From: an uncultured Planctomycetales bacterium
Lineage (GTDB): Bacteria > Omnitrophota > Gorgyraeia > Gygaellales > Profunditerraquicolaceae
Direction of reading: 5' to 3'
Assembly (NCBI GenBank): GCA_964545575.1
Contig: CAZJFL010000005.1
Location: forward strand, 8,617 to 72,616
DNA: 64,000 bases
Shown: positions 1-64,000 of the stretch, one piece after another
Numbering within the stretch: the first letter of the stretch is position 1
Layout of the letters: every line of letters starts with the position of its first letter
Notes under the pieces: generated by a model
Seen by the model: the letters and a program-made list of their open reading frames with translations, nothing else
Told to the model about the DNA's origin: nothing
Database searches by the model: none
Translations under genes and position numbers: made by a program

Positions 1-201
1 GGGACTTTAGCAGGCCCGAGTATCCAGGCAATAAAGAGTTTATTAAAAAGCGGGATAGGCGTTATCGCTGCGGGAGGAATATCTTCTCTGGAAGATATTC
101 GTAAGCTCTCTAGCTTAAGGAGCAAAGGGCTGGCGGGTATAATTATAGGTAAGGCGCTTTACGAAGGCAGGTTTACTTTGCCGCAGGCATTAAAAATCTG
201 A
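1..201 (+). CDS. hisA: 3' end of the HisA isomerase gene (1-(5-phosphoribosyl)-5-[(5-phosphoribosylamino)methylideneamino]imidazole-4-carboxamide isomerase), partial
   Basis: Frame 1 translation ...GIGVIAAGGISSLEDIRKL...GIIIGKALYEGRFTLPQALKI* matches a HisA C-terminus; stop at 199-201; immediately upstream of hisF/hisI. Confidence 0.65.
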   Translation, partial: GTLAGPSIQAIKSLLKSGIGVIAAGGISSLEDIRKLSSLRSKGLAGIIIGKALYEGRFTLPQALKI

Positions 202-225
202 CCCAAAAGGCGGAAGGAGGAAAAG

Positions 226-678
226 ATGTTTCGCAAAGTCGTTATTTTTTCTTTTTTATTTGCTTCCCTGATTTTACTTAACGGTTGCGCATCCGGGCGC
301 CGCTCAAGCGATATGGAAATACAGGGTTTAAAAAACCAGGTTTCACTTTTAGAGTCGCAGGTGCAGTCTAAGGATGAAGAGATAAACAGCCTCAGGGACT
401 CTTTAAACAAAGCTCAGGCAGAAAAAGAAACGGTTACCAGAGAAAAGCTAAAAAAGAAGGTGATTGCGGAAGTCTGGACACGCCCCAAAGTCAGGGATAT
501 ACAGATTGCCTTGCTCAATGCCGGTTATAATCCCGGGGCGGTAGACGGCAGGATGGGCAAACAGACTAGAAACGCCATCAGGGCATTCCAGAAGGCGCAT
601 AATTTAGCGCTAACCGGTAAAGTGGGTAAAAAAACTTGGGCCTTGTTGAGAGAATATCTGGAGAAGAAGGTTAAGTAA
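226..678 (+). CDS. lipoprotein with coiled-coil and C-terminal peptidoglycan-binding (PG_binding_1-like) domain
   Basis: Lipobox LLNGC after a hydrophobic leader; C-terminal [32 protein letters not shown] resembles the PF01471 PG-binding motif. Confidence 0.6.
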
Positions 679-680
679 CT

Positions 681-1496
681 GTGTTAACTAAACGTATAAT
701 CCCTTGTTTAGATATCAAAGACGGCCGGGTAGTAAAGGGTGTCAAATTCTTAGGGCTTCGGGATGCAGGCGACCCGGTAGAAGTAGCCAGGGTCTACGAC
801 CAGCAGGGCGCCGATGAGCTGGTGTTTTTAGATATCACTGCCAGTTTTGAGAACAGAAAAACGCTAGTTGAGCTGGTGGAGGCGATAGCTAAAAATATTT
901 TTATGCCTTTTACCGTCGGCGGAGGGATCAGGGATATAACCGATATCAGGGACCTCTTGAACGCCGGAGCGGATAAGGTATCGATAAATACGGCAGCGGT
1001 AAAATTGCCGGATCTGATCGCGGAGTCTGCGCTGAAGTTCGGCAGCCAGTGTATAGTTGTAGCCATAGATGCTAAGTCGGTTCAGAGTTCAGAGTTCAGA
1101 GTTCAGAGTAAAGAACCAAGAACTATGAACAATGAACCACGAAGTAAAACATGGGAAGTGTACATTAACGGGGGCAGGACGCCGACAGAGCTGGATGCCC
1201 TGGAATGGGCCAAGCAGGCGGCCAATCTGGGAGCAGGCGAGCTCCTACTTACCAGCATGGATTACGACGGCACCAAAGACGGCTATGACATCGGGCTTAC
1301 CAAGCAGATAACCGAGTTAGTGAATATTCCGGTGATTGCTTCCGGAGGCGCAGGCAAGCTGGAGCATTTTTACGATGTCTTTGCCCGCGCAGGGGCGGAT
1401 GCGGCGCTGGCCGCTTCTATTTTTCACTACCAAGAGTATTGCGTTAAAGAGGTAAAAGATTACCTGGAAGGAAAGGGAGTTCCGGTGAGGCTATGA
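681..1496 (+). CDS. hisF: imidazole glycerol phosphate synthase cyclase subunit HisF; GTG start; about 18-aa loop insertion built from heptamer repeats
   Basis: N-terminus [16 protein letters not shown]..., SGGAG and AALAASIFH motifs typical of HisF; 271 aa versus about 253 for canonical HisF. Confidence 0.9.
1080..1107 (+). repeat. (GTTCAGA)x4 tandem heptamer array inside hisF, followed by degenerate 7-nt units to about 1135
   Basis: Read directly: gttcaga gttcaga gttcaga gttcaga gtaaaga accaaga ...; encodes [14 protein letters not shown]... in a loop that is longer than in HisF homologs. Confidence 0.9.
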
Positions 1497-1825
1497 AAAA
1501 GATAAAGTTCGCCGTAAAAAAATTAAAGTTCGATAAAGAAAAACTGATCCCGGCGATAATACAGGATTATAAGACGGATGAAGTATTGATGCTAGCTTAT
1601 ATGAACTCTGAATCCGTCAGGCGGACTTTAAAATCAGGCAAGACCTGTTTCTGGTCGCGTTCGCGCCGGGAATACTGGATAAAAGGAGCGACCTCCGGAA
1701 ATTACCAGTATGTAAAATCAATCGCTTATGATTGCGATATGGATGCGCTGCTGATTAAAGTGAGGCAGGTGGGAGTGGCCTGCCACACCGGCAACCGCTC
1801 GTGTTTCTACAGGAAAATAAAATAA
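1493..1825 (+). CDS. hisI: phosphoribosyl-AMP cyclohydrolase HisI
   Basis: [23 protein letters not shown]...[11 protein letters not shown]...CHTGNRSCF matches the HisI core; overlaps hisF stop by 4 nt. Confidence 0.85.
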
Positions 1826-3312
1826 TGTATTATCCGGCTCTAAAAGAATTCTTAAAGCTATCTAAAAAGGGCAACGTCATCCCGGTCTATAAGGAAATAA
1901 ACGCCGACCTGGATACGCCGGTATCTGCCTTTTTAAAGATTAAAAAAGACGACTACGCTTTTCTCCTGGAATCCGTAGAGGGGCAGGAGAATATTGCGCG
2001 CTATTCTTTTTTAGGCAGTAACCCGTCATTGATTTTTAAAAGCAAGGGGCGCAATATCCGGATCATCCGCCCCAATAAAAAAACAGCGCGTAATTTTAAT
2101 ACCAGAGATGACCCCTTAAGCGAAATCAAAAAAGTGATGCGCGGGTTTCAGGCCGTCCAGATCAAAGGCCTGCCGCGTTTCTCGGGCGGGCTGGTCGGGT
2201 TTATCGGCTATGACATGGTCAGGTTTTTTGAAGAGATAGCGGATAAGAATCCCGATGATTTGCAATTACCGGATGCGGTTTTTATCCTGACCGACACGAT
2301 CCTCGTCTTTGACCATGTCAACCATACCATCAAGATTGTCTCTAATGTTATGCTGCCGAAGGCGCGCGGTGAGGTTTCCAAGACAGAGAAGACCAGGGCT
2401 TATCAGCACGCCCTCAGAAAGATAGAGGTTATCCACCAGGACTTAAAGCGGCCACTGGCAGAGCGCAAAATTGGCTTGACAGCTGTCCCCCGGGCAGCTA
2501 TAGTATCTAACTTTAAAAGAAAGCAATTTTGTGGTATCGTTAATCAGGCCAAGGCCTATATAAAAAAGGGGGATATTATTCAGGCGGTCCTCTCGCAGAG
2601 GTTTAAGCTTAAGATTAAAAAAAGCCCCTTTGATATTTACCGCGCCCTGCGCAGCCTTAACCCTTCCCCCTACATGTTCTTTTTAAAATTAAAGGATCTG
2701 ACCCTGGCAGGCGCTTCTCCGGAGATGCTGGTGCGCGTGGAGGACGGGCGGGTAGAGACCCGCCCCATTGCCGGGACGCGGCCGCGCGGGAAAAATGAGG
2801 TGGAAGATAAAAAACTAGAGAAAGAACTACTCGCTGATATTAAGGAAAAAGCAGAGCATATCATGCTTGTGGATTTGGGGAGAAATGATTTAGGCAGGGT
2901 CTGCCGGGCAGGAGAGGTGAAGGTAAGTGAGTTTATGCATGTGGAAAAATATTCGCACGTGATGCATTTAGTCACCGCAGTAAGCGGAAAGCTGAATAGA
3001 AGATATGATAGTTACGACGTGCTTCGGGCGAGTTTCCCCGCCGGGACAGTCACCGGTAGCCCCAAGATCCGCGCCATGGAGATCATTGACGAGCTGGAAA
3101 ACCTGCGGCGCGGCCCTTATGCCGGCTGCGTGGGTTATTTCAGTTTTTCGCATAATCTGGATACCTGTATTACGCTGCGCACAGTGATCATCAAGGGTAA
3201 TACCGCTTATGTCCAGGCAGGGGCGGGTATCGTCGCGGATTCTGTTCCGGAAAAAGAATATCAGGAGTCGATCAATAAAGCAAAAGCATTAATAGAGGCG
3301 ATTAACGATTAA
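1825..3312 (+). CDS. trpE: anthranilate synthase component I TrpE (ORF track starts at 1801; a TAATG-overlapped start at 1825 is preferred)
   Basis: LLESVEG (TrpE LLES feedback motif) and chorismate-binding C-terminal domain (GAGIVADSVPEKEYQE); encoded apart from trpGDCFBA. Confidence 0.8.
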   Translation: MYYPALKEFLKLSKKGNVIPVYKEINADLDTPVSAFLKIKKDDYAFLLESVEGQENIARYSFLGSNPSLIFKSKGRNIRIIRPNKKTARNFNTRDDPLSEIKKVMRGFQAVQIKGLPRFSGGLVGFIGYDMVRFFEEIADKNPDDLQLPDAVFILTDTILVFDHVNHTIKIVSNVMLPKARGEVSKTEKTRAYQHALRKIEVIHQDLKRPLAERKIGLTAVPRAAIVSNFKRKQFCGIVNQAKAYIKKGDIIQAVLSQRFKLKIKKSPFDIYRALRSLNPSPYMFFLKLKDLTLAGASPEMLVRVEDGRVETRPIAGTRPRGKNEVEDKKLEKELLADIKEKAEHIMLVDLGRNDLGRVCRAGEVKVSEFMHVEKYSHVMHLVTAVSGKLNRRYDSYDVLRASFPAGTVTGSPKIRAMEIIDELENLRRGPYAGCVGYFSFSHNLDTCITLRTVIIKGNTAYVQAGAGIVADSVPEKEYQESINKAKALIEAIND

Positions 3313-3323
3313 AGGAGGAGTAT

Positions 3324-3569
3324 ATGGCAGTAAGAGTCCGTTTAAGAAGGATAGGCAAGAACCCCAAGAAAAGGCCGTTTTTCAGGTTAAGCGTTTTTGA
3401 AGAAACCCGCAACCGCGACGGCAGGTTCATCGAAGAAATAGGTTTTTATAATCCGGTTACCGGAACCGCAAAAATAAAGCAGGAGCGCCTCGATTATTGG
3501 GTGAAAAACGGAGCGCAGGTTTCGCCGACCATCAAGAGTTTAGCCAGAAAAGCCAAAAAGGAGGCATAA
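3324..3569 (+). CDS. rpsP: 30S ribosomal protein S16
   Basis: MAVRVRLRRIGKNPKKRPFFRLSV... is a canonical S16 N-terminus; RBS aggagg upstream. Confidence 0.9.
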   Translation: MAVRVRLRRIGKNPKKRPFFRLSVFEETRNRDGRFIEEIGFYNPVTGTAKIKQERLDYWVKNGAQVSPTIKSLARKAKKEA

Positions 3570-3572
3570 AAA

Positions 3573-3869
3573 ATGCCAGCACAGGCCAATCCGCTAGCAA
3601 GTTTTTTTCCTTTAGTCCTTATTTTTGTTATTTTTTATTTTTTGCTTATCCGCCCGCAAAAGACAAAGGAGAAAGAGCACCAGAAGATGATCAGCGCTCT
3701 TAATAAAAATGACGAAGTGGTCACTTCCGGGGGAATCCACGGGACGATCATCAACGTAAAAGACCGGACCCTGATTTTAAGGATAGACGAAAACGTCAAG
3801 ATAGAAATAGAGAAGAGTTGCATTGTTTATCTAAAGAAGGCGCAAAGCGCAGCCACTCCAGGAGCCTAA
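3573..3869 (+). CDS. yajC: preprotein translocase subunit YajC
   Basis: Single TM helix then ...EVVTSGGIHGTIINVKD... YajC signature; directly precedes secDF. Confidence 0.85.
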   Translation: MPAQANPLASFFPLVLIFVIFYFLLIRPQKTKEKEHQKMISALNKNDEVVTSGGIHGTIINVKDRTLILRIDENVKIEIEKSCIVYLKKAQSAATPGA

Positions 3870-3873
3870 GGTT

Positions 3874-6075
3874 ATGGAAAGAAAACTTTTATATAAGACA
3901 ATCCTCATTTTAGCAGTGGTAGGCACCTGCGCCTATTTTACTTTCCCTTTGCAGAAAAGGATAAACTTAGGATTAGATTTAAGAGGGGGGATGCACCTTT
4001 TGCTAAAGGTCGATATGAGCAAGCTTTCCGATAAGGCCAAGGTCGATGCCGCCGATAGGGCAGTGGAGGTAATCAGGAACAGGATCGATGAGTTCGGCGT
4101 AAGGGAGACTTCCATCCAAAGGCAGGGAGAGGATGAAATTGTGGTGCAGTTGCCCGGCGTTACCGATAGGGGCCGGGCCATAGATATCATCGGCAAAACC
4201 GCGCTCCTGGAGTTTAAAATCGTTTCCACCGATAGCGATAAAATCAAACAGGCCATTGAAGGCAATCTGCCGGAAGGTTATGAATTGAAATATGCGCAGG
4301 AAGATAATGAACCCCTGCTTTTAGAAAAGCAGGCGGTTTTGACCGGGGATGCGCTTTCTAATGCGGCAGTGCGTTTTGACCAGAGCCAGTTTAATGAACC
4401 GCTGGTAGGATTAGAGTTTAATGCCGAGGGGGCAAAGAAGTTTGCCGAGATCACCGCTGCCAATGTAGGTAAGCGGCTGGCGATTGTCTTAGACGGAAAA
4501 GTCCAGTCTGCGCCGCGCATCAGGGAAGCCATACCCTCGGGGCAGGCAGTGATTCAGGGCCGTTTTGATATTCAGCAGGCGCAGGACCTGGCGATTATCT
4601 TAAGAGTAGGCGCGCTTCCCGCGCCGATGTATATAGAGGAAGAAAGGACGGTCGGCCCTTTATTAGGGCAGGACTCGATTAATAACGGAATCAAAGCCAC
4701 CCTTATCGGAGGCACCCTGGTATTTGTTTTTATGGCGGTATATTATCTTCTGGCGGGGATTATTTCCGACATTGCGCTATTTTTAAACTTACTGATGATT
4801 CTAGGGGGGTTAGGGATTTTACCGGTATTATTCCCCGGCGTATCCGCAACCCTGACTTTACCCGGCATAGCCGGTATTGCTTTATCTTTGGGTATGGCGG
4901 TAGACGCAAACGTACTGATTAACGAGCGTATCAGAGAGGAATTAAAGGCAGGCAGGCCTTTGCGTGCCGCTATAACTAACGGTTATGACCGCGCCTTCAG
5001 CGCTATTTTTGATTCTAACTTCACTACTTTGATTGCGGCCTTTCTCTTATTTCAGTTCGGCACCGGGCCGATCAGGGGTTTCGCCGTCACTTTGACCATC
5101 GGCCTTATCGCCAGCATGTTTACCGCAATCGTGGTCACGCGCACGATATTTGAGGTTCTCTTAGGGTTTGGTTGGTTGAAGTCTCTGCCGATGCTGCAGC
5201 TGATCAAGGAGACAAAGTTTGATTTTATCGGCAAGAGAAAGATTTTTTACGCGGTGTCTTTAATAGTCATCGCTATCGGTTTATTTTCGTTTTTTACCAA
5301 AGGCCATAAAGCCTACGGCATTGATTTTGCCGGAGGCCAGCTGCAGGAATATAGTTTTAAGTCCCCGGTTTCGGTAGACCGGGTGCGTGCAGCGCTTAAG
5401 GAATTGAACTTAGGCGACGCCTCCATACAGCAATTCAAAGAAAAACCCAACGTCCTGCTGATTAAGACAGTGGAAGATAAAAACCAGGCGATTACGGATA
5501 AATTAAAAGAGATATTCCCCGACCAGGATATACAGATTTTAAGGATCGAACGCGTTGGCCCGATAGCGGGGAAACACTTGAAGGACAAGGCAACTCATGC
5601 TTTACTCTGGTCTTTGATCGGGATCCTGATTTACGTAGGTTTCCGGTTCAAGCATATCAACTTTGCGATAGCCGGCATCATCGCGCTATTTCATGACGTT
5701 TTGGTAACCTTAGGGTTTTTGGCGTTTACCGGCAGGCAGATAGATTTATTAAGCATCACTGCCTTCCTGACCATTGTAGGCTATTCTATCAACGATACTA
5801 TCGTCATTTATGACCGCGTCAGGGAGAATGGCCGCCTTTACCGGAAACTCTCTCTTGCGGAATTAATAAACTTAAGCGTAAACCAGACCCTGGGCCGCAC
5901 CATCCTTACTTCCGGCGTCACCTTGCTGGTAGTCATTTCCATTTTATTCTACGGAGGAGAAGTCTTAAGTAACTTTGCTTTCGCGTTACTGGTAGGTTTT
6001 ATTTCAGGCGTTTACTCTACGGTTTATATTGCCTCGCCATTAGTTCTTGCCTGGGGCCGCAAAAGCGCGAAATAG
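3874..6075 (+). CDS. secDF: protein translocase subunit SecDF (fused SecD-SecF)
   Basis: 733 aa; SecD periplasmic domain (LGLDLRGGMHLLLKVD) and duplicated 6-TM SecD/SecF cores. Confidence 0.9.
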   Translation: MERKLLYKTILILAVVGTCAYFTFPLQKRINLGLDLRGGMHLLLKVDMSKLSDKAKVDAADRAVEVIRNRIDEFGVRETSIQRQGEDEIVVQLPGVTDRGRAIDIIGKTALLEFKIVSTDSDKIKQAIEGNLPEGYELKYAQEDNEPLLLEKQAVLTGDALSNAAVRFDQSQFNEPLVGLEFNAEGAKKFAEITAANVGKRLAIVLDGKVQSAPRIREAIPSGQAVIQGRFDIQQAQDLAIILRVGALPAPMYIEEERTVGPLLGQDSINNGIKATLIGGTLVFVFMAVYYLLAGIISDIALFLNLLMILGGLGILPVLFPGVSATLTLPGIAGIALSLGMAVDANVLINERIREELKAGRPLRAAITNGYDRAFSAIFDSNFTTLIAAFLLFQFGTGPIRGFAVTLTIGLIASMFTAIVVTRTIFEVLLGFGWLKSLPMLQLIKETKFDFIGKRKIFYAVSLIVIAIGLFSFFTKGHKAYGIDFAGGQLQEYSFKSPVSVDRVRAALKELNLGDASIQQFKEKPNVLLIKTVEDKNQAITDKLKEIFPDQDIQILRIERVGPIAGKHLKDKATHALLWSLIGILIYVGFRFKHINFAIAGIIALFHDVLVTLGFLAFTGRQIDLLSITAFLTIVGYSINDTIVIYDRVRENGRLYRKLSLAELINLSVNQTLGRTILTSGVTLLVVISILFYGGEVLSNFAFALLVGFISGVYSTVYIASPLVLAWGRKSAK

Positions 6076-6076
6076 C

Positions 6077-6096
6077 CCTGCCTGCCGGCAGGCAGG
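6077..6096. terminator. 20-bp perfect palindrome CCTGCCTGCCGGCAGGCAGG between secDF and mfd; hairpin without a U tract
   Basis: Sequence is its own reverse complement; flanked by aaaagcgcg ... gcgcaaaagcgc. Confidence 0.4.
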
Positions 6097-6116
6097 CGCA
6101 AAAGCGCTAGCGTAAT

Positions 6117-8003
6117 ATGTTTAAATCCCTCAAACTCTACACAGACGGCACGCTTGATTTAGAGGCTGTTATCGCTTCGCTGGTTGATTTCGGTTACAGC
6201 CGGCAGGAAAGGACAGCGCAGGAAGGAGATTTTTCCCGCCGCGGCGGAATCCTGGATATATTCCCCTTCACTTTTGAATTACCCATCCGCATAGAATTAG
6301 ACGGAGACAGGGTTGTTTCGATTAAAACATTTAATCCTGCTTCCGGGGAATCCCTCTGGGAACACAAGATGGTGATTGTCCTGCCGATAAAGAAAACCCA
6401 TGCCCTAAAGACAGCCACTTTTCAGGAAGATTTCCCCGTGGAGAACTTTGTTGACCTGGATATCGGCGATTATGTCGTGCATACCCAGCATGGCATCGGA
6501 AAATTCCTGGGTCTGGATAAAATAAAAATAAAAGATAAGCCTAAAGACCACCTGGTTATCGAATACGACCATCAGGAGAAATTATATGTTCCGGTGGAGG
6601 AGATGCATCTGGTGCAGAAGTATATTACTTTCGAGACCAGAAGGCCGAAGTTATACCGTTTAGGCAGCAAGGAATGGACCCGCACCAAGGAAAAAACCAG
6701 GAAAGCAATTCAGAAGTTTGCCTGGGAGATTTTGTCTTTACAGGCGATGCGCCTGAGCGTGGAGGGGTTCGCCTATGCTAAAGATACGGACTGGCAGAAA
6801 CAGTTCGAGGAGACCTTTGCCTTTAAAGAGACTCCTGACCAGGTCAGGGCAACCGAAGAGGTCAAGCGCGATATGGAATCAGCCAAGCCCATGGACAGGC
6901 TGCTTTGCGGCGATGTCGGCTATGGCAAGACAGAGGTAGCGATGCGCGCGGCATTTAAGGCGGTGATGGATAATAAGCAGGTAGCCTTTCTTGTCCCCAC
7001 CACTATTTTGGCCGAGCAGCATTATCAGAACTTTAGCCAGCGCCTCGGCGATTTTCCCTTAAGGGTAGAGATGCTTTCGCGCTTTAAGAGCCCCAGAGAG
7101 CAGAAAGAGATTAGCGCAGGTATCGCCTCCGGAGCCGTGGATATGGTCATCGGTACGCACCGGCTAGTGTCCGAGGATATAAAGTTTAAAGATTTGGGCC
7201 TGGTGATTATCGACGAAGAGCAGCGCTTCGGGGTAAGGACAAAAGAAAAGCTCAAGACCTTAAGGCTCAATACCGACGTGCTTACCCTTACCGCTACCCC
7301 GATTCCGCGCACTCTCTACATGAGCCTGATGGGGGCTAAGGATCTCTCGGCAATCAACACTGCGCCACAAAATAGGTTGCCGATCAAGACGGTTGTGGTA
7401 GAATATGATACAGACCTGCTGCGCCAGGCGATATTGCGGGAATTAGGCAGAAAAGGGCAGGTATATTTTGTCCATAACCAGGTGCAGGATATTGAAAAAA
7501 TAAAGGATAAAATTACCCGCATCCTGCCCCCCGAGGTGAGGATCGCCGTAGCGCACGGGCAGATGCCCGGTGCGGTGCTTGAGCAGGTGATGTCGGATTT
7601 CCTGAAAGCAAAAATAGATATATTGCTCTGCACCATGATCATCGAGTCCGGCATAGATATACCTAATGTCAATACCATTATTGTTAACAATGCCCACCAT
7701 TTCGGTTTATCGGACCTGCATCAGCTGCGCGGCAGGGTGGGCAGGTTTAACCGCCACGCCTACGCTTATTTTGTCATTCCGCGTCAGGAAGTCCTGGATA
7801 CAGATGCCCAAAAAAGATTAAACGCGATACAGGAATACGCGCATCTGGGCGCCGGTTTTAAGATTGCGATGGAAGACTTAGAGATCAGAGGCGCCGGAAA
7901 TCTCCTGGGGTTAGAGCAGCACGGGTTTATTGCTGCGGTGGGGTTCGATCTTTATTGCAGGTTATTAAGGGAAGCAGTAGGTACGCTTAAAAAGGTCGTC
8001 TAA
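6117..8003 (+). CDS. mfd: Mfd-like transcription-repair coupling factor, short form (628 aa): partial N-terminal region, RID/CarD-like domain and SF2 translocase; no D1/D3 or C-terminal D7
   Basis: GDFSRRGGILDIFP motif, GDYVVHTQHGIGKF (RNAP-interaction domain), Walker A GDVGYGKTEVA, DEEQRFGV, QLRGRVGR and TRG-like tail; protein ends about 30 aa after motif VI. Confidence 0.75.
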   Translation: MFKSLKLYTDGTLDLEAVIASLVDFGYSRQERTAQEGDFSRRGGILDIFPFTFELPIRIELDGDRVVSIKTFNPASGESLWEHKMVIVLPIKKTHALKTATFQEDFPVENFVDLDIGDYVVHTQHGIGKFLGLDKIKIKDKPKDHLVIEYDHQEKLYVPVEEMHLVQKYITFETRRPKLYRLGSKEWTRTKEKTRKAIQKFAWEILSLQAMRLSVEGFAYAKDTDWQKQFEETFAFKETPDQVRATEEVKRDMESAKPMDRLLCGDVGYGKTEVAMRAAFKAVMDNKQVAFLVPTTILAEQHYQNFSQRLGDFPLRVEMLSRFKSPREQKEISAGIASGAVDMVIGTHRLVSEDIKFKDLGLVIIDEEQRFGVRTKEKLKTLRLNTDVLTLTATPIPRTLYMSLMGAKDLSAINTAPQNRLPIKTVVVEYDTDLLRQAILRELGRKGQVYFVHNQVQDIEKIKDKITRILPPEVRIAVAHGQMPGAVLEQVMSDFLKAKIDILLCTMIIESGIDIPNVNTIIVNNAHHFGLSDLHQLRGRVGRFNRHAYAYFVIPRQEVLDTDAQKRLNAIQEYAHLGAGFKIAMEDLEIRGAGNLLGLEQHGFIAAVGFDLYCRLLREAVGTLKKVV

Positions 8004-8004
8004 G

Positions 8005-8922
8005 ATGAAGAAAATTCCTGCGATCATTTTATTATTTATAGCTTGGGGTTTGGGGTTTGGGATTTGGAATGCCCATGCCCAGGACAAAATCGTGGCTATT
8101 GTCAATAATGACATCGTCACCCAGAAAGACCTGGATGACTTTATCAATGTGATGCGCATCCAGTTATCAGAGGAGCTGCAAGGCAAAGAGCTGGAGAGTA
8201 AAATCCAGTCCATCAAGCTGGATTTGCTGGACAAACTTATCGAAGACCGCCTTATCCTGCAGGAGGCAAAGAAAGAAAAGCTCCGGCCTAACGAAGGCAT
8301 GATCAAGGGTAAAATTGAGGAGATGAAGAAGCATTATGATTCAGAAGAAGCGTTCAACAATGCCTTGGTCAAGCAGGGGCTGGTGCAGGCGGATTTAGAG
8401 GATAAGATCAGGGAGCAGCTCTTGATGCGCGGCATCGTAGAGAGCAAGGTAAAAGCGAGGATTTCGGTCAGCCCTAATGAAGTTATGGATTTTTACCAGA
8501 GGAACATGGAGAAATTCAAGCTCCCCGTGCAGCGCGAACTGGAAGTAATAAGCATGAAAAGCCAGAGCCTGGCCGGCGAGATTTTTAATGGTTTAAAACA
8601 AGGTAAGACCGTGCAAGAGCTTTTAGAGAAATATTCGCTTGTCACAGATAAGATTACCGCGATGCAAAACGGCCAGTTAAGAAAGGATATCGAAGATAAA
8701 ATATTCCAGCTTAATCTTGGCGAGTCAACTGACAGTATTCAGGTCGAAGACAATTATTATATATTTAAATTAGTCGCAATAATCCCTCCGCAGCAGCAAA
8801 CCCTCTCGGAAGTACAAGAAGAAATCCGTTCCTTCCTGCTGGAAGAAAAGATGCAGAAAGAATTAGCCAAGTGGATAGATGAGCTTAAGAAACGTTCCTA
8901 CATCAAAATCTACCAGAATTAG
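8005..8922 (+). CDS. SurA-like periplasmic chaperone / parvulin-type PPIase
   Basis: Signal peptide; SurA N-domain-like IVAIVNNDIVTQKDLD; parvulin-like middle domain; sits between mfd and pdxA as in the classical surA-pdxA-ksgA arrangement. Confidence 0.7.
   Translation: MKKIPAIILLFIAWGLGFGIWNAHAQDKIVAIVNNDIVTQKDLDDFINVMRIQLSEELQGKELESKIQSIKLDLLDKLIEDRLILQEAKKEKLRPNEGMIKGKIEEMKKHYDSEEAFNNALVKQGLVQADLEDKIREQLLMRGIVESKVKARISVSPNEVMDFYQRNMEKFKLPVQRELEVISMKSQSLAGEIFNGLKQGKTVQELLEKYSLVTDKITAMQNGQLRKDIEDKIFQLNLGESTDSIQVEDNYYIFKLVAIIPPQQQTLSEVQEEIRSFLLEEKMQKELAKWIDELKKRSYIKIYQN
8044..8071 (+). repeat. (TTGGGGT)x2-TTGGGAT-TTGGAAT heptamer array encoding the SurA signal-peptide core WGLGFGIW
   Basis: Read directly; same heptamer family as in the lptD and SPOR-protein signal peptides. 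Confidence 0.85.
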
Positions 8923-9856
8923 GGTTGGTATAACCATCGGCGATCCCTCAGGCATAGGCCCTGAGATAACCCTTAAGGCGATAGGTAAATTAAAGGGCAG
9001 GGCGGAGTTTGTTATCATCGGGGATAAATGGGTCATTAATAAGGTTCAGGGTTCAGGGTTCAGGGTTCAGGGTTTTAGGCTGGTAGACTTAAATAATGTA
9101 GCGCATAAAAATTTCTCTTTCGGTAAGATTAAAGCCGAATACGGGAGAGCTTCGGTTGAATATTTAGACAAGGCGCTGGAATTACTCCGGAAAAAAGAAA
9201 TAGATTGCCTGGTTACCTGCCCGATATCTAAGGAAGCAATTAATCTCGCCGGTTTCAAGGGGTTTTCCGGCCATACCGAATACCTGGCAAAATGCCTGGG
9301 GCTAGAAGATTTCGTAATGTTATTATTGAATAAAAAGTTAAAGTTTAGCCTGCTTACCAGGCACGTTCCTTTGAGGGAGGTGCCTTTTAAACTGGACAAA
9401 GAAAAAATAGGCAAGAATATAATTTTGACCATTCGAGCGCTTAAAGACCTGTTTGCCGTCAGGGATCCGCGCATCGTCGTCTGCGGCCTTAACCCGCATG
9501 CCTCGGATAACGGCGTGATCGGAGACGAGGAAAACAGGATGATTAAGCCGGCGCTGGCGAAATTAAGGATAAAGAATGTCTTCGGGCCGTATTCATCCGA
9601 TGTGGCTATCGCCGGGGCCCTGCATAGAAAATACGACTGCGTGATTGCTATCTATCATGATCAGGCGCTTATCCCCCTGAAGCTCTCGGGAAATAATCAG
9701 GGGGTGAATATGACCTTAGGGCTACCTTTTGTCAGGACTTCTCCTTTACACGGCACCGCTTTCGATATCGCCGGAAAAAATATCGCCTCATCCGATTCCT
9801 TGGTAGAAGCGATCAAGCTAGCCACTAGATGCGCCTTAAACCTAAAAAAAGCCTAG
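8879..9856 (+). CDS. pdxA: 4-hydroxythreonine-4-phosphate dehydrogenase PdxA (overlaps surA-like 3' end by 44 nt)
   Basis: GDPSGIGPEI, GHTEY, VCGLNPHA and TLGLPFVRTSPLHGTAFDIAG motifs. Confidence 0.85.
   Translation: MSLRNVPTSKSTRIRVGITIGDPSGIGPEITLKAIGKLKGRAEFVIIGDKWVINKVQGSGFRVQGFRLVDLNNVAHKNFSFGKIKAEYGRASVEYLDKALELLRKKEIDCLVTCPISKEAINLAGFKGFSGHTEYLAKCLGLEDFVMLLLNKKLKFSLLTRHVPLREVPFKLDKEKIGKNIILTIRALKDLFAVRDPRIVVCGLNPHASDNGVIGDEENRMIKPALAKLRIKNVFGPYSSDVAIAGALHRKYDCVIAIYHDQALIPLKLSGNNQGVNMTLGLPFVRTSPLHGTAFDIAGKNIASSDSLVEAIKLATRCALNLKKA
9044..9071 (+). repeat. (GTTCAGG)x4 heptamer array inside pdxA
   Basis: gttcagg gttcagg gttcagg gttcagg gtttt; encodes VQGSGFRVQGF in a variable region. Confidence 0.9.
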
Positions 9857-10614
9857 GCCAGAATTTTCTCACCGATAAAAACATCCAGAGGAAAATAATC
9901 CGCGCCTGCGCGTTTAATTCATCCGACTCCGTACTTGAGATAGGACCGGGAACCGGGGAATTGACCGCGCTGATCGCCGAGCAGGTAAATAGATTATACG
10001 CCGTAGAAATAGACCCGCGGTTATACGCCGGTTTAAAAGAGAGATTTCAGGGTTATTCTAGAGTCAAGATAATCAATGCCGACATCTTAAAAATTAACCC
10101 AAAAATTTACGCTAGAGGCAAATCTGCCAGGATCAAGGTCATTGGCAATATTCCCTACTATATTACTACGCCCATTATCGGGCATCTTTTTAAGTTCAGG
10201 GATAAAATAAAGCATATTTTTTTGACCGTACAGAAAGAGTTTGCCCAGAGGATCACCGCTTCCGCCGGCTCCAAAGATTACGGCTCTTTTAGCTGTTTCG
10301 TGCAGTATTATACAAAAGCCAAACAACTCTTTCTGATCAAGAAGACCAGTTTCTGGCCTGCGCCAAAAGTAGATTCCTGTTTTTTAAGTTTAGAAATAAA
10401 AGAGAAGCCCGATATCATCGTCAAAGATGAGGCGCGCTTTTTTAAAATTATCCGGCAGGCCTTTAACCAGAGGAGGAAGACCTTAAGGAATAGCCTGCGC
10501 GGGCTAATCGCTGCGGAAGAGCTGGAACATTTTTTTAGTAAGTATAGCATTAACAGCAAGATACGCCCCGAAGACCTCAGCTTAAAGGAGTTCGCGGATT
10601 TAAGTAACATCTAA
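9829..10614 (+). CDS. rsmA: 16S rRNA (adenine1518/1519-N6)-dimethyltransferase RsmA/KsgA
   Basis: LGQNFLTD...VLEIGPGTGELT...GNIPYYITTPI motifs. Confidence 0.9.
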   Translation: MRLKPKKSLGQNFLTDKNIQRKIIRACAFNSSDSVLEIGPGTGELTALIAEQVNRLYAVEIDPRLYAGLKERFQGYSRVKIINADILKINPKIYARGKSARIKVIGNIPYYITTPIIGHLFKFRDKIKHIFLTVQKEFAQRITASAGSKDYGSFSCFVQYYTKAKQLFLIKKTSFWPAPKVDSCFLSLEIKEKPDIIVKDEARFFKIIRQAFNQRRKTLRNSLRGLIAAEELEHFFSKYSINSKIRPEDLSLKEFADLSNI

Positions 10615-10627
10615 TCATATTTTTCCC

Positions 10628-10656
10628 TTGACGTTTTGATTTTATGCGCTATAATA
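10628..10656 (+). promoter_or_regulatory. candidate sigma70 promoter (TTGACG-16/17-TATAAT) upstream of the TPR protein
   Basis: cttgacgttttgattttatgcgctataat read directly. Confidence 0.4.
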
Positions 10657-10667
10657 TAAAAAAATAT

Positions 10668-11678
10668 ATGTCCAGCCAATCTCTCAAAAATAATATAAAA
10701 AATCTGGCGTTGGTATTACTTTTCGTAAGTTTTTCTTCTTTCCTCTTTGCCCAGGAACAGGTTCCCAATAATCAGGCGGCAAACCGCGGTTATATTGCCG
10801 CCAGCGACCTGCGGGAGGTAAAAAAGGGCACGGTCATATTTGAGGAAAAAGCCCCTAAACAGGCACCGATAGAGAGCGAGCAGGGCCTGACTGCGCTACA
10901 GAAACAGGCCAGGCTTTACCGCGCTCAAGGCTACGAGGCCCAGTCCACGGGTAATCTGGATATCGCCTTAAGTTTTTATCAGAAAGCAGTACAATTAGAC
11001 CCCGGCTATGCGGTGGTCTATAATGATTTGGGCGTCGTCTATGAAGACGCCGGCTTAACTGACCGCGCCGAAGGAAATTACCTGAAGGCAATTAAACTTG
11101 ACCCCGGATATTTAAGCGCGTATTCGAATCTCGCATTATTATACGAAAACAAGCGCGAGCTGGATAAGGCGGTTTTTTACTGGAAGAAAAGGGTGGAGTT
11201 AAGCGATAGCGATGACCTTTGGACAGCGCGGGCAAAGAAAAGGTTAAATGACCTGGCGCAAGTAGTGCCCAGCTATAAACAGGCATTAGCAGAGGCAGAG
11301 ACGATTAATCTGATCAGACAGGTAGCGCAGAATAAGCAGGCGAAGCAAGAGGTGTCTTTTAAGCAAGCAGCGCAGTACCTGGCCTCGGCTAAGAATCTTT
11401 ACAATAGAGGCCAATATGAGCAGGCGATGGAAGAAATCAACAAGGCCTTAGCAGCAGACCCTCAGGATAAACAAAAGCTTTGGCTGAAAGAAAAGATAGC
11501 CTCGATATTGAAAGAGCGCTACGATAAAGCCCAGGCGAAAGAGAGGCAGGAGAGCGTTAGGAAGATGAGGGCTTCTTTTGATCAAGGGGTGAAATATTAC
11601 CAACAGGGCAATCCGGAGGCAGCAGAGCTAGAATTCAATAAGATTATTGAACTCACCGCAGCACATCAAAAAAATTAA
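10668..11678 (+). CDS. secreted TPR-repeat protein (alternative start at 10644)
   Basis: Signal peptide ...LFVSFSSFLFAQEQ; multiple TPR units (LDIALSFYQKAVQLDPGYAVVYNDLGVVY...). Confidence 0.7.
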   Translation: MSSQSLKNNIKNLALVLLFVSFSSFLFAQEQVPNNQAANRGYIAASDLREVKKGTVIFEEKAPKQAPIESEQGLTALQKQARLYRAQGYEAQSTGNLDIALSFYQKAVQLDPGYAVVYNDLGVVYEDAGLTDRAEGNYLKAIKLDPGYLSAYSNLALLYENKRELDKAVFYWKKRVELSDSDDLWTARAKKRLNDLAQVVPSYKQALAEAETINLIRQVAQNKQAKQEVSFKQAAQYLASAKNLYNRGQYEQAMEEINKALAADPQDKQKLWLKEKIASILKERYDKAQAKERQESVRKMRASFDQGVKYYQQGNPEAAELEFNKIIELTAAHQKN

Positions 11679-11704
11679 TTTTCCACCTACTCTCTAATCC
11701 TGTA

Positions 11705-14242
11705 ATGAATAATCAGCGGATATTCTTAATAGATGCTACCGCATTCTGCTACCGCGCATTTTACGCCGTAACCGGCCTGGCTACATCTTTCGGGCAGCCC
11801 ACCAACGCCATCTACGGCTTTGTGAACATGCTGCTTAAGGTTATAAAGGAGAAAAGGCCAGAGTTTCTCGGCGTCTGCTTCGATGTTTCGCGGGATACGT
11901 TCCGGCAGAAAAAATTCGCTGATTATAAAAAACAGCGCCCGGCAATGCCGGATGAATTATCCGGCCAGATACCCTTGATTAAGGAAATAGTTTCGGCCTA
12001 CGGTATCCCGATATTTGAAAAAGAGGGCTTTGAAGCCGACGATGTAATCGCCAGCCTTAATAAACAAGCTAAGGAAAAAGGTTTTTCCGTCACCATTATT
12101 AGCTCGGATAAAGATATGTTGCAACTGGTGGATGAGGCCACAGAGGTATTTAGCCCCTATAAAGATGAAGGCATAACCTATGATTATAAAAGAGTGCTGG
12201 AGCGTTTTGGCGTGGAGCCGGCAAAGATACCGGATATTATCGCCCTGATGGGAGACGCTGCGGATAATATACCCAACGTCCCCGGTATAGGGGAAAAGAC
12301 GGCGCTAGATTTGATCAAGAGTTTTGGTTCGCTGGAGAAATTATTGGATAATATCGGCGAGCTAAAACAACAAAAGTTAAAGACTGCTATTCAGGATAAT
12401 ATAGCAAGCATTAAGCTGAGTAAAGAATTAGCAATGCTGGATAGCAATATGGAGTTAGGTTTTACTTTGGAAGGTTTAAAAATCAAAGAGCCAGACTACA
12501 AGGAAGTCCAGCGGCTCTTTAAATACCTGGAGTTTAAAAAGTTTTTGAAAGACTTGGCCTTAGCAAGCCCGGTTGCCCCAGAGATAAAAGCAGAGACTAT
12601 AGAAGATGCGCAGTTAGAGGGCATATTTGGCGCGGATGAGGAAATGGTTTTTTATCGCGGTGACGAGGGCGGTATTATATTTTCTGCCCAGGATAGGCCA
12701 TTACGTTTAGAAAGCTTCGGCAGCAATATCGCAAAGATTTTATCTAGCCCTAAGATAAAAAAGATCAGTCACGGCTTAAAAAAAATAAAGACATCCTTGG
12801 TACAAGTTAACATTATCTTGGAAGGAATATATTTCGATACGATGGTTGCTGCTTATTTGCTCAATCCCGCCAGAGGAGAATACAGCCTCGGCGATATCAG
12901 CACGGATTATCTTGATGCGCCGCCAGGCGATCCGGGAGTCGGATCGTCCGCAGCGCTGGATTTGATTTTAAAATTAAGGCCGAAGTTGGAAGAGGAATTG
13001 CGCCAGAAACAATTATGGGAACTTTTTAATACCCTGGAGATGCCGCTGGTAGAGGTATTGACGGATATGGAGTTAGCCGGGATCAAATTAGATTTAAAGG
13101 TCCTGGAGGAGTTATCGCAGGATCTGGAAAAAAGGCTGATCCGGCTGATCGAGGAGATCTATGCGGCAAGCGATGCCCAATTCAATATCAACTCCCCGAA
13201 ACAACTCAGAGAAATTTTATTCGAGAAACTTAAGTTGCCGGTGGTAAAAAGGAGCAAGACTGGCCCGTCTACCGACGAAGAAGTTTTAAGAAAATTAGCG
13301 GATAAACATAAACTACCGGCTTTGTTGCTGGAGTACCGGCAATTAGCCAAGCTTAAATCTACTTACATCGATGCGCTGCCCGAGCTGGTAAATCCTAAAA
13401 CCGGGCGGGTGCATAGCTCGTTTAATCAGACCGGCACTGAAACCGGGAGGCTCAGTTCCAGCAAGCCGAACCTCCAGAATATCCCGATTAAAACGGACAT
13501 CGGCCGCAATATCCGGCGGGCAATCATCGCTTCGGCTCCAGATAATTATCTTTTAGCCTGCGATTATTCACAGATAGAATTAAGAGTCCTGGCGCATCTT
13601 TCAAAAGACGGTAATCTGATCGAGGCCTTTAGGGAGAATAAAGACATCCATCGCATTACTGCTTCCCTGATTTACGGCTTAGCCGAAGAGCAGGTTGATG
13701 ATGCCATGCGCGATGTGGCTAAAAGGGTCAATTTCGGGATCGTCTACGGCCTGAGTTCCTACGGCTTGGCGCGGGACCTGAATATCCCGCAGGGCGAGGC
13801 CCAGATTTTTATCGACCATTATTTCTTAAGATACCCCAAAGTAAAAGATTATATAGAGGAGCAAATTGAAAAGGCCCGTAAAGACGGCTTTGTGACTACG
13901 CTTCTGGGGAGAAGAAGGTATATTCCGGAAGTGAATAATAAAAATCAGGGCTTAAGGCAGTTTGCCGAGCGCCAGGCAGTGAATGCCCCGATCCAGGGTT
14001 CTGCCAGCGACCTGATAAAATTAGCCATGGTTGATATACACCGGGAAATAAAACAAAAACCCTGGAAATCCCGGATGATTTTACAGATTCACGACGAATT
14101 ATTGTTTGATCTGCCGCTTCCGGAATTAAGCGGTTTTGCCGCTTTGGTAAGAAATAGGATGGAGAACGTGCTTAAACTCGATGTGCCGGTAAAGGTAGAT
14201 ATTAAAAAAGGAAGAAATTGGCTAGAGATGGAGCCTGTGTGA
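11705..14242 (+). CDS. polA: DNA polymerase I (845 aa; 5'-3' nuclease, vestigial 3'-5' exonuclease region, polymerase)
   Basis: FLIDATAFCYRAFYA N-terminus; polymerase motifs DYSQIELR, RRxAKxxNFGxxYG, QIHDELLF. Confidence 0.9.
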   Translation: MNNQRIFLIDATAFCYRAFYAVTGLATSFGQPTNAIYGFVNMLLKVIKEKRPEFLGVCFDVSRDTFRQKKFADYKKQRPAMPDELSGQIPLIKEIVSAYGIPIFEKEGFEADDVIASLNKQAKEKGFSVTIISSDKDMLQLVDEATEVFSPYKDEGITYDYKRVLERFGVEPAKIPDIIALMGDAADNIPNVPGIGEKTALDLIKSFGSLEKLLDNIGELKQQKLKTAIQDNIASIKLSKELAMLDSNMELGFTLEGLKIKEPDYKEVQRLFKYLEFKKFLKDLALASPVAPEIKAETIEDAQLEGIFGADEEMVFYRGDEGGIIFSAQDRPLRLESFGSNIAKILSSPKIKKISHGLKKIKTSLVQVNIILEGIYFDTMVAAYLLNPARGEYSLGDISTDYLDAPPGDPGVGSSAALDLILKLRPKLEEELRQKQLWELFNTLEMPLVEVLTDMELAGIKLDLKVLEELSQDLEKRLIRLIEEIYAASDAQFNINSPKQLREILFEKLKLPVVKRSKTGPSTDEEVLRKLADKHKLPALLLEYRQLAKLKSTYIDALPELVNPKTGRVHSSFNQTGTETGRLSSSKPNLQNIPIKTDIGRNIRRAIIASAPDNYLLACDYSQIELRVLAHLSKDGNLIEAFRENKDIHRITASLIYGLAEEQVDDAMRDVAKRVNFGIVYGLSSYGLARDLNIPQGEAQIFIDHYFLRYPKVKDYIEEQIEKARKDGFVTTLLGRRRYIPEVNNKNQGLRQFAERQAVNAPIQGSASDLIKLAMVDIHREIKQKPWKSRMILQIHDELLFDLPLPELSGFAALVRNRMENVLKLDVPVKVDIKKGRNWLEMEPV

Positions 14243-14246
14243 TTTG

Positions 14247-14290
14247 CCCCTCACCCAGAAAGCCATAGTAAGGTAGCGCTGGGTGAGGGG
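14247..14290 (+). terminator. hairpin CCCCTCACCCAG-N20-CTGGGTGAGGGG after polA
   Basis: 12-bp inverted repeat read directly; no clear U tract (rho is encoded in this window). Confidence 0.45.
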
Positions 14291-14300
14291 TTAATTCGCA

Positions 14301-14352
14301 CACATAACTTATGTCGCGCTTCGCGCTCCATAAGTTATGTGCTCATTAAATG
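14301..14352 (+). promoter_or_regulatory. 13-bp inverted repeat CACATAACTTATG-N15-CATAAGTTATGTG followed by CTCATTAAA, just upstream of the glgA RBS; shares the core AACTTAYG/CRTAAGTT + TGCTCATTAAA with the uxs upstream motif
   Basis: Read directly; near-identical arrangement at 52665-52707. Confidence 0.5.
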
Positions 14353-14363
14353 GAGGAGGTAAA

Positions 14364-15752
14364 ATGAAAATCGTAATTTCTGCTTCTGAGGTGGTGCCTT
14401 TTGCAAAGACGGGTGGGTTGGCGGATGTCGCCGGAGCTTTACCCTTAGCGTTAGAACGGGAGGGCGCGGAAGTGATTATCACCCTGCCGCGTTATAAAGC
14501 AATTAAAGATTCCAGTTTCCAGATCCAGAGGCTAAAAGAGGATATCTCTTATTCGGTTATCGGTAAAAATATCAAGGTTTATTTTATAGAGAACGATAAA
14601 TACTTTAACCGCGACGGGCTTTACGGAGACAAGAACGGGGATTATCCGGATAACCTGGAGAGGTTCTCTTATTATTGCAAGCGTACGCTCACCCTGCTTA
14701 AAGAAATCAATTTTAAGCCTGAGATCATTCATCTGCACGACTGGCAGGCTTCTTTGATTCCGGTGTACCTGAAAAATATCTATCTGCTGGATGCTTTTTA
14801 TAAGCGCATCAAGACGGTCTTGACCATCCACAACATCGGCTATCAGGGGCTTTTTCCCAAAGAGGAGTTTCCGAAGCTCGGGTTGGACTGGAGCCTCTTT
14901 CAGATCGAAGGGTTAGAATTTTACGACAAAATAAATATCTTAAAAGGCGGGATGGAGTTTTCGGACATCATCAATACGGTGAGTGAAACTTACAGTAAAG
15001 AGATCCAGACTAAAGAGTTTGGCTTCGGGCTGGAGGGGGTCTTAAATAAGCGCCGGGATAGCGTCTTCGGGATCTTAAACGGCCTGGACTATTCTATCTG
15101 GAACCCCGAGAGCGATAAGTTCATTGCCAAAAATTATTCCCTTAAAACCATAAAGGACAAATATAAAAATAAAGAAAACCTGCAGAGGGTCTGCAAGCTT
15201 CCGGTGAGGCAGGATGTCCCGCTTTTCGGCATCGTCTCCCGCTTAGCCGAACAGAAAGGGTTTGATATCCTAGCGGAAGCAGTGGATACTATCTGCAGGA
15301 TGAAGATTCAACTGGTCATTTTAGGGACGGGAGATTTAAAGTATCACCTGATCATGGAGGATATGGTTAAAAAATATCCCGAGGTTATCTCGCTCTCTTT
15401 AAAGTTCGACGATGCCCTGGCACATAAAATATACGCCGGTTCCGATATTTTCCTGATGCCTTCCAAATACGAACCCTGCGGCCTGGGCCAGCTGATCAGC
15501 TTAAGGTACGGGACGATACCGCTGGTATTTAAGACCGGAGGCCTGGCAGATACGGTTAACGGCGACAACGGGTTTATCTTTGACCGTTACAGCAAAGACG
15601 ATTTAATCAAAACCGTGGAGAAGGCAGTGGCCGCGTTTAAGAATAAGAAAAAGCTGGATAGCCTGATAAATAAAGCCATGAAATGCAATTTCTCCTGGGA
15701 CGCCTCTGCTAAGAAATATATCCGTCTCTATGAATTGGCAAAATCGCGCTAG
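14364..15752 (+). CDS. glgA: glycogen synthase GlgA (ADP-glucose type; ORF track start 14337, ATG after AGGAGG at 14364 preferred)
   Basis: MKIVISASEVVPFAKTGGLADV N-terminus (KTGGL motif); GT-B/GT5 C-terminal motifs. Confidence 0.85.
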   Translation: MKIVISASEVVPFAKTGGLADVAGALPLALEREGAEVIITLPRYKAIKDSSFQIQRLKEDISYSVIGKNIKVYFIENDKYFNRDGLYGDKNGDYPDNLERFSYYCKRTLTLLKEINFKPEIIHLHDWQASLIPVYLKNIYLLDAFYKRIKTVLTIHNIGYQGLFPKEEFPKLGLDWSLFQIEGLEFYDKINILKGGMEFSDIINTVSETYSKEIQTKEFGFGLEGVLNKRRDSVFGILNGLDYSIWNPESDKFIAKNYSLKTIKDKYKNKENLQRVCKLPVRQDVPLFGIVSRLAEQKGFDILAEAVDTICRMKIQLVILGTGDLKYHLIMEDMVKKYPEVISLSLKFDDALAHKIYAGSDIFLMPSKYEPCGLGQLISLRYGTIPLVFKTGGLADTVNGDNGFIFDRYSKDDLIKTVEKAVAAFKNKKKLDSLINKAMKCNFSWDASAKKYIRLYELAKSR

Positions 15753-16344
15753 GAAAAAAATCATCTTAGGGGTAACCGGAAGCTTTGGCAGCGGTAAGAG
15801 TACGGTAGCCGGGATTTTTAAGTCTTACGGCGCCCTAGTCATCGATGCGGATAAGATCGCCCGCCGGGTCAGCCTACCGGGCGGGGGGGCGTATAAAAAT
15901 ATCGTGCGTACATTCGGAGAGGGAATCCTACGGAAAAATAAACGCATAGACCGCAGTAAATTAGCCGGAATAGTATTTAACAATAGAGCCTTACTGCGTA
16001 AGTTAAACGAGGCTGTGCATCCCGAGGTTATCCGGAATATAAAAAAAGAAATAAAGAAGTCCGGGGGAAAGATAGTTGTTTTGGATGCGCCCCTGCTGAT
16101 CGAGGCAGGATTAAAGGGTTTAGCAGATAAATTGATCGTGGTAAAGATAGACCGGCAGAAGCAGATATCCAGGCTTTTTAAGAAAATGCGCATTACTAAA
16201 AGGGCAATACGGGAAAGGATAAAGGCACAGCTGCCCTTGGAGAATAAGGTCCGCCTTGCGGATTTTGTAATAGATAATAACGGCTCGCTAGAGGAGACTA
16301 GGATTCAGGTAAAACAAATAAGGAGGTTGTTGTGGAGAAATTAG
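15730..16344 (+). CDS. coaE: dephospho-CoA kinase
   Basis: [18 protein letters not shown]-loop; about 200 aa CoaE architecture. Confidence 0.8.
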
Positions 16345-17588
16345 ATATCGGAAACTTAAAGGAAATGAAAATCACCGAATTAAATAAAGTAGCCAAGGAG
16401 CTTGCCGTCAACGGGATCAGCGGCATAAAAAAACAGGACCTGATCTTTAAGATTCTGCAGGCTCAGGCGGAGAAAGAGGGCCTGATGTTCGGAGAAGGGA
16501 TTTTAGAGATACTCCCCGAAGGCTTCGGGTTCCTGCGTTCGCCCAATTACAATTACCTGCCCTGCCCGGATGACATTTATATTTCTCCTTCGCAGATCAG
16601 GAAGTTCGATTTAAAGACCGGGGATACCGTCAGCGGCCAGATCCGCCCGCCTAAAGAGGGGGAAAAATATTTTGCCTTGCTTAAGGTGGAGGCGGTAAAT
16701 TTTGAGAATCCCGAAGAGGCCAAGGATAAAATACTCTTTGATAACCTCACCCCGGTATACCCCCGCGAGCATTTTATCCTGGAGACTAGGCCCGATGAAA
16801 TATCCATGCGCATCATGGATCTGCTCACCCCCATCGGCAAAGGCCAGCGCGGCCTGATTGTCGCCCAGCCTTATAGCGGGAAGACCGTATTGTTACAGAA
16901 GATCGCCAATGCCATCACCAGCAACCAGCCGGACGTGATCTTGATTGTGCTTTTGATAGACGAGCGCCCTGAGGAAGTCACGGATATGCAGAGGAATGTC
17001 AGAGGCGAAGTCATCTCTTCCACCTTTGACGAGCCTCCGGAAAGGCACGTGCAGGTGACTGAGATCGTCCTGGAAAAGGCAAAAAGGCTGGTAGAACACA
17101 AGAAAGACGTAGTTATCCTTCTGGATAGCCTGACCCGCTTAGCGCGCGCCTATAATGCGGTGGTGCCGCATAGCGGTAAAGTTTTATCCGGCGGTATAGA
17201 CTCTAATGCCCTGCAGAAGCCCAAGAGATTTTTCGGGGCAGCGCGCGCCATAGAAGAAGGGGGGAGCCTGACGATCATCGCTACTTCTTTGGTTGATACC
17301 GGAAGCCGCATGGATGAAGTTATCTTTGAAGAGTTTAAAGGCACCGGTAACATGGAGTTGCAGCTGGACAGGAACTTATTCCAGCGCAGGATTTACCCTG
17401 CTATCGATATCAAGCGTTCTAACACCCGGCACGAAGAGTTGCTTTTAAAGCCGGAGATACTGCAGAAGGCCTGGATCCTAAGGAAGGTATTGAACGAACT
17501 GAATAACGTCGAGGCGATGGAGCTTTTGATCGAAAAGCTGGCCAAAACCAAAAACAACGAAGAGTTTTTAAACAGTATGAACCAGTAA
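16332..17588 (+). CDS. rho: transcription termination factor Rho
   Basis: N-terminal RNA-binding domain, Walker A (GKT), Q and R loops; 418 aa. Confidence 0.9.
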
Positions 17589-17599
17589 AGGAGATAAAA

Positions 17600-17812
17600 A
17601 TGAAAGACAAGATTCATCCTAAGTATCAGGACTGCGTCATTGTCTGTGCCTGCGGCAACACCATACACACGCGTTCCACCAAACCTAACATCAGGGTGGA
17701 AGTCTGTTCGCGCTGCCATCCATTTTTTACCGGTAAACAGAAGTTCGTAGATTCCGCCGGGAGAGTGGATAAGTTTATGAAAAAATACGCCAAGAAGGAA
17801 GCGCAAGAATAA
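17600..17812 (+). CDS. rpmE: 50S ribosomal protein L31 (Cys-containing type A)
   Basis: MKDKIHPKY...VCACGNT...[10 protein letters not shown]. Confidence 0.9.
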
Positions 17813-18870
17813 TGTTAGAGCAGTTAGAAAAGTTAGAAGCCCGTTATCAGGAACTGGAAAAGATACTTGCCTCTTATGAGGCTATTTCCGACAAAGAGCA
17901 GTACAATAAATACGCCAAAGAATTATCTCTTTTGAGGGAACCGGTATCTCTCTGGCGGGAATACAAGAAGGTCTCTCTAGAATTAGAGGGCCTGGAGGCG
18001 GTGCTTAAAGAAAAAAACGAAAAGGAATTATCGGAGTTGGCCCGGGAAGAACTGCCGAAACTGGAAAATAAAAGGCGCCAGATCCAAGAGAAACTTAAAA
18101 GTATCCTCAAAGGCGAAGATAAGGACGCCGGATGCGACGTAATCGTAGAAATACGGCCGGGCACCGGAGGAGATGAAGCAGGTTTATTTGCCGCCGACCT
18201 TTACCGCATGTATACCAAGTATGCGGCAAATAAAGGATGGGCCCAAGAGCCCCTGTCGGCCAATACCACCGAGGTGGGCGGTTTTAAAGAAATGCTCTTC
18301 AGTTTAAAGGGCAGGGATGTTTATAGGAGACTTAAGTTCGAAAGCGGGGTGCACCGCGTGCAGCGCGTGCCTACTACGGAAGCGCAGGGCAGGATACATA
18401 CCTCTACGGCGACGGTGGTAGTGCTGGTAGAGCCTGAAGAAGTGGAGATGGTGATTGAGCCCAAAGACTTGAGGATAGATACCTATCGCTCTTCCGGCCC
18501 CGGAGGCCAGCATATGCAAAAAACCGATTCGGCAGTGAGGATTACGCATATACCTACGGGGGTAGTGGTAGCCTGTCAGGATGAGCGCTCGCAATTAAAA
18601 AATAAAAATAAAGCGATGCGGATTTTAGGCGCCCGGATGCTGGATATGAAAAGGCAGGAGGAGTCCCGGAAGATCTCCGCAGCGCGCAAGTCCCAGATAG
18701 GCACCGGAGACCGCAGCGAAAAAATACGCACTTATAATTTTCCCGACCGGCGCGTAACCGACCATCGCATCAACTTTACCTCGCACCGGCTGGAAGCGAT
18801 ACTGGAGGGCGACTTAGACGAGCTTTCCGATGCCCTGATAAAGGCGTCCGAAGAGAAATCAAATGAATGA
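17812..18870 (+). CDS. prfA: peptide chain release factor 1
   Basis: PxT-type recognition region, GGQ motif ([24 protein letters not shown]). Confidence 0.9.
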
Positions 18871-19666
18871 GGCAGAGTTACTCTTTAGCGAGACATTAAA
18901 TTGCAGCCGCACGGATTTATACCTGAATAAGGCCTTGAGGCTAAATAGCGCCCAGGTTTCATTTATAGCCGGCGCCTTAAAAAGAAGATTATCCGGAGAG
19001 CCCCTAGAGTATATCTTAGGCAAGACCGAGTTTATGGGTTTAGAGTTTAAACTGGATGAAAATGTTTTTATCCCCCGGCCGGAGACGGAGCTTCTTGTAG
19101 AGAAGGTATTGGCATTGTTAGAGAACAGAGAACAGAGAACAGAGAACAGAGATATTTTGGAGTTGGGGACGGGTTCAGGATGTATTGCTGTATCTGTGGC
19201 AAAATATCTGGATAATGTCCGCATCACCGCAACGGATATTTCGGAAAAAGCCCTGCAGGTTGCTAGGATAAATGCCAGGATTAATCGCGTAGAAGATAAA
19301 ATCGTATTCTTAAGAAGTAATTTATTTGAGGCGATAAGCGATAAGCGCTATGCGCTATGCGTATGCAATCCTCCCTATATACCCAGCGCAGAAATTGATA
19401 ATTTGCAGCCTGAAGTAAGGCATGAACCGCGCCTCGCCCTGGACGGCGGAGAAGACGGTTTGGATTTTTATCGCCGGATGATTAAAGAGGCCGGGCAGTA
19501 CCTGGAAAAAGACAGTTATCTGATTATGGAGATGGGGTTCGGCCAGAAGGATGCCATAAAAGATATAGTTGGCGCATCAGGGATCTTTAAGACAAATAAG
19601 ATCATTAAAGATTATAGCGGTATAGACAGAATCATATTAGTCAGCAGAGAGGAAAGAGATGGATAA
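18863..19666 (+). CDS. prmC: release factor glutamine N5-methyltransferase PrmC/HemK
   Basis: [14 protein letters not shown] motif and NPPY catalytic motif; downstream of prfA. Confidence 0.85.
19121..19148 (+). repeat. (GAGAACA)x4 heptamer array inside prmC, an insertion of about 5 aa ([10 protein letters not shown]) relative to HemK homologs
   Basis: gagaaca gagaaca gagaaca gagaaca gaga read directly. Confidence 0.9.
19331..19365 (+). repeat. 7-nt periodic block GCGATAAx2-GCGCTATx2-GCGTATG inside prmC just before the NPPY codons
   Basis: gcgataa gcgataa gcgctat gcgctat gcgtatg read directly. Confidence 0.8.
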
Positions 19667-20921
19667 AATAGTTCTTGAGGGAGGCGCAAGGCTTAAGGGA
19701 GAGATCACCATATCCGGCTCTAAGAACTCGGTGCTACCGATTTTAGCCGCGACTTTATTGACTGATGAACCCTGCCTGATCAGGGAAGTGCCTAATTTAC
19801 GCGACACCCATACAATGCTAAGAATCCTGCGTTCTTTAGGCAAGGCGGTGGAGTTTGATAAAGGCATAGTCGCGGTCAATCCCACAAGGCATGCCCATTT
19901 CGTGGCGGATTATAAATTGGTTTCCACCATGCGCGCTTCTTTTTGCGTCTTCGGGCCGCTCTTAGGGAAGTTAAAGAAAGCCAAGGTTTCCCTCCCCGGG
20001 GGATGCGTGATTGGTATACGGCCCGTAGACCTGCACTTAAAAGGGATGAAGGCGTTGGGCGCGGATATTAATATTGAATCAGGTTATGTGGTAGCAAAAG
20101 CAGCGCGGCTAAAAGGCGCGCATATGTATTTAGGCGGAGTTTACGGCTCTTCGGTTTTAGCCACGGGAAACGTGATGATGGCTGCGGCTTTAGCCCGGGG
20201 CAAGACGATCATTGAATCCGCTGCCTGCGAGCCGGAAGTCATTGATTTGGCGGATTTCCTGATTAAGATGGGCGCCAGGATTAAAGGCCAGGGTACCCCG
20301 ATTATAGAAATTGAAGGCGTAAAACAACTGCAGGGGGCAGAACATACGGTTATCCCCGACCGCATTGAAGCCGGCACATTCATAGCGGCGGCGCTGATCA
20401 CCAAAGGCGATATTCTGATTAAAAACGTTTTCTACCGGCATCTGGGCGCGGTGATCGATAAATTAGAAGAGGCGGGCGCCTGGATAACTAAAACCGACCA
20501 CTCCCTGCGCGTGCGTTTAAAAAGAAGGATCAGCCCGATCAATATTACCACACTTCCTTATCCGGGATTCCCTACTGATATGCAGGCGCAAGTGATGAGT
20601 TTAATGACCGTCACCCCGGGTATAAGCGTGATTACCGAAAAGATTTATCCGGACCGGTTCATGCACGTAGCCGAGCTTAACCGTATGGGCGCGCATATCC
20701 AGAGGGAGGGGCCGCATGCGATTGTGGAAGGCATCAAATATCTTTCGGGAGCGCCGGTGATGGCCTCGGACTTACGCGCCTCGGCCAGCCTTTTACTTGC
20801 CGGTTTAGTCGCCCGCGGTAAAACCTCGATATCCAGGATTTACCATCTGGAGCGCGGCTATGAGAATATGGATTTAAAATTAGAGCGGCTGGGAGCAAAG
20901 ATCTGGAGAGAAAAAGAATGA
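19659..20921 (+). CDS. murA: UDP-N-acetylglucosamine 1-carboxyvinyltransferase
   Basis: [24 protein letters not shown]... MurA N-terminus; 420 aa EPSP-synthase fold. Confidence 0.9.
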
Positions 20922-21481
20922 TTTTAATGATCGATAATTACGATTCTTTCACCTACAACCTGGTGCAGTATTTAGGGGAATTAGGGCGGGAGGTTTGTGT
21001 TTACCGTAATGACAAAATAACCCTGAATCAGATCAGGAAACTAAAACCCGAAAAGATTTTAATTTCTCCCGGCCCCGGCAGGCCGGAAGATGCCGGGATT
21101 TCCTGCGCCGTGATCAGGGAATTCGCCGGTAAAATCCCCCTTTTAGGGGTCTGCCTCGGTCATCAGGCCATCGGCTATGTTTACGGGGGAAAGATCGTCG
21201 GCGCAAAGAAGCTGATGCACGGCAAAACCTCACCAATTTATCACGCTCGGAAAGGGTTATTCAAAGGGCTGCCCAATCCTTTCCTGGCTACGCGCTATCA
21301 CTCCCTGATTGTAGAGAAAAAATCATTACCGAGGGACCTCTTGATCACGGCCTGGACTAAAGAGGGAGAGATTATGGGCCTTAAACACAAGAAATATCCG
21401 CTTTGGGGAGTGCAGTTTCATCCGGAATCTATTTTAACGCCGGCCGGCAAAGACCTGTTGGCTAACTTCTTAAGACAATGA
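20918..21481 (+). CDS. trpG: anthranilate synthase component II (glutamine amidotransferase) TrpG
   Basis: Class I GATase catalytic triad context (GVCLGHQAI ... HPE); first gene of the trpGDCFBA cluster. Confidence 0.8.
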
Positions 21482-22485
21482 TCAAAGACTTGATTGCTGA
21501 ATTAGCGCAAAAAAAAGATTTAAGCCCCGAGCAGATGCAGCAGGCAATGGAGGAGATTTTAACTGGCGCAACCGCAACCGCCGATATCATCGAATTCCTG
21601 GCTTATCTTAATGATAAGGGAGAAACAGTCGAAGAGCTGACTGCGGCAGTTAAGGTGATGTTGAAATATGTCGACCCGATTATCGTGGATAAGCCAAATA
21701 TCCTGGATACCTGCGGCACCGGAGGCGACAAAAAAGGGACATTTAATATTTCTACGATCAGCGCAATTGTCGCCAGTGGCGCAGGCGTAACTGTGGCTAA
21801 ACACGGCAACCGTTCGGTTTCCAGTAAATGCGGCAGCGCCGATATACTGGAGGCATTAGGCGTCAATATCGCCATGGATAAGGAAAAAATAAAAAAGTGC
21901 CTCCAAGAGATAGGCATTGCTTTTCTTTTTGCCCCCAGTTTACACCCGGCAATGCAACAGGTAATGCCGGCAAGGAAGCAAATGGCTCAAAAAACCATGT
22001 TTAATATACTCGGGCCTTTAATCAATCCGGCCAGAGCCACTAACCAGTTAATCGGAGTTTATAGTCCGGAGTGGACCAAGATCCTGGCGCGCGTTTTGTC
22101 TAATTTTGGCACGCTGCATGTCTTGGTGGTACACGGCAAAGACGGATTAGATGAGGTGACGACTACGGATAAAACTTTTGTCTGTGAAGCTAATAGAGGG
22201 GTTTTCAGGGATTATGAGATCGCTCCCGAAGATTTCGGTTTCCGGCGGGCAAAAATTGAAGATTTAATAGGCGGGGGCATTTCGGAGAATGTCCAAATCG
22301 TGCTGGATATACTCGGCGGTAAAGCTGGTCCTAAGCGCGACATTGTGCTTTTAAACGCCGGGTGCGCCATCTATGCGGCGGATAAAGCCGCCTCGATTAA
22401 TGCAGGGATAAAACTGGCGGTGGAGGCCATAGGTTCGGGAAAGGCGCTTCGGAAATTAGAATTATTAAAGAAATATTCTCAATGA
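21478..22485 (+). CDS. trpD: anthranilate phosphoribosyltransferase TrpD
   Basis: [26 protein letters not shown]...[15 protein letters not shown] motifs. Confidence 0.9.
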
Positions 22486-23273
22486 TGAATAAAACGGACT
22501 GCTTGAAAGGAATCGTCTTAAAAAAGAAAGAAAGGGTAACACTGGCCAAGCAATCCTTCCCGGAGGAAGTATTAAAGGAGAAACTCGCGGGGTTGCCGGC
22601 TACGCGCGGCTTTAGAGAAGCGATCAATAAGCCCCGGGAAATATCCCTGATCGCAGAGATAAAGAGGCAATCTCCTTCTGCGGGGGTGATCTCAGGCGAT
22701 TTTAACCCCGCCCAGATCGCCAAAACCTATCAAGAGGCAGGAGTCCAGGCAATCTCCGTATTAACCGAGGAGGACTTTTTCGGCGGGAGTCCGGCTTATC
22801 TTAACGAGGTAAAAAATGCGGCGGATGTTGCGGTATTAAGAAAGGATTTTATTTTAGAGCCTTATCAGGTTTATGAGTCCAGGGTTTACGGGGCAGATGC
22901 CATACTTTTGATCGCCGGCCTCTTAACCCGGGAAACTTTATCGGAATTAATGGGGTTGGCAGATAGCTTAGGCCTGGAGTATTTAGTGGAAGTCCACGAC
23001 GAAAAAGAATTAAAAAAGGTCCTCAATCTAGGAGTCCCGCTGATCGGGATAAATAACCGCAATCTGCATACTCTGGAGGTGGATTTTAAAACTACGGAAA
23101 AACTTTTCCTGCTTATTCCTAAAGATAAAATAGTGGTGGTGGAAAGCGGGATAAAGAGTTATCAGGATGTGCTCTTTTTGAAAATCTTAGGGATTAAGGC
23201 AGTACTGGTGGGCGAGGCGATTATGCGCGCAGAAGATAAGAAGAAAAAGATCGCAGAGCTGATGGGATGGTAA
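22482..23273 (+). CDS. trpC: indole-3-glycerol phosphate synthase TrpC
   Basis: IAEIKRQSPSAG ... GINNRNL ... TIM-barrel IGPS motifs. Confidence 0.85.
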   Translation: MMNKTDCLKGIVLKKKERVTLAKQSFPEEVLKEKLAGLPATRGFREAINKPREISLIAEIKRQSPSAGVISGDFNPAQIAKTYQEAGVQAISVLTEEDFFGGSPAYLNEVKNAADVAVLRKDFILEPYQVYESRVYGADAILLIAGLLTRETLSELMGLADSLGLEYLVEVHDEKELKKVLNLGVPLIGINNRNLHTLEVDFKTTEKLFLLIPKDKIVVVESGIKSYQDVLFLKILGIKAVLVGEAIMRAEDKKKKIAELMGW

Positions 23274-23881
23274 GGGTTAAGATATGCGGGATAACTAATT
23301 TAGAAGATGCGCTGAATGCGGTAGACGCCGGGGCCGATGCGTTGGGGTTTGTCTTCTATAAAAAAAGCCCGCGCTATATTACGCCAGATGATGCCGGGGA
23401 TATAACTAAAAGGTTACCGGCAAGCACGATAAAGGTCGGGGTATTTGTGAATGCGAGGGAAAAGTCGATTAAAAGAATTGCCAGAATCTGCGGGTTAAAT
23501 ATGCTTCAGTTTCACGGGGACGAATCGCCCGAGTTTTGCAGTAGATTTCAGGGGTATAAAATCATTAAGGCCTCCCGCATCAAAGGTGCGCTGGATATCC
23601 TTAAGATATTAAGATATAAGCCATATGCTTATCTTTTTGATACCTGGGTGAGTAATAAGGCAGGGGGCACAGGAAAGAGATTTAACTGGAGTTTGTTGAA
23701 GAATTTTAGTAAGATAGGGCGTAGGATATTCTTATCCGGCGGCCTTAATGCCACAAATGTAAAACAGGCTATAAATATAGTGCATCCTGAGTGGGTGGAT
23801 GCCTCAAGCGGAGTTGAGGTGAGGTCGGGTAAAAAGGACACGCGGAAATTAAAAAAATTTATTCAGGCGGCTAAATTATGA
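23267..23881 (+). CDS. trpF: phosphoribosylanthranilate isomerase TrpF
   Basis: [12 protein letters not shown] ... LQFHGDE ... [10 protein letters not shown]. Confidence 0.85.
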
Positions 23882-25062
23882 AATTACCGGATAAATCAGG
23901 ACATTTTAACGGCTTTGGCGGCAGGTTTGTGCCGGAAACGCTGATTTTTGCCTTAGACGAATTAGAGAAAGAATATTGCCGGGCGAGAAGCGATAAAAAG
24001 TTTAAGCAGGAGCTCGCCTATTATCTTAAAGAATATGCCGGCCGGCCCACGCCCTTATACCTGGCGCGGAACTTAAGCCAAGAACTGGGTATTTCTAAGG
24101 TCTACCTTAAACGCGAAGACCTCCTGCATACCGGCGCCCATAAGATCAATAATACTTTGGGGCAGGGGCTGCTTGCGCTGCGCATGAAAAAGCCGCGCGT
24201 CATTGCCGAGACCGGAGCAGGCCAGCACGGAGTGGCGACCGCTACCGTGGCAGCATTGTTCGGATTAAAGTGCGATGTCTATATGGGCGAGGAGGATATA
24301 GAACGGCAGAAGCTTAACGTATTCCGGATGAAACTCTTGGGGGCGCGGGTGATACCGGTAGCAAGCGGGGCTAAGACTTTAAAAGACGCGATGACTGAGG
24401 CATTAAGAGATTGGGTAACTAACGTGCGCCATACCCATTATATAATAGGTAGCGTAGCCGGCCCCCATCCCTATCCGGCGATGGTCAGGGATTTTCAATC
24501 TATAATCGGGCAAGAAGCAAAAAAGCAGGTCTTAGCTAAAGAAAAGCGGCTTCCGGATTATCTGATTGCTTGTGTCGGCGGCGGCAGCAACGCCTTAGGA
24601 CTGTTTTATCCTTTCTTTAAAGATAAAAAAGTAAAGTTTATAGGCGTTGAAGCCGCAGGTTTAGGCTTGGCCTCTGGCAAACATTGCGCCACTTTGGTAA
24701 GCGGTAGTCCCGGAGTCCTGCACGGCTCAAAATCCGAGCTTTTAGAGGATAAATTCGGTCAGGTCAAGCCTACGCATTCCATTGCCGCGGGGTTAGATTA
24801 TCCCGGCGTAGGCCCGGAGCACGCTTATTATAAAAAAATAGGGCGTGCTGCTTATGTTGCGGTAAGCGACGAGGAGGCGCTGGAAGGATTCCGCCTGCTC
24901 TCTGAAAGCGAAGGCATAATTCCCGCGCTTGAGCCGTCGCATGCAATTGCTTATTTAAAGAAGGCGCGCCGTAAATTCAAAAAAGATTCTTTAATAATTG
25001 TCTGCCTTTCCGGAAGAGGAGATAAAGATATGTATAGCGTTTCCGGAAAATTACACTTATGA
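23878..25062 (+). CDS. trpB: tryptophan synthase beta chain TrpB
   Basis: [21 protein letters not shown] (PLP-lysine), GGGSNA motifs. Confidence 0.9.
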
Positions 25063-25844
25063 ACCGTATAGAAAAAAAATTTAAGTTTTTAAAAAAGAAC
25101 GGCAAAAAAGCCTTCATTGCTTTTATTACCGCCGGCTACCCTAATTTAAAGATTACTGGGAGATTAGTGCTGGAGTTTGCCCGCCTGGGAGTGGATGTCG
25201 TAGAATTAGGCGTTCCCTTTTCCGATCCCTTAGCCGACGGCCCGCTGATCCAGGCGGCATCTGGCGCAGCCTTGCGTAAAAAAGTAAATTTGCCCAAGAT
25301 ATTAAAGTTAGTCAGAGAGATACGTAAAGATACGCAAATACCTATCTGTCTGATGACTTATTTTAACCCGATTTTCTGTTTCGGAGAGAAGAAATTTGTG
25401 GAAGAGGCGGTTTTATCCGGAGTAGACGGGGTGATTATACCTGATCTTCCTCCGGAAGAGGGCAGGCTTTTTATCGCCGCCGCTGGTAAAAAAGGGCTGG
25501 ACGTAATCTGTTTTATTTCACCGACTACTTCCCGGGCGCGTATAAAATATATATCCCGAATAGTCAAAGGTTTTATTTATTATGTTTCTCTGACCGGAGT
25601 TACCGGGCCGCGAGAGGGGCTTTCTACCGGCCTGGTCGCCCATTTAAAGGCGATCAAAAGGATCACTGCCAAGCCTGTTTGCGTAGGTTTCGGTATTTCC
25701 AATACCCGCCAGATAAGACAGCTTTACCGCCATGCCGACGGCGTAATCGTCGGAAGCGCAATCATTAAAAAAATCAGAGAGAATATCAAAAGTCCCGGAT
25801 TAGTCAGGAGAGTAGGCAGCTTTGTGCGGAGCCTAAAAAGATGA
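25059..25844 (+). CDS. trpA: tryptophan synthase alpha chain TrpA
   Basis: GYPN..., [15 protein letters not shown]..., YVSLTGVTG motifs. Confidence 0.9.
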
Positions 25845-27121
25845 ATTCATTATATAAAAAGACTACTCTGGATAACGGGGTAAGGGTTATTACTTATCCT
25901 ATGGCAGAGAGGCAATCCGTAGCCATAGGCGTCTGGATGAAAGTGGGGGGCAGGTACGAATCGCGCGATAATAAGGGTATCGCCCATTTTCTGGAACATA
26001 TGTGTTTTAAGGGGAGCGAAAAATATTCCTGCCGCCGGATAAAAGAATCCATTGAGGGCAGGGGCGGGGCTTTAAACGGCTTTACTTCGGAAGAATTGAC
26101 CTGTTATCTGGCAAAAATGCCGGCCAGCCATATAAATTTGGCGTTGGATATCCTTGCGGATATGGCGATTAACCCGCTGCTGGCCGAAGATGAAATAGAA
26201 AAAGAGAGAACGGTAATTCTAGAAGAGATGAAGATGTATAAAGATCTGCCTCAGGCTTACGTCTATGATTTGCTGGATGAGCTTTTATGGCCGGATCATC
26301 CTTTAGGGATGAGTATTATCGGTTACGCCGAGTCGGTAGGAAAAATCAAAAAACAGGACATTGGCCTCTTTAAAGAAAAGTTCTACACTCCGCTTAATAT
26401 CGTGCTGAGCGCTTGCGGAAATTTAGACCACGATGACTTTACCGGTAAAGTAAAAGATATTTTTTCCGGGCTTAAAGATAAAAATATAAATACCGACCTT
26501 ACGGCAGAGGAGAAACAGGATAGCCCTAAACTGAATGTCTTTGATAAGGATACCGAGCAGACGCATTTGGCCTTAGGGTTTCATAGCCTTAAAAGAGATC
26601 ACCCCGCAAGGCACGCTTTAGGGATGCTTAATATTATACTTGGCGCTAATATGTCCAGCCGCCTTTTTGATGAATTAAGGGAGAAGAGAGGATTGTGTTA
26701 TGAAATCGGCACGCAGGTCAAACGTTTTCGGGATACCGGCGCTTTCATCGTGCATGCCGGGATGGATAACCTAAAGGTAAGCGAAGCGCTGGGTCTGATT
26801 TTAAAAGAGTTCGACAAGATCAAACGCGAGCCGGTTAGCCACGATGAGTTCGAGCGCGCCAAAGAGTTCTACCTCGGCCAGCTCATGCTTATCCTGGAAG
26901 ATACGCTGGACCATATGCTTTGGATCGGCGATTCGACCGCCGTGCTGGATAAAACCTATAGCTTGGAGGAGATAATCAGAGAAGCCAATCAAGTCAAGCC
27001 GCAGGATATCCGGGAAGTCGCCGGCAGGATATTTCAGGAAAATAATTTGAACTTAGCGCTGATCGGTCCGCTTAAAGATAGCCAGGATAAAATACGCAGC
27101 CAGCTGCATTTCAGCCCATAA
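25841..27121 (+). CDS. M16-family zinc peptidase (insulinase/PqqL-like)
   Basis: HFLEHMCFKG inverted zinc motif (HxxEH); two M16 domains; 426 aa. Confidence 0.75.
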   Translation: MNSLYKKTTLDNGVRVITYPMAERQSVAIGVWMKVGGRYESRDNKGIAHFLEHMCFKGSEKYSCRRIKESIEGRGGALNGFTSEELTCYLAKMPASHINLALDILADMAINPLLAEDEIEKERTVILEEMKMYKDLPQAYVYDLLDELLWPDHPLGMSIIGYAESVGKIKKQDIGLFKEKFYTPLNIVLSACGNLDHDDFTGKVKDIFSGLKDKNINTDLTAEEKQDSPKLNVFDKDTEQTHLALGFHSLKRDHPARHALGMLNIILGANMSSRLFDELREKRGLCYEIGTQVKRFRDTGAFIVHAGMDNLKVSEALGLILKEFDKIKREPVSHDEFERAKEFYLGQLMLILEDTLDHMLWIGDSTAVLDKTYSLEEIIREANQVKPQDIREVAGRIFQENNLNLALIGPLKDSQDKIRSQLHFSP

Positions 27122-27134
27122 GAGGGATTAGCAA

Positions 27135-28166
27135 ATGGTTTTATTATTTCCGTTGCCGTTAATATTGATATTTTTACTGGTTCTGGCTCTTTTATCTTTT
27201 TTCTTTTCCGCTTCTGAAACCGCCATCATCGGCTTAAGCAAGATCAGGCTGCGCAATATGATCCGTAAAGGCATAAAACGGGCCCAGAGTATACAGAACC
27301 TGATTACCAAGCTGGATAAGTTCATCGCAGCCATCCTTATAGGTAATGATTTCGTAAACATCGCAATTTCTGCCATTGTCACCGCAATATTCGTTCAGGT
27401 CTTCGGTTACCGCTGGGGCGTGGTCATCGCTACTTTTAGTTCTACTTTCTTCGTCCTTATCCTCTGCGAAATAACTCCTAAAATATTAGCCATCAAGCAT
27501 GCTGAAAAAATAGCCCTTTTTACCGCCCCAATTATGGAATTATTTATTCGCGTCTTCAAGCCGATTATCCTGATTTTTACGGTAACCAGCAGCGTGATCT
27601 TAAGGGTATTCGGCATAAAGCCGGTAAAGCGCTCTCCGTTGATTACTGAAGAGGAATTGCGCATGATGATCGAGGTAGGCAAGGAGGAGGGTGTTTTAAG
27701 CGAGCAGGAAAGGAAGATGCTGCATCGTATCTTTGAATTTGGCGATACTAAGGTAGCCGACGTGATGGTACCGAAGGGAAAAATCATCGCAGTCAATATA
27801 AACTCTAGCGCCGAAGAAGTACTAAACATCTTTGCCGAAGAGGGCCACGCCAGGCTTCCGGTTTATTCCGGGTCTATCGATAATATCGTAGGCATGCTTT
27901 ATGCCCGCGACCTGCTTTATATCTTAAAGGACAAGGGATTATTTTTATTGCAGGATTTATTGCATGCGATATATTTTGCTCCCGGAAATATGCGCGTAAA
28001 TGAGCTTCTGATTAAGTTTCAGGCCGAAAAAATACAGATTGCAGTCATCGTGGATGATAAGAAAAATACCTCCGGTATAGTCACCCTTGAAGATCTGATC
28101 GAGGAAATAGTGGGGGAGGTCAAAGAAAAGCACACTAGGCATAGTTCCGGCCGCCCCAAAAATTAA
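27135..28166 (+). CDS. CNNM/HlyC-CorC-family membrane protein (DUF21 + CBS pair), apparently without the C-terminal CorC_HlyC domain
   Basis: 4-TM DUF21 N-terminus; tandem CBS modules (VADVMVPKGKIIAV..., VIVDDKKNTSGIVTLEDLIEEIVGE). Confidence 0.7.
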   Translation: MVLLFPLPLILIFLLVLALLSFFFSASETAIIGLSKIRLRNMIRKGIKRAQSIQNLITKLDKFIAAILIGNDFVNIAISAIVTAIFVQVFGYRWGVVIATFSSTFFVLILCEITPKILAIKHAEKIALFTAPIMELFIRVFKPIILIFTVTSSVILRVFGIKPVKRSPLITEEELRMMIEVGKEEGVLSEQERKMLHRIFEFGDTKVADVMVPKGKIIAVNINSSAEEVLNIFAEEGHARLPVYSGSIDNIVGMLYARDLLYILKDKGLFLLQDLLHAIYFAPGNMRVNELLIKFQAEKIQIAVIVDDKKNTSGIVTLEDLIEEIVGEVKEKHTRHSSGRPKN

Positions 28167-28178
28167 TTATATTTTTTC

Positions 28179-28207
28179 TTGACATTATTTATTAAATATG
28201 ATAAAGT
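28179..28207 (+). promoter_or_regulatory. candidate sigma70 promoter TTGACA-17-TAAAGT upstream of the 28234 membrane protein
   Basis: cttgacattatttattaaatatgataaagt read directly. Confidence 0.4.
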
Positions 28208-28233
28208 TAGACAAAATATAAAGGAGGTGGAAG

Positions 28234-28911
28234 ATGAGTAATTGGAATGCAGTTTTAGTGGAACCAGCCAAGCTCGTGCTTTTCCAGATCGGGCAGTTCC
28301 TAGTGAGCGTGCTTCTGGTAATTATTATCCTCATCATTGGTTGGTTGATCGCAAAACTCATCAAAGCACTGGTTATAAAGGTGCTAAGGGTGGCGAAACT
28401 CGATGACCTTTCCGACCGTATCGAGTTGGATAGCTTGTTAGCCAAGGGCGGCATCGGATATTCGCTTTCCGAACTGATCGGCGCGATTTGCTACTGGCTG
28501 GCGCTTTTAGTCACCTTCATGGTCGCTATCAATGCTATAGGTTTAACTATTGCTGCGGACCTGTTGAATAAGATAGTCCTCTATATACCTAATATTATTG
28601 CGGCAATATTCATCCTGATATTGGGTATGTTTATATCTACAATCGTGAGGAATATCGTTCAGACAGCAGCTAATAACGCGGGCCTGGATTATGCTAAGGT
28701 TTTAGCAAAAATAGTTGATATCGCGGTGATGGTTTTTGCAGTAGCCATTGCTTTGGAACAGCTCAACATCGGCTCCAGCATGATTCAGCTAACCATCAGT
28801 GTAATATTAGGCGCTATAGGTTTAGCCATAGCTTTAGCCTTCGGCTTAGGCTGCAAAGATATCGCGGCTAAGTCTATGTCAGAGTTTATTGATAAGCTAA
28901 AAAAGAAATAA
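28234..28911 (+). CDS. small multi-TM membrane protein, possibly a TM-helix-repeat (mechanosensitive-channel-associated, PF05552-like) protein
   Basis: 225 aa, 4-5 predicted TM helices with repeated A/I/L-rich helices; no enzymatic motifs. Confidence 0.45.
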   Translation: MSNWNAVLVEPAKLVLFQIGQFLVSVLLVIIILIIGWLIAKLIKALVIKVLRVAKLDDLSDRIELDSLLAKGGIGYSLSELIGAICYWLALLVTFMVAINAIGLTIAADLLNKIVLYIPNIIAAIFILILGMFISTIVRNIVQTAANNAGLDYAKVLAKIVDIAVMVFAVAIALEQLNIGSSMIQLTISVILGAIGLAIALAFGLGCKDIAAKSMSEFIDKLKKK

Positions 28912-28933
28912 TGTTGGTTGTTTGAAACCTATT

Positions 28934-28976
28934 TAACCCCCTGCTCTCGTTTTGAGGGCAGGGGGTTAATATTTTT
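28934..28976 (+). terminator. rho-independent terminator (AACCCCCTGC ... GCAGGGGGTT stem, then AATATTTTT)
   Basis: Inverted repeat plus T run read directly after the 28234 gene. Confidence 0.6.
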
Positions 28977-29000
28977 AGGGCGGCTTTTTAAAAAAAACCT

Positions 29001-30293
29001 ATGCTTTTCATAAAAAAAACGCCGGTAGAGCTATCCATAATATTGCCTGTATGCAATGAAGAAAAGAACTTGGCCGTCCTTCTCCCTGATCTTAAAAAAA
29101 AATTACAGGCCTGTGTAAAGTCGTTTGAAATTATTGTAGTTGATGCCGGCTCCAAAGATAATAGCGTAAGCATTGCTAGCAACTTAGGGGCTAAGGTATT
29201 TGTGCAGAAGCAGAAAAAATTTGCAGCCGCTATTAAGGAAGGAATAGAGGCCTCTTGCGGTGAGTATGTGATAACGTTGGATGCGGACAATTCTCATCCT
29301 CCGGAACTGATCCGGGAATTGATCGATGCCATAAAAGAAGCCGATCTGGTTATCGCTTCGAGGTATATCAAAGGAGCTGTTTTCCGGACTAATATATTCA
29401 GGAGGATGGGCAGCCAGCTATTAAATAAAATCTTCAAATATATTCTTTCCCTATCCGTAAACGACTTGTCAAGCGGTTTCAGGATATACCGGCGAGAGGT
29501 ATTAAAGGGCATTCAAATAGAATCGCAGGGTTTTGACATAGAATTAGAGACACTCATAAAAATAATTAGTGCCGGTTGGTGTGTTAAGGAAATTCCGTTA
29601 TCATACAAAAAAAGATTGTTCGGACGATCAAAGGCGAGCTGGAGTAATTGCGTAGCATTTTTTAAAACGTGCATTAGGATGTATAAATTAAGGAATTCTA
29701 TACTTTCAGGCGACTATGATGACCGTGCTTCTAGCAGTAAATTATTGCTGCAGAGGCTCTGGCATAAATATAAAGATAGGATGGCATTTGAATATGTAAA
29801 AAAGGAAGCATTCTCTCTGGATGCCGGATGCGGTTCGGGAAGCTTTATCCAGAATTTTAGTAACGTTGTAGGCTTAGATACGGATATGAATAAGGCACGA
29901 TACCTTAAGCGCGCCAAAGGATTAAAAAATCATATTCCGTTAGGAAGCATCACGGATATGCCCTTTAAAAACGAAACGTTTGAGCAGGTTATGTGCTCAG
30001 AGGTTATAGAGCATGTCCCTAAAGTAGGCAGGGTATTTCGGGAGTTCTGGCGAGTGCTTAAACCTAATGGCAGACTGATTATTACCACGCCGGATTATGG
30101 CCGGCCTATTTGGCCTTTTTTCGAATGGTTTTACCATAAGGCCATACCGGATGGTTATGCGGATCAGCATATCAGCCATTATGATTATAACGAATTACAG
30201 CGATTACTCAAAGACAATAATTTCGAGATCATCGACCACAGGTCTTTTCTTGGCGCTATAATTATTCTGAAAGCAAAAAAGCGTGGCGCCTAA
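29001..30293 (+). CDS. bifunctional GT2 polyprenyl-phosphate glycosyltransferase (DPM1/ArnC-like) fused to a class I SAM-dependent methyltransferase
   Basis: N-terminus LSIILPVCNEE...VVDAGSKDNS...LDADNSHPP (GT2 DxD context); C-terminus LDAGCGSGSF...VMCSEVIEHVP...LKPNGRLIITTPD (Methyltransf_11-like). Confidence 0.7.
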   Translation: MLFIKKTPVELSIILPVCNEEKNLAVLLPDLKKKLQACVKSFEIIVVDAGSKDNSVSIASNLGAKVFVQKQKKFAAAIKEGIEASCGEYVITLDADNSHPPELIRELIDAIKEADLVIASRYIKGAVFRTNIFRRMGSQLLNKIFKYILSLSVNDLSSGFRIYRREVLKGIQIESQGFDIELETLIKIISAGWCVKEIPLSYKKRLFGRSKASWSNCVAFFKTCIRMYKLRNSILSGDYDDRASSSKLLLQRLWHKYKDRMAFEYVKKEAFSLDAGCGSGSFIQNFSNVVGLDTDMNKARYLKRAKGLKNHIPLGSITDMPFKNETFEQVMCSEVIEHVPKVGRVFREFWRVLKPNGRLIITTPDYGRPIWPFFEWFYHKAIPDGYADQHISHYDYNELQRLLKDNNFEIIDHRSFLGAIIILKAKKRGA

Positions 30294-31596
30294 ATTGAGT
30301 ATGCAGATAATGAATTTTTGGAATCAGCCGTTTGTGAAAAAGACCGTTACCGTATCTATTTTTTTAACATTATCAGTGGGCATATTTCTTCGTATCAATA
30401 ACCTCAATAACGTCAATTACAGAACGCCGGACGAAGTTACATATACCTACCAAGCTACAGAAATAGCCAGGTTTGGCACTGGTGCTGTGAAAATATTGGT
30501 TTCCGAATATAATAATGATAATAGGTCCTGGTTTTATCCATCTCCGATCCGCATCGGATATATTGGTTTAGTTGCCGTCATTATGAAAATGACACATACC
30601 CTGGGTGATGAAAGAGCAGGGGCTTATGTGGCGTGCTTTTTTAGCATCATCGGCTTATTGATTCTCATAGCGGCGGGTCTTAAGTTTTTAAATCCGTACA
30701 TAACTTTATTCGGCCTTATTTTTTTAAGTGTCTCACCGATGGACCTGGCTATTGCAAGGCGCGCATGGCAGGACGCCATGCTCGGGAGCCTGGCGGCATT
30801 ACTTATTTACTTATCCTGCGCAATAACGAGTTCCCGCCGCAAAATAATATTGTACGCGTTATTTGTGTTCACGGGAAGTTACTGTATTTTGATTAAAGAA
30901 TCCGGCACTATAATTTATACGATATGTTTGTTATGGGTCCTCTGGATGCTATCGGTCAAGAAGCGGTTATTCCCGGAAGGGGTTTTTTTAACAACCGCAA
31001 GCATTTTGGGCGGATGCCTCAGCATTACCGTCCTTGCTTATATTGGCGGCGGTTTTCCGGTCATTATAGAGGCTTTGAAACATCATCTGGGATCGATACC
31101 AAATAACCAATATGCGCTGATATATCAATCCGGACCATGGTACAATCTTCCGCTGGGGCTCTGGATAGTAGATCCGGTAAATACGATTTTGTGTCTTATC
31201 GGCACCATTACAGCGCTCTTTAATGGCGTGTCTAACCTAAAAAATTTAGACGAGCAAGATTACGAAAAACGATTTGCTGTGCCCGGGATAGCATTTTTTA
31301 TGATAGCGTTTCTGGCTATTACCATGCTTGCCCCGCATTGTCAAAACCTGAGATATTTAAGCGTTTTATACGTGCCGTTTTATCTTATGGCTGGATTGGG
31401 ACTATGGCGTTTTATTTTGTTTTGCAAAAACAGGAAAAATACATTACTTTTTATGATTATCGCTGCAGCCGTTTTTGGAATAATAATTACAACGGCAATA
31501 GGAAACTATTTAATTTTCAAGAATCTTTTTGTCGATGTAGGGCTCAATGACCTCTCGGTTAATCTGTTAAAAAAATACGCCCTTATTGTCAGATAA
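30283..31596 (+). CDS. GT-C-fold membrane glycosyltransferase (ArnT/PMT-like, GT39/GT83-like)
   Basis: About 11 predicted TM helices; first-loop acidic motif YRTPDEVTY; immediately downstream of the GT2 fusion. Confidence 0.6.
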   Translation: MAPKLSMQIMNFWNQPFVKKTVTVSIFLTLSVGIFLRINNLNNVNYRTPDEVTYTYQATEIARFGTGAVKILVSEYNNDNRSWFYPSPIRIGYIGLVAVIMKMTHTLGDERAGAYVACFFSIIGLLILIAAGLKFLNPYITLFGLIFLSVSPMDLAIARRAWQDAMLGSLAALLIYLSCAITSSRRKIILYALFVFTGSYCILIKESGTIIYTICLLWVLWMLSVKKRLFPEGVFLTTASILGGCLSITVLAYIGGGFPVIIEALKHHLGSIPNNQYALIYQSGPWYNLPLGLWIVDPVNTILCLIGTITALFNGVSNLKNLDEQDYEKRFAVPGIAFFMIAFLAITMLAPHCQNLRYLSVLYVPFYLMAGLGLWRFILFCKNRKNTLLFMIIAAAVFGIIITTAIGNYLIFKNLFVDVGLNDLSVNLLKKYALIVR

Positions 31597-31688
31597 TAAG
31601 ATCGAAAGGTGGGGTGTCCCATTGAGGACGGGAGGACGGGGACGTTTCCCAAAGGGACAGCATAATAGTACATAACCATTGTAATATA

Positions 31689-32879
31689 ATGAATAACAAG
31701 GGTGTGCATATAAGAACTTTCGGCTGCCAAATGAATGTCCGCGATTCGGAAGTCATCTGCGGGCTGCTAAAGAAAGAGGGGTATAAAATAGTAGACGAGC
31801 CGAAGAAGGCAGATATCCTAATTTTTAATACCTGTTCCGTCAGGCAGCATGCAGAAGAAAAAATTTGGTCGGCGTTAGGTAAACTCAGGGTTCATAGTTT
31901 AGCTAAGCCCACAATTGGGCTTATCGGCTGTATGGCACAGAATTACAAAGAGAAAATTTTTGAACGCGCGCCAAACGTTGATTTTGTAATCGGCCCATCC
32001 GATATTGCCAAGATTCCTGAGATGATTTCACGGTTCACGGTTCACGGTTCTCGGTTATCGCAATCAGGAAATAAACGAACACCGAACACCGAACACCGAA
32101 CACCGAGCGCTGAGCTCTTTGAGCGCAAAATCTGGGAAACTGATGGCGATATCCGGCCGGAAGAAATTTATCATACCGGATTTTACGAAGACAAAAATCA
32201 CGCCTATGTGGTCATTTCCGAGGGCTGCTCTAATTTCTGCTCTTATTGCGTAGTGCCTTATGTGCGGGGCCCTTTACATAACCGAAATCATAAGGATATA
32301 TTAAAAGAGATAGAAGGGGCAGTGGAGCAGGGTATAACCCGGATTACCCTTCTGGGGCAAAATGTTAGCGCTTATAAAGATAATCAAGTTGGGTTCGTGG
32401 AATTAGTTAAATTAGTTGAATTAGTGAAGGGGTTGGAGGAGTTTAGTTTTATTACATCTCATCCGAAAGATACATCGGCCGAGCTGTTTAAAGCCATGCG
32501 CGATAGGGGAAAATTAAAAAAATACCTGCATCTTCCGGTGCAGTCCGGATCAGACCGGATTTTGCAATTGATGAACCGCGGATACACCCGAAAATTTTAT
32601 TTAGGTTTAATAGATAATTATCGTAAAGTAGTAAAAAATGGCGTGTTGACTACGGATATAATTGTTGGCTTTCCGGGCGAGACCGAAGATGATTTCAAGG
32701 ATACATATAATTTAGTTAAAGAGGTACAATTTGACGCGGCCTATATTTTTAAATATTCTCCCCGGCCGAATACCCAAGCCGAAAAGTTAGGTGATGGTGT
32801 GCCTAAAAACGAGAAAGAGAGCAGGCACGCGCTTATACTAGAATTGCAGAAGAAGATATCTAAGAGTAAAAAATGTTAA
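31689..32879 (+). CDS. miaB: MiaB-like radical-SAM methylthiotransferase (tRNA-i6A37 2-methylthiolation); about 25-aa linker insertion; TRAM domain apparently absent
   Basis: MTTase N-domain cysteines (FGCQMN...NTCSVR...GCMAQ), radical SAM CSNFCSYCVVPY; only 396 aa; miaA two genes downstream. Confidence 0.75.
   Translation: MNNKGVHIRTFGCQMNVRDSEVICGLLKKEGYKIVDEPKKADILIFNTCSVRQHAEEKIWSALGKLRVHSLAKPTIGLIGCMAQNYKEKIFERAPNVDFVIGPSDIAKIPEMISRFTVHGSRLSQSGNKRTPNTEHRTPSAELFERKIWETDGDIRPEEIYHTGFYEDKNHAYVVISEGCSNFCSYCVVPYVRGPLHNRNHKDILKEIEGAVEQGITRITLLGQNVSAYKDNQVGFVELVKLVELVKGLEEFSFITSHPKDTSAELFKAMRDRGKLKKYLHLPVQSGSDRILQLMNRGYTRKFYLGLIDNYRKVVKNGVLTTDIIVGFPGETEDDFKDTYNLVKEVQFDAAYIFKYSPRPNTQAEKLGDGVPKNEKESRHALILELQKKISKSKKC
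32027..32061 (+). repeat. (TTCACGG)x3 + TTCTCGG + TTATCGC heptamer array inside the miaB-like linker
   Basis: ttcacgg ttcacgg ttcacgg ttctcgg ttatcgc read directly. Confidence 0.9.
32076..32103 (+). repeat. (CGAACAC)x4 heptamer array inside the miaB-like linker, 15 nt after the previous array
   Basis: cgaacac cgaacac cgaacac cgaacac cgag; encodes NTEHRTPNTEHRTPS-like low complexity. Confidence 0.9.
32399..32425 (+). repeat. 9-nt tandem repeat GAATTAGTT-AAATTAGTT-GAATTAGTG inside miaB-like (encodes ELVKLVELV)
   Basis: Read directly. Confidence 0.8.
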
Positions 32880-33679
32880 ATCCAAAACAGAAATTTTGTC
32901 ATTGGGTATTTGTATTTGGGATTTATTTTGAATTTTGTGCTTTGGTATTTGGATTTTACAGTAATGCTTATGCCCTCGATTTGACCAAGGTCAAGGCCTG
33001 CTTTCTAAAAGGCGATTATAAGTCTGCGATAATAGAAGGAGAAAAAAACTTGGGTAGTGCCACCGGTAACAGCTATGGATTAGATGAGCTTTATTATATC
33101 TTAGGTTTAAGTTATCTAAAAGATGGTAATTATCTGCGCGCTACGGATATATTCGAGATTATTTTAAGGGAGTTTAAAAGGAGCGCCTTTGGAGATGAGG
33201 CTAAATTAGCTTTGGGCGATACCTATTTTTTAAAAGGCGAATACGCAAGAGCGCAAACATATTATAAAGAGCTGGCGGATAGCAAGCGCCAGCATAAACT
33301 GAAGCCTTTGGCATACGAGCGCCTCAGCCAGTGCGCCCTGAAAACCGGCAATACCGGGGAAGCAAGAAATTATTTAGCCAAGCTTAAGATTGAGTTTCCG
33401 CTTGCCCTTAACCTGGGAAATCAGATTAATAAAGAAGCAGCTATCCCTTCGGATTTATACTACACCGTGCAGGTAGGTTCCTTTTCCAATCAGGTAAATG
33501 CCAGGAATCTGGCGCAGAACTTAATTAATCAAGGCTGCCCCGCCTACCTGGAAGAATCAAATTCTCAGGGAGAAGTAAGTTACCGCGTCAGGGCAGGGAA
33601 GTTCCATTCCCGGCAGGAGGCGGCGGATTTAGAAAAGAAGCTCGTAGCGCTTGGCTATCCCACTAAGATATTCCCTTAG
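32873..33679 (+). CDS. secreted TPR + SPOR-domain protein (septal peptidoglycan-binding)
   Basis: Signal peptide; TPR units; C-terminal SPOR-like YYTVQVGSFSNQVNARNLAQNL...YRVRAGKFHSRQEAADLEKKL. Confidence 0.7.
   Translation: MLNPKQKFCHWVFVFGIYFEFCALVFGFYSNAYALDLTKVKACFLKGDYKSAIIEGEKNLGSATGNSYGLDELYYILGLSYLKDGNYLRATDIFEIILREFKRSAFGDEAKLALGDTYFLKGEYARAQTYYKELADSKRQHKLKPLAYERLSQCALKTGNTGEARNYLAKLKIEFPLALNLGNQINKEAAIPSDLYYTVQVGSFSNQVNARNLAQNLINQGCPAYLEESNSQGEVSYRVRAGKFHSRQEAADLEKKLVALGYPTKIFP
32902..32957 (+). repeat. 8 consecutive 7-nt periodic units (TTGGGTA TTTGTAT TTGGGAT TTATTTT GAATTTT GTGCTTT GGTATTT GGATTTT) encoding the SPOR/TPR signal peptide
   Basis: Read directly; same TTGGGRT/TTTGGAT family as the surA and lptD signal peptides. 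Confidence 0.75.
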
Positions 33680-33688
33680 GGGTTAAAT

Positions 33689-34606
33689 ATGAAGCCTGAA
33701 ATTTTATTCCTTGTCGGCCCCACCGCAGTAGGTAAAAGCGAAATTGCGGCTAAGTTAGCTCAAAAATTAAGAGCTGAAATCATCTCCTGCGACTCCATGC
33801 AGATCTACCGGGGGATGGAGATCATTACTTCTTATCCTGCGCCTGCCTTACGAAAAAAGGTTAAACACCATTTGCTCGGCATGGTTTCACCGCTAGCAGA
33901 ATTTGATGTTTCCCGCTACCGCAGGGAGGCGTTAAGAAAAATAAAGGCAATCATCAAGAAAGGCAAAATCCCGCTTTTTGTCGGCGGGACAGGGCTTTAT
34001 CTGTCTATAGTTATAGACGGGATATTTAAAGCCAGGCCTGCGGATAAAAAAATCCGCACCCGGCTCTACAAGCAGGCAGAAAAGTTCGGCAACGGGCATC
34101 TACACGCACGTTTAAAGAAAGTTGATCCTGAGGCAGCCGCAAAAATCCACCCCCACGATACCAGACGCCTGATTAGGGCCCTGGAGGTTTTTACGGCCAC
34201 CGGCAAACCCATATCGCTGCTGCAAAAGCAAAGGCGGGGCCTGGATAAAGAATATACCTTCAAGATTTTCTGCCTGAATATGCCCGGTCAGGATTTAGAG
34301 CAGAGGATCCAGCGCCGTATCGAGAAGATGTTTAAGCAGGGCTTATTGAGCGAAGTAATACGCCTGGTTAAATTAAAATTGAGCCGGACTGCTGCCAGCG
34401 CTATCGGGATAAAAGAATTAAAGGGTTATCTAGAAGGCGCCTATGACCTGGAAGAGGCAAAGCGGCTATTGAAACGCAATACCCGTTTGTATGCTAAGCG
34501 GCAACTTACCTGGTTCAGGAAGGATAAGCGGATAAACTGGGTTAATATAGAAGAGAAAGAAAAGCCCGGGCAGATTGCGATGCGGATATGGAAAGAGCTT
34601 TATTAG
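33689..34606 (+). CDS. miaA: tRNA dimethylallyltransferase MiaA
   Basis: P-loop LFLVGPTAVGKSEIA, SCDSMQIYRGMEI, 305 aa. Confidence 0.9.
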   Translation: MKPEILFLVGPTAVGKSEIAAKLAQKLRAEIISCDSMQIYRGMEIITSYPAPALRKKVKHHLLGMVSPLAEFDVSRYRREALRKIKAIIKKGKIPLFVGGTGLYLSIVIDGIFKARPADKKIRTRLYKQAEKFGNGHLHARLKKVDPEAAAKIHPHDTRRLIRALEVFTATGKPISLLQKQRRGLDKEYTFKIFCLNMPGQDLEQRIQRRIEKMFKQGLLSEVIRLVKLKLSRTAASAIGIKELKGYLEGAYDLEEAKRLLKRNTRLYAKRQLTWFRKDKRINWVNIEEKEKPGQIAMRIWKELY

Positions 34607-35847
34607 TCAGTATAAGGTTTGATTCCGAAATTGAAGAATGGCAGCTAGAAGATACTGCCAGTGAATTGGAAGAATTAGTTTCTGCCTGCGCGGTCAAGAT
34701 GGTGGATAATGTCAGCTGTTTACGCGATAAGCCAACCCCTAATCTGCTCATCGGAAAAGGCAAGGTCGAGGAACTGGCCTATTTCTGCCAGGAAGAAGAA
34801 ATAGATACGGTAATTTTCAGCCACGATCTGTCAGGCACGCAGCAAAGGAACCTGGAAGATGCAATAGGCAAGAAGACCATTGACCGGACGCAGGTAATTT
34901 TAGATATTTTTGCCCGTCACGCCAAAACCCCGCAAGGAAAAATGCAGGTAGAATTAGCGCAATTACAGTATCTGCTTCCGCGCCTGGTAGGAAAAGGAAT
35001 CATCCTTTCGCGTCTGGGCGGGGGTATCGGAACAAGAGGTCCGGGAGAGCAGAAACTTGAAATTGACCGACGCCGGATCAGGGAGAAGATCGATAAGCTA
35101 AAAGCCGATCTTAAGAAATATTCTCTGCACCGCCTGACCGCTAAGAAAAAAAGAAAAGAAAGCGCGATACCATCCGTCGCCTTAGTCGGTTATACTAACG
35201 CCGGAAAATCCACGCTTTTAAATACCCTCACCGGGGCGTCTCAGGCCGTAGCCGACGGCTTATTTACTACCTTAGACCCGCTCTCTAAAGGGTTAGTCCT
35301 GGATAACGGAGAGCACATTGTGCTCTCGGATACGGTAGGTTTTTTGCATCATCTTCCGCACCACCTGATAGAGGCCTTTAAGGCTACTCTGGAAGAGGTG
35401 GTAGAAGCGGATTTATTAATCCATGTACTTGATGTGTCTTCACCAAACATATACGAATATAATCGTGCCGTGCACGCGGTGTTAAAGCAGCTGGGAACGG
35501 ATAAGAAGCCGATGATCACGGCTTTGAATAAAATAGATCTTTTAGATGACCAAGCATGGCTAGGCAAGCTCAAGCAAGATTTTATCAATCCCATCCCGGT
35601 ATCGGCAAAGCTTAAGCAGAACCTGGATATTCTGGTGCAGGAGTTAGAAAAGCATTTTAGCGCTCGGATGGAACACCTTGAATTGCTCCTGCCGCATGCG
35701 CGAATGGACCTGGTGGATTTATTTTACCGTCAAGGCAAGGTTGAAGAAATAAAATACCTGCAGAAAGGGATAAAAGTTAAAGTAAACCTGCCAAAGACCC
35801 TAGCCTACAACTTATTAAAAAGCAAGGCGATAGAAAAAGTCGATTAG
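34588..35847 (+). CDS. hflX: GTPase HflX
   Basis: HflX N-domain, G1 VALVGYTNAGKSTLLN, G3 DTVGF, G4 NKID. Confidence 0.9.
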   Translation: MERALLVSIRFDSEIEEWQLEDTASELEELVSACAVKMVDNVSCLRDKPTPNLLIGKGKVEELAYFCQEEEIDTVIFSHDLSGTQQRNLEDAIGKKTIDRTQVILDIFARHAKTPQGKMQVELAQLQYLLPRLVGKGIILSRLGGGIGTRGPGEQKLEIDRRRIREKIDKLKADLKKYSLHRLTAKKKRKESAIPSVALVGYTNAGKSTLLNTLTGASQAVADGLFTTLDPLSKGLVLDNGEHIVLSDTVGFLHHLPHHLIEAFKATLEEVVEADLLIHVLDVSSPNIYEYNRAVHAVLKQLGTDKKPMITALNKIDLLDDQAWLGKLKQDFINPIPVSAKLKQNLDILVQELEKHFSARMEHLELLLPHARMDLVDLFYRQGKVEEIKYLQKGIKVKVNLPKTLAYNLLKSKAIEKVD

Positions 35848-35853
35848 TATGCA

Positions 35854-35880
35854 TTAGCACTCTTAAGTAGAGAGTGCTAA
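35854..35880 (+). promoter_or_regulatory. CIRCE operator TTAGCACTC-N9-GAGTGCTAA (HrcA binding site)
   Basis: Perfect match to the CIRCE consensus read directly, overlapping the -35 of the hrcA promoter. Confidence 0.9.
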
Positions 35881-35887
35881 AAATAGG

Positions 35888-35915
35888 TTGACAAAGCAGG
35901 CATTTGTGTTAAAAT
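35888..35915 (+). promoter_or_regulatory. candidate sigma70 promoter TTGACA-16-TAAAAT for the hrcA-grpE-dnaK-dnaJ operon
   Basis: ggttgacaaagcaggcatttgtgttaaaat read directly, immediately after CIRCE. Confidence 0.55.
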
Positions 35916-35965
35916 TTATTTTTTGGCACTCCTATAGGGGATAATAGCTAAAGAGGCAAGTAAAT

Positions 35966-36703
35966 ATGGTTAAAAATATAGACCACGAATCCAGAAGAAG
36001 GGCGGTTTTGGCGGCGACCATCAATATGTATATAAAAGAAGCTTTACCTGTGGCTTCCGAAGATATCGCCCGGGATTTCGGCGTCAGTTCCGCCACTATC
36101 CGCAATATCTTTGCTGAGCTGGAGGACTCCGGATATATCACCCATCCTTATACTTCCGGCGGCAGGATCCCCACTAATAAAGGTTACCGTTACTACGTAG
36201 ATTTTTTGATTTTACAGATGCAGCTTTTAGGGGCGGAAAAGCAACGCATCCTGAATGAATATAAAAAAGAGGCATGCCGGCTGGAGGATGCCCTGGAGCA
36301 GACTTCCGAGATCCTCTGTGATATTACGCATTACGCCGGTATTGTTTCTCTCTCTGACCGGCAGGACAGATTTTACTATAAAGGAATAAGTTATATATTA
36401 GAGCAGCCGGAGTTCCGTAATATAGACAGGATGCGCTTGATGGTCAGGATGCTGGAAGAGAAACACGATTTACTGGGCGTGATTAACCGTGATCCGGGGG
36501 ATAAAGTGAGGGTCTATATCGGAGGCGAATTAGACTGTCCCGGAATGGAGGATTGTTCATTAGTGGTTTCCGCTTACAGTTTAAAAGATAGGCCTTTAGG
36601 CAGAATCGCCGTTTTAGGGCCGGCACGGATGGAATACAGGCATACTATTCCGGCGCTGGAATACATCTCGGAGGTTTTAACCGGGGTCTTGGAAGGAATC
36701 TAA
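35966..36703 (+). CDS. hrcA: heat-inducible transcription repressor HrcA (short, 245 aa)
   Basis: N-terminal winged-helix region (RRRAVLAATINMYIKEALPVASEDIARDFGVSSATIRNIFAELEDSGYITHPYTSGGRIPT); CIRCE upstream; grpE-dnaK-dnaJ downstream. Confidence 0.8.
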   Translation: MVKNIDHESRRRAVLAATINMYIKEALPVASEDIARDFGVSSATIRNIFAELEDSGYITHPYTSGGRIPTNKGYRYYVDFLILQMQLLGAEKQRILNEYKKEACRLEDALEQTSEILCDITHYAGIVSLSDRQDRFYYKGISYILEQPEFRNIDRMRLMVRMLEEKHDLLGVINRDPGDKVRVYIGGELDCPGMEDCSLVVSAYSLKDRPLGRIAVLGPARMEYRHTIPALEYISEVLTGVLEGI

Positions 36704-36704
36704 T

Positions 36705-37220
36705 ATGCCCGAGCATAAAGAGAATAATAAAGAAGAAAAAATAGTTTCCCTAAAAGAATCGGAATATTTAAAATTAAAAGAGGACGCCGCAAAGGCCGGA
36801 GAATACTGGGATAGGATTTTAAGGCTGCAGGCTGATTTTGAGAATACGCGTAAGCGCCTGGAAAAAGATAAGCAGGACTTTGCTAAGTTCGCTAATGAGG
36901 GGATTGTTCTAGAGCTGCTGAATATCTTGGATGATTTAGAACGGGCAGTAGATTTGGCAGAGTCAAAGCATCAGGACCTCCCCGGCTTTTTAAAAGGCGT
37001 AGAAATGATCCTGGCGCACCTTTACGAATTATTGAAGGAATACGGGGTCAGGCCTATCGAGGCAAAAGGCAAGCCTTTTGACCCGCATTACCACGAAGCG
37101 CTGATGCAGATAGAGGATAAAAACGTTCCTGAGCATACAATCGTAGAGGAAATGCAAAAAGGTTATTTATTAAACGATAAGGTGATCAGAACCGTAAAAG
37201 TAAAAGTTTCTAAAAAATAA
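36705..37220 (+). CDS. grpE: nucleotide exchange factor GrpE
   Basis: RLQADFENTRKR ... GIVLELL ... GYLLNDKVIRTVKV motifs. Confidence 0.85.
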   Translation: MPEHKENNKEEKIVSLKESEYLKLKEDAAKAGEYWDRILRLQADFENTRKRLEKDKQDFAKFANEGIVLELLNILDDLERAVDLAESKHQDLPGFLKGVEMILAHLYELLKEYGVRPIEAKGKPFDPHYHEALMQIEDKNVPEHTIVEEMQKGYLLNDKVIRTVKVKVSKK

Positions 37221-37316
37221 CACCCGGCCATATCGGATTGGCCGGTGCGCCCTTTCTGGACAAGCACCCAATCCTAAAGGATGGATTGGTGTGTGTCCCT
37301 ACACAAGGAGGTTAAT

Positions 37317-39230
37317 ATGGCAAAAGTAATTGGTATTGATTTGGGGACTTCTAACTCAGCAGCCGCGGTAATGGAGGCGGGGAGGCCGGTGATTATCCCT
37401 TCCGCGGAAGGTGCCGGCGTTGCCTCGGGAAAGGCGTTTCCTTCTTATGTTGCTTTTACCAAAGACGGGCAGCGCTTGGTCGGCGAGCCGGCAAGAAGGC
37501 AGGCAGCGATAAATGCCGAGGGGACAATCCAGGCAGCTAAACGTAAGATGGGCACGGATTTTAAGTTTAAGGTCTTTGGTAAGGAATATACACCGCAGCA
37601 GATCTCTGCTTTTATCCTGCAGAAGATCAAGCAGGATGCTGAAAGTTATCTTGGCGATAAAGTAGAGGAGGCAGTAATTACCTGCCCCGCATATTTTGAC
37701 GATAATCAGCGCACCGCGACCAAAGACGCCGGAGAGATCGCAGGATTAAAGGTCTTAAGGATCATCAATGAGCCGACAGCCGCGTGTCTGGCCTACGGCC
37801 TGGAGAAGGCCGGGAAAGAATTAAAGATCCTGGTTTTTGATTTCGGCGGCGGAACCCTAGACGTCACGATTATGGAAATGTGGAAAGAGGGCGGCTTTAA
37901 GGTTATGGCTACCAGCGGCGATACGCAGCTGGGCGGTACGGACATGGATAACGTGCTCATTGATTATATTGCCAATCAATTTAAGCGCGAGACCGGGATA
38001 GACCTCAAGAATGACAAAATGGCGATGCAGCGCCTGCGCGAAGGAGCAGAAAAAGCTAAGGTGGAACTTTCTAGCACTCTGACGACAGACATTAACCTGC
38101 CCTTTATTACCGCCGATGCTAGCGGCCCCAAGCATTTAACTATGCCGATTAACCGCGCAAAACTGGAAGAGTTGGTCGGCCCGATTATTGAAAGATGCCA
38201 GGGCCCTTTAGAAAGGGCATTAAAGGATGCCAGGGAGGCTTTTTCCAAAGAAGGGGTGGAGTTTGGAGAGAAGGGCGTAGATAGGATTATTATGGTCGGC
38301 GGCCCGACCAGGATGCCTATTGTGCAGAAGTTTGTGGAGGATTATTTCGGCAAGAAGATCGAACGCGGAGTAGACCCGATGGAGTGCGTTGCCTTGGGTG
38401 CAGCCATCCAGGCAGCGATCATTAAGGGAGATGTTAAGGATGTGCTGCTTTTGGATGTTACTCCGCTATCTTTAGGCATTGAGACCTTAGGCGGAGTAAA
38501 TACCAAGCTCATTGAGAGGAATACTACTATTCCTACCAAAAAGAGCCAGATATTTTCTACGGCGGCGGATAATCAGACCGCGGTGACCATCCGTGTTCTC
38601 CAGGGCGAGCGTTCTATGGCAGACGATAACGTAGAATTGGGAAGATTCGACTTGGTAGGAATACCGGCAGCGCCCCGCGGAGTCCCGCAGATCGAAGTCG
38701 CCTTTGATATCGATGCTAACGGTATCGTGCACGTTGCGGCAAAAGACTTAGGCACGGGTAAAGAACAGAAAATCCAGATTAGCGCGCCTAAGAAGCTGTC
38801 TAAAGAAGAAATTGACAAGATGGTTAAAGACGCGGATAAGTTTGCCGCGGAGGATGCTAAGAAGAAAGAAGAAGTAGAGGCTATTAATCAGGCAGATAAT
38901 CTGGTTTACGCTACCGAAAAATCGCTGAAAGATTACGGCGATAAAGTGAGCCAGCAGGAACGCGCTGACATCGAGTCTAGAGCTAATGATTTAAAGACAG
39001 CGATTAAAGATAAGAACTTAGAGAGGATTAAAAAAGGCATGGATGAATTGACCAAGGCCTCGCATAAGTTAGCCGAAGAGATCTATAAGCAGGCAGCGGC
39101 GAAGCAACAGCAGTCGCAGGGAGCTGCCGGCGGCGGCAAGGCAGCAGGAGAGGGGCCGCAGGAAGAGCCGAAGAAAAAAGAAGAAGATATTATCGACGCG
39201 GAATATAAGGAAGAAGATGATAAAAAATAA
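37317..39230 (+). CDS. dnaK: chaperone DnaK (ORF track start 37281; ATG after AAGGAGG at 37317 preferred)
   Basis: [30 protein letters not shown]... Hsp70 signatures; EEDD-rich C-terminus. Confidence 0.95.
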
Positions 39231-40348
39231 TGGCAGCTTCTACCAAACGTGATTATTACGAAATACTAGGGGTTAAGAAGAACGCCTCACTTGACGAAAT
39301 AAAAAAGGCTTACCGCGAGATGGCGCTGCGTTTCCATCCTGATCGCGTACCGGCGGAGCAAAAAAAAGAATCCGAAGAGAAGTTTAAGGAAGTCTCCGAG
39401 GCATACGCGGTTTTATCAGATGCCCAAAAGCGCGCCCTCTACGACCAGTACGGCCATGCTGGAATAGACCAGAAGTACGCCTACGAAGATATTTTTAAGG
39501 GTGCGGATTTTAGCAGCGTATTTCAGGATCTCGGTGACTTTGGCGTCGGGGGAGGGCTTTTTGATGAGATTTTTAGTGACCTGGGGTTTAATATTTTCGG
39601 CGCGCGCGGCGGTGGCGCCAGGGGCGGCGGAAGGCGGCGGGGAAGGGATTTAGAGATAGCCGTAGAAATAGCTTTAGAAGAAGCAGCCGGCGGTAGCGAA
39701 AAGACGATTACCGTCCCCCGTTACGAAATTTGTCCTAGTTGTTCAGGAAGCGGGGCAAAGCCGGGTACCAAAAAAATAACCTGCCCGCAGTGTAAGGGTT
39801 CAGGCCGCACCGTGGTCTCTAACGGTTTTTTTCAATTAGCTCAAACCTGTCCTCGCTGCCGGGGCGAGGGTTCGGTTATTCAGGCGCCATGTCCCGCATG
39901 CCGCGGTGAAGGAAGGGCCAAGGTAACCCGGCGGATTAAAGTTAAGATCCCCGCCGGCGTGGATACGGGTTCGCATTTAAGAATAAGAGGCGAGGGGGAG
40001 GCAGGCAGCGCCGGCCACGGCGATTTATATGTCATTATTGAAGTCCGGCCGCATCCGGTTTTCCAAAGGCACGGCAATGATTTGCTTGCCGAGGTCAACG
40101 TATCTTTAAGCAAGGCGGTATTAGGAGGGGAGGTAAAGGTGCCTACACTGGCCGGCCATGTAGAAATGAAGATACCTTCCGGTACCCAGAGCGGAAAGGT
40201 TTTCCGTTTAAGAGAAAAAGGGGTTCCCGACGTGCATACCAGGGACCGGGGCGATGAGCTAGTCAGAGTCAACGTAGAAATCCCCCTGCGCCTGAATTCT
40301 GCCCAGCGCAAGCTGATGGAAGAGTTTGCCAGGCTCTCCGGAGAATGA
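39230..40348 (+). CDS. dnaJ: chaperone DnaJ
   Basis: J-domain HPD motif (FHPDR), G/F-rich region, four CxxCxGxG zinc-finger repeats. Confidence 0.95.
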
Positions 40349-40362
40349 TATAATCTTTACCC

Positions 40363-41640
40363 ATGCCCAAGATAAGGCCTTTTAAAGCAGTAATCTACAA
40401 TCAGGAGGCGGTCAAAAAATTATCTTCCCTGGTCTGCCCTCCCTACGATGTTATTTCTCCCGCCGAGCAGGAGTATTACCATAACCAGAGCCCCTATAAT
40501 TTTATCCACATACTTTTAGGCAAAGATATCCCCGGCGAAGATAAATACCGCAGGTCATCCGTTTTATTTAAAGATTGGTTTAAAAACAAAATCCTAATCC
40601 AGCAGGAAACGCCGGCAATATATTTCTATGCCCAACAGTATAGCCTTAAAGGAGAAAAAAGAACGCGCACCGGGTTTATCGCGCTTTTGGATCTGGATGA
40701 GAAAAGCGCTTCGGTTTTTGCGCATGAGTACACGCGGGCCGCTCCTAAAGAAGATAGGCAGAGGCTCTTAAAGAGCGTAAAGGCAAACTTAAGCCCGATA
40801 TTTGCGGTTTTTTCCGATAAAGACCGTATCGTCAGGCGGTTAGAACAATACCTTAAAGATGAGCAGCCTTTTGTGGATATCACCGACGAGGCAAAAATAA
40901 ACCATAAATTGTGGAAAATCGATTCCCCCGATATCTTAAGCAAGATACAAAATAGCATGAAAGACAAAAATATCTTCATTGCTGACGGCCACCACCGCTA
41001 TGAGGTCGCCTGTGCTTACCGCGATGAGATGAAGAAAAAAACGGAGGGGCTTACCGGCGAAGAAGATTTTAACTATATCCTGGCTTATTTTACGAGCACC
41101 GAATCTCGCGACCTGACCATACTGCCGGTGCACCGGCTGGTAAAATTGGGTCCTAAAATAGAGATGCACGGGTTCCTTACGTCTTTACGCGAATATTTTG
41201 ATTTGGAAGAGGTTAAAGACAAGACAAAGTTTTTCTTCCTGATGGAAAAAGGCGGGCGCACAGAGCATGTCTTAGGGATGTACAAAGATAAAAAATACTG
41301 GCTGCTGCGTTTAAAGAATATCAAAATATTAGATAAAATGATTGCCGATAAGCCTAAAGAGTACAGGTTGCTGGATGTGGCTATTTTAAACTCCCTAGTC
41401 TTAAAGAAAATCCTCGGGCTGAACCTGGAAACTAACGAAGAGATAATGTTTAGCCAGAATGCGGATGATTTTATTGAGCGGGTCGATAAAAATAAAAGTT
41501 ATCTTGCCTTTTTGCTAAATCCGGTGAAGATCGAACAGATCACTTCCGTGGCCTTGACCGGAAACCGGATGCCGCCCAAATCTACCTATTTTTACCCTAA
41601 GGTATTGTCAGGTTTAGTCATAAATAAGTTCGGAGCTTAA
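40363..41640 (+). CDS. DUF1015-family protein of unknown function
   Basis: N-terminus MPKIRPFKAVIYN... and overall 425-aa length resemble DUF1015 proteins; no recognizable catalytic motifs. Confidence 0.5.
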   Translation: MPKIRPFKAVIYNQEAVKKLSSLVCPPYDVISPAEQEYYHNQSPYNFIHILLGKDIPGEDKYRRSSVLFKDWFKNKILIQQETPAIYFYAQQYSLKGEKRTRTGFIALLDLDEKSASVFAHEYTRAAPKEDRQRLLKSVKANLSPIFAVFSDKDRIVRRLEQYLKDEQPFVDITDEAKINHKLWKIDSPDILSKIQNSMKDKNIFIADGHHRYEVACAYRDEMKKKTEGLTGEEDFNYILAYFTSTESRDLTILPVHRLVKLGPKIEMHGFLTSLREYFDLEEVKDKTKFFFLMEKGGRTEHVLGMYKDKKYWLLRLKNIKILDKMIADKPKEYRLLDVAILNSLVLKKILGLNLETNEEIMFSQNADDFIERVDKNKSYLAFLLNPVKIEQITSVALTGNRMPPKSTYFYPKVLSGLVINKFGA

Positions 41641-41658
41641 GAGCCGGGAGTTTGGAGT

Positions 41659-42498
41659 ATGGCGCTTTTCGGAAAGCCGAAATACACGATAGTCAGATTA
41701 AAGAAAAAAGATATCCCGGAAGGCCTCTGGACAAAGTGCGAGGGGTGCTCCGAGGCGCTTTACAACAAAAACCTGGAAGAAAACTTTAAAGTTTGCCCGA
41801 AGTGTAATTATCATTTTGTCTTGGGGGCTTACGAAAGAATCGCTATGCTGCTGGAGGCGGGTACCTTTCTGGAATACGATAAAGATATGGTTTCGGACGA
41901 CCCTCTGGAGTTTAAGGGCCCCAAGACCTATGCCGAGAAGATCGCTTCTGACCAGGCTGCAACCGGCTTAAAAGAGGCGGTAGTGACGGGAGAAGGGCTG
42001 TTGGGTCAGCAGCCGCTGATAATTGCGGTTACGGATTCTCGTTTTATTATGGGTTCTATGGGTTCGGTAGTGGGAGAGAAGATTACGCGCGCTATCGAGG
42101 CGGCGACTAAAAAAAGGCTCCCTCTGGTTATTATTTCCGGATCAGGAGGCGGCGCCAGGATGTACGAAGGGATGTTTAGCCTGATGCAGATGTCTAAGAC
42201 TTCCGCCGCGCTTTCTTATCATCATCGGGCGGGGCTCGCCTATATTTCTGTTTTAACTAATCCTACTATGGCGGGGGTGATGGCGTCTTTCGCGGGATTA
42301 GGCGATATGATTATCGCGGAACCCAAGGCCTTGATTGGTTTTACCGGCCCCAGGGTTATCGAGCAGACTATCCGGCAGAAGCTGCCTGTAGGCTTTCAGC
42401 GTTCGGAGTTTCTCCTGGAACACGGCCTGATTGATATGATTGTGCAGCGCAAAAATATGAAGGAAACGATAAGTCAATTGCTTGACTATCTGAGTTGA
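41659..42498 (+). CDS. accD: acetyl-CoA carboxylase carboxyltransferase beta subunit AccD
   Basis: N-terminal zinc ribbon CEGCSEALY...CPKCNYH; carboxyltransferase core; accA is not adjacent. Confidence 0.85.
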   Translation: MALFGKPKYTIVRLKKKDIPEGLWTKCEGCSEALYNKNLEENFKVCPKCNYHFVLGAYERIAMLLEAGTFLEYDKDMVSDDPLEFKGPKTYAEKIASDQAATGLKEAVVTGEGLLGQQPLIIAVTDSRFIMGSMGSVVGEKITRAIEAATKKRLPLVIISGSGGGARMYEGMFSLMQMSKTSAALSYHHRAGLAYISVLTNPTMAGVMASFAGLGDMIIAEPKALIGFTGPRVIEQTIRQKLPVGFQRSEFLLEHGLIDMIVQRKNMKETISQLLDYLS

Positions 42499-42569
42499 TT
42501 TTAGAAATATTGTTGGTATAATAGCGGCTCAAATAAGATTTTTATTCCGACCAACGGAGCGAGGAGTAT

Positions 42570-43673
42570 ATGGCGCAGGTAAGCCTAAAGGATGTTTCAA
42601 AGGTCTTTACCAACGGAAACCGCGTAGTCAATAACGTAAACCTTGGCGTAGAGAATAAGGAGTTTATGGTTTTGGTCGGCCCTTCCGGATGCGGTAAATC
42701 CACGACCCTGCGCATGATTGCGGGTCTCGAAGACATCACTAAGGGTGATATCTACATCGGCAATAAGCGCGTAAATGATATACCGGCCAAAGACCGCGAC
42801 ATCGCCATGGTCTTTCAGAATTATGCCCTTTATCCGCATATGACGGTTTTTGAAAATATGTCCTTTGGTTTAAGATTACGGCATTATCCGAGGGCCGAAA
42901 TTACCCAGCGGGTCAAAGAGGCAGCGGATATTTTAGGTATAAAGCACCTCTTGGACCGCAGGCCGCGCGAGCTTGCCGGAGGCGAGAGGCAGCGCGTTGC
43001 CGTAGGCAGGGCAATCGTCAGAAAGCCGCTGGTATTTTTATTCGACGAGCCTTTAAGCAACCTCGACGCAAAATTACGCGTGCAGATGCGCACCGAGATT
43101 CATAAATTGCATATCCGGCTGCAGACCACCATTATTTACGTTACCCATGACCAGGTGGAGGCCATGACCATGGGCGACCGCATTGCGGTAATGCGCGATG
43201 GCGTTTTACAGCAATTAGCCGATCCGATCACGGTTTACGACCATCCTAAAAATAAGTTTGTGGCTGGTTTTATCGGTTCGCCCCCGATGAGTTTCATGAA
43301 AGGCCGGATTATAAAAAAAGAAAACCGGCTCTATTTTGACGAAGGCAAGATTCAGGTAAGGATTGTCGAAGATATGCACGTTAAGCTCAAAGGGTATCTA
43401 GAGAGGGATATCATCTTCGGCATCCGCTCCGAAGATATCTATGATAAATTATTTGTTTCCGAGGCGCCCCAGGAGAATATCGTCAGGGTAAATTGCGAAG
43501 TCGTCGAACCCATGGGCTCGGAGGTTTATCTGTATCTCAATACCGGAAAGCACACCTTTATCGCGCGGGTCGGCGCGCATGATAAGCCTCAGGTTAACCA
43601 GGACATAGACGTAGTGTTTGACATGAGCAAGGTGCACTTTTTTGATAAAGATACCGAAGAAACCATCATCTAA
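42570..43673 (+). CDS. ABC transporter ATP-binding protein, MalK/UgpC-like, with C-terminal TOBE-type regulatory domain; no permease or binding-protein genes adjacent
   Basis: Walker A GPSGCGKST, signature LSGGERQRVAVGRAI, Walker B LFDEPLSNLD, 367 aa. Confidence 0.8.
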   Translation: MAQVSLKDVSKVFTNGNRVVNNVNLGVENKEFMVLVGPSGCGKSTTLRMIAGLEDITKGDIYIGNKRVNDIPAKDRDIAMVFQNYALYPHMTVFENMSFGLRLRHYPRAEITQRVKEAADILGIKHLLDRRPRELAGGERQRVAVGRAIVRKPLVFLFDEPLSNLDAKLRVQMRTEIHKLHIRLQTTIIYVTHDQVEAMTMGDRIAVMRDGVLQQLADPITVYDHPKNKFVAGFIGSPPMSFMKGRIIKKENRLYFDEGKIQVRIVEDMHVKLKGYLERDIIFGIRSEDIYDKLFVSEAPQENIVRVNCEVVEPMGSEVYLYLNTGKHTFIARVGAHDKPQVNQDIDVVFDMSKVHFFDKDTEETII

Positions 43674-44982
43674 ATATAAAAATCTTTTTTCTTCCTTGGC
43701 GAATTCCCCTCTCCTTAAAATTGCTGTTTCCGGAGCCTCGCTGTTCCTTTTTTACATACTCCTGCCCGTAGGATTAATCACCCGCGCTAAACCGGTACGT
43801 CTTTTATGGTTATTTATATTTTATTTGGCTGTTTGCGCGAGCCTCGTTTATTTGCTGCAGAAAAACTCCGGCAGAAAACGCAGGCTCCAGCTTAAGACCG
43901 AGGACATAGAGGAGAAAACAAACCTCTTAAACATCGAGTATGCCAAAGGAATCAAGAATCAGATTGCCCTGCAGGAAAAAATCAAGCGTTATAACAGCCT
44001 AAAGAGCATCATCGAGGAGATAAATCAGAATCCCGCCCTGGAGGCGATAGCCAACCGCCTTTGCGAAATAACCTTCTCTTTGATTTCGCGCCAGAAAGGC
44101 ACCTGTATACTTTATTTGGTCGACCCCGAGACCCATAAACTCTGCCTTTTTAAAACCAAAAAAGAAGACGAGGCAGTAGTAGTCAAGGCAAAAGAAGGAG
44201 ATGCTTTTGATCTGTGGGTCTTAAGGCATTCCAGCCCCCTGATCATCGAGGACGTAAAGAAAGACTTCCGTTTTGACCCGGATAAATTAAAAAGAGAAGA
44301 TAGCCGGCAGTTTTTTTCCCTGATCAGCGCACCCTTAATCAGCGAAAATAAGTTTTTAGGTATCTTAAGGCTGGATAACCCCACAGCAGGGTTTTATTCT
44401 CAGGATGATTTAAGGTTTTTAGTGACCATTGCTGACTTGGGTGCGGTAGCCTTGGAAAACGGAGAACTTTTTCAGAAGATGCAGGATCTGGCTATACACG
44501 ACGGGCTGACCCTGCTTTATACCAAAGGTTACTTTTTAGAGCGCCTGAAAGAAGAGTGCAAAAGAAGCATCCGCCAGGATACCGCTCTCTCCTTATTAAT
44601 GCTGGATATAGACCACTTTAAAAACTACAACGATACCTTCGGGCATACCGCAGGAGATATAGTCTTGAAAAAAATAAGCCTGGATATATCGGATTTTTTA
44701 AAAGAGGCAAATCCCATCATCAGCCGTTTCGGGGGCGAGGAGTTTTGTATTGCCCTTATGCGCACAGATAAAAAAAAGGCTAGAGTTTTAGCGGAGCAGC
44801 TAAGGGCGAGGATAGAAAAGACCCGTATCGTCCTGCGCCGTCAGGAAACCAAAATAACCGTTTCTATCGGAGTAGCGAGCCTCGGTAAAGACACCAGCGA
44901 AGAAGATGAACTGATTATGCGGGCGGACCAGGCGATGTATGAGGCAAAGCAGAAGGGCAGAAACCGGGTATGTGGAATATAG
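43642..44982 (+). CDS. membrane-anchored GAF-GGDEF diguanylate cyclase
   Basis: Two N-terminal TM helices, coiled coil, GAF-like region, GGDEF domain with RFGGEEF active-site motif. Confidence 0.8.
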   Translation: MIKIPKKPSSKYKNLFSSLANSPLLKIAVSGASLFLFYILLPVGLITRAKPVRLLWLFIFYLAVCASLVYLLQKNSGRKRRLQLKTEDIEEKTNLLNIEYAKGIKNQIALQEKIKRYNSLKSIIEEINQNPALEAIANRLCEITFSLISRQKGTCILYLVDPETHKLCLFKTKKEDEAVVVKAKEGDAFDLWVLRHSSPLIIEDVKKDFRFDPDKLKREDSRQFFSLISAPLISENKFLGILRLDNPTAGFYSQDDLRFLVTIADLGAVALENGELFQKMQDLAIHDGLTLLYTKGYFLERLKEECKRSIRQDTALSLLMLDIDHFKNYNDTFGHTAGDIVLKKISLDISDFLKEANPIISRFGGEEFCIALMRTDKKKARVLAEQLRARIEKTRIVLRRQETKITVSIGVASLGKDTSEEDELIMRADQAMYEAKQKGRNRVCGI

Positions 44983-45968
44983 CGGTATTGGCATTATTGA
45001 CTGTTTTCTTTTATCTCTGGCTTAAATCTACTCTCGATAACAATTTTTTAAAGGGCCAGAGGCACTATGACGATATCAACGTAAAATACAACGGATTATT
45101 GCAGGATAATACGCGCCTAGAGGAGGAAAACGCGGGCCTGGAAGAAAAGGTCGAATATAATGTCGCCCTTTACGATATTACCAGAGCGCTTTGTAAATCT
45201 TTGGAAGAGGAAAAAGTATTTGCTATTTTTAAGGAGCAGTTAAAGAAGTACATCGGGGTAAGCGATTGTAAGTTTACCAGAGAAGATATAGAGCCGCAAG
45301 AATATAAAGAAAAAACCGTCGTCCCTTTAAAAATAGATAAGGATAATCTGGGCCTTTTGATTGTGGGCGGGATAAGAGAGCGAGATTTGGATACCTTCAA
45401 TATCCTGGCCCAGCAGTTTCTCCTGGGGGTTAAGCGGGCTATTTTATACCAGCGCGTCCAGGCCATTGCCATTACCGATGGCCTGACACAGGTTTTCAGC
45501 CGCCGGTATTGCCTGGGAAGGTTCCGGGAAGAAATAGAACGATCAAAGAAGTTCAAGCATAACTTTTCTTTTATGATGATTGATATAGATTATTTCAAGA
45601 ATTATAATGACCGATACGGCCATTTGGTGGGAGACGCGGTCTTAAGAGAAGTAGCTGATACCATCAAGGAGAGCGTCAGGCAGATAGACCTGGTCGGCAG
45701 GTACGGCGGCGAGGAGTTTTTGATTATTTTGGTTGAGACCGCAGCCCAGCAGTCCGGGTTTGTTGCCGAACGTATCCGCAAGGCGGTCGAAGATAGGCAG
45801 ATCAAGGTATACGATGAGGACATTAAGGTTACGATCAGTATCGGAGTAGCTACTTTCCCCGAAGACGCCCGGGAGCCCCAAGCTATAATTGAGCGGGCAG
45901 ACAGGGCCCTCTACCGCGCAAAAGAAGCCGGCAGGAATAAGGCCTGCCTTTACAGCGATACTAAGTAG
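44970..45968 (+). CDS. membrane-anchored GGDEF diguanylate cyclase (paralog of the upstream gene)
   Basis: N-terminal TM helix, coiled coil, GGDEF domain with RYGGEEF motif. Confidence 0.8.
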   Translation: MWNIAVLALLTVFFYLWLKSTLDNNFLKGQRHYDDINVKYNGLLQDNTRLEEENAGLEEKVEYNVALYDITRALCKSLEEEKVFAIFKEQLKKYIGVSDCKFTREDIEPQEYKEKTVVPLKIDKDNLGLLIVGGIRERDLDTFNILAQQFLLGVKRAILYQRVQAIAITDGLTQVFSRRYCLGRFREEIERSKKFKHNFSFMMIDIDYFKNYNDRYGHLVGDAVLREVADTIKESVRQIDLVGRYGGEEFLIILVETAAQQSGFVAERIRKAVEDRQIKVYDEDIKVTISIGVATFPEDAREPQAIIERADRALYRAKEAGRNKACLYSDTK

Positions 45969-46014
45969 TATTAATCCTTGCAATTAAAATCGCTTTAAGC
46001 TAAAATAAAAAGCT

Positions 46015-46941
46015 ATGGTAGAAGATTTTATCATCGCGATTGACTTGGGCGGCACAAACTTAAAAATTGCCCTGCTTGATGCCAAATACAGGATCAGGGA
46101 CAGGCGCTTTTTAAATACCCGCCGGTTTGGCGAAAAAGAAGGACTGATCCGGGGTATGGCCGAAGCAATAAATGATTTGTTGGGTTGTAACCGTTTGAGC
46201 AAGAAAAAGATACGCGGCCTAGGTGTTGGTTTGCCCGGCCCGGTAGATAACCGCCGGGGTATCGTGCATTTCCTGCCTAATATTGCTGGATGGAAAGAAG
46301 TGAGGCTGAAGCAGATTTTAGAAAAAAAATTAGGGCTCGCCGTTTTTTTGGATAACGACGCTAATCTAATGAGCCTGGCGGAGTATAAATTAGGGGCAGC
46401 GCAGGGTAGCCGTTATGCGGTCTGCCTTACTTTAGGCACCGGTGTCGGCGCGGGTATCATTATCGAAGGGAAGATCTACCGCGGGGCAGATAACGCAAGT
46501 GCCGAGGTCGGCCACATCCCCATTAATGAAAACGGCCCGCGCTGTAAGTGCGGAGGTAGAGCTTGTCTTGAATCCTATATCGGCAACCGTAGTATCGAGA
46601 AGCTGGCGCGCAGGTTATTCGGCCGCAATATTTCTTTGGAAGAATTGGGCGCGCGGGCTAAAGCAGGAAACAAAAAAGCGCTGGCCATCTGGTCGAGCCT
46701 GGCGCATCGCTTAGGCGTGGCTTTGGTCGGGGTGGTAAACCTGCTTAACCCGGATTGTATTGTTATCGGCGGCGGTGTGGCGGGCGCCGGCAAGATATTG
46801 TTTGAGCGGGTAAGAAAGGTGGTAGAAAAACAGGCGATGCGGATACAAGGCCGCCGGGTCAAGATATTGCAGGCAAGGTTAGGTAGTGATGCCGGCCTGA
46901 TCGGAGCGGCGATTATGGTAAGAGAAGCACGGGCGAAATAG
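46015..46941 (+). CDS. ROK-family sugar kinase (glucokinase-like)
   Basis: IAIDLGGTNLKIALLD N-terminus; ROK zinc motif CKCGGRACLESY. Confidence 0.8.
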   Translation: MVEDFIIAIDLGGTNLKIALLDAKYRIRDRRFLNTRRFGEKEGLIRGMAEAINDLLGCNRLSKKKIRGLGVGLPGPVDNRRGIVHFLPNIAGWKEVRLKQILEKKLGLAVFLDNDANLMSLAEYKLGAAQGSRYAVCLTLGTGVGAGIIIEGKIYRGADNASAEVGHIPINENGPRCKCGGRACLESYIGNRSIEKLARRLFGRNISLEELGARAKAGNKKALAIWSSLAHRLGVALVGVVNLLNPDCIVIGGGVAGAGKILFERVRKVVEKQAMRIQGRRVKILQARLGSDAGLIGAAIMVREARAK

Positions 46942-46943
46942 AA

Positions 46944-49088
46944 ATGCAAAAATATTTAAAATTATTTAATTTTGTTTTTTTAGTTTGGATTTTGATATTT
47001 GGATTTTGGATTTATGCATCTGCCCAGGCGCACAAAGACTCGATAATCATTAACGGCGATACCGTGGAATACTCCACAGAGAAAAATGAAGCTACCGCCA
47101 TAGGTAACATTGTGATAAATTACAAAGGCGCGATACTCACCTGTGATAAGTTAACGATCAATACCCTCACCAAAGAAGGTATTGCCGAGGGAAACGCAAA
47201 GCTAGAAGATGAAAGGGGGGTTATTACCGGTTCCAAGATCACTTATAATTTTAATACTAAGGCCGGTACGATCATTGACGCCGGTTTCCGGTCTAATCCT
47301 TATTTCGGCAAGGCCGAAAGGATAGAAAAGATAAACGATCGGGAGTTTATCTCGCTTGGCGGTTATATGAGTACCTGTAACTATGACCATCCGCACTACA
47401 GCATCGGGTCAAAAAAGATAGATTTCTTCCCCAAAGATAAAGTAGAGATTAAGGGCGCTGCGGTTCATCTTTTGGGTATCCCGATATTATATCTGCCCAA
47501 ATTTACCCATAGCCTGGTTGAGGATAGACCTAAAATAATGAATATACAGGTCTCTCCCGGCATGAGAAAAGAATGGGGCCCTTATCTGCTTACCGGCTGG
47601 CGTTATAACCTTACGGAAAACATTATGGGCAGGCTTTACCTGGATTACCGCTCGAAGCTGGGGGTAAGCGAAGGCGTGGGTTTTAATTATAGGTCGCCGG
47701 TGGGCAACGGAGACTTTAAGTTTTATTACACCCAGGAACATCCGCAAAACCATCCCGTAGAAGGCCCTGATGAGTTTGAAAGGTATTTTGCGCGCCTACG
47801 CCATAAATGGGATATAGACAAACGCACGAATCTCACCGTAGAGTATTATAAGATCGCCGACCAGGAAAGAAGGCTGCCTCTCTATCCGGGCGATTTATTA
47901 AAAGATTATTTTTACCGCGAATACGAAAAGAATTCCCAGCCGGTATCTTACGCCCTGCTTTATCATAATTTCAGTTATTCCAGCCTCGGCTTGCTTTTAC
48001 AGAGGCGCACTAACCACTGGTATGAACAGCTCAATAAAACCCCGGAGCTGTCTTATAGTTTGCCCAGCATACGTATCGGCAGCACCCCGTTTTATTTTGA
48101 AAACAATACTACCGCCGCAAACTTTGACAAAAAGGCAACCACCTACCCTTACACCAGCGATGATGTAACCGTATCCAGATTTGATACCAGCAATACCCTT
48201 TCCCTGCCGCTTAAGCTATTCTTTGTAGAGTTTACGCCCTTCGTAGCCGGACGCGAGACTGTCTATGATAAGGGCGCAGGCGGTTTTTCCGTTCCGAAAA
48301 GGACGATATTCTCTGGCGGGGCAAACTTAAGCACCAAAATTTTCCGCCTATTTGATGTTAAATCGGATTTCTTGGGGCTAGATATAAACGGCATCCGGCA
48401 CATCATTACGCCGATAGTAAAGTATGTCTATAACCACCGACCGACCATCTCCGCCAGCAAGCTTCAGCAGATAGATGCGATTGATTCTCTCGCTGCAAGC
48501 GAATATATCTCTTTGGAATTATCCAATAAACTGCAGACAAAGAGAGAAGGAAAGGCTGTAGACCTGGCGAACTTGCGCATAAACACGTTATACAATTTGA
48601 AGACTAAAGACGGCCCCGGCTCAAGTTTTTCCGATTTTTACCTGGATCTGGAATTGCGCCCTTATGCATGGCTGCGTATTAAGTCCGACGCTAGCTACGG
48701 CTATAAAGAAAAATACTTTAAGGAAGCCAACGTCAATTTATACGCTACCTTAGGTAAAGAAAGGTATCTAGGCGTCGGCCACCGGTATTTGAGGGGCGGC
48801 GGCAAAGAGATGACTTCGGAATTGGCCTGGCGGCTGAACCCTAAGTGGAAATTCAAGGTATACGAACGTTATCAATTTGCAGATTCCCAGAGCCGCGGAC
48901 TGATGGAACAGGAATATACATTAACCCGCGACCTGCATTGCTGGGAGACCGATATCAGTTATAATATCAGTAAAACAGACGGCCATACCCTGTGGTTTGT
49001 GTTCAGGTTAAAGGCCTTTCCGGAGCTTGAGTTTGGCTTCCAGCAGAGTTACCACCCGGATCAGTCAGGCTCCCAATCTAACCCTTAA
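46944..49088 (+). CDS. lptD: LPS-assembly outer-membrane protein LptD
   Basis: Signal peptide; OstA-like N-domain (IINGDTVEYSTEKNEATAIGNIVINYKGAILTCDKLTIN...); about 600-aa beta-rich C-terminal domain. Confidence 0.75.
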   Translation: MQKYLKLFNFVFLVWILIFGFWIYASAQAHKDSIIINGDTVEYSTEKNEATAIGNIVINYKGAILTCDKLTINTLTKEGIAEGNAKLEDERGVITGSKITYNFNTKAGTIIDAGFRSNPYFGKAERIEKINDREFISLGGYMSTCNYDHPHYSIGSKKIDFFPKDKVEIKGAAVHLLGIPILYLPKFTHSLVEDRPKIMNIQVSPGMRKEWGPYLLTGWRYNLTENIMGRLYLDYRSKLGVSEGVGFNYRSPVGNGDFKFYYTQEHPQNHPVEGPDEFERYFARLRHKWDIDKRTNLTVEYYKIADQERRLPLYPGDLLKDYFYREYEKNSQPVSYALLYHNFSYSSLGLLLQRRTNHWYEQLNKTPELSYSLPSIRIGSTPFYFENNTTAANFDKKATTYPYTSDDVTVSRFDTSNTLSLPLKLFFVEFTPFVAGRETVYDKGAGGFSVPKRTIFSGGANLSTKIFRLFDVKSDFLGLDINGIRHIITPIVKYVYNHRPTISASKLQQIDAIDSLAASEYISLELSNKLQTKREGKAVDLANLRINTLYNLKTKDGPGSSFSDFYLDLELRPYAWLRIKSDASYGYKEKYFKEANVNLYATLGKERYLGVGHRYLRGGGKEMTSELAWRLNPKWKFKVYERYQFADSQSRGLMEQEYTLTRDLHCWETDISYNISKTDGHTLWFVFRLKAFPELEFGFQQSYHPDQSGSQSNP
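46984..47011 (+). repeat. (TTTGGAT)x4 heptamer array (one TTTGATA variant) encoding the LptD signal-peptide core ILIFGFWI
   Basis: tttggat tttgata tttggat tttggat read directly. Confidence 0.85.
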
Positions 49089-49092
49089 AAAG

Positions 49093-50394
49093 ATGAACAT
49101 CTCTATTATAGGTTCGGGTTATGTGGGTTTAGTCACCGGCACCTGCCTTGCGGAGCTGGGCAATAAAGTCGTCTGTTGCGATAACGACATAAAAAAGATC
49201 ACGGCTCTTAAAAAAGGCATGATGCCGATATATGAGCCGGGATTGGAAGAATTGGTGAGAGCCAATGTGAAAAAGAAAAAGCTCTCCTTTACCCACAGTT
49301 TTAAAGAAGCGGTCGCTAATTCCGAGCTGATTTTTATTGCCGTGGGCACGCCCTCCCTGGAGAACGGCGATGCCGACCTGACCGGAATAGAAAATGTGAC
49401 GCGTAATATCGCCATCAATATGACCGGTTACAGGCTAATCGTGGAAAAATCCACGGTCCCGGCCGAGACCGGAGAGCGCATTAAACAGACCGTATCCAGT
49501 CACCTGCAGAAGAGAGTAAAATTTGACGTTGCCTCAAATCCGGAGTTTCTGCGGGAGGGGCAGGCAATCAATGATTTTATGCATCCGGACAGGATTGTGA
49601 TCGGCGTAGAATCCAAAAAGGCCAGGGATATGCTGGTAAGCCTTTATAAGCCTTTAAATGCGCGCCTGGTGATAACCGACATTAAGTCCGCAGAGTTGAT
49701 AAAACATGCCTCCAATTCTTTCTTAGCTACCAAGGTCTCCTTTATTAATGCCATTGCGCGTATCTGCGATAAGCTGGGAGCGGATGTGCAGGAAGTAGCA
49801 GAGGGCATGGGATTAGATAAAAGGATAGGGCAGGCATTTTTAAACGCCGGAATCGGATACGGGGGAGCTTGTTTCCCCAAAGATTTAGATGCCTTTATCT
49901 ATATCTGTAAAAGACTAGGTTATGATTTTGAATTGCTGAAAGCAACCAGGGAAATTAACCGCCAGCAGAAGAACGAGTTTTTAAACAAGATACACGATGG
50001 GCTATGGGTAATTAAAGATAAGGCTATCGGCGTCTTGGGGCTCGCTTTTAAACCCAACACCGACGACATACGCAATGCCCCGTCTCTGGATATAATAGAT
50101 GCCTTAATCGCGCAAGGCGCCAGATTAAAGGTTTACGACCCTCAGGCAATGAAAAAAACTAGAGGCCTGTTGGGTGAAAGGGTGAAGTTTTGCCGTGATC
50201 CCTACGAGGTATGCCGGGGGAGCGAATGCCTCTTAGTTATTACGGAGTGGGATGAGTTTAAGGAGTTGGATTTTTCTAAAGTCAAAAAATTGCTCAAGAG
50301 GCCGTTGGTTATCGACGGCCGCAATATTTATGACCGTAAGATCATGAAAAAATTAGGGTTTACTTATATCACTATGGGCAGGGGGGAAACCTAA
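49093..50394 (+). CDS. ugd: UDP-glucose 6-dehydrogenase (ORF track start 49027; ATG at 49093 preferred)
   Basis: MNISIIGSGYVGLVTG Rossmann N-terminus; catalytic Cys context GGACFPKD. Confidence 0.85.
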   Translation: MNISIIGSGYVGLVTGTCLAELGNKVVCCDNDIKKITALKKGMMPIYEPGLEELVRANVKKKKLSFTHSFKEAVANSELIFIAVGTPSLENGDADLTGIENVTRNIAINMTGYRLIVEKSTVPAETGERIKQTVSSHLQKRVKFDVASNPEFLREGQAINDFMHPDRIVIGVESKKARDMLVSLYKPLNARLVITDIKSAELIKHASNSFLATKVSFINAIARICDKLGADVQEVAEGMGLDKRIGQAFLNAGIGYGGACFPKDLDAFIYICKRLGYDFELLKATREINRQQKNEFLNKIHDGLWVIKDKAIGVLGLAFKPNTDDIRNAPSLDIIDALIAQGARLKVYDPQAMKKTRGLLGERVKFCRDPYEVCRGSECLLVITEWDEFKELDFSKVKKLLKRPLVIDGRNIYDRKIMKKLGFTYITMGRGET

Positions 50395-50404
50395 AAGGAA
50401 TAGT

Positions 50405-51715
50405 ATGGCTAACTTTATGAAAAGTTTCTTAAAAAGGTTAAAGAAAAAAGAGGTTAAAATTGCCGTGGTGGGCTTAGGCTATGTGGGGTTGCCGCTGGTG
50501 CTCGAGTTTATAAAAAAAGGGTTTTACGTATTGGGGGTAGATCTAGATAAAGACAGGATAGCCGGGATTCAACAGAGGAAATCATACATTACCGATGTTT
50601 CCGACACGGATTTGCGAAAAGCCATAGCAAGCGGAAGGTTTCGTGCTACGGGAGATTTTCATTTGTTAAAGCAGGTTGATGTAATTCTTATCTGTGTGCC
50701 TACGCCGCTAAAAAGAAAATATCTTCCGGATATATCTTTTATCAAAGGCGCCGTCAGAGAAATCTTGGTAAATATGAAACAGGGCGCTTTGATTATTCTG
50801 GAAAGCACCACCTATCCCGGCACCACCGAAGAGGTCATCCTGCCTTTGCTTGAATCGCGCGGCTCTCAGCACGGTAGGGATTTTTATCTCTGTTTCTCTC
50901 CCGAGAGGATAGACCCGGGAAACGCCAAATACCCGCCCCAGAAGATCCCCAAAGTTATCGGCGGCATTAATCAGGAAGCGACTACGCTAGGAAAAGCAGT
51001 TTACGCAAGTATCATTAAACAAGTCGTTCCCGTATCTTCTTCCCGGGTTGCCGAAACAGTGAAGTTACTGGAAAACACCTTCCGTATCGTTAATATCGGC
51101 TTAATCGATGAAATAGCGATGATGGCGCATAAAATGAAGATAGATATCTGGGAAGTGGTCGAGGCGGCCAAAACTAAACCTTTTGGTTTTATGCCTTTTT
51201 ATCCCGGCCCCGGCGTGGGCGGCCACTGCATACCAAAAGACCCGCTCTACCTTTATTGGAAGGCGAAAAGGTTCGGCTTCCGGTCGCGTTTTATCAAGCT
51301 CGCCTCCGAGGTAATCGCCGCTATGCCCGAATATGTGGTAGAGAGGGTCGCTAGTATTTTGAGTAAAGAAAGGATAAGCCTGGCTCAAGCCGAGATTCTG
51401 GTCTTAGGGGTAACCTATAAGAAAGATATCAAAGATTTGCGTCAGTCTCCGTCCATAGATATTATTGAAATATTAGAAAAGAAGGGCGTATCCGTTTCTT
51501 ACCATGATCCGCTGATCCCGTATCTCAAATTAAACCGCATAAATCTTAAATCCGCCGATTTAACCGCTGCCAATCTTAATAAGTTGGACTTTGTGATTAT
51601 CGCCACCGATCACACTTCGGTCGATTACAGATTTATATTAAAGCATTCGCGGCGGGTCTTTGATACCCGTAATGTCTATAAAAATATTAATCAGGGAAGA
51701 GTCTTTAGGCTATGA
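50405..51715 (+). CDS. UDP-N-acetyl-D-glucosamine/mannosamine dehydrogenase family (WbpA/WecC-like)
   Basis: VKIAVVGLGYVGLPL ... GGHCIPKD catalytic Cys context; 436 aa. Confidence 0.75.
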   Translation: MANFMKSFLKRLKKKEVKIAVVGLGYVGLPLVLEFIKKGFYVLGVDLDKDRIAGIQQRKSYITDVSDTDLRKAIASGRFRATGDFHLLKQVDVILICVPTPLKRKYLPDISFIKGAVREILVNMKQGALIILESTTYPGTTEEVILPLLESRGSQHGRDFYLCFSPERIDPGNAKYPPQKIPKVIGGINQEATTLGKAVYASIIKQVVPVSSSRVAETVKLLENTFRIVNIGLIDEIAMMAHKMKIDIWEVVEAAKTKPFGFMPFYPGPGVGGHCIPKDPLYLYWKAKRFGFRSRFIKLASEVIAAMPEYVVERVASILSKERISLAQAEILVLGVTYKKDIKDLRQSPSIDIIEILEKKGVSVSYHDPLIPYLKLNRINLKSADLTAANLNKLDFVIIATDHTSVDYRFILKHSRRVFDTRNVYKNINQGRVFRL

Positions 51716-52665
51716 AGAAAGTTTTAGTTACCGGAGGCGCAGGGTTCATCGGTTCGCACTTGACCGAGGCTTTAGTGAAAAGAGGCTATTCTGTCAGGGT
51801 CTTGGATAATTTCTCAAGCGGTAAAAGAGATAACCTAAAAGGCCTGATAAATAAAATAGATTTAATCAGGGGCGATATTCGTTCTCTCGCCGTCTGCCAG
51901 AGAGCGGCAGGAGGCATAGACCTGATTTTTCATCAGGCGGCTCTGCGCAGCGTCCCTAAGTCGCTGGCTCATCCGGCAGAATATAATGAAGTCAATATCC
52001 AGGGCACTTTAAACCTATTGCAGGCAGCGGTTAAAAATAAGGCGAAACATTTCATCTTTGCTTCCTCCAGCTCCGTCTATGGAGATGTCAAAACTTTTCC
52101 CGAAAAGGAAGATTTTGTTCCGCAGCCGATCTCTCCTTACGCCCTGACCAAGCTTACCGGAGAATATTATTGCCGGATGTTTAGTTATCACTACCGCTTG
52201 CCTACGGTGGCTTTAAGGTACTTCAATGTGTTCGGGCCCCGGCAGTCTTTAGACGACGAGTATGCCGTGGTCATACCGAAGTTTATCAGCTGCATGTTAA
52301 AAAACGAGCCGCCTCCGATATTCGGCACAGGCAGGCAGTCAAGGGATTTTACCTACGTAGAAAATGTGGTGCAGGCCAATATTCTGGCAGCGGCCAAGAC
52401 CGGGCTTAAGGGAGAGGTTTTTAATATCGCCGGCGGCAGGGACTACAGTATCTTAGAGTTAGTCAGGATACTCAACAGTATAATGGGTAAAAAAATAAAA
52501 CCGGTTTTCTTAGGCCTGCGTCCGGGGGATGTATTCAGGACTCAGGCGGATTTAACCAAGGTAAGGCGGGTTTTAGGTTTTCAGCCGAAGGTGGATTTTA
52601 TTAGCGGGCTGGAATCATCCATTAATTCGCAGACGCTGATAGATAAGCAAAATGAGGGACGCTAA
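51712..52665 (+). CDS. NAD-dependent nucleotide-sugar 4-epimerase (GalE/WbpP family)
   Basis: [13 protein letters not shown]..., YxxxK context SPYALTKLTGEYY, 317 aa extended SDR. Confidence 0.75.
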   Translation: MKKVLVTGGAGFIGSHLTEALVKRGYSVRVLDNFSSGKRDNLKGLINKIDLIRGDIRSLAVCQRAAGGIDLIFHQAALRSVPKSLAHPAEYNEVNIQGTLNLLQAAVKNKAKHFIFASSSSVYGDVKTFPEKEDFVPQPISPYALTKLTGEYYCRMFSYHYRLPTVALRYFNVFGPRQSLDDEYAVVIPKFISCMLKNEPPPIFGTGRQSRDFTYVENVVQANILAAAKTGLKGEVFNIAGGRDYSILELVRILNSIMGKKIKPVFLGLRPGDVFRTQADLTKVRRVLGFQPKVDFISGLESSINSQTLIDKQNEGR

Positions 52666-52707
52666 AACTTACGTCACTTCGTTCCGTAAGTTTTCTGCTC
52701 ATTAAAA
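52665..52707 (+). promoter_or_regulatory. palindromic motif AAAACTTACG-N11-CGTAAGTTTT followed by CTGCTCATTAAAA, filling the epimerase-uxs intergenic space right up to the uxs ATG
   Basis: Read directly; same core as the glgA upstream element at 14301-14352. Confidence 0.5.
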
Positions 52708-53640
52708 ATGCCTAAGAAAACAGCGGTGATTACCGGCGGGGCAGGCTTTATCGGTTCGCATTTATGCGACAGATTGCTTGACGCAGGTTTTAAGGTTATC
52801 TGCCTGGATAATCTGATCACCGGAAGCTTAAAAAATATAAAACACCTCTTAAGCCGCAAGGATTTTATTTTTATAAAACATAATGTGACAAAATATATTA
52901 GCCTTGCGGGCAAAGTTGACTATGTCCTGCATTTTGCCTCACCCGCTTCGCCCGATGACTATTTAAAATACCCCATCCAGACTTTAAAGGTGGGCTCCCT
53001 GGGCACGCATAATGCCTTAGGATTAGCCAAAGCCAAAAAAGCCAAGTTTCTGCTCGCTTCTACCTCGGAAGTCTACGGCGACCCGCTCGCGCACCCGCAG
53101 GCAGAAAGTTACTGGGGGCATGTCAATCCTGTAGGGGTACGCGGATGTTACGATGAGTCAAAACGCTTTGCCGAAGCAATCACCATGGCCTATCAGAGAA
53201 CCCACAAGCTGGATACCAGGATAGCCAGGATTTTTAACACCTACGGCCCGCGCATGCGTATTCACGACGGAAGGGTGGTGCCTAATTTTATTTATCAGGC
53301 CTTAAATAATAGGCCCTTGACGGTATACGGAACGGGAAAACAGACGCGCAGTTTCTGCTACGTAGAGGATTTAATTACGGGTTTGCTGGAGTTGATGAAA
53401 AGCCCCCTGAATACGCCGATAAATTTGGGCAATCCCGAAGAGTTTACGGTTTTAGCCTTAGCCAAACTGGTGATTAAATTAACCTGCGCCGGGAGCAAGC
53501 TTGTATTTAAAAGCCTGCCGCAGGATGACCCGCGCCAGCGCCAGCCGGATATTACTCAAGCCAGAAGACTCCTTAAATGGCGCCCTAAGGTTAAATTAGA
53601 AGCGGGGCTCAAGAAAACTATTGCCTGGTTTTCGCTCTAA
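52708..53640 (+). CDS. UDP-glucuronate decarboxylase (UDP-xylose synthase, UXS/ArnA-C-like)
   Basis: [38 protein letters not shown] (YxxxK) typical of UXS; downstream of ugd. Confidence 0.75.
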
Positions 53641-53714
53641 TCCCCTCCGCAGAAATCCCCAGGCTTTAGCCTGAGGATGAATGTACAGCGGAGAATTATT
53701 TCTGCTACAGGGAG

Positions 53715-53754
53715 GGAACCCCGGCCTTTAGGGCGAGGGGGTTCCACATTTTTC
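53715..53754 (+). terminator. rho-independent terminator (GGAACCCC-N14-GGGGTTCC then ACATTTTT)
   Basis: Read directly after the uxs stop. Confidence 0.6.
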
Positions 53755-53947
53755 GGCCTTGCGAGTTTGCATTGGGGTAGAGGGCATGTTATACTTTATA
53801 TAGAAATCATCCATTATTTAAGAATAGGCAGGGCAATGTTTTTATAAGTTAAATTAAGCGGTAAAATTAACCTATTCTTCACCCTTATAACAGTAAGGGC
53901 GGGCTTTAGTTACAGATAAAGCCGTAATGGAAGAATAGGTTTTTTAT

Positions 53948-53976
53948 TTGACAAAAGGCAAAATGGGTGGTATAAA
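53948..53976 (+). promoter_or_regulatory. strong sigma70-type promoter TTGACA-17-TATAAA upstream of pilin gene 1
   Basis: tttgacaaaaggcaaaatgggtggtataaata; about 30 nt upstream of the GGAGG RBS. Confidence 0.6.
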
Positions 53977-54004
53977 TAGAAAAAAGGGAGGAGGTTTATT
54001 ATAA

Positions 54005-54400
54005 ATGGGAAGAAAAAGAGGTTTTACGCTCGTAGAAATCATGATCGTAGTGGCGATTATCGCTTTGCTTGCTGCGATAGCAATACCTAACTTGCTTCAG
54101 GCAAGAAGGACTGCCAATGACGTAGCTGCCAAGGCCACCGTGCGCAGCCTTATGATTGCAGCCGAGGTATATTCCACTGCTCACAGCGGCCAATACCCAA
54201 ATACCACAACTCTGTTGGCCACATATATAACCTCAGCGCCTACCTATTGCCCAGGGCCATCACTAGTACAAGGTTTTACCTATTCCTGTACTTTGACTGT
54301 CGGGGGTTATAACGTTACTGCAGCTCCTTCGAACTTAAACGTGACAGGAACCACCACCTATTATGGTACCACAGGCGGAGTATTGATGCCGTTAACGTAA
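54005..54400 (+). CDS. pilA: type IV major pilin (class III signal, G|FTLVE), Thr-rich C-terminus, copy 1
   Basis: MGRKRGFTLVEIMIVVAIIALLAAIAIPNLL prepilin leader and N-methylation site; C-terminal disulfide pair (YCPGP...YSC). Confidence 0.85.
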   Translation: MGRKRGFTLVEIMIVVAIIALLAAIAIPNLLQARRTANDVAAKATVRSLMIAAEVYSTAHSGQYPNTTTLLATYITSAPTYCPGPSLVQGFTYSCTLTVGGYNVTAAPSNLNVTGTTTYYGTTGGVLMPLT

Positions 54401-54418
54401 GTTGTCTGCTCATTTTAC

Positions 54419-54447
54419 TTGACAAATCAGCAAGGAGGTGGTATAAA
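54419..54447 (+). promoter_or_regulatory. sigma70-type promoter TTGACA-17-TATAAA upstream of pilin gene 2 (duplicate of the pilin-1 promoter), about 180 nt before the ATG
   Basis: cttgacaaatcagcaaggaggtggtataaata read directly. Confidence 0.55.
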
Positions 54448-54604
54448 TAATTTTAATAATAAGGCGACTGGCGTTTTTTTGAGGGGGTTTCTTATCGCAG
54501 GTTGGAACAGGTAGTTATATATACATAGATTCAAAAAGATAAGAAGCCGATAAAGAAAAGCGCTAAAAAAGTCAATCTTACCTTAGAGAGGAGGCTTATT
54601 ACAA

Positions 54605-55003
54605 ATGAGAAAAAAAAGAGGTTTTACACTCGTAGAAATCATGATCGTAGTGGCGATTATCGCTCTTTTGGCAGCCATAGCAATTCCTAACTTGCTTCAG
54701 GCAAGAAGGACTGCTAATGACGTAGCTGCCAAGGCCACCGTGCGCAGCCTTATAGTTGCAGCCGAGACATATTCTACTGCTAACAGCGGCCAATACCCAA
54801 ATACCACAACTCTGTTACAGACATATATAACCTCAGCGCCTACCTATTGCCCAGGGCCATCACTAGTACAAGGTTTTACCTATTCCTGTACTTTGACTGT
54901 CGGGGGTTATAACGTTACTGCAGCTCCTTCGAACTTAAACGTGACAGGAACCACCACCTATTATGGTACCACAGGCGGAGTATTGTCACCATTAACTCCG
55001 TAA
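54605..55003 (+). CDS. pilA: type IV major pilin, copy 2 (tandem near-identical paralog)
   Basis: Identical to copy 1 except a few substitutions (R3/K3, M50/I50, V55/T55, H60/N60, A72-T/Q-T) and the C-terminal tail. Confidence 0.85.
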   Translation: MRKKRGFTLVEIMIVVAIIALLAAIAIPNLLQARRTANDVAAKATVRSLIVAAETYSTANSGQYPNTTTLLQTYITSAPTYCPGPSLVQGFTYSCTLTVGGYNVTAAPSNLNVTGTTTYYGTTGGVLSPLTP

Positions 55004-55031
55004 AACAACTTGTTTGTAGCAAAGAATCAGA

Positions 55032-55061
55032 GAGGGGGAGAGTAAATCTCCCCCTTTTTTT
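55032..55061 (+). terminator. rho-independent terminator (GGGGGAGA-gtaaa-TCTCCCCC + TTTTTTT) after pilin 2
   Basis: Read directly. Confidence 0.75.
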
Positions 55062-55070
55062 AAATATTTT

Positions 55071-57032
55071 ATGTTAAACTTTAAAATTAAGTTATTCCTG
55101 TCGGTTTATCTTGCCATTGCCTGCCTATGCCTACTTTTTTACTGGGGCACACTACACAACCCTTTTATCCTGGATGACGGGGGGCTAATTATAAAAAATT
55201 CCTCAATCCTTGATTGGCATTATTGGGATAAGGCTTTTACCAGCGATATGCATTTCGGAAACATGGGCGGGGGCGGCTCTAATTTTTACCGGCCGGTACA
55301 GACACTCAGTTTCATGTGGGATTATCATTTCTGGCGCCTCAATCCTTTGGGCTACCATATTACCAATATCTTACTGCAAAGTATAGTTGCCTTCTTGGTT
55401 TTTCTGCTCGTCTATATGCTTTCTGATAAAATGCCCCTTGCTTTTGTAAGTTCTTTATTATTCGCCATTAACCCGTTGCATACAGAGGCGGTCACATATA
55501 TTTCCGGAAGAGCAGATATGCTTATGGCTGTATTTCTTTTACTTTCACTTTTATTGTTCATTAAAAGCGAAAACTCCGTGAAATATAGGAGGGCACTCTA
55601 TCTTTTATCTTCTTTATTATTATTTATTTTAGGGCTACTCTCCAAGGAGTTGGCTTTTATATTCCCTTTAGTTATACTTCTTTTTGTATTTATTTATAAA
55701 AGAAGCAATTTTAAGGACCCCTGGTATACGGCGCTGGTGATTTTTCCGTTTTTCGCGATTGATTTAATATATGCAATCACGAGGTATACGCTTTTACAAT
55801 TTAGTACCCTCTGGGTAGCGGAATTGAGCAGATATCCTTTGGTTTTAAGGATATATATGGTGCCAAAAGTATTTTTTACATATATCCGCCTGTTATTTTT
55901 CCCCGTCGGCTTGCATATGTCCTGGGGGCTGGCCGCGCCTGGCGGGATTATAGAGGTTGTCTTGTCGTGGTTTTTGTTAACAGTGTTCATAGGCGTAATC
56001 TGGCATATCTTATGCAAGTATAATAAGAAGGAAGGGTATTTTCTTTTTTGGTTGTTTTTTATATTTTTAGCCCCTCAGCTTGGGGTTTACCCTATCAATG
56101 CCTTTTTGGCAGAGCATTTCATTTATATTTCGTCAATAAGTTTCTTTGTGGCAATCTCGTATTTATTATTTAAATACTTAAGAAAAAGCTTATTATTTTT
56201 TTGCGTTTTAGCGCTATTACTGTTTTACGGAACCCTTACTTTAGCGCGCAATTACGAGTGGAGTAATCCGTTTATCTTTTATCAGGGTATCGTCAAATTT
56301 TCTCCGGATAGCTTCTTGGCCCACAATAACCTCGGCGTCCAGTATGCATATATAAATAAGGACGATTCTGCGATTGCTGAATTTAAGAAGGCAGTAAGGA
56401 TAAACCCTACCCGAATAGACGCCCGCTCTAATCTGGCTAAAGTTTATCAAAAGACAGGCAGATTCAAAGATGCCGAGAGTGAATATGCTGTACTTGAGAA
56501 AATCACGCCTTACGATAAAGCTGGCGAATTGCAGAATGAGATTGCTGTTTTATATGAAACCGAAGGCCATTTTGATAAGGCGCTTGATAGGTACAGGCTG
56601 GCATTACGTTTTAATCCGAGTATTTTTTTCCTACATTTTAACATTGCGCGCCTTACGGCAGATTCCGATAAAGCAGCCGGGGAAATAATAAAGTCATTAC
56701 AGCCGGTAGATTCCAATCAGCCTCCGGACAAAGCGCTTCTGGGAGCCGTAAAAAAATACATAAAAGAGTCAGGATACTCCGGCTGCGCTGTTTCTTTTTA
56801 TAATAATCTCGGTATAAATCTTGCTCAGGCAGGCTTTGATAAAGAGGCCATCCGTTCTTTTAAGAGGGTTTTGGAGTTATCTCCGGAATATGCTGATGCG
56901 CACTTTAATCTGGGGTTGACTTACTGGAACTGCGGGCGTAAACAAAAGGCAATATCGGAATTCAGGGTTGTATTGAAGATACAGCCACAGCACTATAAGG
57001 CAAGGGGGTTTCTTTATAATCTTGCCCGTTAG
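55071..57032 (+). CDS. GT-C-fold membrane glycosyltransferase (PMT_2/TMTC-like) with C-terminal TPR repeats, embedded in the pilin cluster
   Basis: About 11-13 TM helices, first-loop FILDDGG acidic motif and YRP motif typical of PMT/ArnT-like GT-C enzymes; C-terminal TPR repeats (AHNNLGVQYA..., AHFNLGLTYWNCG...). Confidence 0.6.
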   Translation: MLNFKIKLFLSVYLAIACLCLLFYWGTLHNPFILDDGGLIIKNSSILDWHYWDKAFTSDMHFGNMGGGGSNFYRPVQTLSFMWDYHFWRLNPLGYHITNILLQSIVAFLVFLLVYMLSDKMPLAFVSSLLFAINPLHTEAVTYISGRADMLMAVFLLLSLLLFIKSENSVKYRRALYLLSSLLLFILGLLSKELAFIFPLVILLFVFIYKRSNFKDPWYTALVIFPFFAIDLIYAITRYTLLQFSTLWVAELSRYPLVLRIYMVPKVFFTYIRLLFFPVGLHMSWGLAAPGGIIEVVLSWFLLTVFIGVIWHILCKYNKKEGYFLFWLFFIFLAPQLGVYPINAFLAEHFIYISSISFFVAISYLLFKYLRKSLLFFCVLALLLFYGTLTLARNYEWSNPFIFYQGIVKFSPDSFLAHNNLGVQYAYINKDDSAIAEFKKAVRINPTRIDARSNLAKVYQKTGRFKDAESEYAVLEKITPYDKAGELQNEIAVLYETEGHFDKALDRYRLALRFNPSIFFLHFNIARLTADSDKAAGEIIKSLQPVDSNQPPDKALLGAVKKYIKESGYSGCAVSFYNNLGINLAQAGFDKEAIRSFKRVLELSPEYADAHFNLGLTYWNCGRKQKAISEFRVVLKIQPQHYKARGFLYNLAR

Positions 57033-57125
57033 TTTCGCTTTAATTTTGTTAATTTTTCTTGCAGGGCGGTTCTTTTTGTATTAGAATATAAACATATTGG
57101 AATATAATATAGTTAGGTTGATTTT

Positions 57126-57542
57126 ATGCAAAACATAAAAGCCCGCAGTTTTGTTTTAATCATGGTTATTATTGCCGCAACGGCTTTAATTTTAAGGTTT
57201 GCCATCGGTTGTATTATAAAAATGAATATCGCGCAGAACGAATCCAATGCCTCCGTAACTTTAAAATTCATTTCCGCAGCCCTGCAAAATTATGCCAGGG
57301 ACCACAACGGTAATTTTCCATCGGACCTGGCGTTGCTAGCGAATAATACCCCGCCTTATTTAGATGATGACGATGTTGCCAAATCGCCCGTAAAAGGGTA
57401 TAATTATGTTTGCGCAAGGCTTGAGCCGTCCGGCTACAGCTGTTCGGCAACGCCGCTTAAGTGCGGCCTGACCGGGACTGCGTCTTATACTATTTCCACA
57501 GGGGGCCTGATTGTTTCTGAAGAATGTAATAAAAAAGAATAG
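57126..57542 (+). CDS. pilin paralog with degenerate prepilin signal (no Gly-1, Glu+5 deleted)
   Basis: Globular domain aligns with the major pilins (FISAALQNYARDHNGNFP / MIAAEVYSTAHSGQYP; GYNYVC / GFTYSC; TGGLIV / TGGVLM) but the N-terminus is KARSFVL-IMVIIAA instead of KRGFTLVEIMIVVAI. Confidence 0.6.
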   Translation: MQNIKARSFVLIMVIIAATALILRFAIGCIIKMNIAQNESNASVTLKFISAALQNYARDHNGNFPSDLALLANNTPPYLDDDDVAKSPVKGYNYVCARLEPSGYSCSATPLKCGLTGTASYTISTGGLIVSEECNKKE

Positions 57543-57966
57543 CGGTTTTAGCCTTCCGGAATTGATGCTGGCGGTGGCGATCCTTGCTTTTGTGCTGACG
57601 GGGATGCTCCTGCTTTTTATCAACTGCATAATAATAAATTCGACAAGCCGCTACCTGACCATTGCCACGAGCCATGCCGAATTTGTGATGGAGGATATAA
57701 GAAACAGCACTACCACTAGCGCCAATTTTAATTCTACCCGCGATGACATTATAAATAATAATCCTAATAACTGGGATTGGGATACGGCAACTATTAATAA
57801 TAAAGGCCTGGTTGCCTTAAGTGGTGAAAATATCGATACCTCAGGGACAGTCATAAACTCAACTCTCCTAGGCGATCTCCTCAAAATTACTGTCACAGTA
57901 AACTGGCAGGACAGGGCAGCGGTAGAAAGGAATACGACACTGGAAACCTTTATTGCGACGCCATGA
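57511..57966 (+). CDS. minor pilin / pseudopilin with prepilin-type N-terminal methylation domain
   Basis: KKNSGFSLPELMLAVAILAFVLTGML leader (G|FSLPE). Confidence 0.7.
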   Translation: MFLKNVIKKNSGFSLPELMLAVAILAFVLTGMLLLFINCIIINSTSRYLTIATSHAEFVMEDIRNSTTTSANFNSTRDDIINNNPNNWDWDTATINNKGLVALSGENIDTSGTVINSTLLGDLLKITVTVNWQDRAAVERNTTLETFIATP

Positions 57967-58496
57967 AAGGCATAACATTAGTAGAAATTTTGCTCACTGT
58001 CTTGATCACGAGCTTTATCGTCGCAGCTATATACGGCACCCTGACCACGGGCAACCTGACCTATCTCACTGATATGGGTATGCTGGATTTGCAGCAACAG
58101 GCGCGTCAGGGCATGGACAGGATGCTGCGCTATATCAGAGAGACCAGCGGCGCAAATATAACTTCTATAGTCCAGGATCCCCCTTCAATTACTTTTAAAC
58201 TCAACAATATCTTTACCGGCAATGTTTCGACCAGCATTACCTATAGCCTGGATCAAACTAACCACATTATTAATTTTAACAGTACTCCGGCTATACCCGG
58301 TTATAACATACCCAAAATAGCAACCGGCATAACTTCATTGAGTTTCTTCTGCTGCCCGGGAGGTGTCAACTGTGGTACCAGTTGCGACGCCAGTACTACC
58401 GTAGTGCAAATTCAAATCGTAGCTAACAGCACTGTAATGAACAAGCCTTTGGCATTTAACCTAACCGAGAAAGTGAGGTTGAGAAATGGGAATTAA
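57963..58496 (+). CDS. minor pilin (PilW/GspJ-like)
   Basis: MKGITLVEILLTVLITSFIV prepilin leader (G|ITLVE); 177 aa. Confidence 0.7.
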   Translation: MKGITLVEILLTVLITSFIVAAIYGTLTTGNLTYLTDMGMLDLQQQARQGMDRMLRYIRETSGANITSIVQDPPSITFKLNNIFTGNVSTSITYSLDQTNHIINFNSTPAIPGYNIPKIATGITSLSFFCCPGGVNCGTSCDASTTVVQIQIVANSTVMNKPLAFNLTEKVRLRNGN

Positions 58497-59679
58497 TAAT
58501 AGGCGCGGTATAACACTCTTAGCTGCATACCTGGTAATAGCAGTCCTGGCTATTTTAGGCACTGCCTTTGTGGTGCGCAGCATCTCCGAAGGCCTGACCA
58601 TAAAAAAACATGCGGATTCAAGCAACGCTTTTTGGATTGCGGAGACGGGTATACAGAAAGCCTTGTGGGAGAAAAATTATAACAATTGCGCAAACTGCAC
58701 TAGTTGTGGTTCCAGCCTTTGCCTGAATGGAAATTTAGCTTCGGGTAGCTATAGTGTGACTATCAGCGGTACGGTAATTACCTCAGTTGGCACTTCTTCT
58801 CTGGGCGCAATCAGGAGAATCAGGGTTGATACCATAGGCGGCTCTCCGTTTACTTATGCGATGTTCGGGGCAAGCTCCATATATATGACAAACAACGCCC
58901 ATACCGACAGCTATGATTCTTCCTTAGGGCCTTACGGCGGCGATAACGCATATCATAACGGAGACGTCGGCACTAACGGCACGGCTACGGGCGCGATAAC
59001 CATATTAAATAACGGCGTCATAGAAGGAGATGCTAATACCGGCCCGGGAGGGACAATCGAGAAGTCGCAAAATGCCGAAATTACCGGAGATATAACCCAC
59101 GACAATAATATCTCATTACCTCTGGTTTATGCCCCGCAGGGTTTTACTACAGAGCCCGGAGGAGACCTGAATGTGTCCGGAGACGAGACGCCGACGCTTA
59201 ATTCAGGCGATTATAGATACAACTCCATAAGCATAAGCAATAATGCCATATTGACTATCAGCGGCACGGTAAGAATTTATGTGACCAGCACCGCTCAAGC
59301 GCTAGAGATCCTCAATAACGCGCATCTCAATATCGCTAGCGGGGCTAATTTAGTCCTTTATAGCGACGGTAAGTGCGATCTGGGCAATAACGGATTAGTG
59401 AATAATACTGCAAAGCCGGAGAATTTTGTCTTATGGAGCGCTTATTCCGGAAGTAACGGCGTGCAGATTAACAATAACGGAAATATGTACGGCGTAATCT
59501 ATGCCCCCAACGCAAACATCTCGGTTACTAATAACGGCAGCATATTCGGCTCTATTATAGGAAATGAACTGAGTGTTTCAAATAACGCGCATGTTCATTA
59601 CGACGAACATTTACCTCAGGTGTTATCTTATCCGGAAGGAAATTCCAAGATTTCCGTTAAGAACTGGCAGGAACTATAA
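58486..59679 (+). CDS. PilX-N-domain large minor pilin / putative pilus-tip protein with Asn/Gly-rich beta-helix-like repeats
   Basis: RRGITLLAAYLVIAVLAILGTAFVVRS...NAFWIAETGIQKAL (PilX_N-like); Cys cluster NCANCTSCGSSLC; repeated NNGxI/NNAHL units. Confidence 0.6.
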   Translation: MGINNRRGITLLAAYLVIAVLAILGTAFVVRSISEGLTIKKHADSSNAFWIAETGIQKALWEKNYNNCANCTSCGSSLCLNGNLASGSYSVTISGTVITSVGTSSLGAIRRIRVDTIGGSPFTYAMFGASSIYMTNNAHTDSYDSSLGPYGGDNAYHNGDVGTNGTATGAITILNNGVIEGDANTGPGGTIEKSQNAEITGDITHDNNISLPLVYAPQGFTTEPGGDLNVSGDETPTLNSGDYRYNSISISNNAILTISGTVRIYVTSTAQALEILNNAHLNIASGANLVLYSDGKCDLGNNGLVNNTAKPENFVLWSAYSGSNGVQINNNGNMYGVIYAPNANISVTNNGSIFGSIIGNELSVSNNAHVHYDEHLPQVLSYPEGNSKISVKNWQEL

Positions 59680-59739
59680 AATGTTTTTTAAAACTCTTAA
59701 ATTTAGCCGCTAGTTTGGCTAAGAAAGGGAGGCCGGAAG

Positions 59740-61077
59740 ATGAAAATAAATAATAAACGCGGGATAGCCCTGATAGCCGCTTATATGGTGATTGCGGTTT
59801 TGAGTTTCTTGAGCGCTGCCTTTGTGATCAGGAGCACTTCTGAGAGCCGGACAATTCGCGGGTATGAAAATTCCAACAAGGCATTCTGGCTTGCAGAGGC
59901 CGGTATCCAGAAGGCGCTCTGGGACATAAATTATAATGGCTGCAGCCAGTGTTGCGGTGTGCCTTACACGGCCTGTACTCACGCCTGTTCTACGCCGTGG
60001 TGCATGCAGATCACTGCCGATGGTTATGATGTGAAAAAAGACGGCTCGACGATTATTTCCACTGCTACTGTCGGGGAGGCTCCGTCTCCGCGGGTCACGC
60101 GCACAATTCAGGTAACGCTTGGCACCGGCACAACGCCCAAACCTTTTACTTCTCCGATTTTTGGAAATTCCTCGATACATATGTATCAGAATGCATTGAC
60201 GGATAGCTACGATTCTTTAAAAGGACCTTACGAGGACCAGCTCGGGGCTAATCGTTCAATGAATGGCAGTGTAGGTACAAACGGAAGTATGCCAGGAGTT
60301 GTCACCATAGATAATAACGGCTATATATATGGCATGACAACTACCGTAGGAGGAACAGTAGAGAAGGCTAATGGCGCTTACATTTATTGCCAAGCTTGCC
60401 CACTAGGCGGAGAAGAATGCGAGAACGACTGTATAAACAATCTTGCTAAGACTCGGGATTTACCTCTTATCGATGCTCCTGATGAGCTTAAAAACGCGCT
60501 TACTGAAGGGCCATATACGGTTCTTAAGAGTGCGTCCGCGATTTTACCCATGGGCGACCACCGTTATGATTCAATTAACATAGGGATTGGTGGGACATTG
60601 AATGTCAGCGGTAAGACGCGGCTCTACCTTACCGCGGCACAAGCAATAGATATTGGTAATAATGGAGTAATCCATATTATGCCGGGAGCCAGCCTGACAA
60701 TCTATACTACAGGTTCCGCTAATCTGGGGAATAACGGTTTGTTCAATGATACGCAATTTCCGAAGAATTTCATACTTTACAGCACGTATTCCGGGCCAAA
60801 CGTAATGACTATTTCTAATAACGTTGATTGGTACGGAGCGATTTATGCCCCTAATACGAATATAACAATCACTAATAACGGCCGCCTCTTTGGCGCTATC
60901 GTGGGCAACAATCTTAATGTTTTTAACAATGCGCAAATTCATTTTGACGAACAGCTCCAGACTGTAACGGGAACAGAAACACCCCCCCCCTCGGAGAAAC
61001 CATCCATAACCAGCTGGCAGGAATGCAAGTACCCAGACTGTCATCAAGACCTAGGCGGAGGCGCGGGAGGCCTGTAA
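59740..61077 (+). CDS. paralog of the 58486 gene: PilX-N-domain putative tip protein with Cys-rich module
   Basis: KRGIALIAAYMVIAVLSFLSAAFVIRS...KAFWLAEAGIQKAL; CSQCCGVPYTACTHACSTPWC; C-terminus NNGRLFGAIVGNNLNVFNNAQIHFDEQL parallels the upstream paralog. Confidence 0.6.
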   Translation: MKINNKRGIALIAAYMVIAVLSFLSAAFVIRSTSESRTIRGYENSNKAFWLAEAGIQKALWDINYNGCSQCCGVPYTACTHACSTPWCMQITADGYDVKKDGSTIISTATVGEAPSPRVTRTIQVTLGTGTTPKPFTSPIFGNSSIHMYQNALTDSYDSLKGPYEDQLGANRSMNGSVGTNGSMPGVVTIDNNGYIYGMTTTVGGTVEKANGAYIYCQACPLGGEECENDCINNLAKTRDLPLIDAPDELKNALTEGPYTVLKSASAILPMGDHRYDSINIGIGGTLNVSGKTRLYLTAAQAIDIGNNGVIHIMPGASLTIYTTGSANLGNNGLFNDTQFPKNFILYSTYSGPNVMTISNNVDWYGAIYAPNTNITITNNGRLFGAIVGNNLNVFNNAQIHFDEQLQTVTGTETPPPSEKPSITSWQECKYPDCHQDLGGGAGGL

Positions 61078-61080
61078 AAC

Positions 61081-62079
61081 ATGGATTTATTTAAGCCCAA
61101 AGAAAAATTTTCGCTGGGGCTGGATATCGGCACCTCCCAGATAAAGCTGGTAAAATTAAAGCTGGGCAAGGATACGACCGAACTTTGCGCCTTTGCCATT
61201 GAGCCGTTTCAGGACAGCCCGCTGGCGGCGTTAAAGAAAATTGCCGCGGCAGAAGCGGTTAAGAAAGTAAACATCTCTGTTTCCGGCCCCGCGGCAATTA
61301 TCAGGTATGTAAACCTGCCCCGCATGAACACGGAAGAGCTGAGGCAGTCATTAAAGTTCGAGGCGGAAAAACATATTCCCTTCCCCGCATCCGAAGTAAA
61401 TACCGATGCCTCTATTTTAAAAGCCGACTTACCGGATAATAAAATGCTGGTTTTGATCGCCGCGGTAAAAAAAGAGTTCGTCAACCAGCGCATAAAATTA
61501 GTCGAAGAGGCCGGTTTAAAAGTTAATGCCATAGATATCGATTCGCTCGCCATTATCAATGCCTTTAATTTCAATTATCCCGGAAGCGATAATCCTAAGG
61601 CCGTGGGGTTATTGAATATCGGCGCGACCTATAGCAACCTCAATATTCTGGAGGGGGCTCTCCCGCGCCTGAGCCGCGATATACATATTGCCGGAAATAG
61701 CTTTACGCGGAAGGTTTCCGATGCCCTGACTTTGGACAAGGAGCCTATAGAGGCATTAAAGGTCAGCCCGGATAAAGAGCATGCCGATAGGTCAAGCGCT
61801 AGTGTTGACGCATCTTTTTTGCAATTAGTCGGTGAAATAAGGACATCTTTCGATTATTATGAAAGCCAGAGCGCTTCTTCCGTAACCAAGATTTTCTTAA
61901 GCGGGGGAGCCAGCCTTTTTCCCGGGCTTAAGGATAACTTGGCTAATATGTTGGGCATAGAAGTAGATTATTGGGACCCCATAAAGCAGCTCACTCTTTC
62001 CAGCAGAGTCGATAGAGAAGCCATAAAAGCAGTGTCTCTGGAATTAGCCACGGCAGTAGGCCTGAGTTTGCGTTTTTAA
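61081..62079 (+). CDS. pilM: type IV pilus assembly protein PilM (actin-like ATPase fold)
   Basis: FSLGLDIGTSQIKLVKL N-terminus; 332 aa; followed by pilNOPQ. Confidence 0.85.
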   Translation: MDLFKPKEKFSLGLDIGTSQIKLVKLKLGKDTTELCAFAIEPFQDSPLAALKKIAAAEAVKKVNISVSGPAAIIRYVNLPRMNTEELRQSLKFEAEKHIPFPASEVNTDASILKADLPDNKMLVLIAAVKKEFVNQRIKLVEEAGLKVNAIDIDSLAIINAFNFNYPGSDNPKAVGLLNIGATYSNLNILEGALPRLSRDIHIAGNSFTRKVSDALTLDKEPIEALKVSPDKEHADRSSASVDASFLQLVGEIRTSFDYYESQSASSVTKIFLSGGASLFPGLKDNLANMLGIEVDYWDPIKQLTLSSRVDREAIKAVSLELATAVGLSLRF

Positions 62080-62081
62080 AA

Positions 62082-62657
62082 ATGATAGAGATAAACCTTC
62101 TACCTCAGGAATTAAAACATAAACCTAAGAAACCGGGTATCGACTTTGAGTCTAAAGAGACGCTTTATTTTATCCCGCTTGTTGTAGGTGTAATTTTAAT
62201 CCTGCATGTTTTCCTTGGCGGCATACTTGTTTTAAGGAATTTTCAGGCTGTCGGGATGAACGCAAGATGGCAGAAATTGGAGTCGCAAAGAAAGGCCTTG
62301 GAGGTTTTTCGCAGCGAAGCCGCGCATCTTTCGGCGGATGCCTTAGCCCTGCAGCAAATCCATGATAAAACCATAAAATGGGCCCCGAAATTAAACAAAC
62401 TAAGCCTTGATTTACCCTCGGGGATATGGTTCAGGAGCATTAATTTTACCTCCAATCTTCTGGACATCCGCGCATCGGTGGTATCCCTAAAGATGAGCGA
62501 GTTGGTTCTGATTAACCAGTACATAGATAATCTTAAGAAAGATAATGATTTCTTTGCCGATTTCTCAAAACTTGACCTTGATTCCGTGGAAAAAAAGAAA
62601 ATCGGCGGCTACGAAATAGCCGAATTCTCACTGGCCGCTAAGCCGAAAGAAAAATGA
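62082..62657 (+). CDS. pilN: type IV pilus assembly protein PilN
   Basis: MIEINLLPQELK N-terminus, single TM, 191 aa. Confidence 0.8.
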   Translation: MIEINLLPQELKHKPKKPGIDFESKETLYFIPLVVGVILILHVFLGGILVLRNFQAVGMNARWQKLESQRKALEVFRSEAAHLSADALALQQIHDKTIKWAPKLNKLSLDLPSGIWFRSINFTSNLLDIRASVVSLKMSELVLINQYIDNLKKDNDFFADFSKLDLDSVEKKKIGGYEIAEFSLAAKPKEK

Positions 62658-63220
62658 CGCAGATATTAAGCAAATTACAAAATTTTCCCCTCGATAAGAA
62701 GAAAATAATAGCGATCCTGGCCTTTGTCGCAGTGCTTGTTTTCTTAGACGTGTCTTTTATAATCAAGGCACAGATTAAAAGCATAAAGAATGTTTCGGGA
62801 AAAGTCGCAAATTTAAAGAAAAAAATTGATACACTAAACAATGAGCTCGCCCTAATGAAGCAGGTGCAGGTAGAACGCAAACTTAAGGTGCCGCCCAAGG
62901 TAAAAAAAATAATTTCCGGAAGCGACCTTCCCGCTCTGATACAGGATATAGATGCGCTGGCAAAGAAGAATAACGTCAGAGTCACCCAGATAAAACCCGG
63001 TTGGAGCATGGGCGATCAAAAAATCGCCGTCGGTAATTTCTCCCCGGTTTCCATACTGCTGGAGATGAATTGTAATTACCATCAGTTCGGCAGCTTTATA
63101 AATGATTTAGAAAATGCGCAGAATTTTATAGCGGTTGAACAGATGGAGATCGTGCCGCTTGGGAATGATTGTTTTCAGCAAAAGATAAAGCTTCTTTTAA
63201 GGACATATGTTAAAAAGTAG
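62654..63220 (+). CDS. pilO: type IV pilus assembly protein PilO
   Basis: Single TM, coiled coil, 188 aa; position between pilN and pilP. Confidence 0.7.
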   Translation: MTQILSKLQNFPLDKKKIIAILAFVAVLVFLDVSFIIKAQIKSIKNVSGKVANLKKKIDTLNNELALMKQVQVERKLKVPPKVKKIISGSDLPALIQDIDALAKKNNVRVTQIKPGWSMGDQKIAVGNFSPVSILLEMNCNYHQFGSFINDLENAQNFIAVEQMEIVPLGNDCFQQKIKLLLRTYVKK

Positions 63221-63617
63221 GATTAGTTCGGGGTTCAGCGTTCAGCGTTCAGTGCTTTTCGTCATAGGTATTTTGTTATTTTCTTCATTGCTAAAGTTTT
63301 CTTTAGCGCAAAACGATTATGTTTATGACTCAAAAGGCAAGCGCGACCCTTTTATTCCTCTGGTAAGCCCCGCAGGTGTGTTGGTGAAATTAGATAAGGA
63401 TGAAGGGACGGTGGCGTCTGAGCTAAAAATCGAGGGTATCATCTTCGACAAAAACGGAGCCTCCTATGCCATTGTGGGCGCAAAAGTAGTCAGGGTCGGG
63501 GATTCAATCACCGACGGATGCCAAGTTTTAAAAATAGAACAGGATAAAGTTATTTTTATTAAAGAGGGCGTGCCTTTGGAGATCCATTTGAAGGAGGATA
63601 GCAATAATGCTAAATAG
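63207..63617 (+). CDS. pilP: type IV pilus assembly lipoprotein-like PilP
   Basis: Signal peptide, RDPFIPL motif, beta-rich C-terminal domain; immediately upstream of pilQ. Confidence 0.7.
   Translation: MLKSRISSGFSVQRSVLFVIGILLFSSLLKFSLAQNDYVYDSKGKRDPFIPLVSPAGVLVKLDKDEGTVASELKIEGIIFDKNGASYAIVGAKVVRVGDSITDGCQVLKIEQDKVIFIKEGVPLEIHLKEDSNNAK
63233..63253 (+). repeat. GTTCAGC-GTTCAGC-GTTCAGT heptamer array in the pilP 5' region (encodes GFSVQRSV)
   Basis: Read directly; same GTTCAGN family as in hisF and pdxA. Confidence 0.85.
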
Positions 63618-64000
63618 GCTCAAAGTTATTAAGTTTATAAGACGGGCTTTTTTAAGTTTGGCCTGTGTTGCTTTTTTGATCACCGTTGGTTTTGCCGAAG
63701 TAAATAACGAAGAGACAAACACAACTGCAGAGGCCCAGATCCAGCAGGAGACAGCTAGCGTTCCGCCGCAGTTTCAGCCCGGCATATCGGAGAATTTATC
63801 CGCGTCAGAAAACGTGACTATGGATTTTAAGGATGCCGATATCCAGAATGTCTTAAGGATTATTTCCTATAAAGCAGGCGTCAATATCGTCACTACGCCG
63901 GAAGTCATGGGAAACGTAACCATAAGATTGGTGGATGTGCCCTGGGAAGAGGCGCTGGATATAATATTAAAAACTTACGGCTTTAGTTATCAGAAGCAGG
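63608..64000 (+). CDS. pilQ: type IV pilus secretin PilQ, N-terminal part (truncated by window end)
   Basis: Signal peptide; NVTMDFKDADIQNVLRIISYKAGVNIVTTPEVMGNVTIRLVDVPWEEALDIIL matches secretin N0/AMIN-type domains. Confidence 0.8.

Follow-up and report, generated by a model that had tools for sequence, protein, structure and literature searches.

Four-unit heptanucleotide arrays in housekeeping genes of a Candidatus Omnitrophota genome and their turnover among relatives

The 64,000-nt stretch of Candidatus Omnitrophota DNA analysed here (the window) carries tandem repeats of 7 nt inside genes for conserved housekeeping proteins, and the question is what kind of process places such arrays there and keeps them. 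An earlier note on this DNA knew of no described system that matched; several have been published. Four tandem heptanucleotide repeats occur within and between genes of Geobacter metallireducens (PMC2700814), heptamer repeats in Xanthomonas and Nostoc show a preference for four units (PMC4692102), Beggiatoaceae contain TAACTGA repeats, and among long simple repeats heptanucleotides are the commonest type in many bacterial genomes (PMC4679880). The Geobacter elements, the cyanobacterial STRR, the Xanthomonas and Nostoc heptamers (with their like preference for four units) and the Beggiatoaceae heptamers are all close precedents for the Omnitrophota arrays, which belong to this known, still unexplained class of bacterial repeats. 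The reading that we favour, with somewhat more confidence than doubt, is that the arrays form a dispersed family of miniature four-heptamer DNA repeats, filtered by selection and homogenised by copying. All sequences compared were metagenome assemblies.

Ten period-7 arrays were found in the window, every one inside a + strand gene. In hisF, arm A (1080..1109) consists of 4.3 copies of GTTCAGA and is followed by the imperfect arm B (1111..1143; AAGAACC AAGAACT ATGAACA ATGAACC ACGAA), in which the GAAC core is constant and the spacers vary. A SurA-like signal peptide is encoded at 8043..8070 by TTGGGGT TTGGGGT TTGGGAT TTGGAAT, pdxA holds 4.6 copies of GGTTCAG (9043..9074), and prmC has two sites, 4.7 copies of AGAGAAC (19120..19152) and, at 19331..19366, two copies of GCGATAA followed by two of GCGCTAT, an AABB pattern. 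The miaB-like gene contains arm A (32027..32056; TTCACGG x 4.3, read as CGGTTCA CGGTTCA CGGTTCT CGGTTAT) and arm B (32076..32106; CGAACAC x 4.4). The LptD signal peptide array (46984..47013) has 4.3 copies of TTTGGAT and encodes VWILIFGFWIY, and the array at the N-terminus of a pilP-like gene (63226..63253) reads GTTCGGG GTTCAGC GTTCAGC GTTCAGT. The identities of HisF, PdxA, PrmC and the MiaB-like methylthiotransferase were confirmed by Pfam, and that of the pilP-like gene is suggested by its position between pilO and the secretin gene and by a sub-threshold T2SSB match. All arrays listed in the earlier note were present at their positions and in frame within + strand ORFs; its list lacked hisF arm B and the SurA and LptD arrays, and the pilP-like array, correctly placed as GTTCAGC at 63233-63252, has four units in all.

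The arrays far exceed chance expectation. Of exact tandems with 2.8 copies or more, the window had six of period 7 and none of periods 5, 6 and 8-12. With a threshold of 19 nt, seven exact period-7 arrays were counted in ORFs, against 0.003 expected from codon-order shuffles and 0.06 from synonymous shuffles. Recurrence at 7-nt spacing was observed 11 times for GTTC (0.33 expected) and nine times for GAAC (0.28 expected) in the window. Since synonymous shuffles abolish the 7-nt periodicity and the same kind of array is found between genes (see below), the process acts on DNA and not on protein; it is also lineage-specific, as proposed earlier. When 10 kb of further sequence from the same genome (L095) is added, the total comes to about 13 arrays, of which seven contain GTTC or GAAC (binomial p=1.6e-6). 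The GTTC/GAAC core is enriched but not general, the SurA and LptD arrays having no GTTC, and the window and L095 hold at least five unrelated units (GTTCAGN, TTGGGGT, TTTGGAT, GCGATAA and GTTTWGA/ATCAAAW). That this core accounts for only about half of the genome's arrays counts against the copying model.

In 1.4 Mb comprising the window and its relatives, 79 period-7 arrays were found, compared with one each of periods 5 and 6. Copy number lay between 4.0 and 5.0 in 51 of the 79 and exceeded 5 in only five, and its median was 4.3 in coding and intergenic arrays alike. In relatives, about half of the arrays lie between genes, frequently as inverted pairs folding into hairpins, and they occupy spacers beside ribosome-binding sites and tRNA genes. 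Although DNA identity between the relatives and the window is only 66-70%, the relatives' arrays are internally perfect. The suggestion that arrays are transposon or recombinase footprints was not supported, as it accounts neither for four perfect units nor for an equal number of units in coding and non-coding DNA.

Arrays of relatives share codon positions with those of the window in hisF, pdxA, surA and prmC (both sites) but are built of other units. At the hisF arm A site, relatives carry GTACAGA, GTCCAYA, GTCTACR or GTCCACA, followed by the same GTAAAGAA flank. The same pdxA codons hold GTACAGA x 4 in L008, ATCAAAA x 4 in L011, ACTCARA x 4 in L012 and AACCAGA-like units in L017. At the SurA site, four units of GGTACTN, TGCCATA, TTACACN or TACTNNC lie directly before the AQ|QDK cleavage region. 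Site 1 of prmC is occupied in L085 by 4.3 copies of GTCAAGC at the identical offset (codon 86) and by decayed GT-initial heptamers in L082 and L083, and at site 2 these genomes have 4.7 copies each of TTACGGA (L085), TCGACCA (L082) and ACCTACA (L083). L082 and L085 also share an array site in argS (ArgRS codons 215/217). Because GTAC, GTCC, GTCT, ATCA and other units occur at the same codons, GTTC is the current core of this genome's family and not a property of the sites, and the idea that GTTC seeds duplications was not supported. Compared in register between genomes, units matched at 5.1 of 7 positions in hisF and at 3.5 in pdxA, whereas those of unrelated sites matched at 2.55, which points to descent with modification. 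At SurA and prmC site 2 between-genome similarity was not above chance, so that a persisting ancestral array there cannot be distinguished from insertions that recurred at a permissive or preferred site. The SecDF tree was too poorly resolved for gains and losses at hisF to be polarised.

The hisF loop measures 75 nt in the window and 15 nt in many relatives, and HisF residues 135-157, a 23-aa insert holding arm A, are without an equivalent in solved HisF structures; the MiaB loop measures 61 aa as opposed to 39-41 aa. Both loops had been described as longer than in homologs, and both do carry insertions. The pdxA segment is 72 nt long in orthologs whether the array is present or absent, and the array there is therefore not a net insertion.

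Every one of the three frames is used when a tandem heptamer of at least three units is translated. Of 31 intergenic arrays, 27 had a unit with a stop codon on one strand or both (10 of them on both), whereas only two of 38 coding arrays had a sense-strand stop in the consensus unit; in hisF, the perfect complement of the arm A unit, TCTGAAC, would give an in-frame TGA. Purifying selection thus suffices to explain why the arrays are always in frame, a feature remarked on in the earlier note.

Five contigs span the hisF array (L001 and L086-L089, from different samples), and its sequence did not differ among them; the same arrays appear in MEGAHIT, JGI and Logan assemblies of different samples; arrays were also found in MAGs of many studies and assemblers. 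Three Logan contigs begin precisely where the hisF array does, at its first base, which indicates that arrays break some assembly graphs. An assembly or sequencing artefact is nevertheless scarcely credible, considering this agreement, the length of the arrays (28-34 nt, below read length) and the intact reading frames of conserved proteins. The uniform consensus copy number bears equally on contingency loci, in which changes in copy number would toggle genes on and off. Although gain or loss of one unit would cause a frameshift and other bacteria do have phase variation by heptanucleotides, the hosts are housekeeping genes (hisF, pdxA, prmC, miaB, surA, lptD), about four copies are found in every genome and site, and arrays are equally common between genes. 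We consider this very improbable, as had been surmised before.

A further possibility is that the arrays are ordinary microsatellites that change only by replication slippage in place, without sequence exchange among loci, in which case cores would be shared through common descent or composition. Slippage has been proposed as the cause of the abundance of heptanucleotides, and a polymerase-footprint form of this idea is attributed to Mrazek et al. 2007 in the summary given in PMC4679880. Local duplication fits the AABB/ABAB-type patterns of prmC site 2, L012 pdxA and L003 hisF, and between the window and its closest relative, L098, only local unit changes were seen. In miaB arm A, units 1-2 of L098 are CGGCTAT CGGCTAT, having changed as a pair, and units 3-4 are the same as in the window. 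This is a length-neutral homogenisation of adjacent units, which also counts in favour of the copying model; arm B of L098 has 5.4 perfect units in the same total length. At 31887..31909 of the miaB-like gene the window reads AGGGTTCAT AGTTTAG CTAAGCC, possibly a decayed array, and L098 has 4.4 copies of CGAAAAC at the equivalent position. Slippage should however proceed in steps of 7 nt, whereas arrays stay close to four copies within and outside coding DNA and the hisF-spanning contigs of different samples show no copy-number difference; single-unit intermediates would moreover frameshift essential genes. The core of the hisF insert also switches jointly on both arms (GTTCA:TGAAC in the window, GTCCA:TGGAC in L009), dispersed copies share irregular units and non-repeat flanks, and units resemble each other significantly more within a genome than across genomes, 17-19% and 3.3% of array pairs, respectively, agreeing at six or more of the seven positions (permutation p≤0.0004). 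Slippage alone is thus unlikely to be the explanation.

Many arrays have hairpin potential. The hisF arms pair unit by unit (RNA fold of 1074-1150, -24.9 kcal/mol, z -6.5), and of eight array pairs folded, five including hisF of the window had z from -5 to -7, with -3.8 in L042 and -2.2 for the weakly pairing miaB arms. Arrays might alternatively be functional sites, at which a genome-specific DNA- or RNA-binding protein reads a 4-5 nt core four times at 7-nt spacing and regulates transcription, translation or chromosome organisation. The heptad arrays of the omega repressor, and the UAG triplets that HutP binds at 7-nt spacing, are comparable cases. The constant four-unit size is compatible with this, as are the many intergenic copies 15-30 nt 5' of start codons and the decayed arrays that hold a contiguous 4-5 nt core as the spacer varies (18 of 37 against 9.8 expected, p about 0.002; for instance hisF arm B and SurA in L008 and L017). 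Regulatory roles have been proposed for the Geobacter H4 elements (PMC2700814) and the TAACTGA repeats (PMC4679880), and a reporter study in Nostoc suggested an effect of heptamer repeats on expression. On the other hand, one genome has at least five unrelated units, arrays lie mid-ORF in housekeeping genes with no functional theme, and a whole element found in one genome can be missing from a close relative; stop-codon avoidance accounts in part for the conserved core of coding B arms. Hairpin stability displayed no sense-strand bias (12/19, p=0.17), coding pairs folding better on the antisense strand. We consider this explanation unlikely. The sharp four-unit ceiling and the core retained in decayed arrays are not predicted by neutral copying, and they hint at a ruler or binding factor.

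Cores are genome-specific: GTTC/GAAC here, GTAC in L008, GTCC in L009 and L028, and GTCGAT in L006. Two 39-nt copies in L042 are 97% identical, with shared irregular units and flank, and the hisF B arm of L009 matches an intergenic copy at 85% identity. No two arrays within the window share flanks or irregular variants, and inter-locus copying is therefore seen only in the relatives (L042, L009). The alignment of L009 with L055 (83.5% identity) is interrupted exactly at array elements, whose presence or absence reflects rapid gain or loss. Such dispersed copies make the "short mobile sequence" the best fitting of the candidates put forward earlier. They could also point to a dedicated mobile system of non-autonomous REP/REPIN- or MITE-like elements, mobilised or rewritten by an enzyme whose gene lies elsewhere in the genome and whose specificity sets the genome-specific core and the four-unit length. 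Hairpin architecture, the genome-specific cores and the gain or loss of elements among close relatives agree with such a system, and a second, unrelated short repeat in the same MiaB loop (33 of 120 homologs) indicates that short elements do enter this site. The scanned window ORFs, however, are housekeeping and contain no transposase, RAYT-like or reverse-transcriptase gene, or other enzyme to move or copy arrays; neither terminal inverted repeats nor target-site duplications were seen. The constant pdxA length looks like replacement or decay and not insertion, and spacers differ among the units of a genome although each array is internally perfect. A dedicated system seems to us improbable.

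We return to the dispersed, copied family of DNA repeats, which this branch of Omnitrophota would commonly carry. Each module comprises about four tandem 7-nt units (28-34 nt), often as two inverted arms able to form a hairpin. Repeats would persist where they are tolerated, in intergenic spacers or at gene positions accepting nearly any peptide, such as surface loops (HisF, PdxA, PrmC, MiaB, ArgRS, Rpe) and signal peptides (SurA, LptD, PilP-like), with selection retaining only stop-free, in-frame coding copies; the encoded peptides would be passengers. On this reading the sites are old, being common to genomes at about 70% nucleotide identity, and the sequence at each site is young, the units being homogenised again and again at constant length and converging on genome-specific families. 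We infer that copying, by gene conversion or template switching, underlies this homogenisation, acting within an array and between its two arms, and probably between loci as well. The outcome for these genomes would be a dispersed repeat family that evolves in concert.

Ten arrays of tandem heptamers were located in the window, each consisting of about four head-to-tail units and each lying in frame in an ORF on the + strand. The ORF assigned by Pfam to HisF contains a pair: arm A, with 4.3 copies of GTTCAGA (1080-1109), and an imperfect arm B (AAGAACC AAGAACT ATGAACA ATGAACC ACGAA, 1111-1143), in which GAAC is kept. In pdxA (PdxA by Pfam) GGTTCAG is repeated 4.6 times (9043-9074), and prmC (PrmC by Pfam) carries two arrays, AGAGAAC x4.7 at site 1 (19120-19152) and GCGATAA/GCGCTAT at site 2 (19331-19366). 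The gene of a MiaB-like radical-SAM methylthiotransferase (by Pfam; here miaB) has TTCACGG x4.3 as its arm A (32027-32056) and CGAACAC x4.4 as its arm B (32076-32106). Two arrays are found in signal peptides of proteins identified by Pfam, TTGGGGT x4 in a SurA-like protein (8043-8070) and TTTGGAT x4.3 in LptD (46984-47013). In the tenth, GTTCAGC units (63233-63252) and a preceding GTTCGGG make up a four-unit array (63226-63253); the name of its host gene, 'pilP', comes solely from its position between pilO and a secretin gene. Every array listed in the earlier note is real and in frame in a + strand ORF; hisF arm B and the SurA-like and LptD arrays had been overlooked. All of the approximately 59 ORFs of at least 100 aa taken as genes are on the + strand, an unusually long co-oriented run, with ORF coverage of ca. 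96% and a positive GC skew in all 4-kb bins of the window. Two copies of CGATTAA (3299-3312) overlap the stop codon of a chorismate-binding (TrpE/PabB-like) gene, 12 nt before rpsP; full heptamer arrays occupy the spacer upstream of the MAVHIR-starting gene, which is rpsP in the window's genome, in two compared loci (L024 and L006).

The periodicity is highly specific. Exact tandems of at least 2.8 copies occur six times in the window with a period of 7 and not once with periods of 5, 6 or 8-12. Seven exact period-7 arrays were counted in the window ORFs, against 0.003 expected from 300 codon-order shuffles and 0.06 expected from 300 synonymous-codon shuffles in which the peptide was kept. As the synonymous shuffles yielded 0.06 arrays versus the 7 observed, the protein sequence does not account for the nucleotide periodicity; selection for a repeated peptide is ruled out by the same shuffles, by the existence of intergenic arrays and by peptide differences from genome to genome. 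At a spacing of 7 nt, GTTC recurs 11 times and GAAC 9 times, against expectations of 0.33 and 0.28, with no such recurrence at other spacings. The overall frequency of GTTC/GAAC in the window is ordinary (observed/expected 0.94); restriction-type avoidance of the core was discarded, the word being neither depleted nor enriched and without a link to a restriction system. The most depleted tetranucleotides of the window are GTAC (0.60), GATC (0.67), CTAG (0.70) and GGAC/GTCC (0.71), and two of these, GTAC and GTCC, are array cores in the relatives L008 and L009/L028. When TRF was run on the window and 85 further loci (1.4 Mb in total), 79 arrays of period 7 were recorded, compared to 17 of period 8 and one each of periods 5 and 6.

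To assess stability, ten contigs of the window's own population, originating from different samples and representing consensus assemblies (L001, L086-L094), were compared. Five of these contigs reach across the hisF insert, and the 4.3-copy array and its B arm are the same in every one. Proteins identical to the window's HisF and MiaB-like protein are present in ENA, JGI, NCBI and Logan assemblies, on contigs of up to 105 kb, and similar arrays were found in MAGs from many studies and assemblers. An assembly artefact, which the earlier note had named as a possible refutation, is thereby dismissed. Contingency loci vary in copy number within populations and switch surface, antigen or restriction genes; the invariance of the hisF array in all five spanning consensus contigs and the housekeeping nature of the host genes make a phase-variable locus, which had already been thought less likely, very improbable. 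Three Logan contigs (L090, L092 and L093), from independent assemblies, begin precisely at window position 1080, the first base of the hisF array, indicating that the array breaks some assembly graphs. Such breaks would fit a second occurrence of the 30-mer, either in the genome or in another community member, or differences between strains in the sequence preceding the array.

The module has a preferred size. Copy numbers of 4.0-5.0 were found in 51 of the 79 period-7 arrays and exceeded 5 in only five; the median, 4.3, is the same for arrays in ORFs and between genes, so the reading frame does not determine size. The relatives' 69 arrays are divided between ORFs (38) and intergenic regions (31). 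The intergenic ones mostly form inverted pairs, in which array A is followed by a short loop and by an array B approximating its reverse complement, and they adjoin ribosome-binding sites or a tRNA gene. A contiguous core is retained in 18 of 37 decayed arrays (9.8 expected, p ~0.002). Period-7 arrays of 3.7-4.6 copies were also seen in Kiritimatiellota loci, which are distant SecDF relatives (L079 2667-2698 and 7658-7689; L081 1032-1063, 1533-1562 and 20422-20447); the four-heptamer module is thus not confined to Omnitrophota.

The same gene positions were then read in relatives by synteny around the SecDF and M16 peptidase genes. These relatives are 66-70% identical to the window in DNA, and the window's SecDF shares 75-81% protein identity with many Candidatus Omnitrophota MAGs. 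In the hisF loop of the window, GTTCAGA x4 is followed by GTAAAGAA and then by GAAC units; in that of the relative L009, GTCCA(C/T)A x4 is followed by the same GTAAAGAA and then by GACCATG x3. Other relatives display GTACAGA x4 (L008), GTCTAC(A/G) x4 (L003), GTCCACA (L028) or AAGACGG x5 (L006) in this loop, which has its minimal length, 15 nt, in 10 of the 28 relatives compared. Residues 135-157 of the window's HisF are without counterpart in solved HisF structures. At identical codons of pdxA, GTTCAGG x4 in the window corresponds to GTACAGA x4 in L008, ATCAAAA x4 in L011, ACTCAAA/ACTCAGA in L012 and AACCAGA-like units in L017. The pdxA segment measures 72 nt whether periodic or not, and decayed period-7 remnants are visible in L052 and L031. 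A simple series of 21-nt steps up or down was considered as well; it fits the pdxA lengths (51, 72, 93 and 114 nt) but not those of hisF, and was not relied on.

Similar replacements were observed at the remaining sites. The units in the SurA signal peptide are TTGGGGT in the window, GGTACTN in L008, TGCCATA in L011, TTACACN in L017 and TACTNNC in L027. At prmC site 1 GAGAACA x4 in the window and GTCAAGC x4 in L085 lie at the identical codon 86, and at site 2 the window's GCGATAA/GCGCTAT is matched in position by TCGACCA (L082), ACCTACA (L083) and TTACGGA (L085). ArgRS genes carry AAAGCTC in L082 and AAACTCA in L085, at codons 215 and 217. In-register unit identity between genomes amounts to 5.1/7 in hisF and 3.5/7 in pdxA, compared to 2.55 for unrelated sites, and argues that at least these two arrays descend from a common ancestral array; at SurA (1.8) and prmC site 2 (2.2) it was no better than chance. 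Within an array, all units have changed jointly. The earlier view of GTTC as a target for insertion is rejected, as the orthologous sites carry other units.

The MiaB loop was compared across 120 homologs, in which its length peaks at 39-41 and 46 aa. Identity runs at a lag of 7 residues were detected in 14 of them (0.75 expected) and involve at least nine different peptides. Another in-frame short repeat, GQSP/GDSP/GTVP/GESP, occurs at this loop in 33 of the 120 (P0124-P0184; aligned to window 32010-32130); the loop therefore hosts two unrelated kinds of short repeats. Judging from the peptides, the four variants may be translations, in different frames, of a single palindromic DNA element resembling GGGACAGTCCC. 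In the window's own genome, ca. 1.8 kb past the window end and after the secretin gene (6418-6480 of L095, the contig that extends the window by 10 kb), GAAGAAGTGTCCCC comes after two direct copies of the 23-nt AAGGGACACTTCTTCACCCAATC, giving a GGGACA...TGTCCC hairpin that may be related to the GQSP/GTVP element.

Each genome has its own families of units. Unit pairs matching in at least 6 of 7 positions make up 17-19% within a genome versus 3.3% between genomes (permutation p<=0.0004, also with neighbouring arrays merged). GTTC or GAAC is present in 7 of ~13 arrays across 74 kb of the window's genome (p=1.6e-6); the arrays of L008 in hisF, pdxA and SurA have GTAC in common, L009 and L028 have GTCC, L006 has GTCGAT, and L024 has GTTCAT in two inverted pairs that lie apart. 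The core that the earlier note saw as shared among the window's arrays is a bias and not a rule, since the further 10 kb of this genome contain a palindrome of GTTTWGA/TCWAAAC units between two genes and, in rpe, an ATCAAAW array. This 130-nt palindrome (L095 11883-12013), centred on CTGATCAG, lies between aldehyde-dehydrogenase and nucleotidyltransferase genes, and the same unit family appears in the relative L026 (20937-21179; 66% nucleotide identity).

Some arrays are evidently copies of one another, and turnover is fast. L042 contains two 39-nt array copies, 97% identical, that have irregular units and a TTAAGA flank in common, and the B arm of the L009 hisF gene is 85% identical to an intergenic copy. 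The alignment of L009 and L055, which are 83.5% identical, breaks exactly at the array elements, where 140-250 nt of array palindromes in L009 face 4-40 nt in L055. In L098, the closest relative of the window (75-77% identical), miaB arm A reads CGGCTAT CGGCTAT CGGTTCT CGGTTAT, as compared to CGGTTCA CGGTTCA CGGTTCT CGGTTAT in the window: two adjacent units changed jointly at constant length. The fifth unit of arm B is perfect in L098 and diverged in the window, and elsewhere in the L098 gene there is also CGAAAAC x4.4, its third array. Directly upstream of miaB, L098 encodes a large serine recombinase (110-1780; Resolvase + Recombinase + Zn_ribbon_recom, 556 aa), and the alignment with the window begins at miaB; a 23-nt repeat is present twice at 158-202. 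Taken together, the four-heptamer modules are a dispersed family in which sites persist and units are replaced and homogenised without change in length.

Hairpin folding was predicted for eight inverted arm pairs. Five of these had z scores of -5 to -7; the other three ranged from -2.2 (the weak miaB pair) to -3.8 (L042). For the window's hisF insert, folding gave -24.9 kcal/mol (z -6.5). The L009 insert folds likewise, with the core switched on both arms, GTCCA:TGGAC as against GTTCA:TGAAC in the window. Sense and antisense folding of 19 arm pairs did not differ significantly (12/19, p=0.17), and the three coding pairs fold better as the antisense strand. Selection on mRNA structure, and with it a function at the RNA level, is therefore not supported by the folding. 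A cmscan search with Rfam gathering thresholds, covering the window and four loci, found no RNA family other than tRNA.

An array of three or more heptamers is read in all three frames, and a unit with a stop in its cyclic sequence therefore cannot code on that strand. Stop-containing units were found, on one strand or both, in 27 of the 31 intergenic arrays, including 10 with such units on both strands; among the 38 coding arrays, just 2 show a sense-strand stop in the consensus unit. TCTGAAC, the perfect complement of GTTCAGA, contains TGA, and in the hisF B arm GAAC is kept and the spacers are varied so as to avoid an in-frame stop, as is also the case in miaB. The host positions are tolerant ones: a hairpin turn in HisF, loops in four other enzymes (PdxA, PrmC, MiaB, ArgRS) and the signal peptides of three proteins. 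Purifying selection suffices to account for in-frame arrays and full-length proteins. The modules thus consist of genome-specific families with copies common to several loci, passed through a selection filter.

The homogenised units most likely result from copying, by gene conversion or template switching, which would act within arrays, between paired arms and between loci; such copying would amount to concerted evolution. It does not cover the 7-nt register, the four-unit ceiling or the contiguous core kept in decayed arrays; a binding protein or a dedicated enzyme could lie behind these, each of which we hold to be improbable. HutP and the omega-protein heptads offer comparisons here: omega/RHH-type operators are contiguous 7-bp heptads, direct and inverted, bound cooperatively by their cognate protein at promoters or centromeres. 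Their geometry agrees with the arrays, but the location of the arrays inside ORFs does not fit. Broader still is the proposal that the module is no slippage by-product but is made by a dedicated machinery, programmed by sequence, that works in a 7-nt register and measures out four repeats. Candidates would be a transposase or recombinase, a polymerase that uses a template, or a binding protein that acts as a tetramer and directs conversion; the specificity of the machinery would depend on the genome, the same sites would be rewritten repeatedly, including inside essential genes, and it would also lie behind the four-heptamer elements of Geobacter, Xanthomonas and cyanobacteria. We consider this proposal unlikely. 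No transposase, recombinase or reverse transcriptase was found among the window ORFs scanned against Pfam, which are housekeeping or have no Pfam match. MITEs possess terminal inverted repeats and target-site duplications; no such duplications were noticed at the element borders.

Heptamer repeats are familiar from other bacteria. The short tandemly repeated repetitive (STRR) heptamers of cyanobacteria were reportedly described by Mazel and colleagues in 1990; they resemble the present arrays in having several strain-specific, highly dispersed units per genome without known function, and differ in being mostly intergenic, often longer and found in heterocystous cyanobacteria. Small dispersed repeats of Nostoc, studied by Elhai and colleagues in 2008, are reportedly associated with tandem heptamer repeats and can lie within genes; they too are short, hairpin-forming, dispersed and genome-specific. 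Close in module structure is the 'H4' family of Geobacter metallireducens, 49 elements of four tandem heptanucleotides with the consensus GGACCGG (Aklujkar et al. 2009, PMC2700814). In both, one module is made of four 7-nt units, a genome has dozens of modules, and the consensus is specific to that genome; the Omnitrophota arrays share the 7-nt unit, dispersal in genome-specific families, about four units, and occurrence within and between genes. The H4 unit is a different, GC-rich one from another phylum; other repeat classes of that genome occur in strand-switching pairs, H4 was called a putative regulatory RNA element with no test made, and its description contains no orthologous-site comparison, unit turnover or frame/stop filter (PMC2700814).

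The four-unit preference of the GGGNATC-type heptamers of Xanthomonas and Nostoc was ascribed to the four G-tracts that a quadruplex needs (Rehm et al. 2015, PMC4692102). Omnitrophota units such as GTTCAGA, ATCAAAA and TGCCATA have no G-tracts, yet four are preferred alike, and the window arrays are all in coding sequence. TAACTGA direct repeats adjoin start codons in marine Beggiatoaceae, some Cyanobacteria and Bacteroidetes, and stop codons in the unit restrict them to non-coding DNA in one orientation (MacGregor 2015, PMC4679880). That single unit spans distant phyla, suggesting horizontal transfer, and its stops exclude it from coding regions on one strand, whereas Omnitrophota units differ even between related genomes. 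STRR, TAACTGA and GGGNATC repeats are mainly intergenic; Geobacter H4 and the Omnitrophota arrays are found within and between genes. According to a summary of Mrazek's work, heptanucleotides are the most abundant long simple repeats, and polymerase slippage was suggested (PMC4679880); heptamer repeats are also reported to affect reporter expression (Nostoc preprint). REP/REPIN elements, mobilised with RAYT transposases (Bertels and Rainey 2011, PMC3116915), are similarly short, hairpin-forming and dispersed, in genome-specific families evolving within genomes, but they are not tandem heptamers, are extragenic, and have a known cognate transposase, of which there is none in the Omnitrophota window. 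Short dispersed hairpin-forming copies, as expected of REPs and MITEs, were found here as the inverted pairs and the near-identical copies in L042 and L009.

The earlier note knew of no matching system, an opinion that the Geobacter, Xanthomonas/Nostoc, Beggiatoaceae and cyanobacterial repeats overturn; its observation is confirmed and extended, and its interpretation is partly right. Our literature search yielded no description of such repeats in Omnitrophota, and the arrays are a known, mechanistically unexplained kind of repeat, now in a further phylum. As far as our search shows, the orthologous-site view, the four-unit preference without quadruplex capacity and the explicit frame/stop filter are new. 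Heptanucleotide repeats have been on record since 1990 and rank as the most frequent long simple repeats in numerous bacterial genomes. The four-unit preference in units unable to form G-quadruplexes undercuts the quadruplex explanation for Xanthomonas and Nostoc. The Omnitrophota clade provides the comparative handle that earlier single-genome descriptions lacked, as a given gene position can be traced through many genomes, in which the array is retained while its unit is exchanged, with the frame and stop constraints serving as a built-in reporter of the changes allowed. Non-coding repeat families can add 10-23 residues to universally conserved enzymes (HisF, MiaB and PrmC), which matters for the annotation and alignment of proteins from uncultured lineages. 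Should there be a dedicated driver, it could realistically be sought by phylogenetic profiling within the clade.

Follow-up and report, generated by a model that had tools for sequence, protein, structure and literature searches.

The window, the whole 64-kb stretch of Omnitrophota DNA analysed here, contains a hisF gene with a frame-preserving insertion of 60 nt. In it, a heptanucleotide array, (GTTCAGA)x4.3, is followed by an opposed array that repeats it imperfectly in inverted orientation. Heptamer cassettes of this class, each roughly 30 nt long, recur in Omnitrophota housekeeping genes at set positions that tolerate insertions (alaS, hisH, hisF, the surA signal peptide, pdxA, prmC and miaB), and their repeat unit tends to follow the genome more closely than the gene or locus. 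With slightly better than even confidence, we regard the arrays as non-adaptive (selfish or neutral) repeat DNA, evolving in concert within the limits that reading frame, stop codons and the tolerance of the loop impose.

Table 1 Features of the hisF insertion and related repeats in the window
Feature	Position	Strand	Basis or remark
hisF (imidazole glycerol phosphate synthase cyclase subunit)	681..1496	+	Host gene of array; 271 aa
Loop-coding segment S133-T157	1077..1151	+	Between beta5 (AIDAK, Asp130) and WEVY strand
5' arm, perfect heptamer array (GTTCAGA)x4.3	1080..1109	+	TRF period 7, 100% match, score 60; perfect-array scan
3' arm, imperfect inverted array GAACCAA GAACTAT GAACAAT GAACCAC GAAG	1113..1144	+	TRF, pairing with 5' arm, stop-codon logic
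Predicted hairpin, four short helices (GGUUCA/UGAACC, GUUCA/UGAAC, AGUUC/GAACU, GUUC/GAAC)	1079..1138	+	RNA and DNA folding
Perfect 20-nt palindrome CCTGCCTGCCGGCAGGCAGG	6077..6096	.	Intergenic, secDF/mfd; same family as relatives' 21-nt nested copies
Weaker period-7 array (TTGGGGT)x3.6 in signal peptide of SurA-like gene (8005-8922)	8043..8067	+	TRF, lag-7 scan
(GGTTCAG)x4.6 in pdxA (8879-9856)	9043..9074	+	In frame, encodes VQGSGFRVQGF
(AGAGAAC)x4.7 in prmC/hemK (18863-19666)	19120..19152	+	In frame, encodes NREQRTENR
(TTCACGG)x4.3, 5' array of double array in miaB-like gene (31689-32879)	32027..32056	+	TRF, perfect-array scan, L170 comparison
(CGAACAC)x4.4, 3' array of miaB double array	32076..32106	+	TRF, perfect-array scan, L170 comparison
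(GTTCAGC)x2.9 near N-terminus of ORF 63207-63617	63233..63252	+	GTTCAGA unit family

The hisF insertion and its predicted hairpin

The host gene encodes a full-length HisF of the His_biosynth (beta/alpha)8 family, matching PF00977 over residues 5-253 (Pfam; 284 bits, E = 7.9e-85) and HisF entries of the PDB with E values of about 1e-101 to 4e-101. The catalytic residues Asp11 and Asp130 are present and are invariant across an alignment of 44 orthologs. The gene lies in a his operon with the order hisA-(PG-binding ORF)-hisF-hisI, a synteny kept in relatives, and the related HisF protein P0003 is 88% identical. An assembly artefact is ruled out by the independent ENA contig L172, whose 6,785 nt of shared sequence, array included, show no difference; the same HisF protein was also assembled on three JGI contigs.

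Of the 75 nt in the loop-coding segment, about 60 are extra relative to short-loop orthologs in the ortholog alignment. Residues 135-157 align with just 3-5 residues in the solved structures 4evz and 1ka9, a net gain of 20 aa that is close to the roughly 18 residues proposed in a first-pass annotation of this DNA. That annotation had assumed a canonical distance of 10-13 residues between AIDAK and the WEVY strand, which is too high given these structures and the 5 residues of the shortest-loop Omnitrophota orthologs (25 in the window). AlphaFold assigns pLDDT < 50 only to residues 136-153, flanked by strands 125-134 and 157-162. On this model, the insert is predicted to encode a disordered surface loop of about 20 residues following the catalytic-face strand beta5. 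The alignments to orthologs and PDB entries and the AlphaFold model are in line with the earlier placement of a 7-nt-repeat insertion within a (beta/alpha)8-barrel loop, and the confinement of low pLDDT to a segment between strands agrees with the expectation that it is probably tolerated structurally. Among orthologs, the loop peptide is hypervariable.

The 5' arm consists of four GTTCAGA units at 1080-1107 and a partial GT at 1108-1109; TRF and the perfect-array scan reproduced the coordinates, sequence and translation given earlier for this array. TRF detects a second period-7 stretch at 1111-1143 with 80% match. Its five 7-mers had been described as progressively diverged direct copies, but they fit the reverse complement of the unit (GAAC-NNN, with GTTC reversed) better than the direct unit, and read as complement they form NNNGAAC units (AAAGAAC CAAGAAC TATGAAC AATGAAC CACGAAG). 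The two arms are predicted to fold into a hairpin with an RNA minimum free energy of -24.5 kcal/mol, compared with -8.4 +/- 2.3 kcal/mol for shuffled sequences (z = -7.15; none of 200 shuffles equalled it), and folding as DNA gives -14.5 kcal/mol (z = -6.67). In two units of the 3' arm the perfect complement would place a TGA stop codon in frame, which accounts for two of the departures from it: there the TGA is lost, whereas the two stem units with an out-of-frame TGA keep TGAAC.

The hairpin itself might be a functional element of the hisF coding sequence, acting as an mRNA structure for translation, pausing or decay, as the repeated site of a heptamer-reading protein, or as a DNA cruciform, with the peptide as a by-product. 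The strong and specific fold in both RNA and DNA fits this reading, and so does the nucleotide conservation above the remaining gene among close relatives: the hairpin region differs from relative L161 at 3 of 60 positions, against 18.4% in the remaining hisF (p = 0.007). Compared with L164 and L167, 4-7 of the 30 positions in the 5' arm are changed, with about 53% at third codon positions outside it. For these distant relatives the figures cover the 5' arm only, since the position-wise identity of the 3' arm with L164 was discarded owing to a 3-nt offset in GAAC phase. Complementary arms of unrelated sequence recur in at least five lineages (the window with L161, L164 and L167, and also L169, L023 and L013 among them), which could reflect selection for structure, and heptamer repeats have been proposed as sites of single-strand-binding regulators (PMC4679880). 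The slow change of the hairpin region relative to near-neutral sites fits either drive or real nucleotide constraint, and a lack of function is not established. However, many Omnitrophota HisF orthologs lack the insert or possess one arm alone (the 14-, 20- and 27-residue classes), and the pdxA, prmC and alaS arrays stand alone, without a partner arm, and show no folding; for pdxA and prmC, fold z > 0 led us to reject the lone arrays as hairpins. Rfam covariance models gave no match at gathering thresholds across the whole window, and the imperfections of the arm are explained by stop-codon avoidance rather than structure. We regard a functional hairpin as quite improbable.

Heptamer arrays and palindromes in the window and its relatives

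Among perfect arrays of at least three copies, period 7 is the sole period present in the window, with five arrays against 0.0 expected from 200 shuffles. Lag-7 self-similarity likewise marks seven regions, compared with 0-3 at every other lag. All six strong arrays match the consensus G-WW-C-A-S-N. The five perfect arrays are all in frame within genes (pdxA, prmC, miaB and others); because the coding fraction is about 96%, this location needs no enrichment in coding sequence, and such an enrichment was rejected. The GTTCAGA unit presumably resembles the LexA/Cheo-box (GAAC-N4-GTTC), the tRNA T-loop and a Type III restriction site (CAGAG).

The prmC array region adds 4 aa relative to T. maritima HemK, and a second period-7 stretch in this gene (19331-19366) was rejected as an insertion, as it brings no extra residues relative to HemK structures. 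The two miaB arrays form a weak mutual hairpin (fold z = -2.4). The pdxA site carries orthologous arrays with other units in L161, L001, L088 and L169, and different heptamer units occupy the surA signal-peptide site in L164 and L167. At the alaS site, three genomes possess perfect arrays of GTTCAGA, GTTACGG or GTGTCAG, and TAACTGA arrays are present in locus L110. The hisF array is not an accident specific to hisF, because the same class of array occurs genome- and phylum-wide.

Across Omnitrophota, the lengths of the HisF segment cluster at 14, 20/21, 27, 34 and 41 residues and those of the MiaB segment at 52, 59 and 66/67 residues, which corresponds to spacings of roughly 7 residues (21 nt). 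At the DNA level, the +7 class of MiaB in L171 is (GTCACMA)x4. The first-pass annotation had pointed out that equally long loops without repeats in orthologs would indicate an ancient structural feature. Equally long loops are indeed frequent, the 34-residue segment being the commonest class among the best 120 HisF homologs, which are mostly close relatives, but all five genomes of this class read as DNA (the window, L161, the duplicates L162/L163, L164 and L167) have period-7 structure.

The length classes are seen solely across deeper orthologs and not between close pairs. Orthologous arrays of the window and L161 or L170 show no length difference, independent assemblies are identical, and the copy number is almost always about 4.3. 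These observations bear on the idea that the arrays are contingency (phase-variation) loci, in which a gene is turned on or off by the frameshift that follows when a single 7-nt unit is added or removed. A unit length that is not a multiple of 3 is compatible with such switching, and heptanucleotide repeats reportedly drive phase variation in Haemophilus (PMC8262952). However, the hosts are core housekeeping genes (alaS, hisF, miaB, prmC and pdxA) rather than surface or accessory genes, and every copy seen is in frame. Together with the constant copy number and the identical assemblies, this makes phase variation scarcely credible here.

In relatives, a 21-nt palindromic element, CCTGCCTG-N5-CAGGCAGG, is nested in heptamer arrays, and its clean excision restores the heptamer phase. 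Nested copies occur in L161 pdxA, L081 hisF and L164 pdxA, the last with three copies nested in one another, and the excision tests were clean in L161, L081 and L164. The element is present in pdxA of L161 and absent from pdxA of the window. Intergenic copies of this palindrome family were found in the window, L161, L164, L081 and L005. The hisF insert of the window has no nested copy, the only one in the window being the intergenic 20-nt palindrome at 6077; this was found with a looser pattern, while the 21-nt palindrome pattern with a 7-nt loop gave just weak matches in the window. A second palindrome family forms doublets inside MiaB of L173, about 4 kb downstream of a RAYT-like gene, and the GQSP/GDSP/GTVP palindrome was confirmed in this locus; a scan of loci other than L173 had not found it. 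The inverted repeats flanking the RAYT-like gene are unlike the MiaB palindrome in sequence and have a similar GGGACA core. The gene matches NF047646 with 70 bits, below the curated cut-off of 80, and the 64-kb window contains no RAYT homolog.

Turnover of repeat units and origin of the arrays

In the window, the hisF site contains GTTCAGA with a perfect 5' arm, whereas L001 possesses a perfect array of another unit, GTACAGA, at the same site. L161, L164 and L167 have imperfect 5' arms, the 3' arm of L167 being its near-perfect one, and the 3' arms of relatives have their own 7-periodic sequences. In the 5' arm of miaB in L170, two neighbouring units carry the same three substitutions without an indel. 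In L001 and in L088, unlinked genes of the one genome carry identical arrays of about 30 nt; in L001 these genes are hisF and pdxA. In a sample of about 30 hand-collected arrays from 13 genomes, 25% of unit pairs at different loci differ by at most one base within a genome, compared with 3-6% between genomes (permutation p = 0.0006), and units at orthologous sites of different genomes resemble each other no more than randomly paired ones do (p = 0.72).

These results contradict, as a complete explanation, a local GTTCAGA microsatellite expansion in hisF that is old, decaying by point mutation and unconnected to the remaining genome. In its favour, the 5' array has the classic form of a tandem repeat, versions of it altered by point mutations are found in relatives at 80-87% identity, and bacterial heptamer SSRs are over-represented, which has been attributed to polymerase slippage (Mrazek 2007 via PMC4679880, PMC4692102). 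Such an expansion does not agree with a 3' half that fits the reverse complement and folds into a hairpin with z of about -7, with perfect arrays of differing units at one site across lineages, with the unit consensus shared by six other arrays of the window, or with units that track the genome and not the locus. The near-perfect 3' arm of L167 and the perfect GTACAGA array of L001 also run counter to the earlier description of an old expansion now decaying. We consider a purely local origin very unlikely.

A possible but on balance unlikely origin is that the hisF insert and its kin represent copies of a small mobile element similar to RPEs, REPINs or SDRs, mobilised in trans, for example by a transposase of Y1/RAYT type or via an RNA intermediate, and landing in, or overwriting, tolerant sites. 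The hairpin shape of the hisF insert, the identical arrays in unlinked genes of L001 and of L088, and the mobile-looking 21-nt palindrome in the same genomes, with its presence/absence difference in pdxA, clean excision and triple nesting, all suggest mobility. The MiaB doublets close to a RAYT-like gene in L173 point in the same direction, and RPEs provide a precedent for in-frame insertion (PMC10969869). However, even between deeply diverged genomes the arrays keep the same length and lie at exactly orthologous sites, and a comparison of close relatives over about 10 kb revealed no array that was present in one and absent from another. The arrays also have no terminal repeats, target duplications or conserved sequence beyond a core of 4-5 nt, the RAYT-like match falls under its curated cut-off, and the window has no RAYT gene of its own.

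In our favoured reading, that of non-adaptive repeat DNA evolving in concert, the cassettes would owe both their origin and their homogeneity to strand slippage and short-tract conversion, acting inside single arrays as well as from one array to another. The inverted arm may have been made through template switching or palindromic insertion. Selection would act as a filter only: the net change in length would have to be a multiple of 3 nt, giving three units (21 nt, 7 aa) per step, the units on the coding strand would have to be free of stops, and the site would have to accept a floppy loop. The analysis itself shows how the insert is built, that it is an insertion, where in the loop it lies and that it can form a hairpin, as well as the clustered loop lengths, the concerted unit changes and the tendency of units to go with the genome. 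We infer both this molecular mechanism and the lack of function of the heptamer cassettes.

It is hard for simple slippage to lengthen a gene such as alaS by 21 nt in one step, and such slippage gives no account of units common to unlinked loci. A rather unlikely extension is a trans-acting, genome-specific process that writes or rewrites cassettes of about 30 nt and 21-nt palindromes at fixed sites of essential genes, always in frame-preserving quanta of 21 nt. Candidates would be a sequence-specific nickase or Y1 transposase, RNA- or DNA-primed templated synthesis, or directed short-tract conversion. If this were true, the unit would mark the genome and not the locus, and the cassettes would represent a new type of tiny element, mobile or templated, that operates inside coding sequence.

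If the pattern is genome-wide, a poorly known phylum tolerates and keeps renewing selfish repeat DNA inside its core enzymes, and disordered loops arise in 7-residue steps, in HisF adjoining a catalytic residue. Genome-level units, that is, the concerted evolution of unlinked 30-nt tracts, together with nested 21-nt palindromes would then hint at how very small pieces of DNA can be moved or templated. A mechanism of this sort in cyanobacteria has been under suspicion since 2008 without ever being resolved, and Omnitrophota would provide many natural before/after pairs in alignable genes for testing it. In practice, the cassettes distort the comparison of protein lengths, alignment and annotation in Omnitrophota MAGs, and could act as fine-scale lineage markers.

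Comparison with known repeat systems

We found no literature on heptamer repeats in Omnitrophota. The Nostoc SDRs are reportedly hairpins of 21-27 nt, often located within tandem heptamer repeats and nested in themselves. The 21-nt element of the relatives is likewise a hairpin embedded in heptamer arrays and nested in itself, as in the triple nest of L164. Nested mini-palindromes of this type are found in pdxA of L161 and L164 and hisF of L081, and not inside the window's hisF insert. The Omnitrophota copies differ in belonging to another phylum, in measuring exactly 21 nt and in lying inside coding sequence, where each adds 7 residues; the likeness is one of description and not of compared sequence.

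The Omnitrophota unit is 7 nt, so that each array is read through all three frames, whereas the repeat units of Borgs within genes reportedly have lengths divisible by 3 nt. Borg tandem repeats are, like the arrays here, tolerated in coding sequence, fast-evolving and translated into disordered peptide (bioRxiv 10.1101/2022.05.18.492195), and the mitochondrial coding palindromes of Nematomorpha are similarly fast-evolving inverted repeats tolerated in coding sequence (PMC6649704); organism and scale differ in both cases.

REP/REPIN elements with RAYT (PMC3116915) share with the present system short palindromes, hairpin doublets and a RAYT-like gene with flanking inverted repeats (L173). REPINs are extragenic, whereas the hisF, pdxA, prmC and miaB arrays all lie within coding sequence. 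The window contains no RAYT, and a link between RAYT and the arrays would be conjecture.

Bacterial heptanucleotide long SSRs (LSSRs) include the cyanobacterial STRR, GGGAATC in Xanthomonas, GGGGAYT in Nostoc and TAACTGA in Beggiatoaceae (Mrazek 2007; PMC4692102; PMC4679880). The hisF array belongs to this class, being a head-to-tail 7-nt unit in at least three copies and above chance. In both cases, few-copy tandem 7-nt units are strongly over-represented relative to other periods, each lineage has its own units, and two arrays sometimes lie inverted to each other. The known LSSRs are overwhelmingly intergenic and have been discussed as regulatory sites or G-quadruplexes, whereas the Omnitrophota arrays are in frame in housekeeping genes, nearly fixed at about 30 nt, produce steps of roughly 7 residues in the protein and share a unit between unlinked genes of a genome.

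RPEs are palindromic DNA located in frame in unrelated metabolic genes and translated at fold-compatible positions (Ogata et al. 2000, reviewed in PMC10969869). The hisF insert is similarly palindromic, in frame at a surface position of a housekeeping ORF, and translated into an extra peptide at a fold-compatible site. RPEs measure about 100-150 bp with a conserved family consensus and peptide, while the hisF insert is 60 nt long and built of heptamers; a core of 4-5 nt is common to its kin, and the copies in the window share G-WW-C-A-S-N only and encode different peptides. By analogy, the class to which the hisF insert belongs appears to most resemble the cyanobacterial heptamer repeats with their SDRs, and the RPEs.

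Anatomy of the hisF insert

The hisF gene carries an array of GTTCAGA directly after codon S133 (1077–1079), in which TRF counts 4.3 copies of a 7-nt period with a 100% match. The four exact copies confirm the position and repeat unit reported by the first-pass annotation. An assembly artefact was ruled out, as an independent ENA contig is identical across 6,785 nt and three JGI contigs yielded the same protein. Among perfect arrays of at least three copies (periods 4–12), the 64-kb window holds only period 7, with five arrays versus 0.0 expected from shuffles, and a lag scan found seven self-similarity regions at lag 7 versus 0–3 at other lags. The period-7 arrays of the window are not chance.

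Repeat features and associated genes (window coordinates)
Feature	Position	Strand	Remarks
hisF	681–1496	+	271 aa; PF00977, E = 8e-85
hisF 5' array, (GTTCAGA)x4 + GT	1080–1107 (exact copies)	+	directly after S133
hisF second period-7 stretch	1111–1143	+	TRF, 80% match
CCTGCCTGCCGGCAGGCAGG, perfect 20-nt palindrome	6077–6096		41-nt spacer, secDF stop to mfd start
TTGGGGT array	8043–8067		signal peptide, SurA-like gene 8005–8922
pdxA array, (GGTTCAG)x4.6	9043–9074		in frame
prmC array, (AGAGAAC)x4.7	19120–19152		in frame
prmC second period-7 stretch	19331–19366		GCGATAA x2, then GCGCTAT x2
miaB-like gene, double array	32027–32056 (TTCACGG); 32076–32106 (CGAACAC)		in frame
TTTGGAT array	46965–47013		signal peptide, ORF 46944–49088
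Shorter GTTCAGC array	63233		

In the protein, query residues 135–157 stand opposite only 3–5 residues of solved HisF structures, a net gain of 20 aa, and the AIDAK...WEVY segment has 34 residues versus 14 in the shortest of the 120 best-scoring Omnitrophota orthologs. In the AlphaFold model (44 orthologs as alignment input, mean pLDDT 84.9), the sole segment with pLDDT < 50 is residues 136–153, located between strand 125–134, which bears the invariant Asp130, and strand 157–162. The earlier proposal of a surface-loop insertion that is probably tolerated holds.

The 3' half had been described as diverged direct copies; it proves instead to be an inverted arm that pairs with the 5' arm. It reads GAACCAA GAACTAT GAACAAT GAACCAC GAAG, so that GAAC, the complement of GTTC, recurs every 7 nt; in the register of TCTGAAC, the unit's complement, the arm reads AAAGAAC CAAGAAC TATGAAC AATGAAC CACGAAG. 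The arms are predicted to pair as four short helices (1079–1138), with an RNA fold of -24.5 kcal/mol versus -8.4 ± 2.3 in dinucleotide shuffles (z = -7.15), and DNA parameters leave the structure unchanged (z = -6.7). A perfectly complementary 3' arm is impossible in hisF because (TCTGAAC)n gives an in-frame TGA every three units. TGA is lost from both units where it falls in frame (CAAGAAC and CACGAAG), while two stem units with an out-of-frame TGA retain TGAAC; in AAAGAAC, the fifth unit, beside the hairpin loop, TGA is gone though the frame does not require it.

Arrays in the window and hisF in relatives

Outside hisF, the window's perfect arrays likewise lie in frame in housekeeping genes, and all six arrays, hisF included, share the consensus G-WW-C-A-S-N. 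The prmC and miaB arrays form additional loop or linker residues relative to solved structures, and the pdxA array falls within a region of variable length. About 96% of the window is coding, so the genic location of the arrays needs no special cause; its ~64 genes are on the + strand except two small ORFs, and non-coding stretches of notable size occur only at 49.4–50.4 kb and 53.6–54.6 kb. Across the 64 kb, ARAGORN found no tRNA gene and Rfam gave no match at gathering thresholds. A wider scan found 32 lag-7 arrays in ~0.5 Mb of Omnitrophota-like DNA versus 10 in the remaining 1.5 Mb, and at most five arrays at any other lag.

Two T/G-rich arrays, TTGGGGT and TTTGGAT, fall within the hydrophobic part of signal peptides, and their unit composition may be matched to this structural context; the surA site has different heptamer units in the related loci L164 and L167. 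The second prmC stretch lies immediately 5' of the NPPY motif, and comparison with HemK structures ruled it out as an insertion.

Relatives were compared over loci in which synteny extends from recA and alaS through pdxA, plus more distant loci. Their HisF is 87% (L161), 80% (L164), 78% (L167) and 77% (L001) identical to that of the window. The insert has equal length in the first three, with point changes in the 5' arm, and in L167 the near-perfect array is the 3' arm, (GAACCAA)x3.4. The L001 loop is shorter (27 residues), lacks the 3' arm and carries a perfect array of a different unit, (GTACAGA)x4. The hairpin of the window differs from that of L161 at 3/60 positions versus 18.4% in the remaining gene (Fisher p = 0.007), and, relative to third codon positions, the 5' arm has also diverged less from L164 and L167. 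The insert is thus not under free drift. Complementary inverted arms of unrelated sequence occur in L169 (GTTAGCC/GGCTAAC, -35 kcal/mol), L023 (GGCAGAT/ATCTGCC, z = -4.4) and L013, and other lineages (L001, L166, L168, L110) have a single array or two unrelated arrays. The recurrence of complementary arms speaks for, and the loci with a single array against, the reading that the hisF hairpin is selected and functional, which we consider unlikely.

In L110, a metagenomic contig with a 60% identical HisF, the hisF loop holds (ATGAACA)x4 and then (AAATCCC)x3; hisF genes with in-frame heptamer arrays are therefore also found outside Omnitrophota. At 1058–1119 and 6794–6865, this contig also holds (CTGATAA)n, or TAACTGA, arrays of Beggiatoaceae/cyanobacterial type and a 10-copy ATGAACA array. 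Six non-Omnitrophota loci (L021, L045, L055, L126, L143, L157; Deltaproteobacteria, Methylococcaceae, Gammaproteobacteria) have hisF matches of 1,050–1,200 nt, 300–450 nt above the usual span, pointing to a sizeable insertion of a different type, e.g. an intein or extra domain.

Segment lengths in the 120 HisF orthologs peak at 14, 20/21, 27, 34 and 41 residues, and, modulo 7, 79/120 lengths share two of the seven possible values; MiaB segments peak at 52, 59 (n = 33) and 66/67 residues, all these counts being descriptive only because the sequences are phylogenetically related. In the DNA of L171, the MiaB +7 class is (GTCACMA)x4. Genic arrays are nearly always ~30 nt, and longer ones are possible between genes (L013, L171, L110). 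Phase variation through such in-frame arrays of near-constant length is highly improbable.

Unit turnover and nested palindromes

The alaS site (KEI / array / KELxYAIADH) holds perfect GTTCAGA in L161, GTTACGG in L164 and GTGTCAG in L088, and units at orthologous pdxA, hisH and surA signal-peptide sites also differ across genomes. The unit is often common to unlinked genes of one genome: hisF and pdxA of L001 carry an identical array (~30 nt), alaS shares its unit with pdxA in L088 and with hisF in L161, and arrays with a shared unit lie on opposite strands in L171. By a rotation-invariant distance over ~30 arrays from 13 genomes, 25% of different-locus pairs are at most one base apart within a genome versus 3–6% between genomes (permutation p = 0.0006), and units at orthologous sites of different genomes are no closer to each other than random pairs are (p = 0.72). 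In the miaB 5' arm, two neighbouring units read TTCACGG TTCACGG in the window versus CTATCGG CTATCGG in L170, the closest MiaB relative; this documents homogenisation directly, with the length unchanged. The 3' array of L170 is one unit longer, without an indel. Immediately upstream of its miaB, L170 encodes a 556-aa large serine recombinase (110–1780; Resolvase + Recombinase + Zn_ribbon_recom), which the window lacks at that position.

At the alaS site of L006 (about 7,900–8,050 of the locus), a segment of 45 residues (135 nt), ...RHCEEPKATKQSN...ARNDE..., includes a palindromic insert of ~100 nt in frame; heptamer arrays occupy the same site in other genomes, and the site is thus a general hot spot for differing repeat families.

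Shorter palindromes are nested in the arrays. The L161 pdxA array is broken by the 21-nt CCTGCCTGTCCGGTAGGCAGG, adding seven residues, one of only three indels of at least 6 bases in ~10 kb of aligned genes. Removing the 21-nt element restores an unbroken in-phase array in L161 pdxA and L081 hisF, as do three successive excisions in L164 pdxA. The window's one copy of this family is the intergenic CCTGCCTGCCGGCAGGCAGG; further intergenic copies adjoin or separate other inverted repeats, and matching peptides (CLSGRQA, LPAGRQ, PASPAGR) recur among HisF and MiaB orthologs. A second family, the 13-nt GGGGACAGTCCCC, forms two doublets within MiaB of L173 (10213–10245 and 10410–10442); read in three frames it gives GQSP, GDSP and GTVP, present in ~35 MiaB orthologs. 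The same locus carries a RAYT-like Y1 transposase gene (5806–6477) flanked by inverted AAATAGGGACACATCCTATTT, and the 64-kb window has no homolog of it. That the hisF insert and related arrays originated as a mini-element mobilised in trans is conceivable but doubtful.

Interpretation and known systems

In anatomy and in comparative pattern, the arrays fit repeat DNA that would arise and be homogenised at the DNA level; selection would then sift it for an intact reading frame, freedom from stop codons and what the protein structure tolerates. Heptamer SSRs are known to be over-represented in bacteria, chiefly in intergenic DNA (PMC4692102, PMC4679880). The window's hisF insert is typical of its class, and our literature search found no description of the class, or report of this heptamer-array pattern, for Omnitrophota. 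The nearest parallel to the 21-nt palindrome nested in heptamer arrays is the SDRs of Nostoc, which Elhai (2008) reportedly described as 21–27 nt long and nested in heptamer arrays. For palindromic inserts that lie in frame within genes, the precedent is provided by the Rickettsia RPEs (PMC10969869).

Follow-up and report, generated by a model that had tools for sequence, protein, structure and literature searches.

The G/T-rich tandem tracts of 7-nt units found in the signal-peptide cores of a SurA-like protein, LptD and a SPOR/TPR protein are true heptamer arrays and probably reflect a phylum-wide habit in which signal-peptide cassettes are copied from one gene to another, non-homologous one and are replaced as time passes. 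Such cassettes look like a previously undescribed way of making or renewing signal peptides, with no special sorting code; we found no earlier description of heptamer-repeat signal peptides in the literature. All three genes lie in the window, the whole 64,000-nt stretch of DNA analysed here, and the host and the relatives compared with it belong to Candidatus Omnitrophota. Pfam supports the gene identities (SurA_N/Rotamase, LptD, and SPOR plus TPR), and signal peptides were assigned by n-h-c layout and orthology. The relevant features, with the evidence for each (TRF, Tandem Repeats Finder), are:

8005..8082, + strand: SurA-like signal-peptide coding region, MKKIPAIILLFIAWGLGFGIWNAHAQ followed by D (ORF, translation; Pfam SurA_N_3, Rotamase_2)
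8043..8070, + strand: SurA heptamer tract, TTGGGGT TTGGGGT TTGGGAT TTGGAAT (TRF; codon nulls; orthologue arrays; LptD of contig L015)
32873..32977, + strand: SPOR/TPR signal-peptide coding region, MLNPKQKFCHWVFVFGIYFEFCALVFGFYSNAYA followed by LD (translation, Pfam; homology to LptD of L015 and L013)
32877..32894, + strand: SPOR A/C-rich arm, TAAATCCAAAACAGAAAT, encoding the n-region NPKQK (inverted repeats; comparison with L028)
32902..32925, + strand: SPOR G/T-rich tract 1, TTGGGTA TTTGTAT TTGGGAT, encoding WVFVFGI (periodicity, inverted repeat)
32937..32957, + strand: SPOR G/T-rich tract 2, TGCTTTGGTATTTGGATTTT, encoding CALVFGF (sequence, orthologue comparison)
46944..47030, + strand: LptD signal-peptide coding region, MQKYLKLFNFVFLVWILIFGFWIYASAQA followed by H (translation, Pfam, orthologues)
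46983..47013, + strand: LptD TTTGGAT-type 31-nt element with the odd unit TTTGATA (TRF; matches in L018, L017 and L031)

These tracts had been described in a first-pass annotation, and every core peptide and cleavage-region string quoted there was found in the sequence. Its LptD coordinates (46984-47011) are exact and its SPOR interval (32902-32957) splits into the eight units listed, while the SurA tract starts one base earlier than reported. The SurA tract, which lies after the h-region and ahead of the cleavage site, encodes WGLGFGIWN, and the mature start QDKIVAIVN is kept in orthologues. In LptD, the odd unit coincides with the position that an in-frame GAT (Asp) codon would have taken. 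The SPOR A/C-rich arm is what remains of an AAATCCA array, of which the closest relative (L028) has 24 nt more. The arm forms an inverted repeat with 32908-32925 (83% complementary), and positions 32874-32886 form another with 32948-32960 (92%). SPOR tract 2 is a decayed form of an FVICALSFVI core (TTTGTCA-type) that is common among orthologues.

Tandem Repeats Finder called period-7 arrays in SurA (8043-8067, 3.6 copies, 94% matches) and LptD (46984-47013, 4.3 copies) and none in the SPOR tract. Period-7 matches were evaluated against synonymous-codon resampling and codon-order shuffling. SurA scored 19/21 (P<2e-4 on both nulls), LptD 15/21 (P=0.03 and 0.01, respectively) and SPOR 15/21 (P=0.01 and 0.03). 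Taken by itself, periodicity is modest or weak for LptD and SPOR, but their status as arrays is strongly supported by comparison with relatives. Two counter-readings raised with the original observation, codon bias and a periodicity common to cytoplasmic-membrane helices, do not account for the SurA tract: the codon nulls do not reproduce it, and 81 hydrophobic segments of the genome displayed no general period-7 excess (mean 8.7 versus 8.1-9.4 at other periods). The outliers among these segments are N-terminal (SurA 19, ORF 63207 17, YajC 16, SPOR 15, LptD 15); one internal helix, in ORF 55071, also scored 15. Background values were obtained for SecDF and for ORFs 27135, 28234 and 30283. Period 7 is the sole enriched tandem period in the window, with 54 positions at or above 19/21, compared with none for the other periods from 3 to 13 or for period 15 and 8 for the harmonic 14. 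The lengths of perfect arrays cluster at 30-33 nt.

Against dinucleotide shuffles, a comparison in which low-complexity repeats inflate z-scores, the three signal-peptide DNAs resemble one another (SurA-LptD z 5.3, LptD-SPOR 4.1, SurA-SPOR 3.0), and no such resemblance links them to four further signal peptides of this genome (z -0.3 to 1.4). The core word TTTTGGATTT occurs twice in the window against 0.6 expected, and 13 of 100 shuffles reach two; without clear over-representation, the family is therefore low-copy here.

The genetic code explains how such arrays can serve as signal peptides. Because 7 is not a multiple of three, translation passes through each of the three frames along an array and yields a 7-residue repeat composed of the seven cyclic codons of the unit. 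Whatever the frame, G/T-only heptamers can specify only F, L, C, W, V and G, and A/C-only heptamers only K, N, Q, T, P and H; given these codon sets, G/T-rich arrays are tolerated in the role of hydrophobic core and A/C-rich ones in that of basic n-region. Only 254 of 16,384 heptamers (1.6%) encode hydrophobic residues whatever the phase; their composition is 46% G, 46% T and 0% A, and they include all 128 G/T-only units. In agreement with this logic, the hydrophobic array windows observed have a mean G+T of 72% and begin close to residue 20, and the polar ones have a mean of 21% and begin close to residue 6. The W/G/F flavour of the SurA, LptD and SPOR/TPR signals is the translation of TTGGGRT/TTTGGAT units and not a selected motif.

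Orthologues carry arrays at the same place but made of other units. In a SurA comparison limited to six genomes, these include ATTTTAC, giving FTFYILHFTF, and GTTACGA, giving ITSYELLVTSYELF; the arrays of L002, L004 and L005 differ by substitutions only. LptD and SPOR/TPR orthologues have many different arrays, or none. Scanning the phylum for 10-residue windows matching a translated heptamer array at 8/10 or better, we found them in 36 of 117 SPOR/TPR signal peptides (31%, 6 perfect) and 28 of 115 LptD signal peptides (24%, 9 perfect). No shuffled signal peptide of either family reached this level, and among mature regions it was reached by 1 of 119 (SPOR/TPR) and 0 of 115 (LptD). Arrays are thus enriched in signal-peptide codons.

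The suggestion that signal-peptide coding segments were copied between genes gains more support from other contigs than could be seen in the window. Cassettes of about 66-120 nt are common to SurA, SPOR/TPR and LptD genes in different contigs, and these alignments show the copying of whole cassettes between non-homologous genes. With the same inflation of z-scores by low-complexity repeats, the L001 SurA and L027 SPOR signals align at z 17.6, the window LptD and a family-2 glycoside hydrolase (GH2) gene in L018 at 20.2, the window SPOR and the LptD signals of L015 and L013 at 16.3 and 14.0 (over about 80-110 nt), and the window SurA and L015 LptD at 10.2 (alignment A4), whereas the window SurA signal gave z <= 0.7 against its own orthologues. 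L029 SPOR and L015 LptD are homologous over about 120 nt, spacer included. Homology ends at the cleavage-site codon; three-gene alignments A2 and A3 diverge right after its Ala codon. In cassette B, homology covers non-repetitive flanks and an FPC(F/Y)A cleavage region in three genes. The LptD 31-mer is identical, with sharp boundaries, in the L018 GH2 gene and, reverse-complemented, in the n-region of an L017 lipoprotein gene. It thus occurs with its irregular unit in three genes and both orientations, one of the organisms having an LptD only 24% identical; the L031 LptD differs from it by one mismatch (A3). The non-repetitive flanks of cassette B and the common irregular unit argue against pure convergence. 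Two same-contig SPOR/LptD pairs had no common cassette, so within-genome sharing is not a rule.

Small heptamer-periodic repeat elements, hairpins among them, are spread throughout the lineage, and the window tracts are members of this population. The elements lie in intergenic DNA and in-frame within genes, housekeeping enzymes included. Other arrays in the window are:

1079..1138, + strand: HisF palindromic heptamer-periodic element, GTTCAGA arm and GAAC arm (TRF, inverted repeat, relatives)
9043..9074, + strand: PdxA perfect GGTTCAG x4.6 array (TRF, relatives)
19120..19152, + strand: perfect AGAGAAC x4.7 array in PrmC-like ORF 18863-19666 (TRF, period scan)
32027..32106, + strand: MiaB paired TTCACGG and CGAACAC arrays (TRF, period scan, relative comparison)
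63224..63256, + strand: GTTCAGC array in the signal-peptide n-region of ORF 63207-63617 (TRF, period scan)

ORF 63207-63617 has the fourth array-bearing signal peptide, with a unit from another unit family. The HisF element (about 60-70 nt) is translated in-frame as a roughly 20-residue insertion, the paired MiaB arrays form a 15-residue insertion that the closest relative is without, and the PrmC-like array is translated as 11 residues; at the PdxA position, relatives have arrays of other units. The GTTCAGA/GAAC hairpin element occupies window hisF, L028 miaB and the L028 dnaK-dnaJ spacer, and the L028 miaB site is empty in the window. A non-coding intergenic hairpin related to the LptD-type tract lies in the window's own genome. 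Significant hairpin potential across the whole signal-peptide region is confined to some cassettes (L018 z -5.0, L029 -3.8, L032 -2.6): the three window genes fold no better than shuffles (z -0.1 to 0.9), the ATTTTAC cassette lacks hairpin potential, and cassette B shows no folding at all. We identified neither a transposase nor terminal repeats or target-site duplications for the heptamer elements.

In Omnitrophota genomes, these small repeat elements have arms of 4-5 heptamer copies (about 30 nt), and some are hairpins with an A/C-rich arm and then a complementary G/T-rich arm. Signal-peptide coding regions, which need little but charge and hydrophobicity, accumulate arrays, and we infer that this tolerance causes their enrichment there. 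The copied unit is the whole cassette of n-region array, h-region array and cleavage region, about 66-120 nt; copying may have proceeded by repeat-seeded gene conversion or ectopic recombination, or the element may itself have inserted. Since cassettes have been copied between genes and replaced, similarity follows clade and not gene. The window's three copies are probably older and partly decayed, with interrupted repeats and no hairpin, and in the LptD tract the one in-frame Asp codon appears to have been replaced.

If each gene had gained its repeats by independent replication slippage in situ, with selection for hydrophobic residues then converging, no copying would be required; similarity would arise since only G/T-rich units survive in h-regions, and some convergence is indeed expected because so few heptamers are h-region-compatible. 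Unit changes do occur: compared with L005, L002 pdxA is shorter by one unit and frameshifted, the window and L028 differ by about 3 units in the SPOR n-region array, and PdxA arrays at one site resemble a unit drifting within a lineage. This explanation is nonetheless unlikely, given that selection offers no reason for the irregular unit of the 31-mer when it is reversed as an n-region in L017, that homology takes in the flanks and cleavage region of cassette B and the L029/L015 spacer, and that one hairpin element occupies non-orthologous sites and spacers. One of two alternatives offered in the first-pass annotation was a lineage-specific G-F-G/aromatic sorting signal for outer-membrane biogenesis factors, in keeping with the flavour being present on three envelope proteins and absent from four other signal peptides of that genome, and with FGIWN..AQ recurring in several LptDs. 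We consider this highly improbable and largely refuted. Orthologues of all three proteins have unrelated arrays at the same place or none, so the G-F-G/Trp flavour is no conserved sorting motif; it is also present on GH2, the same DNA reverse-complemented serves as a lipoprotein n-region, and a related form is a non-coding hairpin. Synonymous-site identity likewise points to DNA copying and not to peptide-level selection. The proposed "functional payload" survives in the plain sense that the arrays encode working n- and h-regions, and fails as a sorting code.

A structural role for RNA or DNA at the 5' end of exported-protein messages, with the peptide secondary, might involve a hairpin that slows translation, a G-quadruplex formed by the GGGGTTT tract of SurA or a U-rich signal for membrane targeting. 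It draws on the hairpins of L018, L029 and L032 and on the G-rich heptameric simple-sequence repeats GGGNATC and GGGGAYT of Xanthomonas and Nostoc, which form G-quadruplexes (PMC4692102; cyanobacterial tandem heptanucleotide repeats are a related case cited there). Those repeats resemble ours in being genome-wide heptamers with a clear preference for about four units, and the SurA unit (GGGGTTT rotated) shares their G-run. They are, however, enriched in non-coding DNA and depleted from the coding strand of ORFs, whereas ours are nearly all translated, and G-quadruplex formation is impossible for most of our units (GTTCAGA, ATTTTAC, TTTGGAT). As the LptD tract lacks G-runs, the window genes and cassette B show no folding beyond shuffles, and the same elements lie mid-gene in cytoplasmic enzymes and in spacers, we regard such a role as very unlikely. 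Phase variation, in which gain or loss of a 7-nt unit switches a gene on or off, has a precedent in the Neisseria opa CTCTT coding repeats (PMC3960869), whose unit is also not a multiple of three, lies in the leader-peptide region and encodes its hydrophobic part. The pdxA frameshift would fit, as would the enrichment reported for simple-sequence repeats close to N-termini in prokaryotic genes (Lin and Kussell, as cited in PMC4692102). Yet opa repeats are long, perfect and hypervariable and switch surface antigens, whereas the tracts here are short, interrupted (at most two identical consecutive units) and invariant across the species' assemblies: no copy-number variation was found for the hisF, ORF 63207 and LptD arrays in nine other same-species contigs (L014, L019-L026). 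The SurA arrays of L002, L004 and L005 show no unit change, and lptD, surA, hisF and pdxA are essential housekeeping genes, not surface antigens. We assign phase variation next to no probability.

With copied and replaced cassettes as the preferred reading, the closest known systems are Rickettsia palindromic elements (RPEs) and other MITEs, which are inserted in-frame in ORFs (reviewed in PMC10969869). As here, they are small palindromic repeats dispersed in unrelated genes and spacers, they add in-frame peptide segments to otherwise conserved proteins (compare the HisF insertion), and their presence varies between close relatives. RPEs are about 150 bp, whereas our elements measure about 60-120 nt overall, each arm being about 30 nt long and heptamer-periodic; unlike RPEs, the heptamer elements had no identifiable conserved fold in the peptides they encode, and they show strong enrichment in signal-peptide codons, providing a functional module there. 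PARCELs also combine repeat coding DNA, dyad symmetry, membrane-targeted proteins and apparent shuffling within and between genomes. Each PARCEL is a domain of 25 residues (75 nt), and long tandem tracts of them occur in accessory surface proteins, whereas the elements described here are 7-nt units that form the signal-peptide n- and h-regions of core proteins.

Tandem 7-nt units run through the signal-peptide coding DNA of the SurA-like, LptD and SPOR/TPR genes. The three tracts described in the first-pass annotation are present in the sequence, that of SurA shifted by a single base, and the peptides and cleavage-region strings quoted there are right:

8043-8070, SurA-like gene: TTGGGGT TTGGGGT TTGGGAT TTGGAAT, starting 1 base before the position first given
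46984-47011, LptD gene: position exactly as first given, with the odd unit TTTGATA included
32902-32957, SPOR/TPR gene: splits into the eight units first listed

Pfam assigned SurA_N/Rotamase, LptD and SPOR plus TPR, respectively, to the three proteins. Translation gave n-regions beginning MKK... (SurA), MQKYLK... (LptD) and MLNPKQK... (SPOR), hydrophobic cores AIILLFIAWGLGFGIW, LFNFVFLVWILIFGFWIY and WVFVFGIYFEFCALVFGF, and cleavage motifs AHA-Q, AQA-H and AYA-L (cleavage at the hyphen). By inspection, and with identities taken from Pfam, all three qualify as Sec-type (SPase I) signals, with a basic n-region, an h-region of ~10-18 residues and a small-x-small motif on a protein of known export. 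The 7-nt units fall within codons 14-22 (SurA), 14-23 (LptD) and 10-28 (SPOR), and codon choice within them falls on the rarer GGG/GGT/GGA and TTG, not on the preferred GGC and TTA/CTG.

Periodicity was evaluated against two nulls, resampling of synonymous codons by the usage of this genome and shuffling of codon order. SurA displayed 19/21 period-7 matches (P<2e-4 under both nulls), LptD 15/21 (P 0.03 for synonymous resampling and 0.01 for codon-order shuffling) and SPOR 15/21 (P 0.01 and 0.03, respectively). Tandem Repeats Finder called period-7 arrays at 8043-8067 and 46984-47013 and made no period-7 call for the SPOR tract. Throughout the 64 kb, a strong tandem signal (>=19/21) was detected at 54 positions for period 7 and at none for the other periods from 3 to 13 or for period 15. 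Perfect period-7 arrays concentrate at 30-33 nt, and the longest run at any other period is at most 10 nt.

The first-pass annotation had allowed for two ordinary sources of such periodicity, codon bias of Phe/Gly-rich helices and a similar frequency in cytoplasmic membrane helices. Neither accounts for the SurA tract. The 81 hydrophobic segments show no period-7 excess, the mean best score being 8.7 for period 7 and 8.1-9.4 for other periods. The N-terminal outliers are SurA (19), ORF 63207 (17), YajC (16), SPOR (15) and LptD (15); a score of 15 is shared by an internal helix of ORF 55071, which scores equally at period 10, and the membrane helices of SecDF and of ORFs 27135, 28234 and 30283 score at background. 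Codon bias as the whole explanation is excluded for SurA by both nulls, and ordinary helices do without period 7. A lipoprotein, YajC and a CNNM/CBS membrane protein have short T-rich period-7 arrays of 2.9 copies in their first hydrophobic segments (TTATTTT, TTTTTTA and TCTTTTA at 242-261, 3624-3643 and 27188-27207); these may belong to the heptamer phenomenon as weak or decayed forms, or be plain T-richness.

A heptamer array is read through all three frames in turn and so yields a 7-residue peptide repeat from seven cyclic codons; TTGGGGT gives LGFGVWG and TTTGGAT gives FGFWILD. Of the 16,384 heptamers, only 254 encode nothing but hydrophobic or small residues whichever of the seven phases is read; G and T each make up 46% of their bases and A 0%. 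The 128 G/T-only units are all among them and specify C, F, G, L, V and W only, and A/C-only units specify H, K, N, P, Q and T only. In this way the structure of the genetic code lets a repeat and its complement supply both halves of a signal peptide. The arrays observed obey this logic: mean G+T content is 72% in the hydrophobic array windows (n=50), which begin near residue 20, and 21% in the polar ones (n=17), which begin near residue 6. In LptD, TTTGATA is the sole irregular unit and lies exactly where an in-frame GAT (Asp) would otherwise fall.

Relatives found via PdxA, LptD and SPOR/TPR were Candidatus Omnitrophota MAGs. In their SurA orthologues the mature N-terminus QDKI.AIVN is retained, and an array lies between the h-region and the cleavage site, as in the window, with units ATTTTAC in L001 (FTFYILHFTF) and GTTACGA/GTTACTA in L002, L004 and L005 (ITSYELLVTSYELF); the L003 orthologue has no heptamer array. 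Among LptD orthologues, the signal peptides of L008, L013 and L015 contain arrays, and those of L007, L009 and L016 are plain. We then compared 10-residue windows with all 11,256 stop-free translated heptamer arrays, scoring at least 8/10 identities as a match. SPOR/TPR signal peptides matched in 36/117 cases (6 perfectly), compared with 0/117 for shuffled sequences and 1/119 for mature regions, and LptD N-termini in 28/115 (9 perfectly), with none for shuffled or mature sequences. Unit families included AATCCAA, TTTACAT, TTTGTCA, TTTGCGT, CAAACTC and TTACAGA. These frequencies indicate that heptamer-built signal peptides are a phylum-wide feature: signal peptides throughout the phylum are enriched in arrays, whose units vary between orthologues. 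Two LptD orthologues had other peculiarities. The signal-peptide region of L009 (4231-4325), with no detectable heptamer array, folds far better than shuffles (z -3.4), and the distant L011 orthologue (9551-10000) bears a ~130-residue acidic, internally repetitive insertion (EE.L.EDEV...) between the signal peptide and the conserved N-terminal domain.

Two readings of the resemblance among the three signal peptides had been proposed, a G-F-G/aromatic sorting signal for outer-membrane biogenesis factors and copying of signal-peptide segments between genes. Sequence comparison favors copying. The LptD 31-mer TTTGGATTTTGATATTTGGATTTTGGATTT, irregular unit included, occurs in at least three genes with sharp boundaries. 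One identical copy lies in a family-2 glycoside hydrolase (GH2) gene downstream of sugar-permease genes (L018). Another is reverse-complemented and encodes a lipoprotein n-region, MKIQNPNIKIQNK (L017), an orientation in which TTTGATA has no selective rationale; the LptD of that organism is only 24% identical to that of the window, with which it shares no synteny. Vertical descent does not explain this identity, since the tract has diverged in L013 and L015, both of them close and syntenic relatives. A second cassette of ~66 nt, of the ATTTTAC type, is common to SurA of L001, SPOR/TPR of L027 and LptD of L030. The shared part takes in flanking sequence without repeats as well as the FPC(F/Y)A cleavage region, and the copies part directly after the codon for the cleavage-site Ala. 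Likewise, ~120 nt align between SPOR/TPR of L029 and LptD of L015, from the AAATCCN array of the n-region through the spacer and the G/T-rich h-region to the AYA region.

Against dinucleotide shuffles, cross-gene similarity reached z 20.2 (window LptD and L018), 17.6 (L001 SurA and L027 SPOR), 16.3 and 14.0 (window SPOR and LptD of L015 and L013, respectively) and 10.2 (window SurA and L015 LptD). Values within the window were lower (SurA and LptD 5.3, LptD and SPOR 4.1, SurA and SPOR 3.0); window SurA compared with orthologous SurA signals gave z <=0.7. Similarity thus tracks the clade and not the gene. The idea of one signal-peptide flavour per genome for all exported proteins was discarded, as the three resemble none of four other signal peptides from this genome (z -0.3 to 1.4) and two same-contig SPOR/LptD pairs differ. 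The sorting-signal reading is not supported: the W/G/F flavour is just one among many, and for none of the three proteins do orthologues conserve it, having unrelated arrays or none instead. Nor is the LptD-type tract limited to one cargo class: besides the GH2 enzyme and the reverse-complemented lipoprotein n-region, related sequence occurs in a non-coding spacer. Overall, different genes (SurA, SPOR/TPR, LptD, GH2) share cassettes at the DNA level, which supports the copying reading and allows it to be extended across the phylum. The route would be recombination or gene conversion, or insertion of an element. Searches for further copies returned no matches for a 28-mer in an exact scan of viral contigs; none for a 30-residue signal peptide, too short and hydrophobic a query for significance, in an exhaustive HMMER search of 1.8 billion representatives; and no candidate for the 40-residue LptD N-terminus, which has too few common words, in a 5.8-billion-protein index.

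Perfect heptamer arrays also lie within housekeeping ORFs of the window (hisF, pdxA, prmC and miaB), and every strong array there is on the coding strand of an ORF. In HisF, two adjoining arrays form a 26-nt inverted pair and a clean ~20-residue insertion relative to solved HisF structures, the remainder aligning at E=4e-101. This insertion indicates that the lineage tolerates translated heptamer arrays, and signal-peptide codons probably accumulate them through such tolerance. In pdxA, arrays of different units (GGTTCAG, TCCCAAA, CCAGGTG and GGTGTCA) occupy one codon position in four genomes:

window 9043-9074, pdxA array
L001 1607-1639, pdxA array
L002 2613-2650, pdxA array
L005 7473-7510, pdxA array

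The prmC-like gene contains overlapping GCGATAA x2.4 and GCGCTAT x3.3 arrays at 19331-19361 that are jointly palindromic (AGCGATAAGCGCTATGCGCT). Contig L019 extends the window 9.6 kb downstream and is 100% identical in the overlap; its ribulose-phosphate 3-epimerase gene has an A-rich array (AAATATC/AAAATCA, 12935-12972) whose complement, TTTGATA/TTTTGAT, resembles the odd LptD unit.

Members of these element families are found in spacers as well as in enzymes. The non-coding proA-nadD spacer (L019 11886-12015) contains a hairpin of -37.7 kcal/mol (z -6.2) in which AAATCCN-type heptamers are followed by TTTRGRN-type heptamers, and which resembles signal-peptide cassettes (z 6.7-10.4). The least-decayed cassettes also fold, by pairing between the n-region and h-region arms (L018 z -5.0, L029 z -3.8, L032 z -2.6). 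Hairpin formation is not a general rule for cassettes: the three window signal regions fold no better than shuffles, SPOR keeping a complementary n-region arm, and the ATTTTAC-type cassette has no fold. A further element of ~70 nt, palindromic and heptamer-periodic, combines a GTTCAGA/GTTCATA arm with a downstream xxGAACx arm (DNA hairpin z -5.4 to -7.8):

window 1079-1138, in-frame in hisF
L028 (the closest relative) 8991-9064, in-frame in miaB
L028 16428-16508, dnaK-dnaJ spacer

The L028 miaB site is empty in the window, and window miaB carries a separate insertion at a position empty in L028, so that the two MiaB proteins carry reciprocal 15-residue insertions. This element behaves like a small mobile palindrome. 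Dispersal at non-orthologous sites is seen for the 31-mer and the ATTTTAC-type cassette (at least three genes each) and for the GTTCAGA/GAAC element in hisF, miaB and a spacer, with the proA-nadD hairpin as a further spacer case; filled and empty sites are exemplified by HisF, MiaB and the plain LptD signals of L007, L009 and L016. No transposase, target-site duplications or terminal inverted repeats were noticed in the fragments compared. A window-wide inverted-repeat census gave nothing relevant; its 8-nt seeds miss mismatch-rich heptamer hairpins.

A bolder and rather doubtful proposal is that a strand-asymmetric heptamer palindrome serves as a mobile, self-contained export tag, making or replacing signal peptides at 5' ends and moving between genes and genomes. 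Its A/C-rich arm would encode the basic n-region and the complementary G/T-rich arm the hydrophobic h-region; period 7 combined with a palindrome would provide a proto-signal-peptide in any frame and either orientation.

Nearest among known systems are palindromic elements sitting in-frame in Rickettsia ORFs (PMC10969869), CTCTT repeats in the leader peptides of Neisseria opa genes (PMC3960869), G-rich heptamer repeats of four units in Xanthomonas and Nostoc (PMC4692102) and PARCELs (PMC2996958); no one of these joins heptamer arrays, signal-peptide formation and core-gene cassette exchange. GGGNATC-type G-quadruplex repeats are defined by at least four G-runs at the spacing of the 7-nt unit; the SurA tract has runs of GGGG, GGGG, GGG and GG, and the LptD and SPOR tracts have GG only. 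Such repeats are also mainly intergenic and depleted on the ORF coding strand, unlike the strong window arrays. Literature on Omnitrophota/Omnitrophica with tandem or heptanucleotide repeats yielded nothing relevant, and we found no prior description.

Signal-peptide evolution is usually pictured as point mutation under loose constraints. Across this phylum, a sizeable share of core-envelope signal peptides appears to be built from non-triplet, microsatellite-like arrays and to be exchanged as DNA modules among unrelated genes, which would amount to a specific mutational path by which export signals arise, lengthen and are replaced. There are consequences for annotation of Omnitrophota MAGs as well: array N-termini, in-frame insertions of the HisF/MiaB kind and one-unit frameshifts as in L002 pdxA will mislead gene calling, signal-peptide prediction and the calling of pseudogenes.

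Unit number changes on longer time scales, as evidenced by a 24-nt in-frame length difference in the SPOR n-region array between the window and a 78%-identical relative and by L002 pdxA, which has one unit fewer than L005 and a reading frame broken inside the array. We found no evidence of phase variation, since nine other same-species contigs (L014, L019-L026; consensus assemblies) are 99.7-100% identical across the hisF, ORF 63207 and LptD arrays. As in opa-type contingency loci, a non-triplet unit is present in the 5' coding region; copy-number polymorphism is absent among these nine consensus assemblies. Nor are the three tracts long, homogeneous and slippage-prone, because at most two identical units occur in succession (longest perfect runs 16-17 nt). 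L014 lacks 31 bases at window 46471-46501, leaving the ROK-family kinase gene upstream of lptD frameshifted; the gap has the size of an array, but its bases are non-repetitive, and either a deletion in the strain or a misassembly may account for it. Elsewhere in the window, two adjoining pilin-like genes (54005-54400 and 54605-55003) have nearly identical N-terminal halves (M.RKRGFTLVEIMIVVAIIALLAAIAIPNLLQARRTANDVAAKATVRSL...) and look like a recent tandem duplication inside a type IV pilus/T2SS-like cluster.
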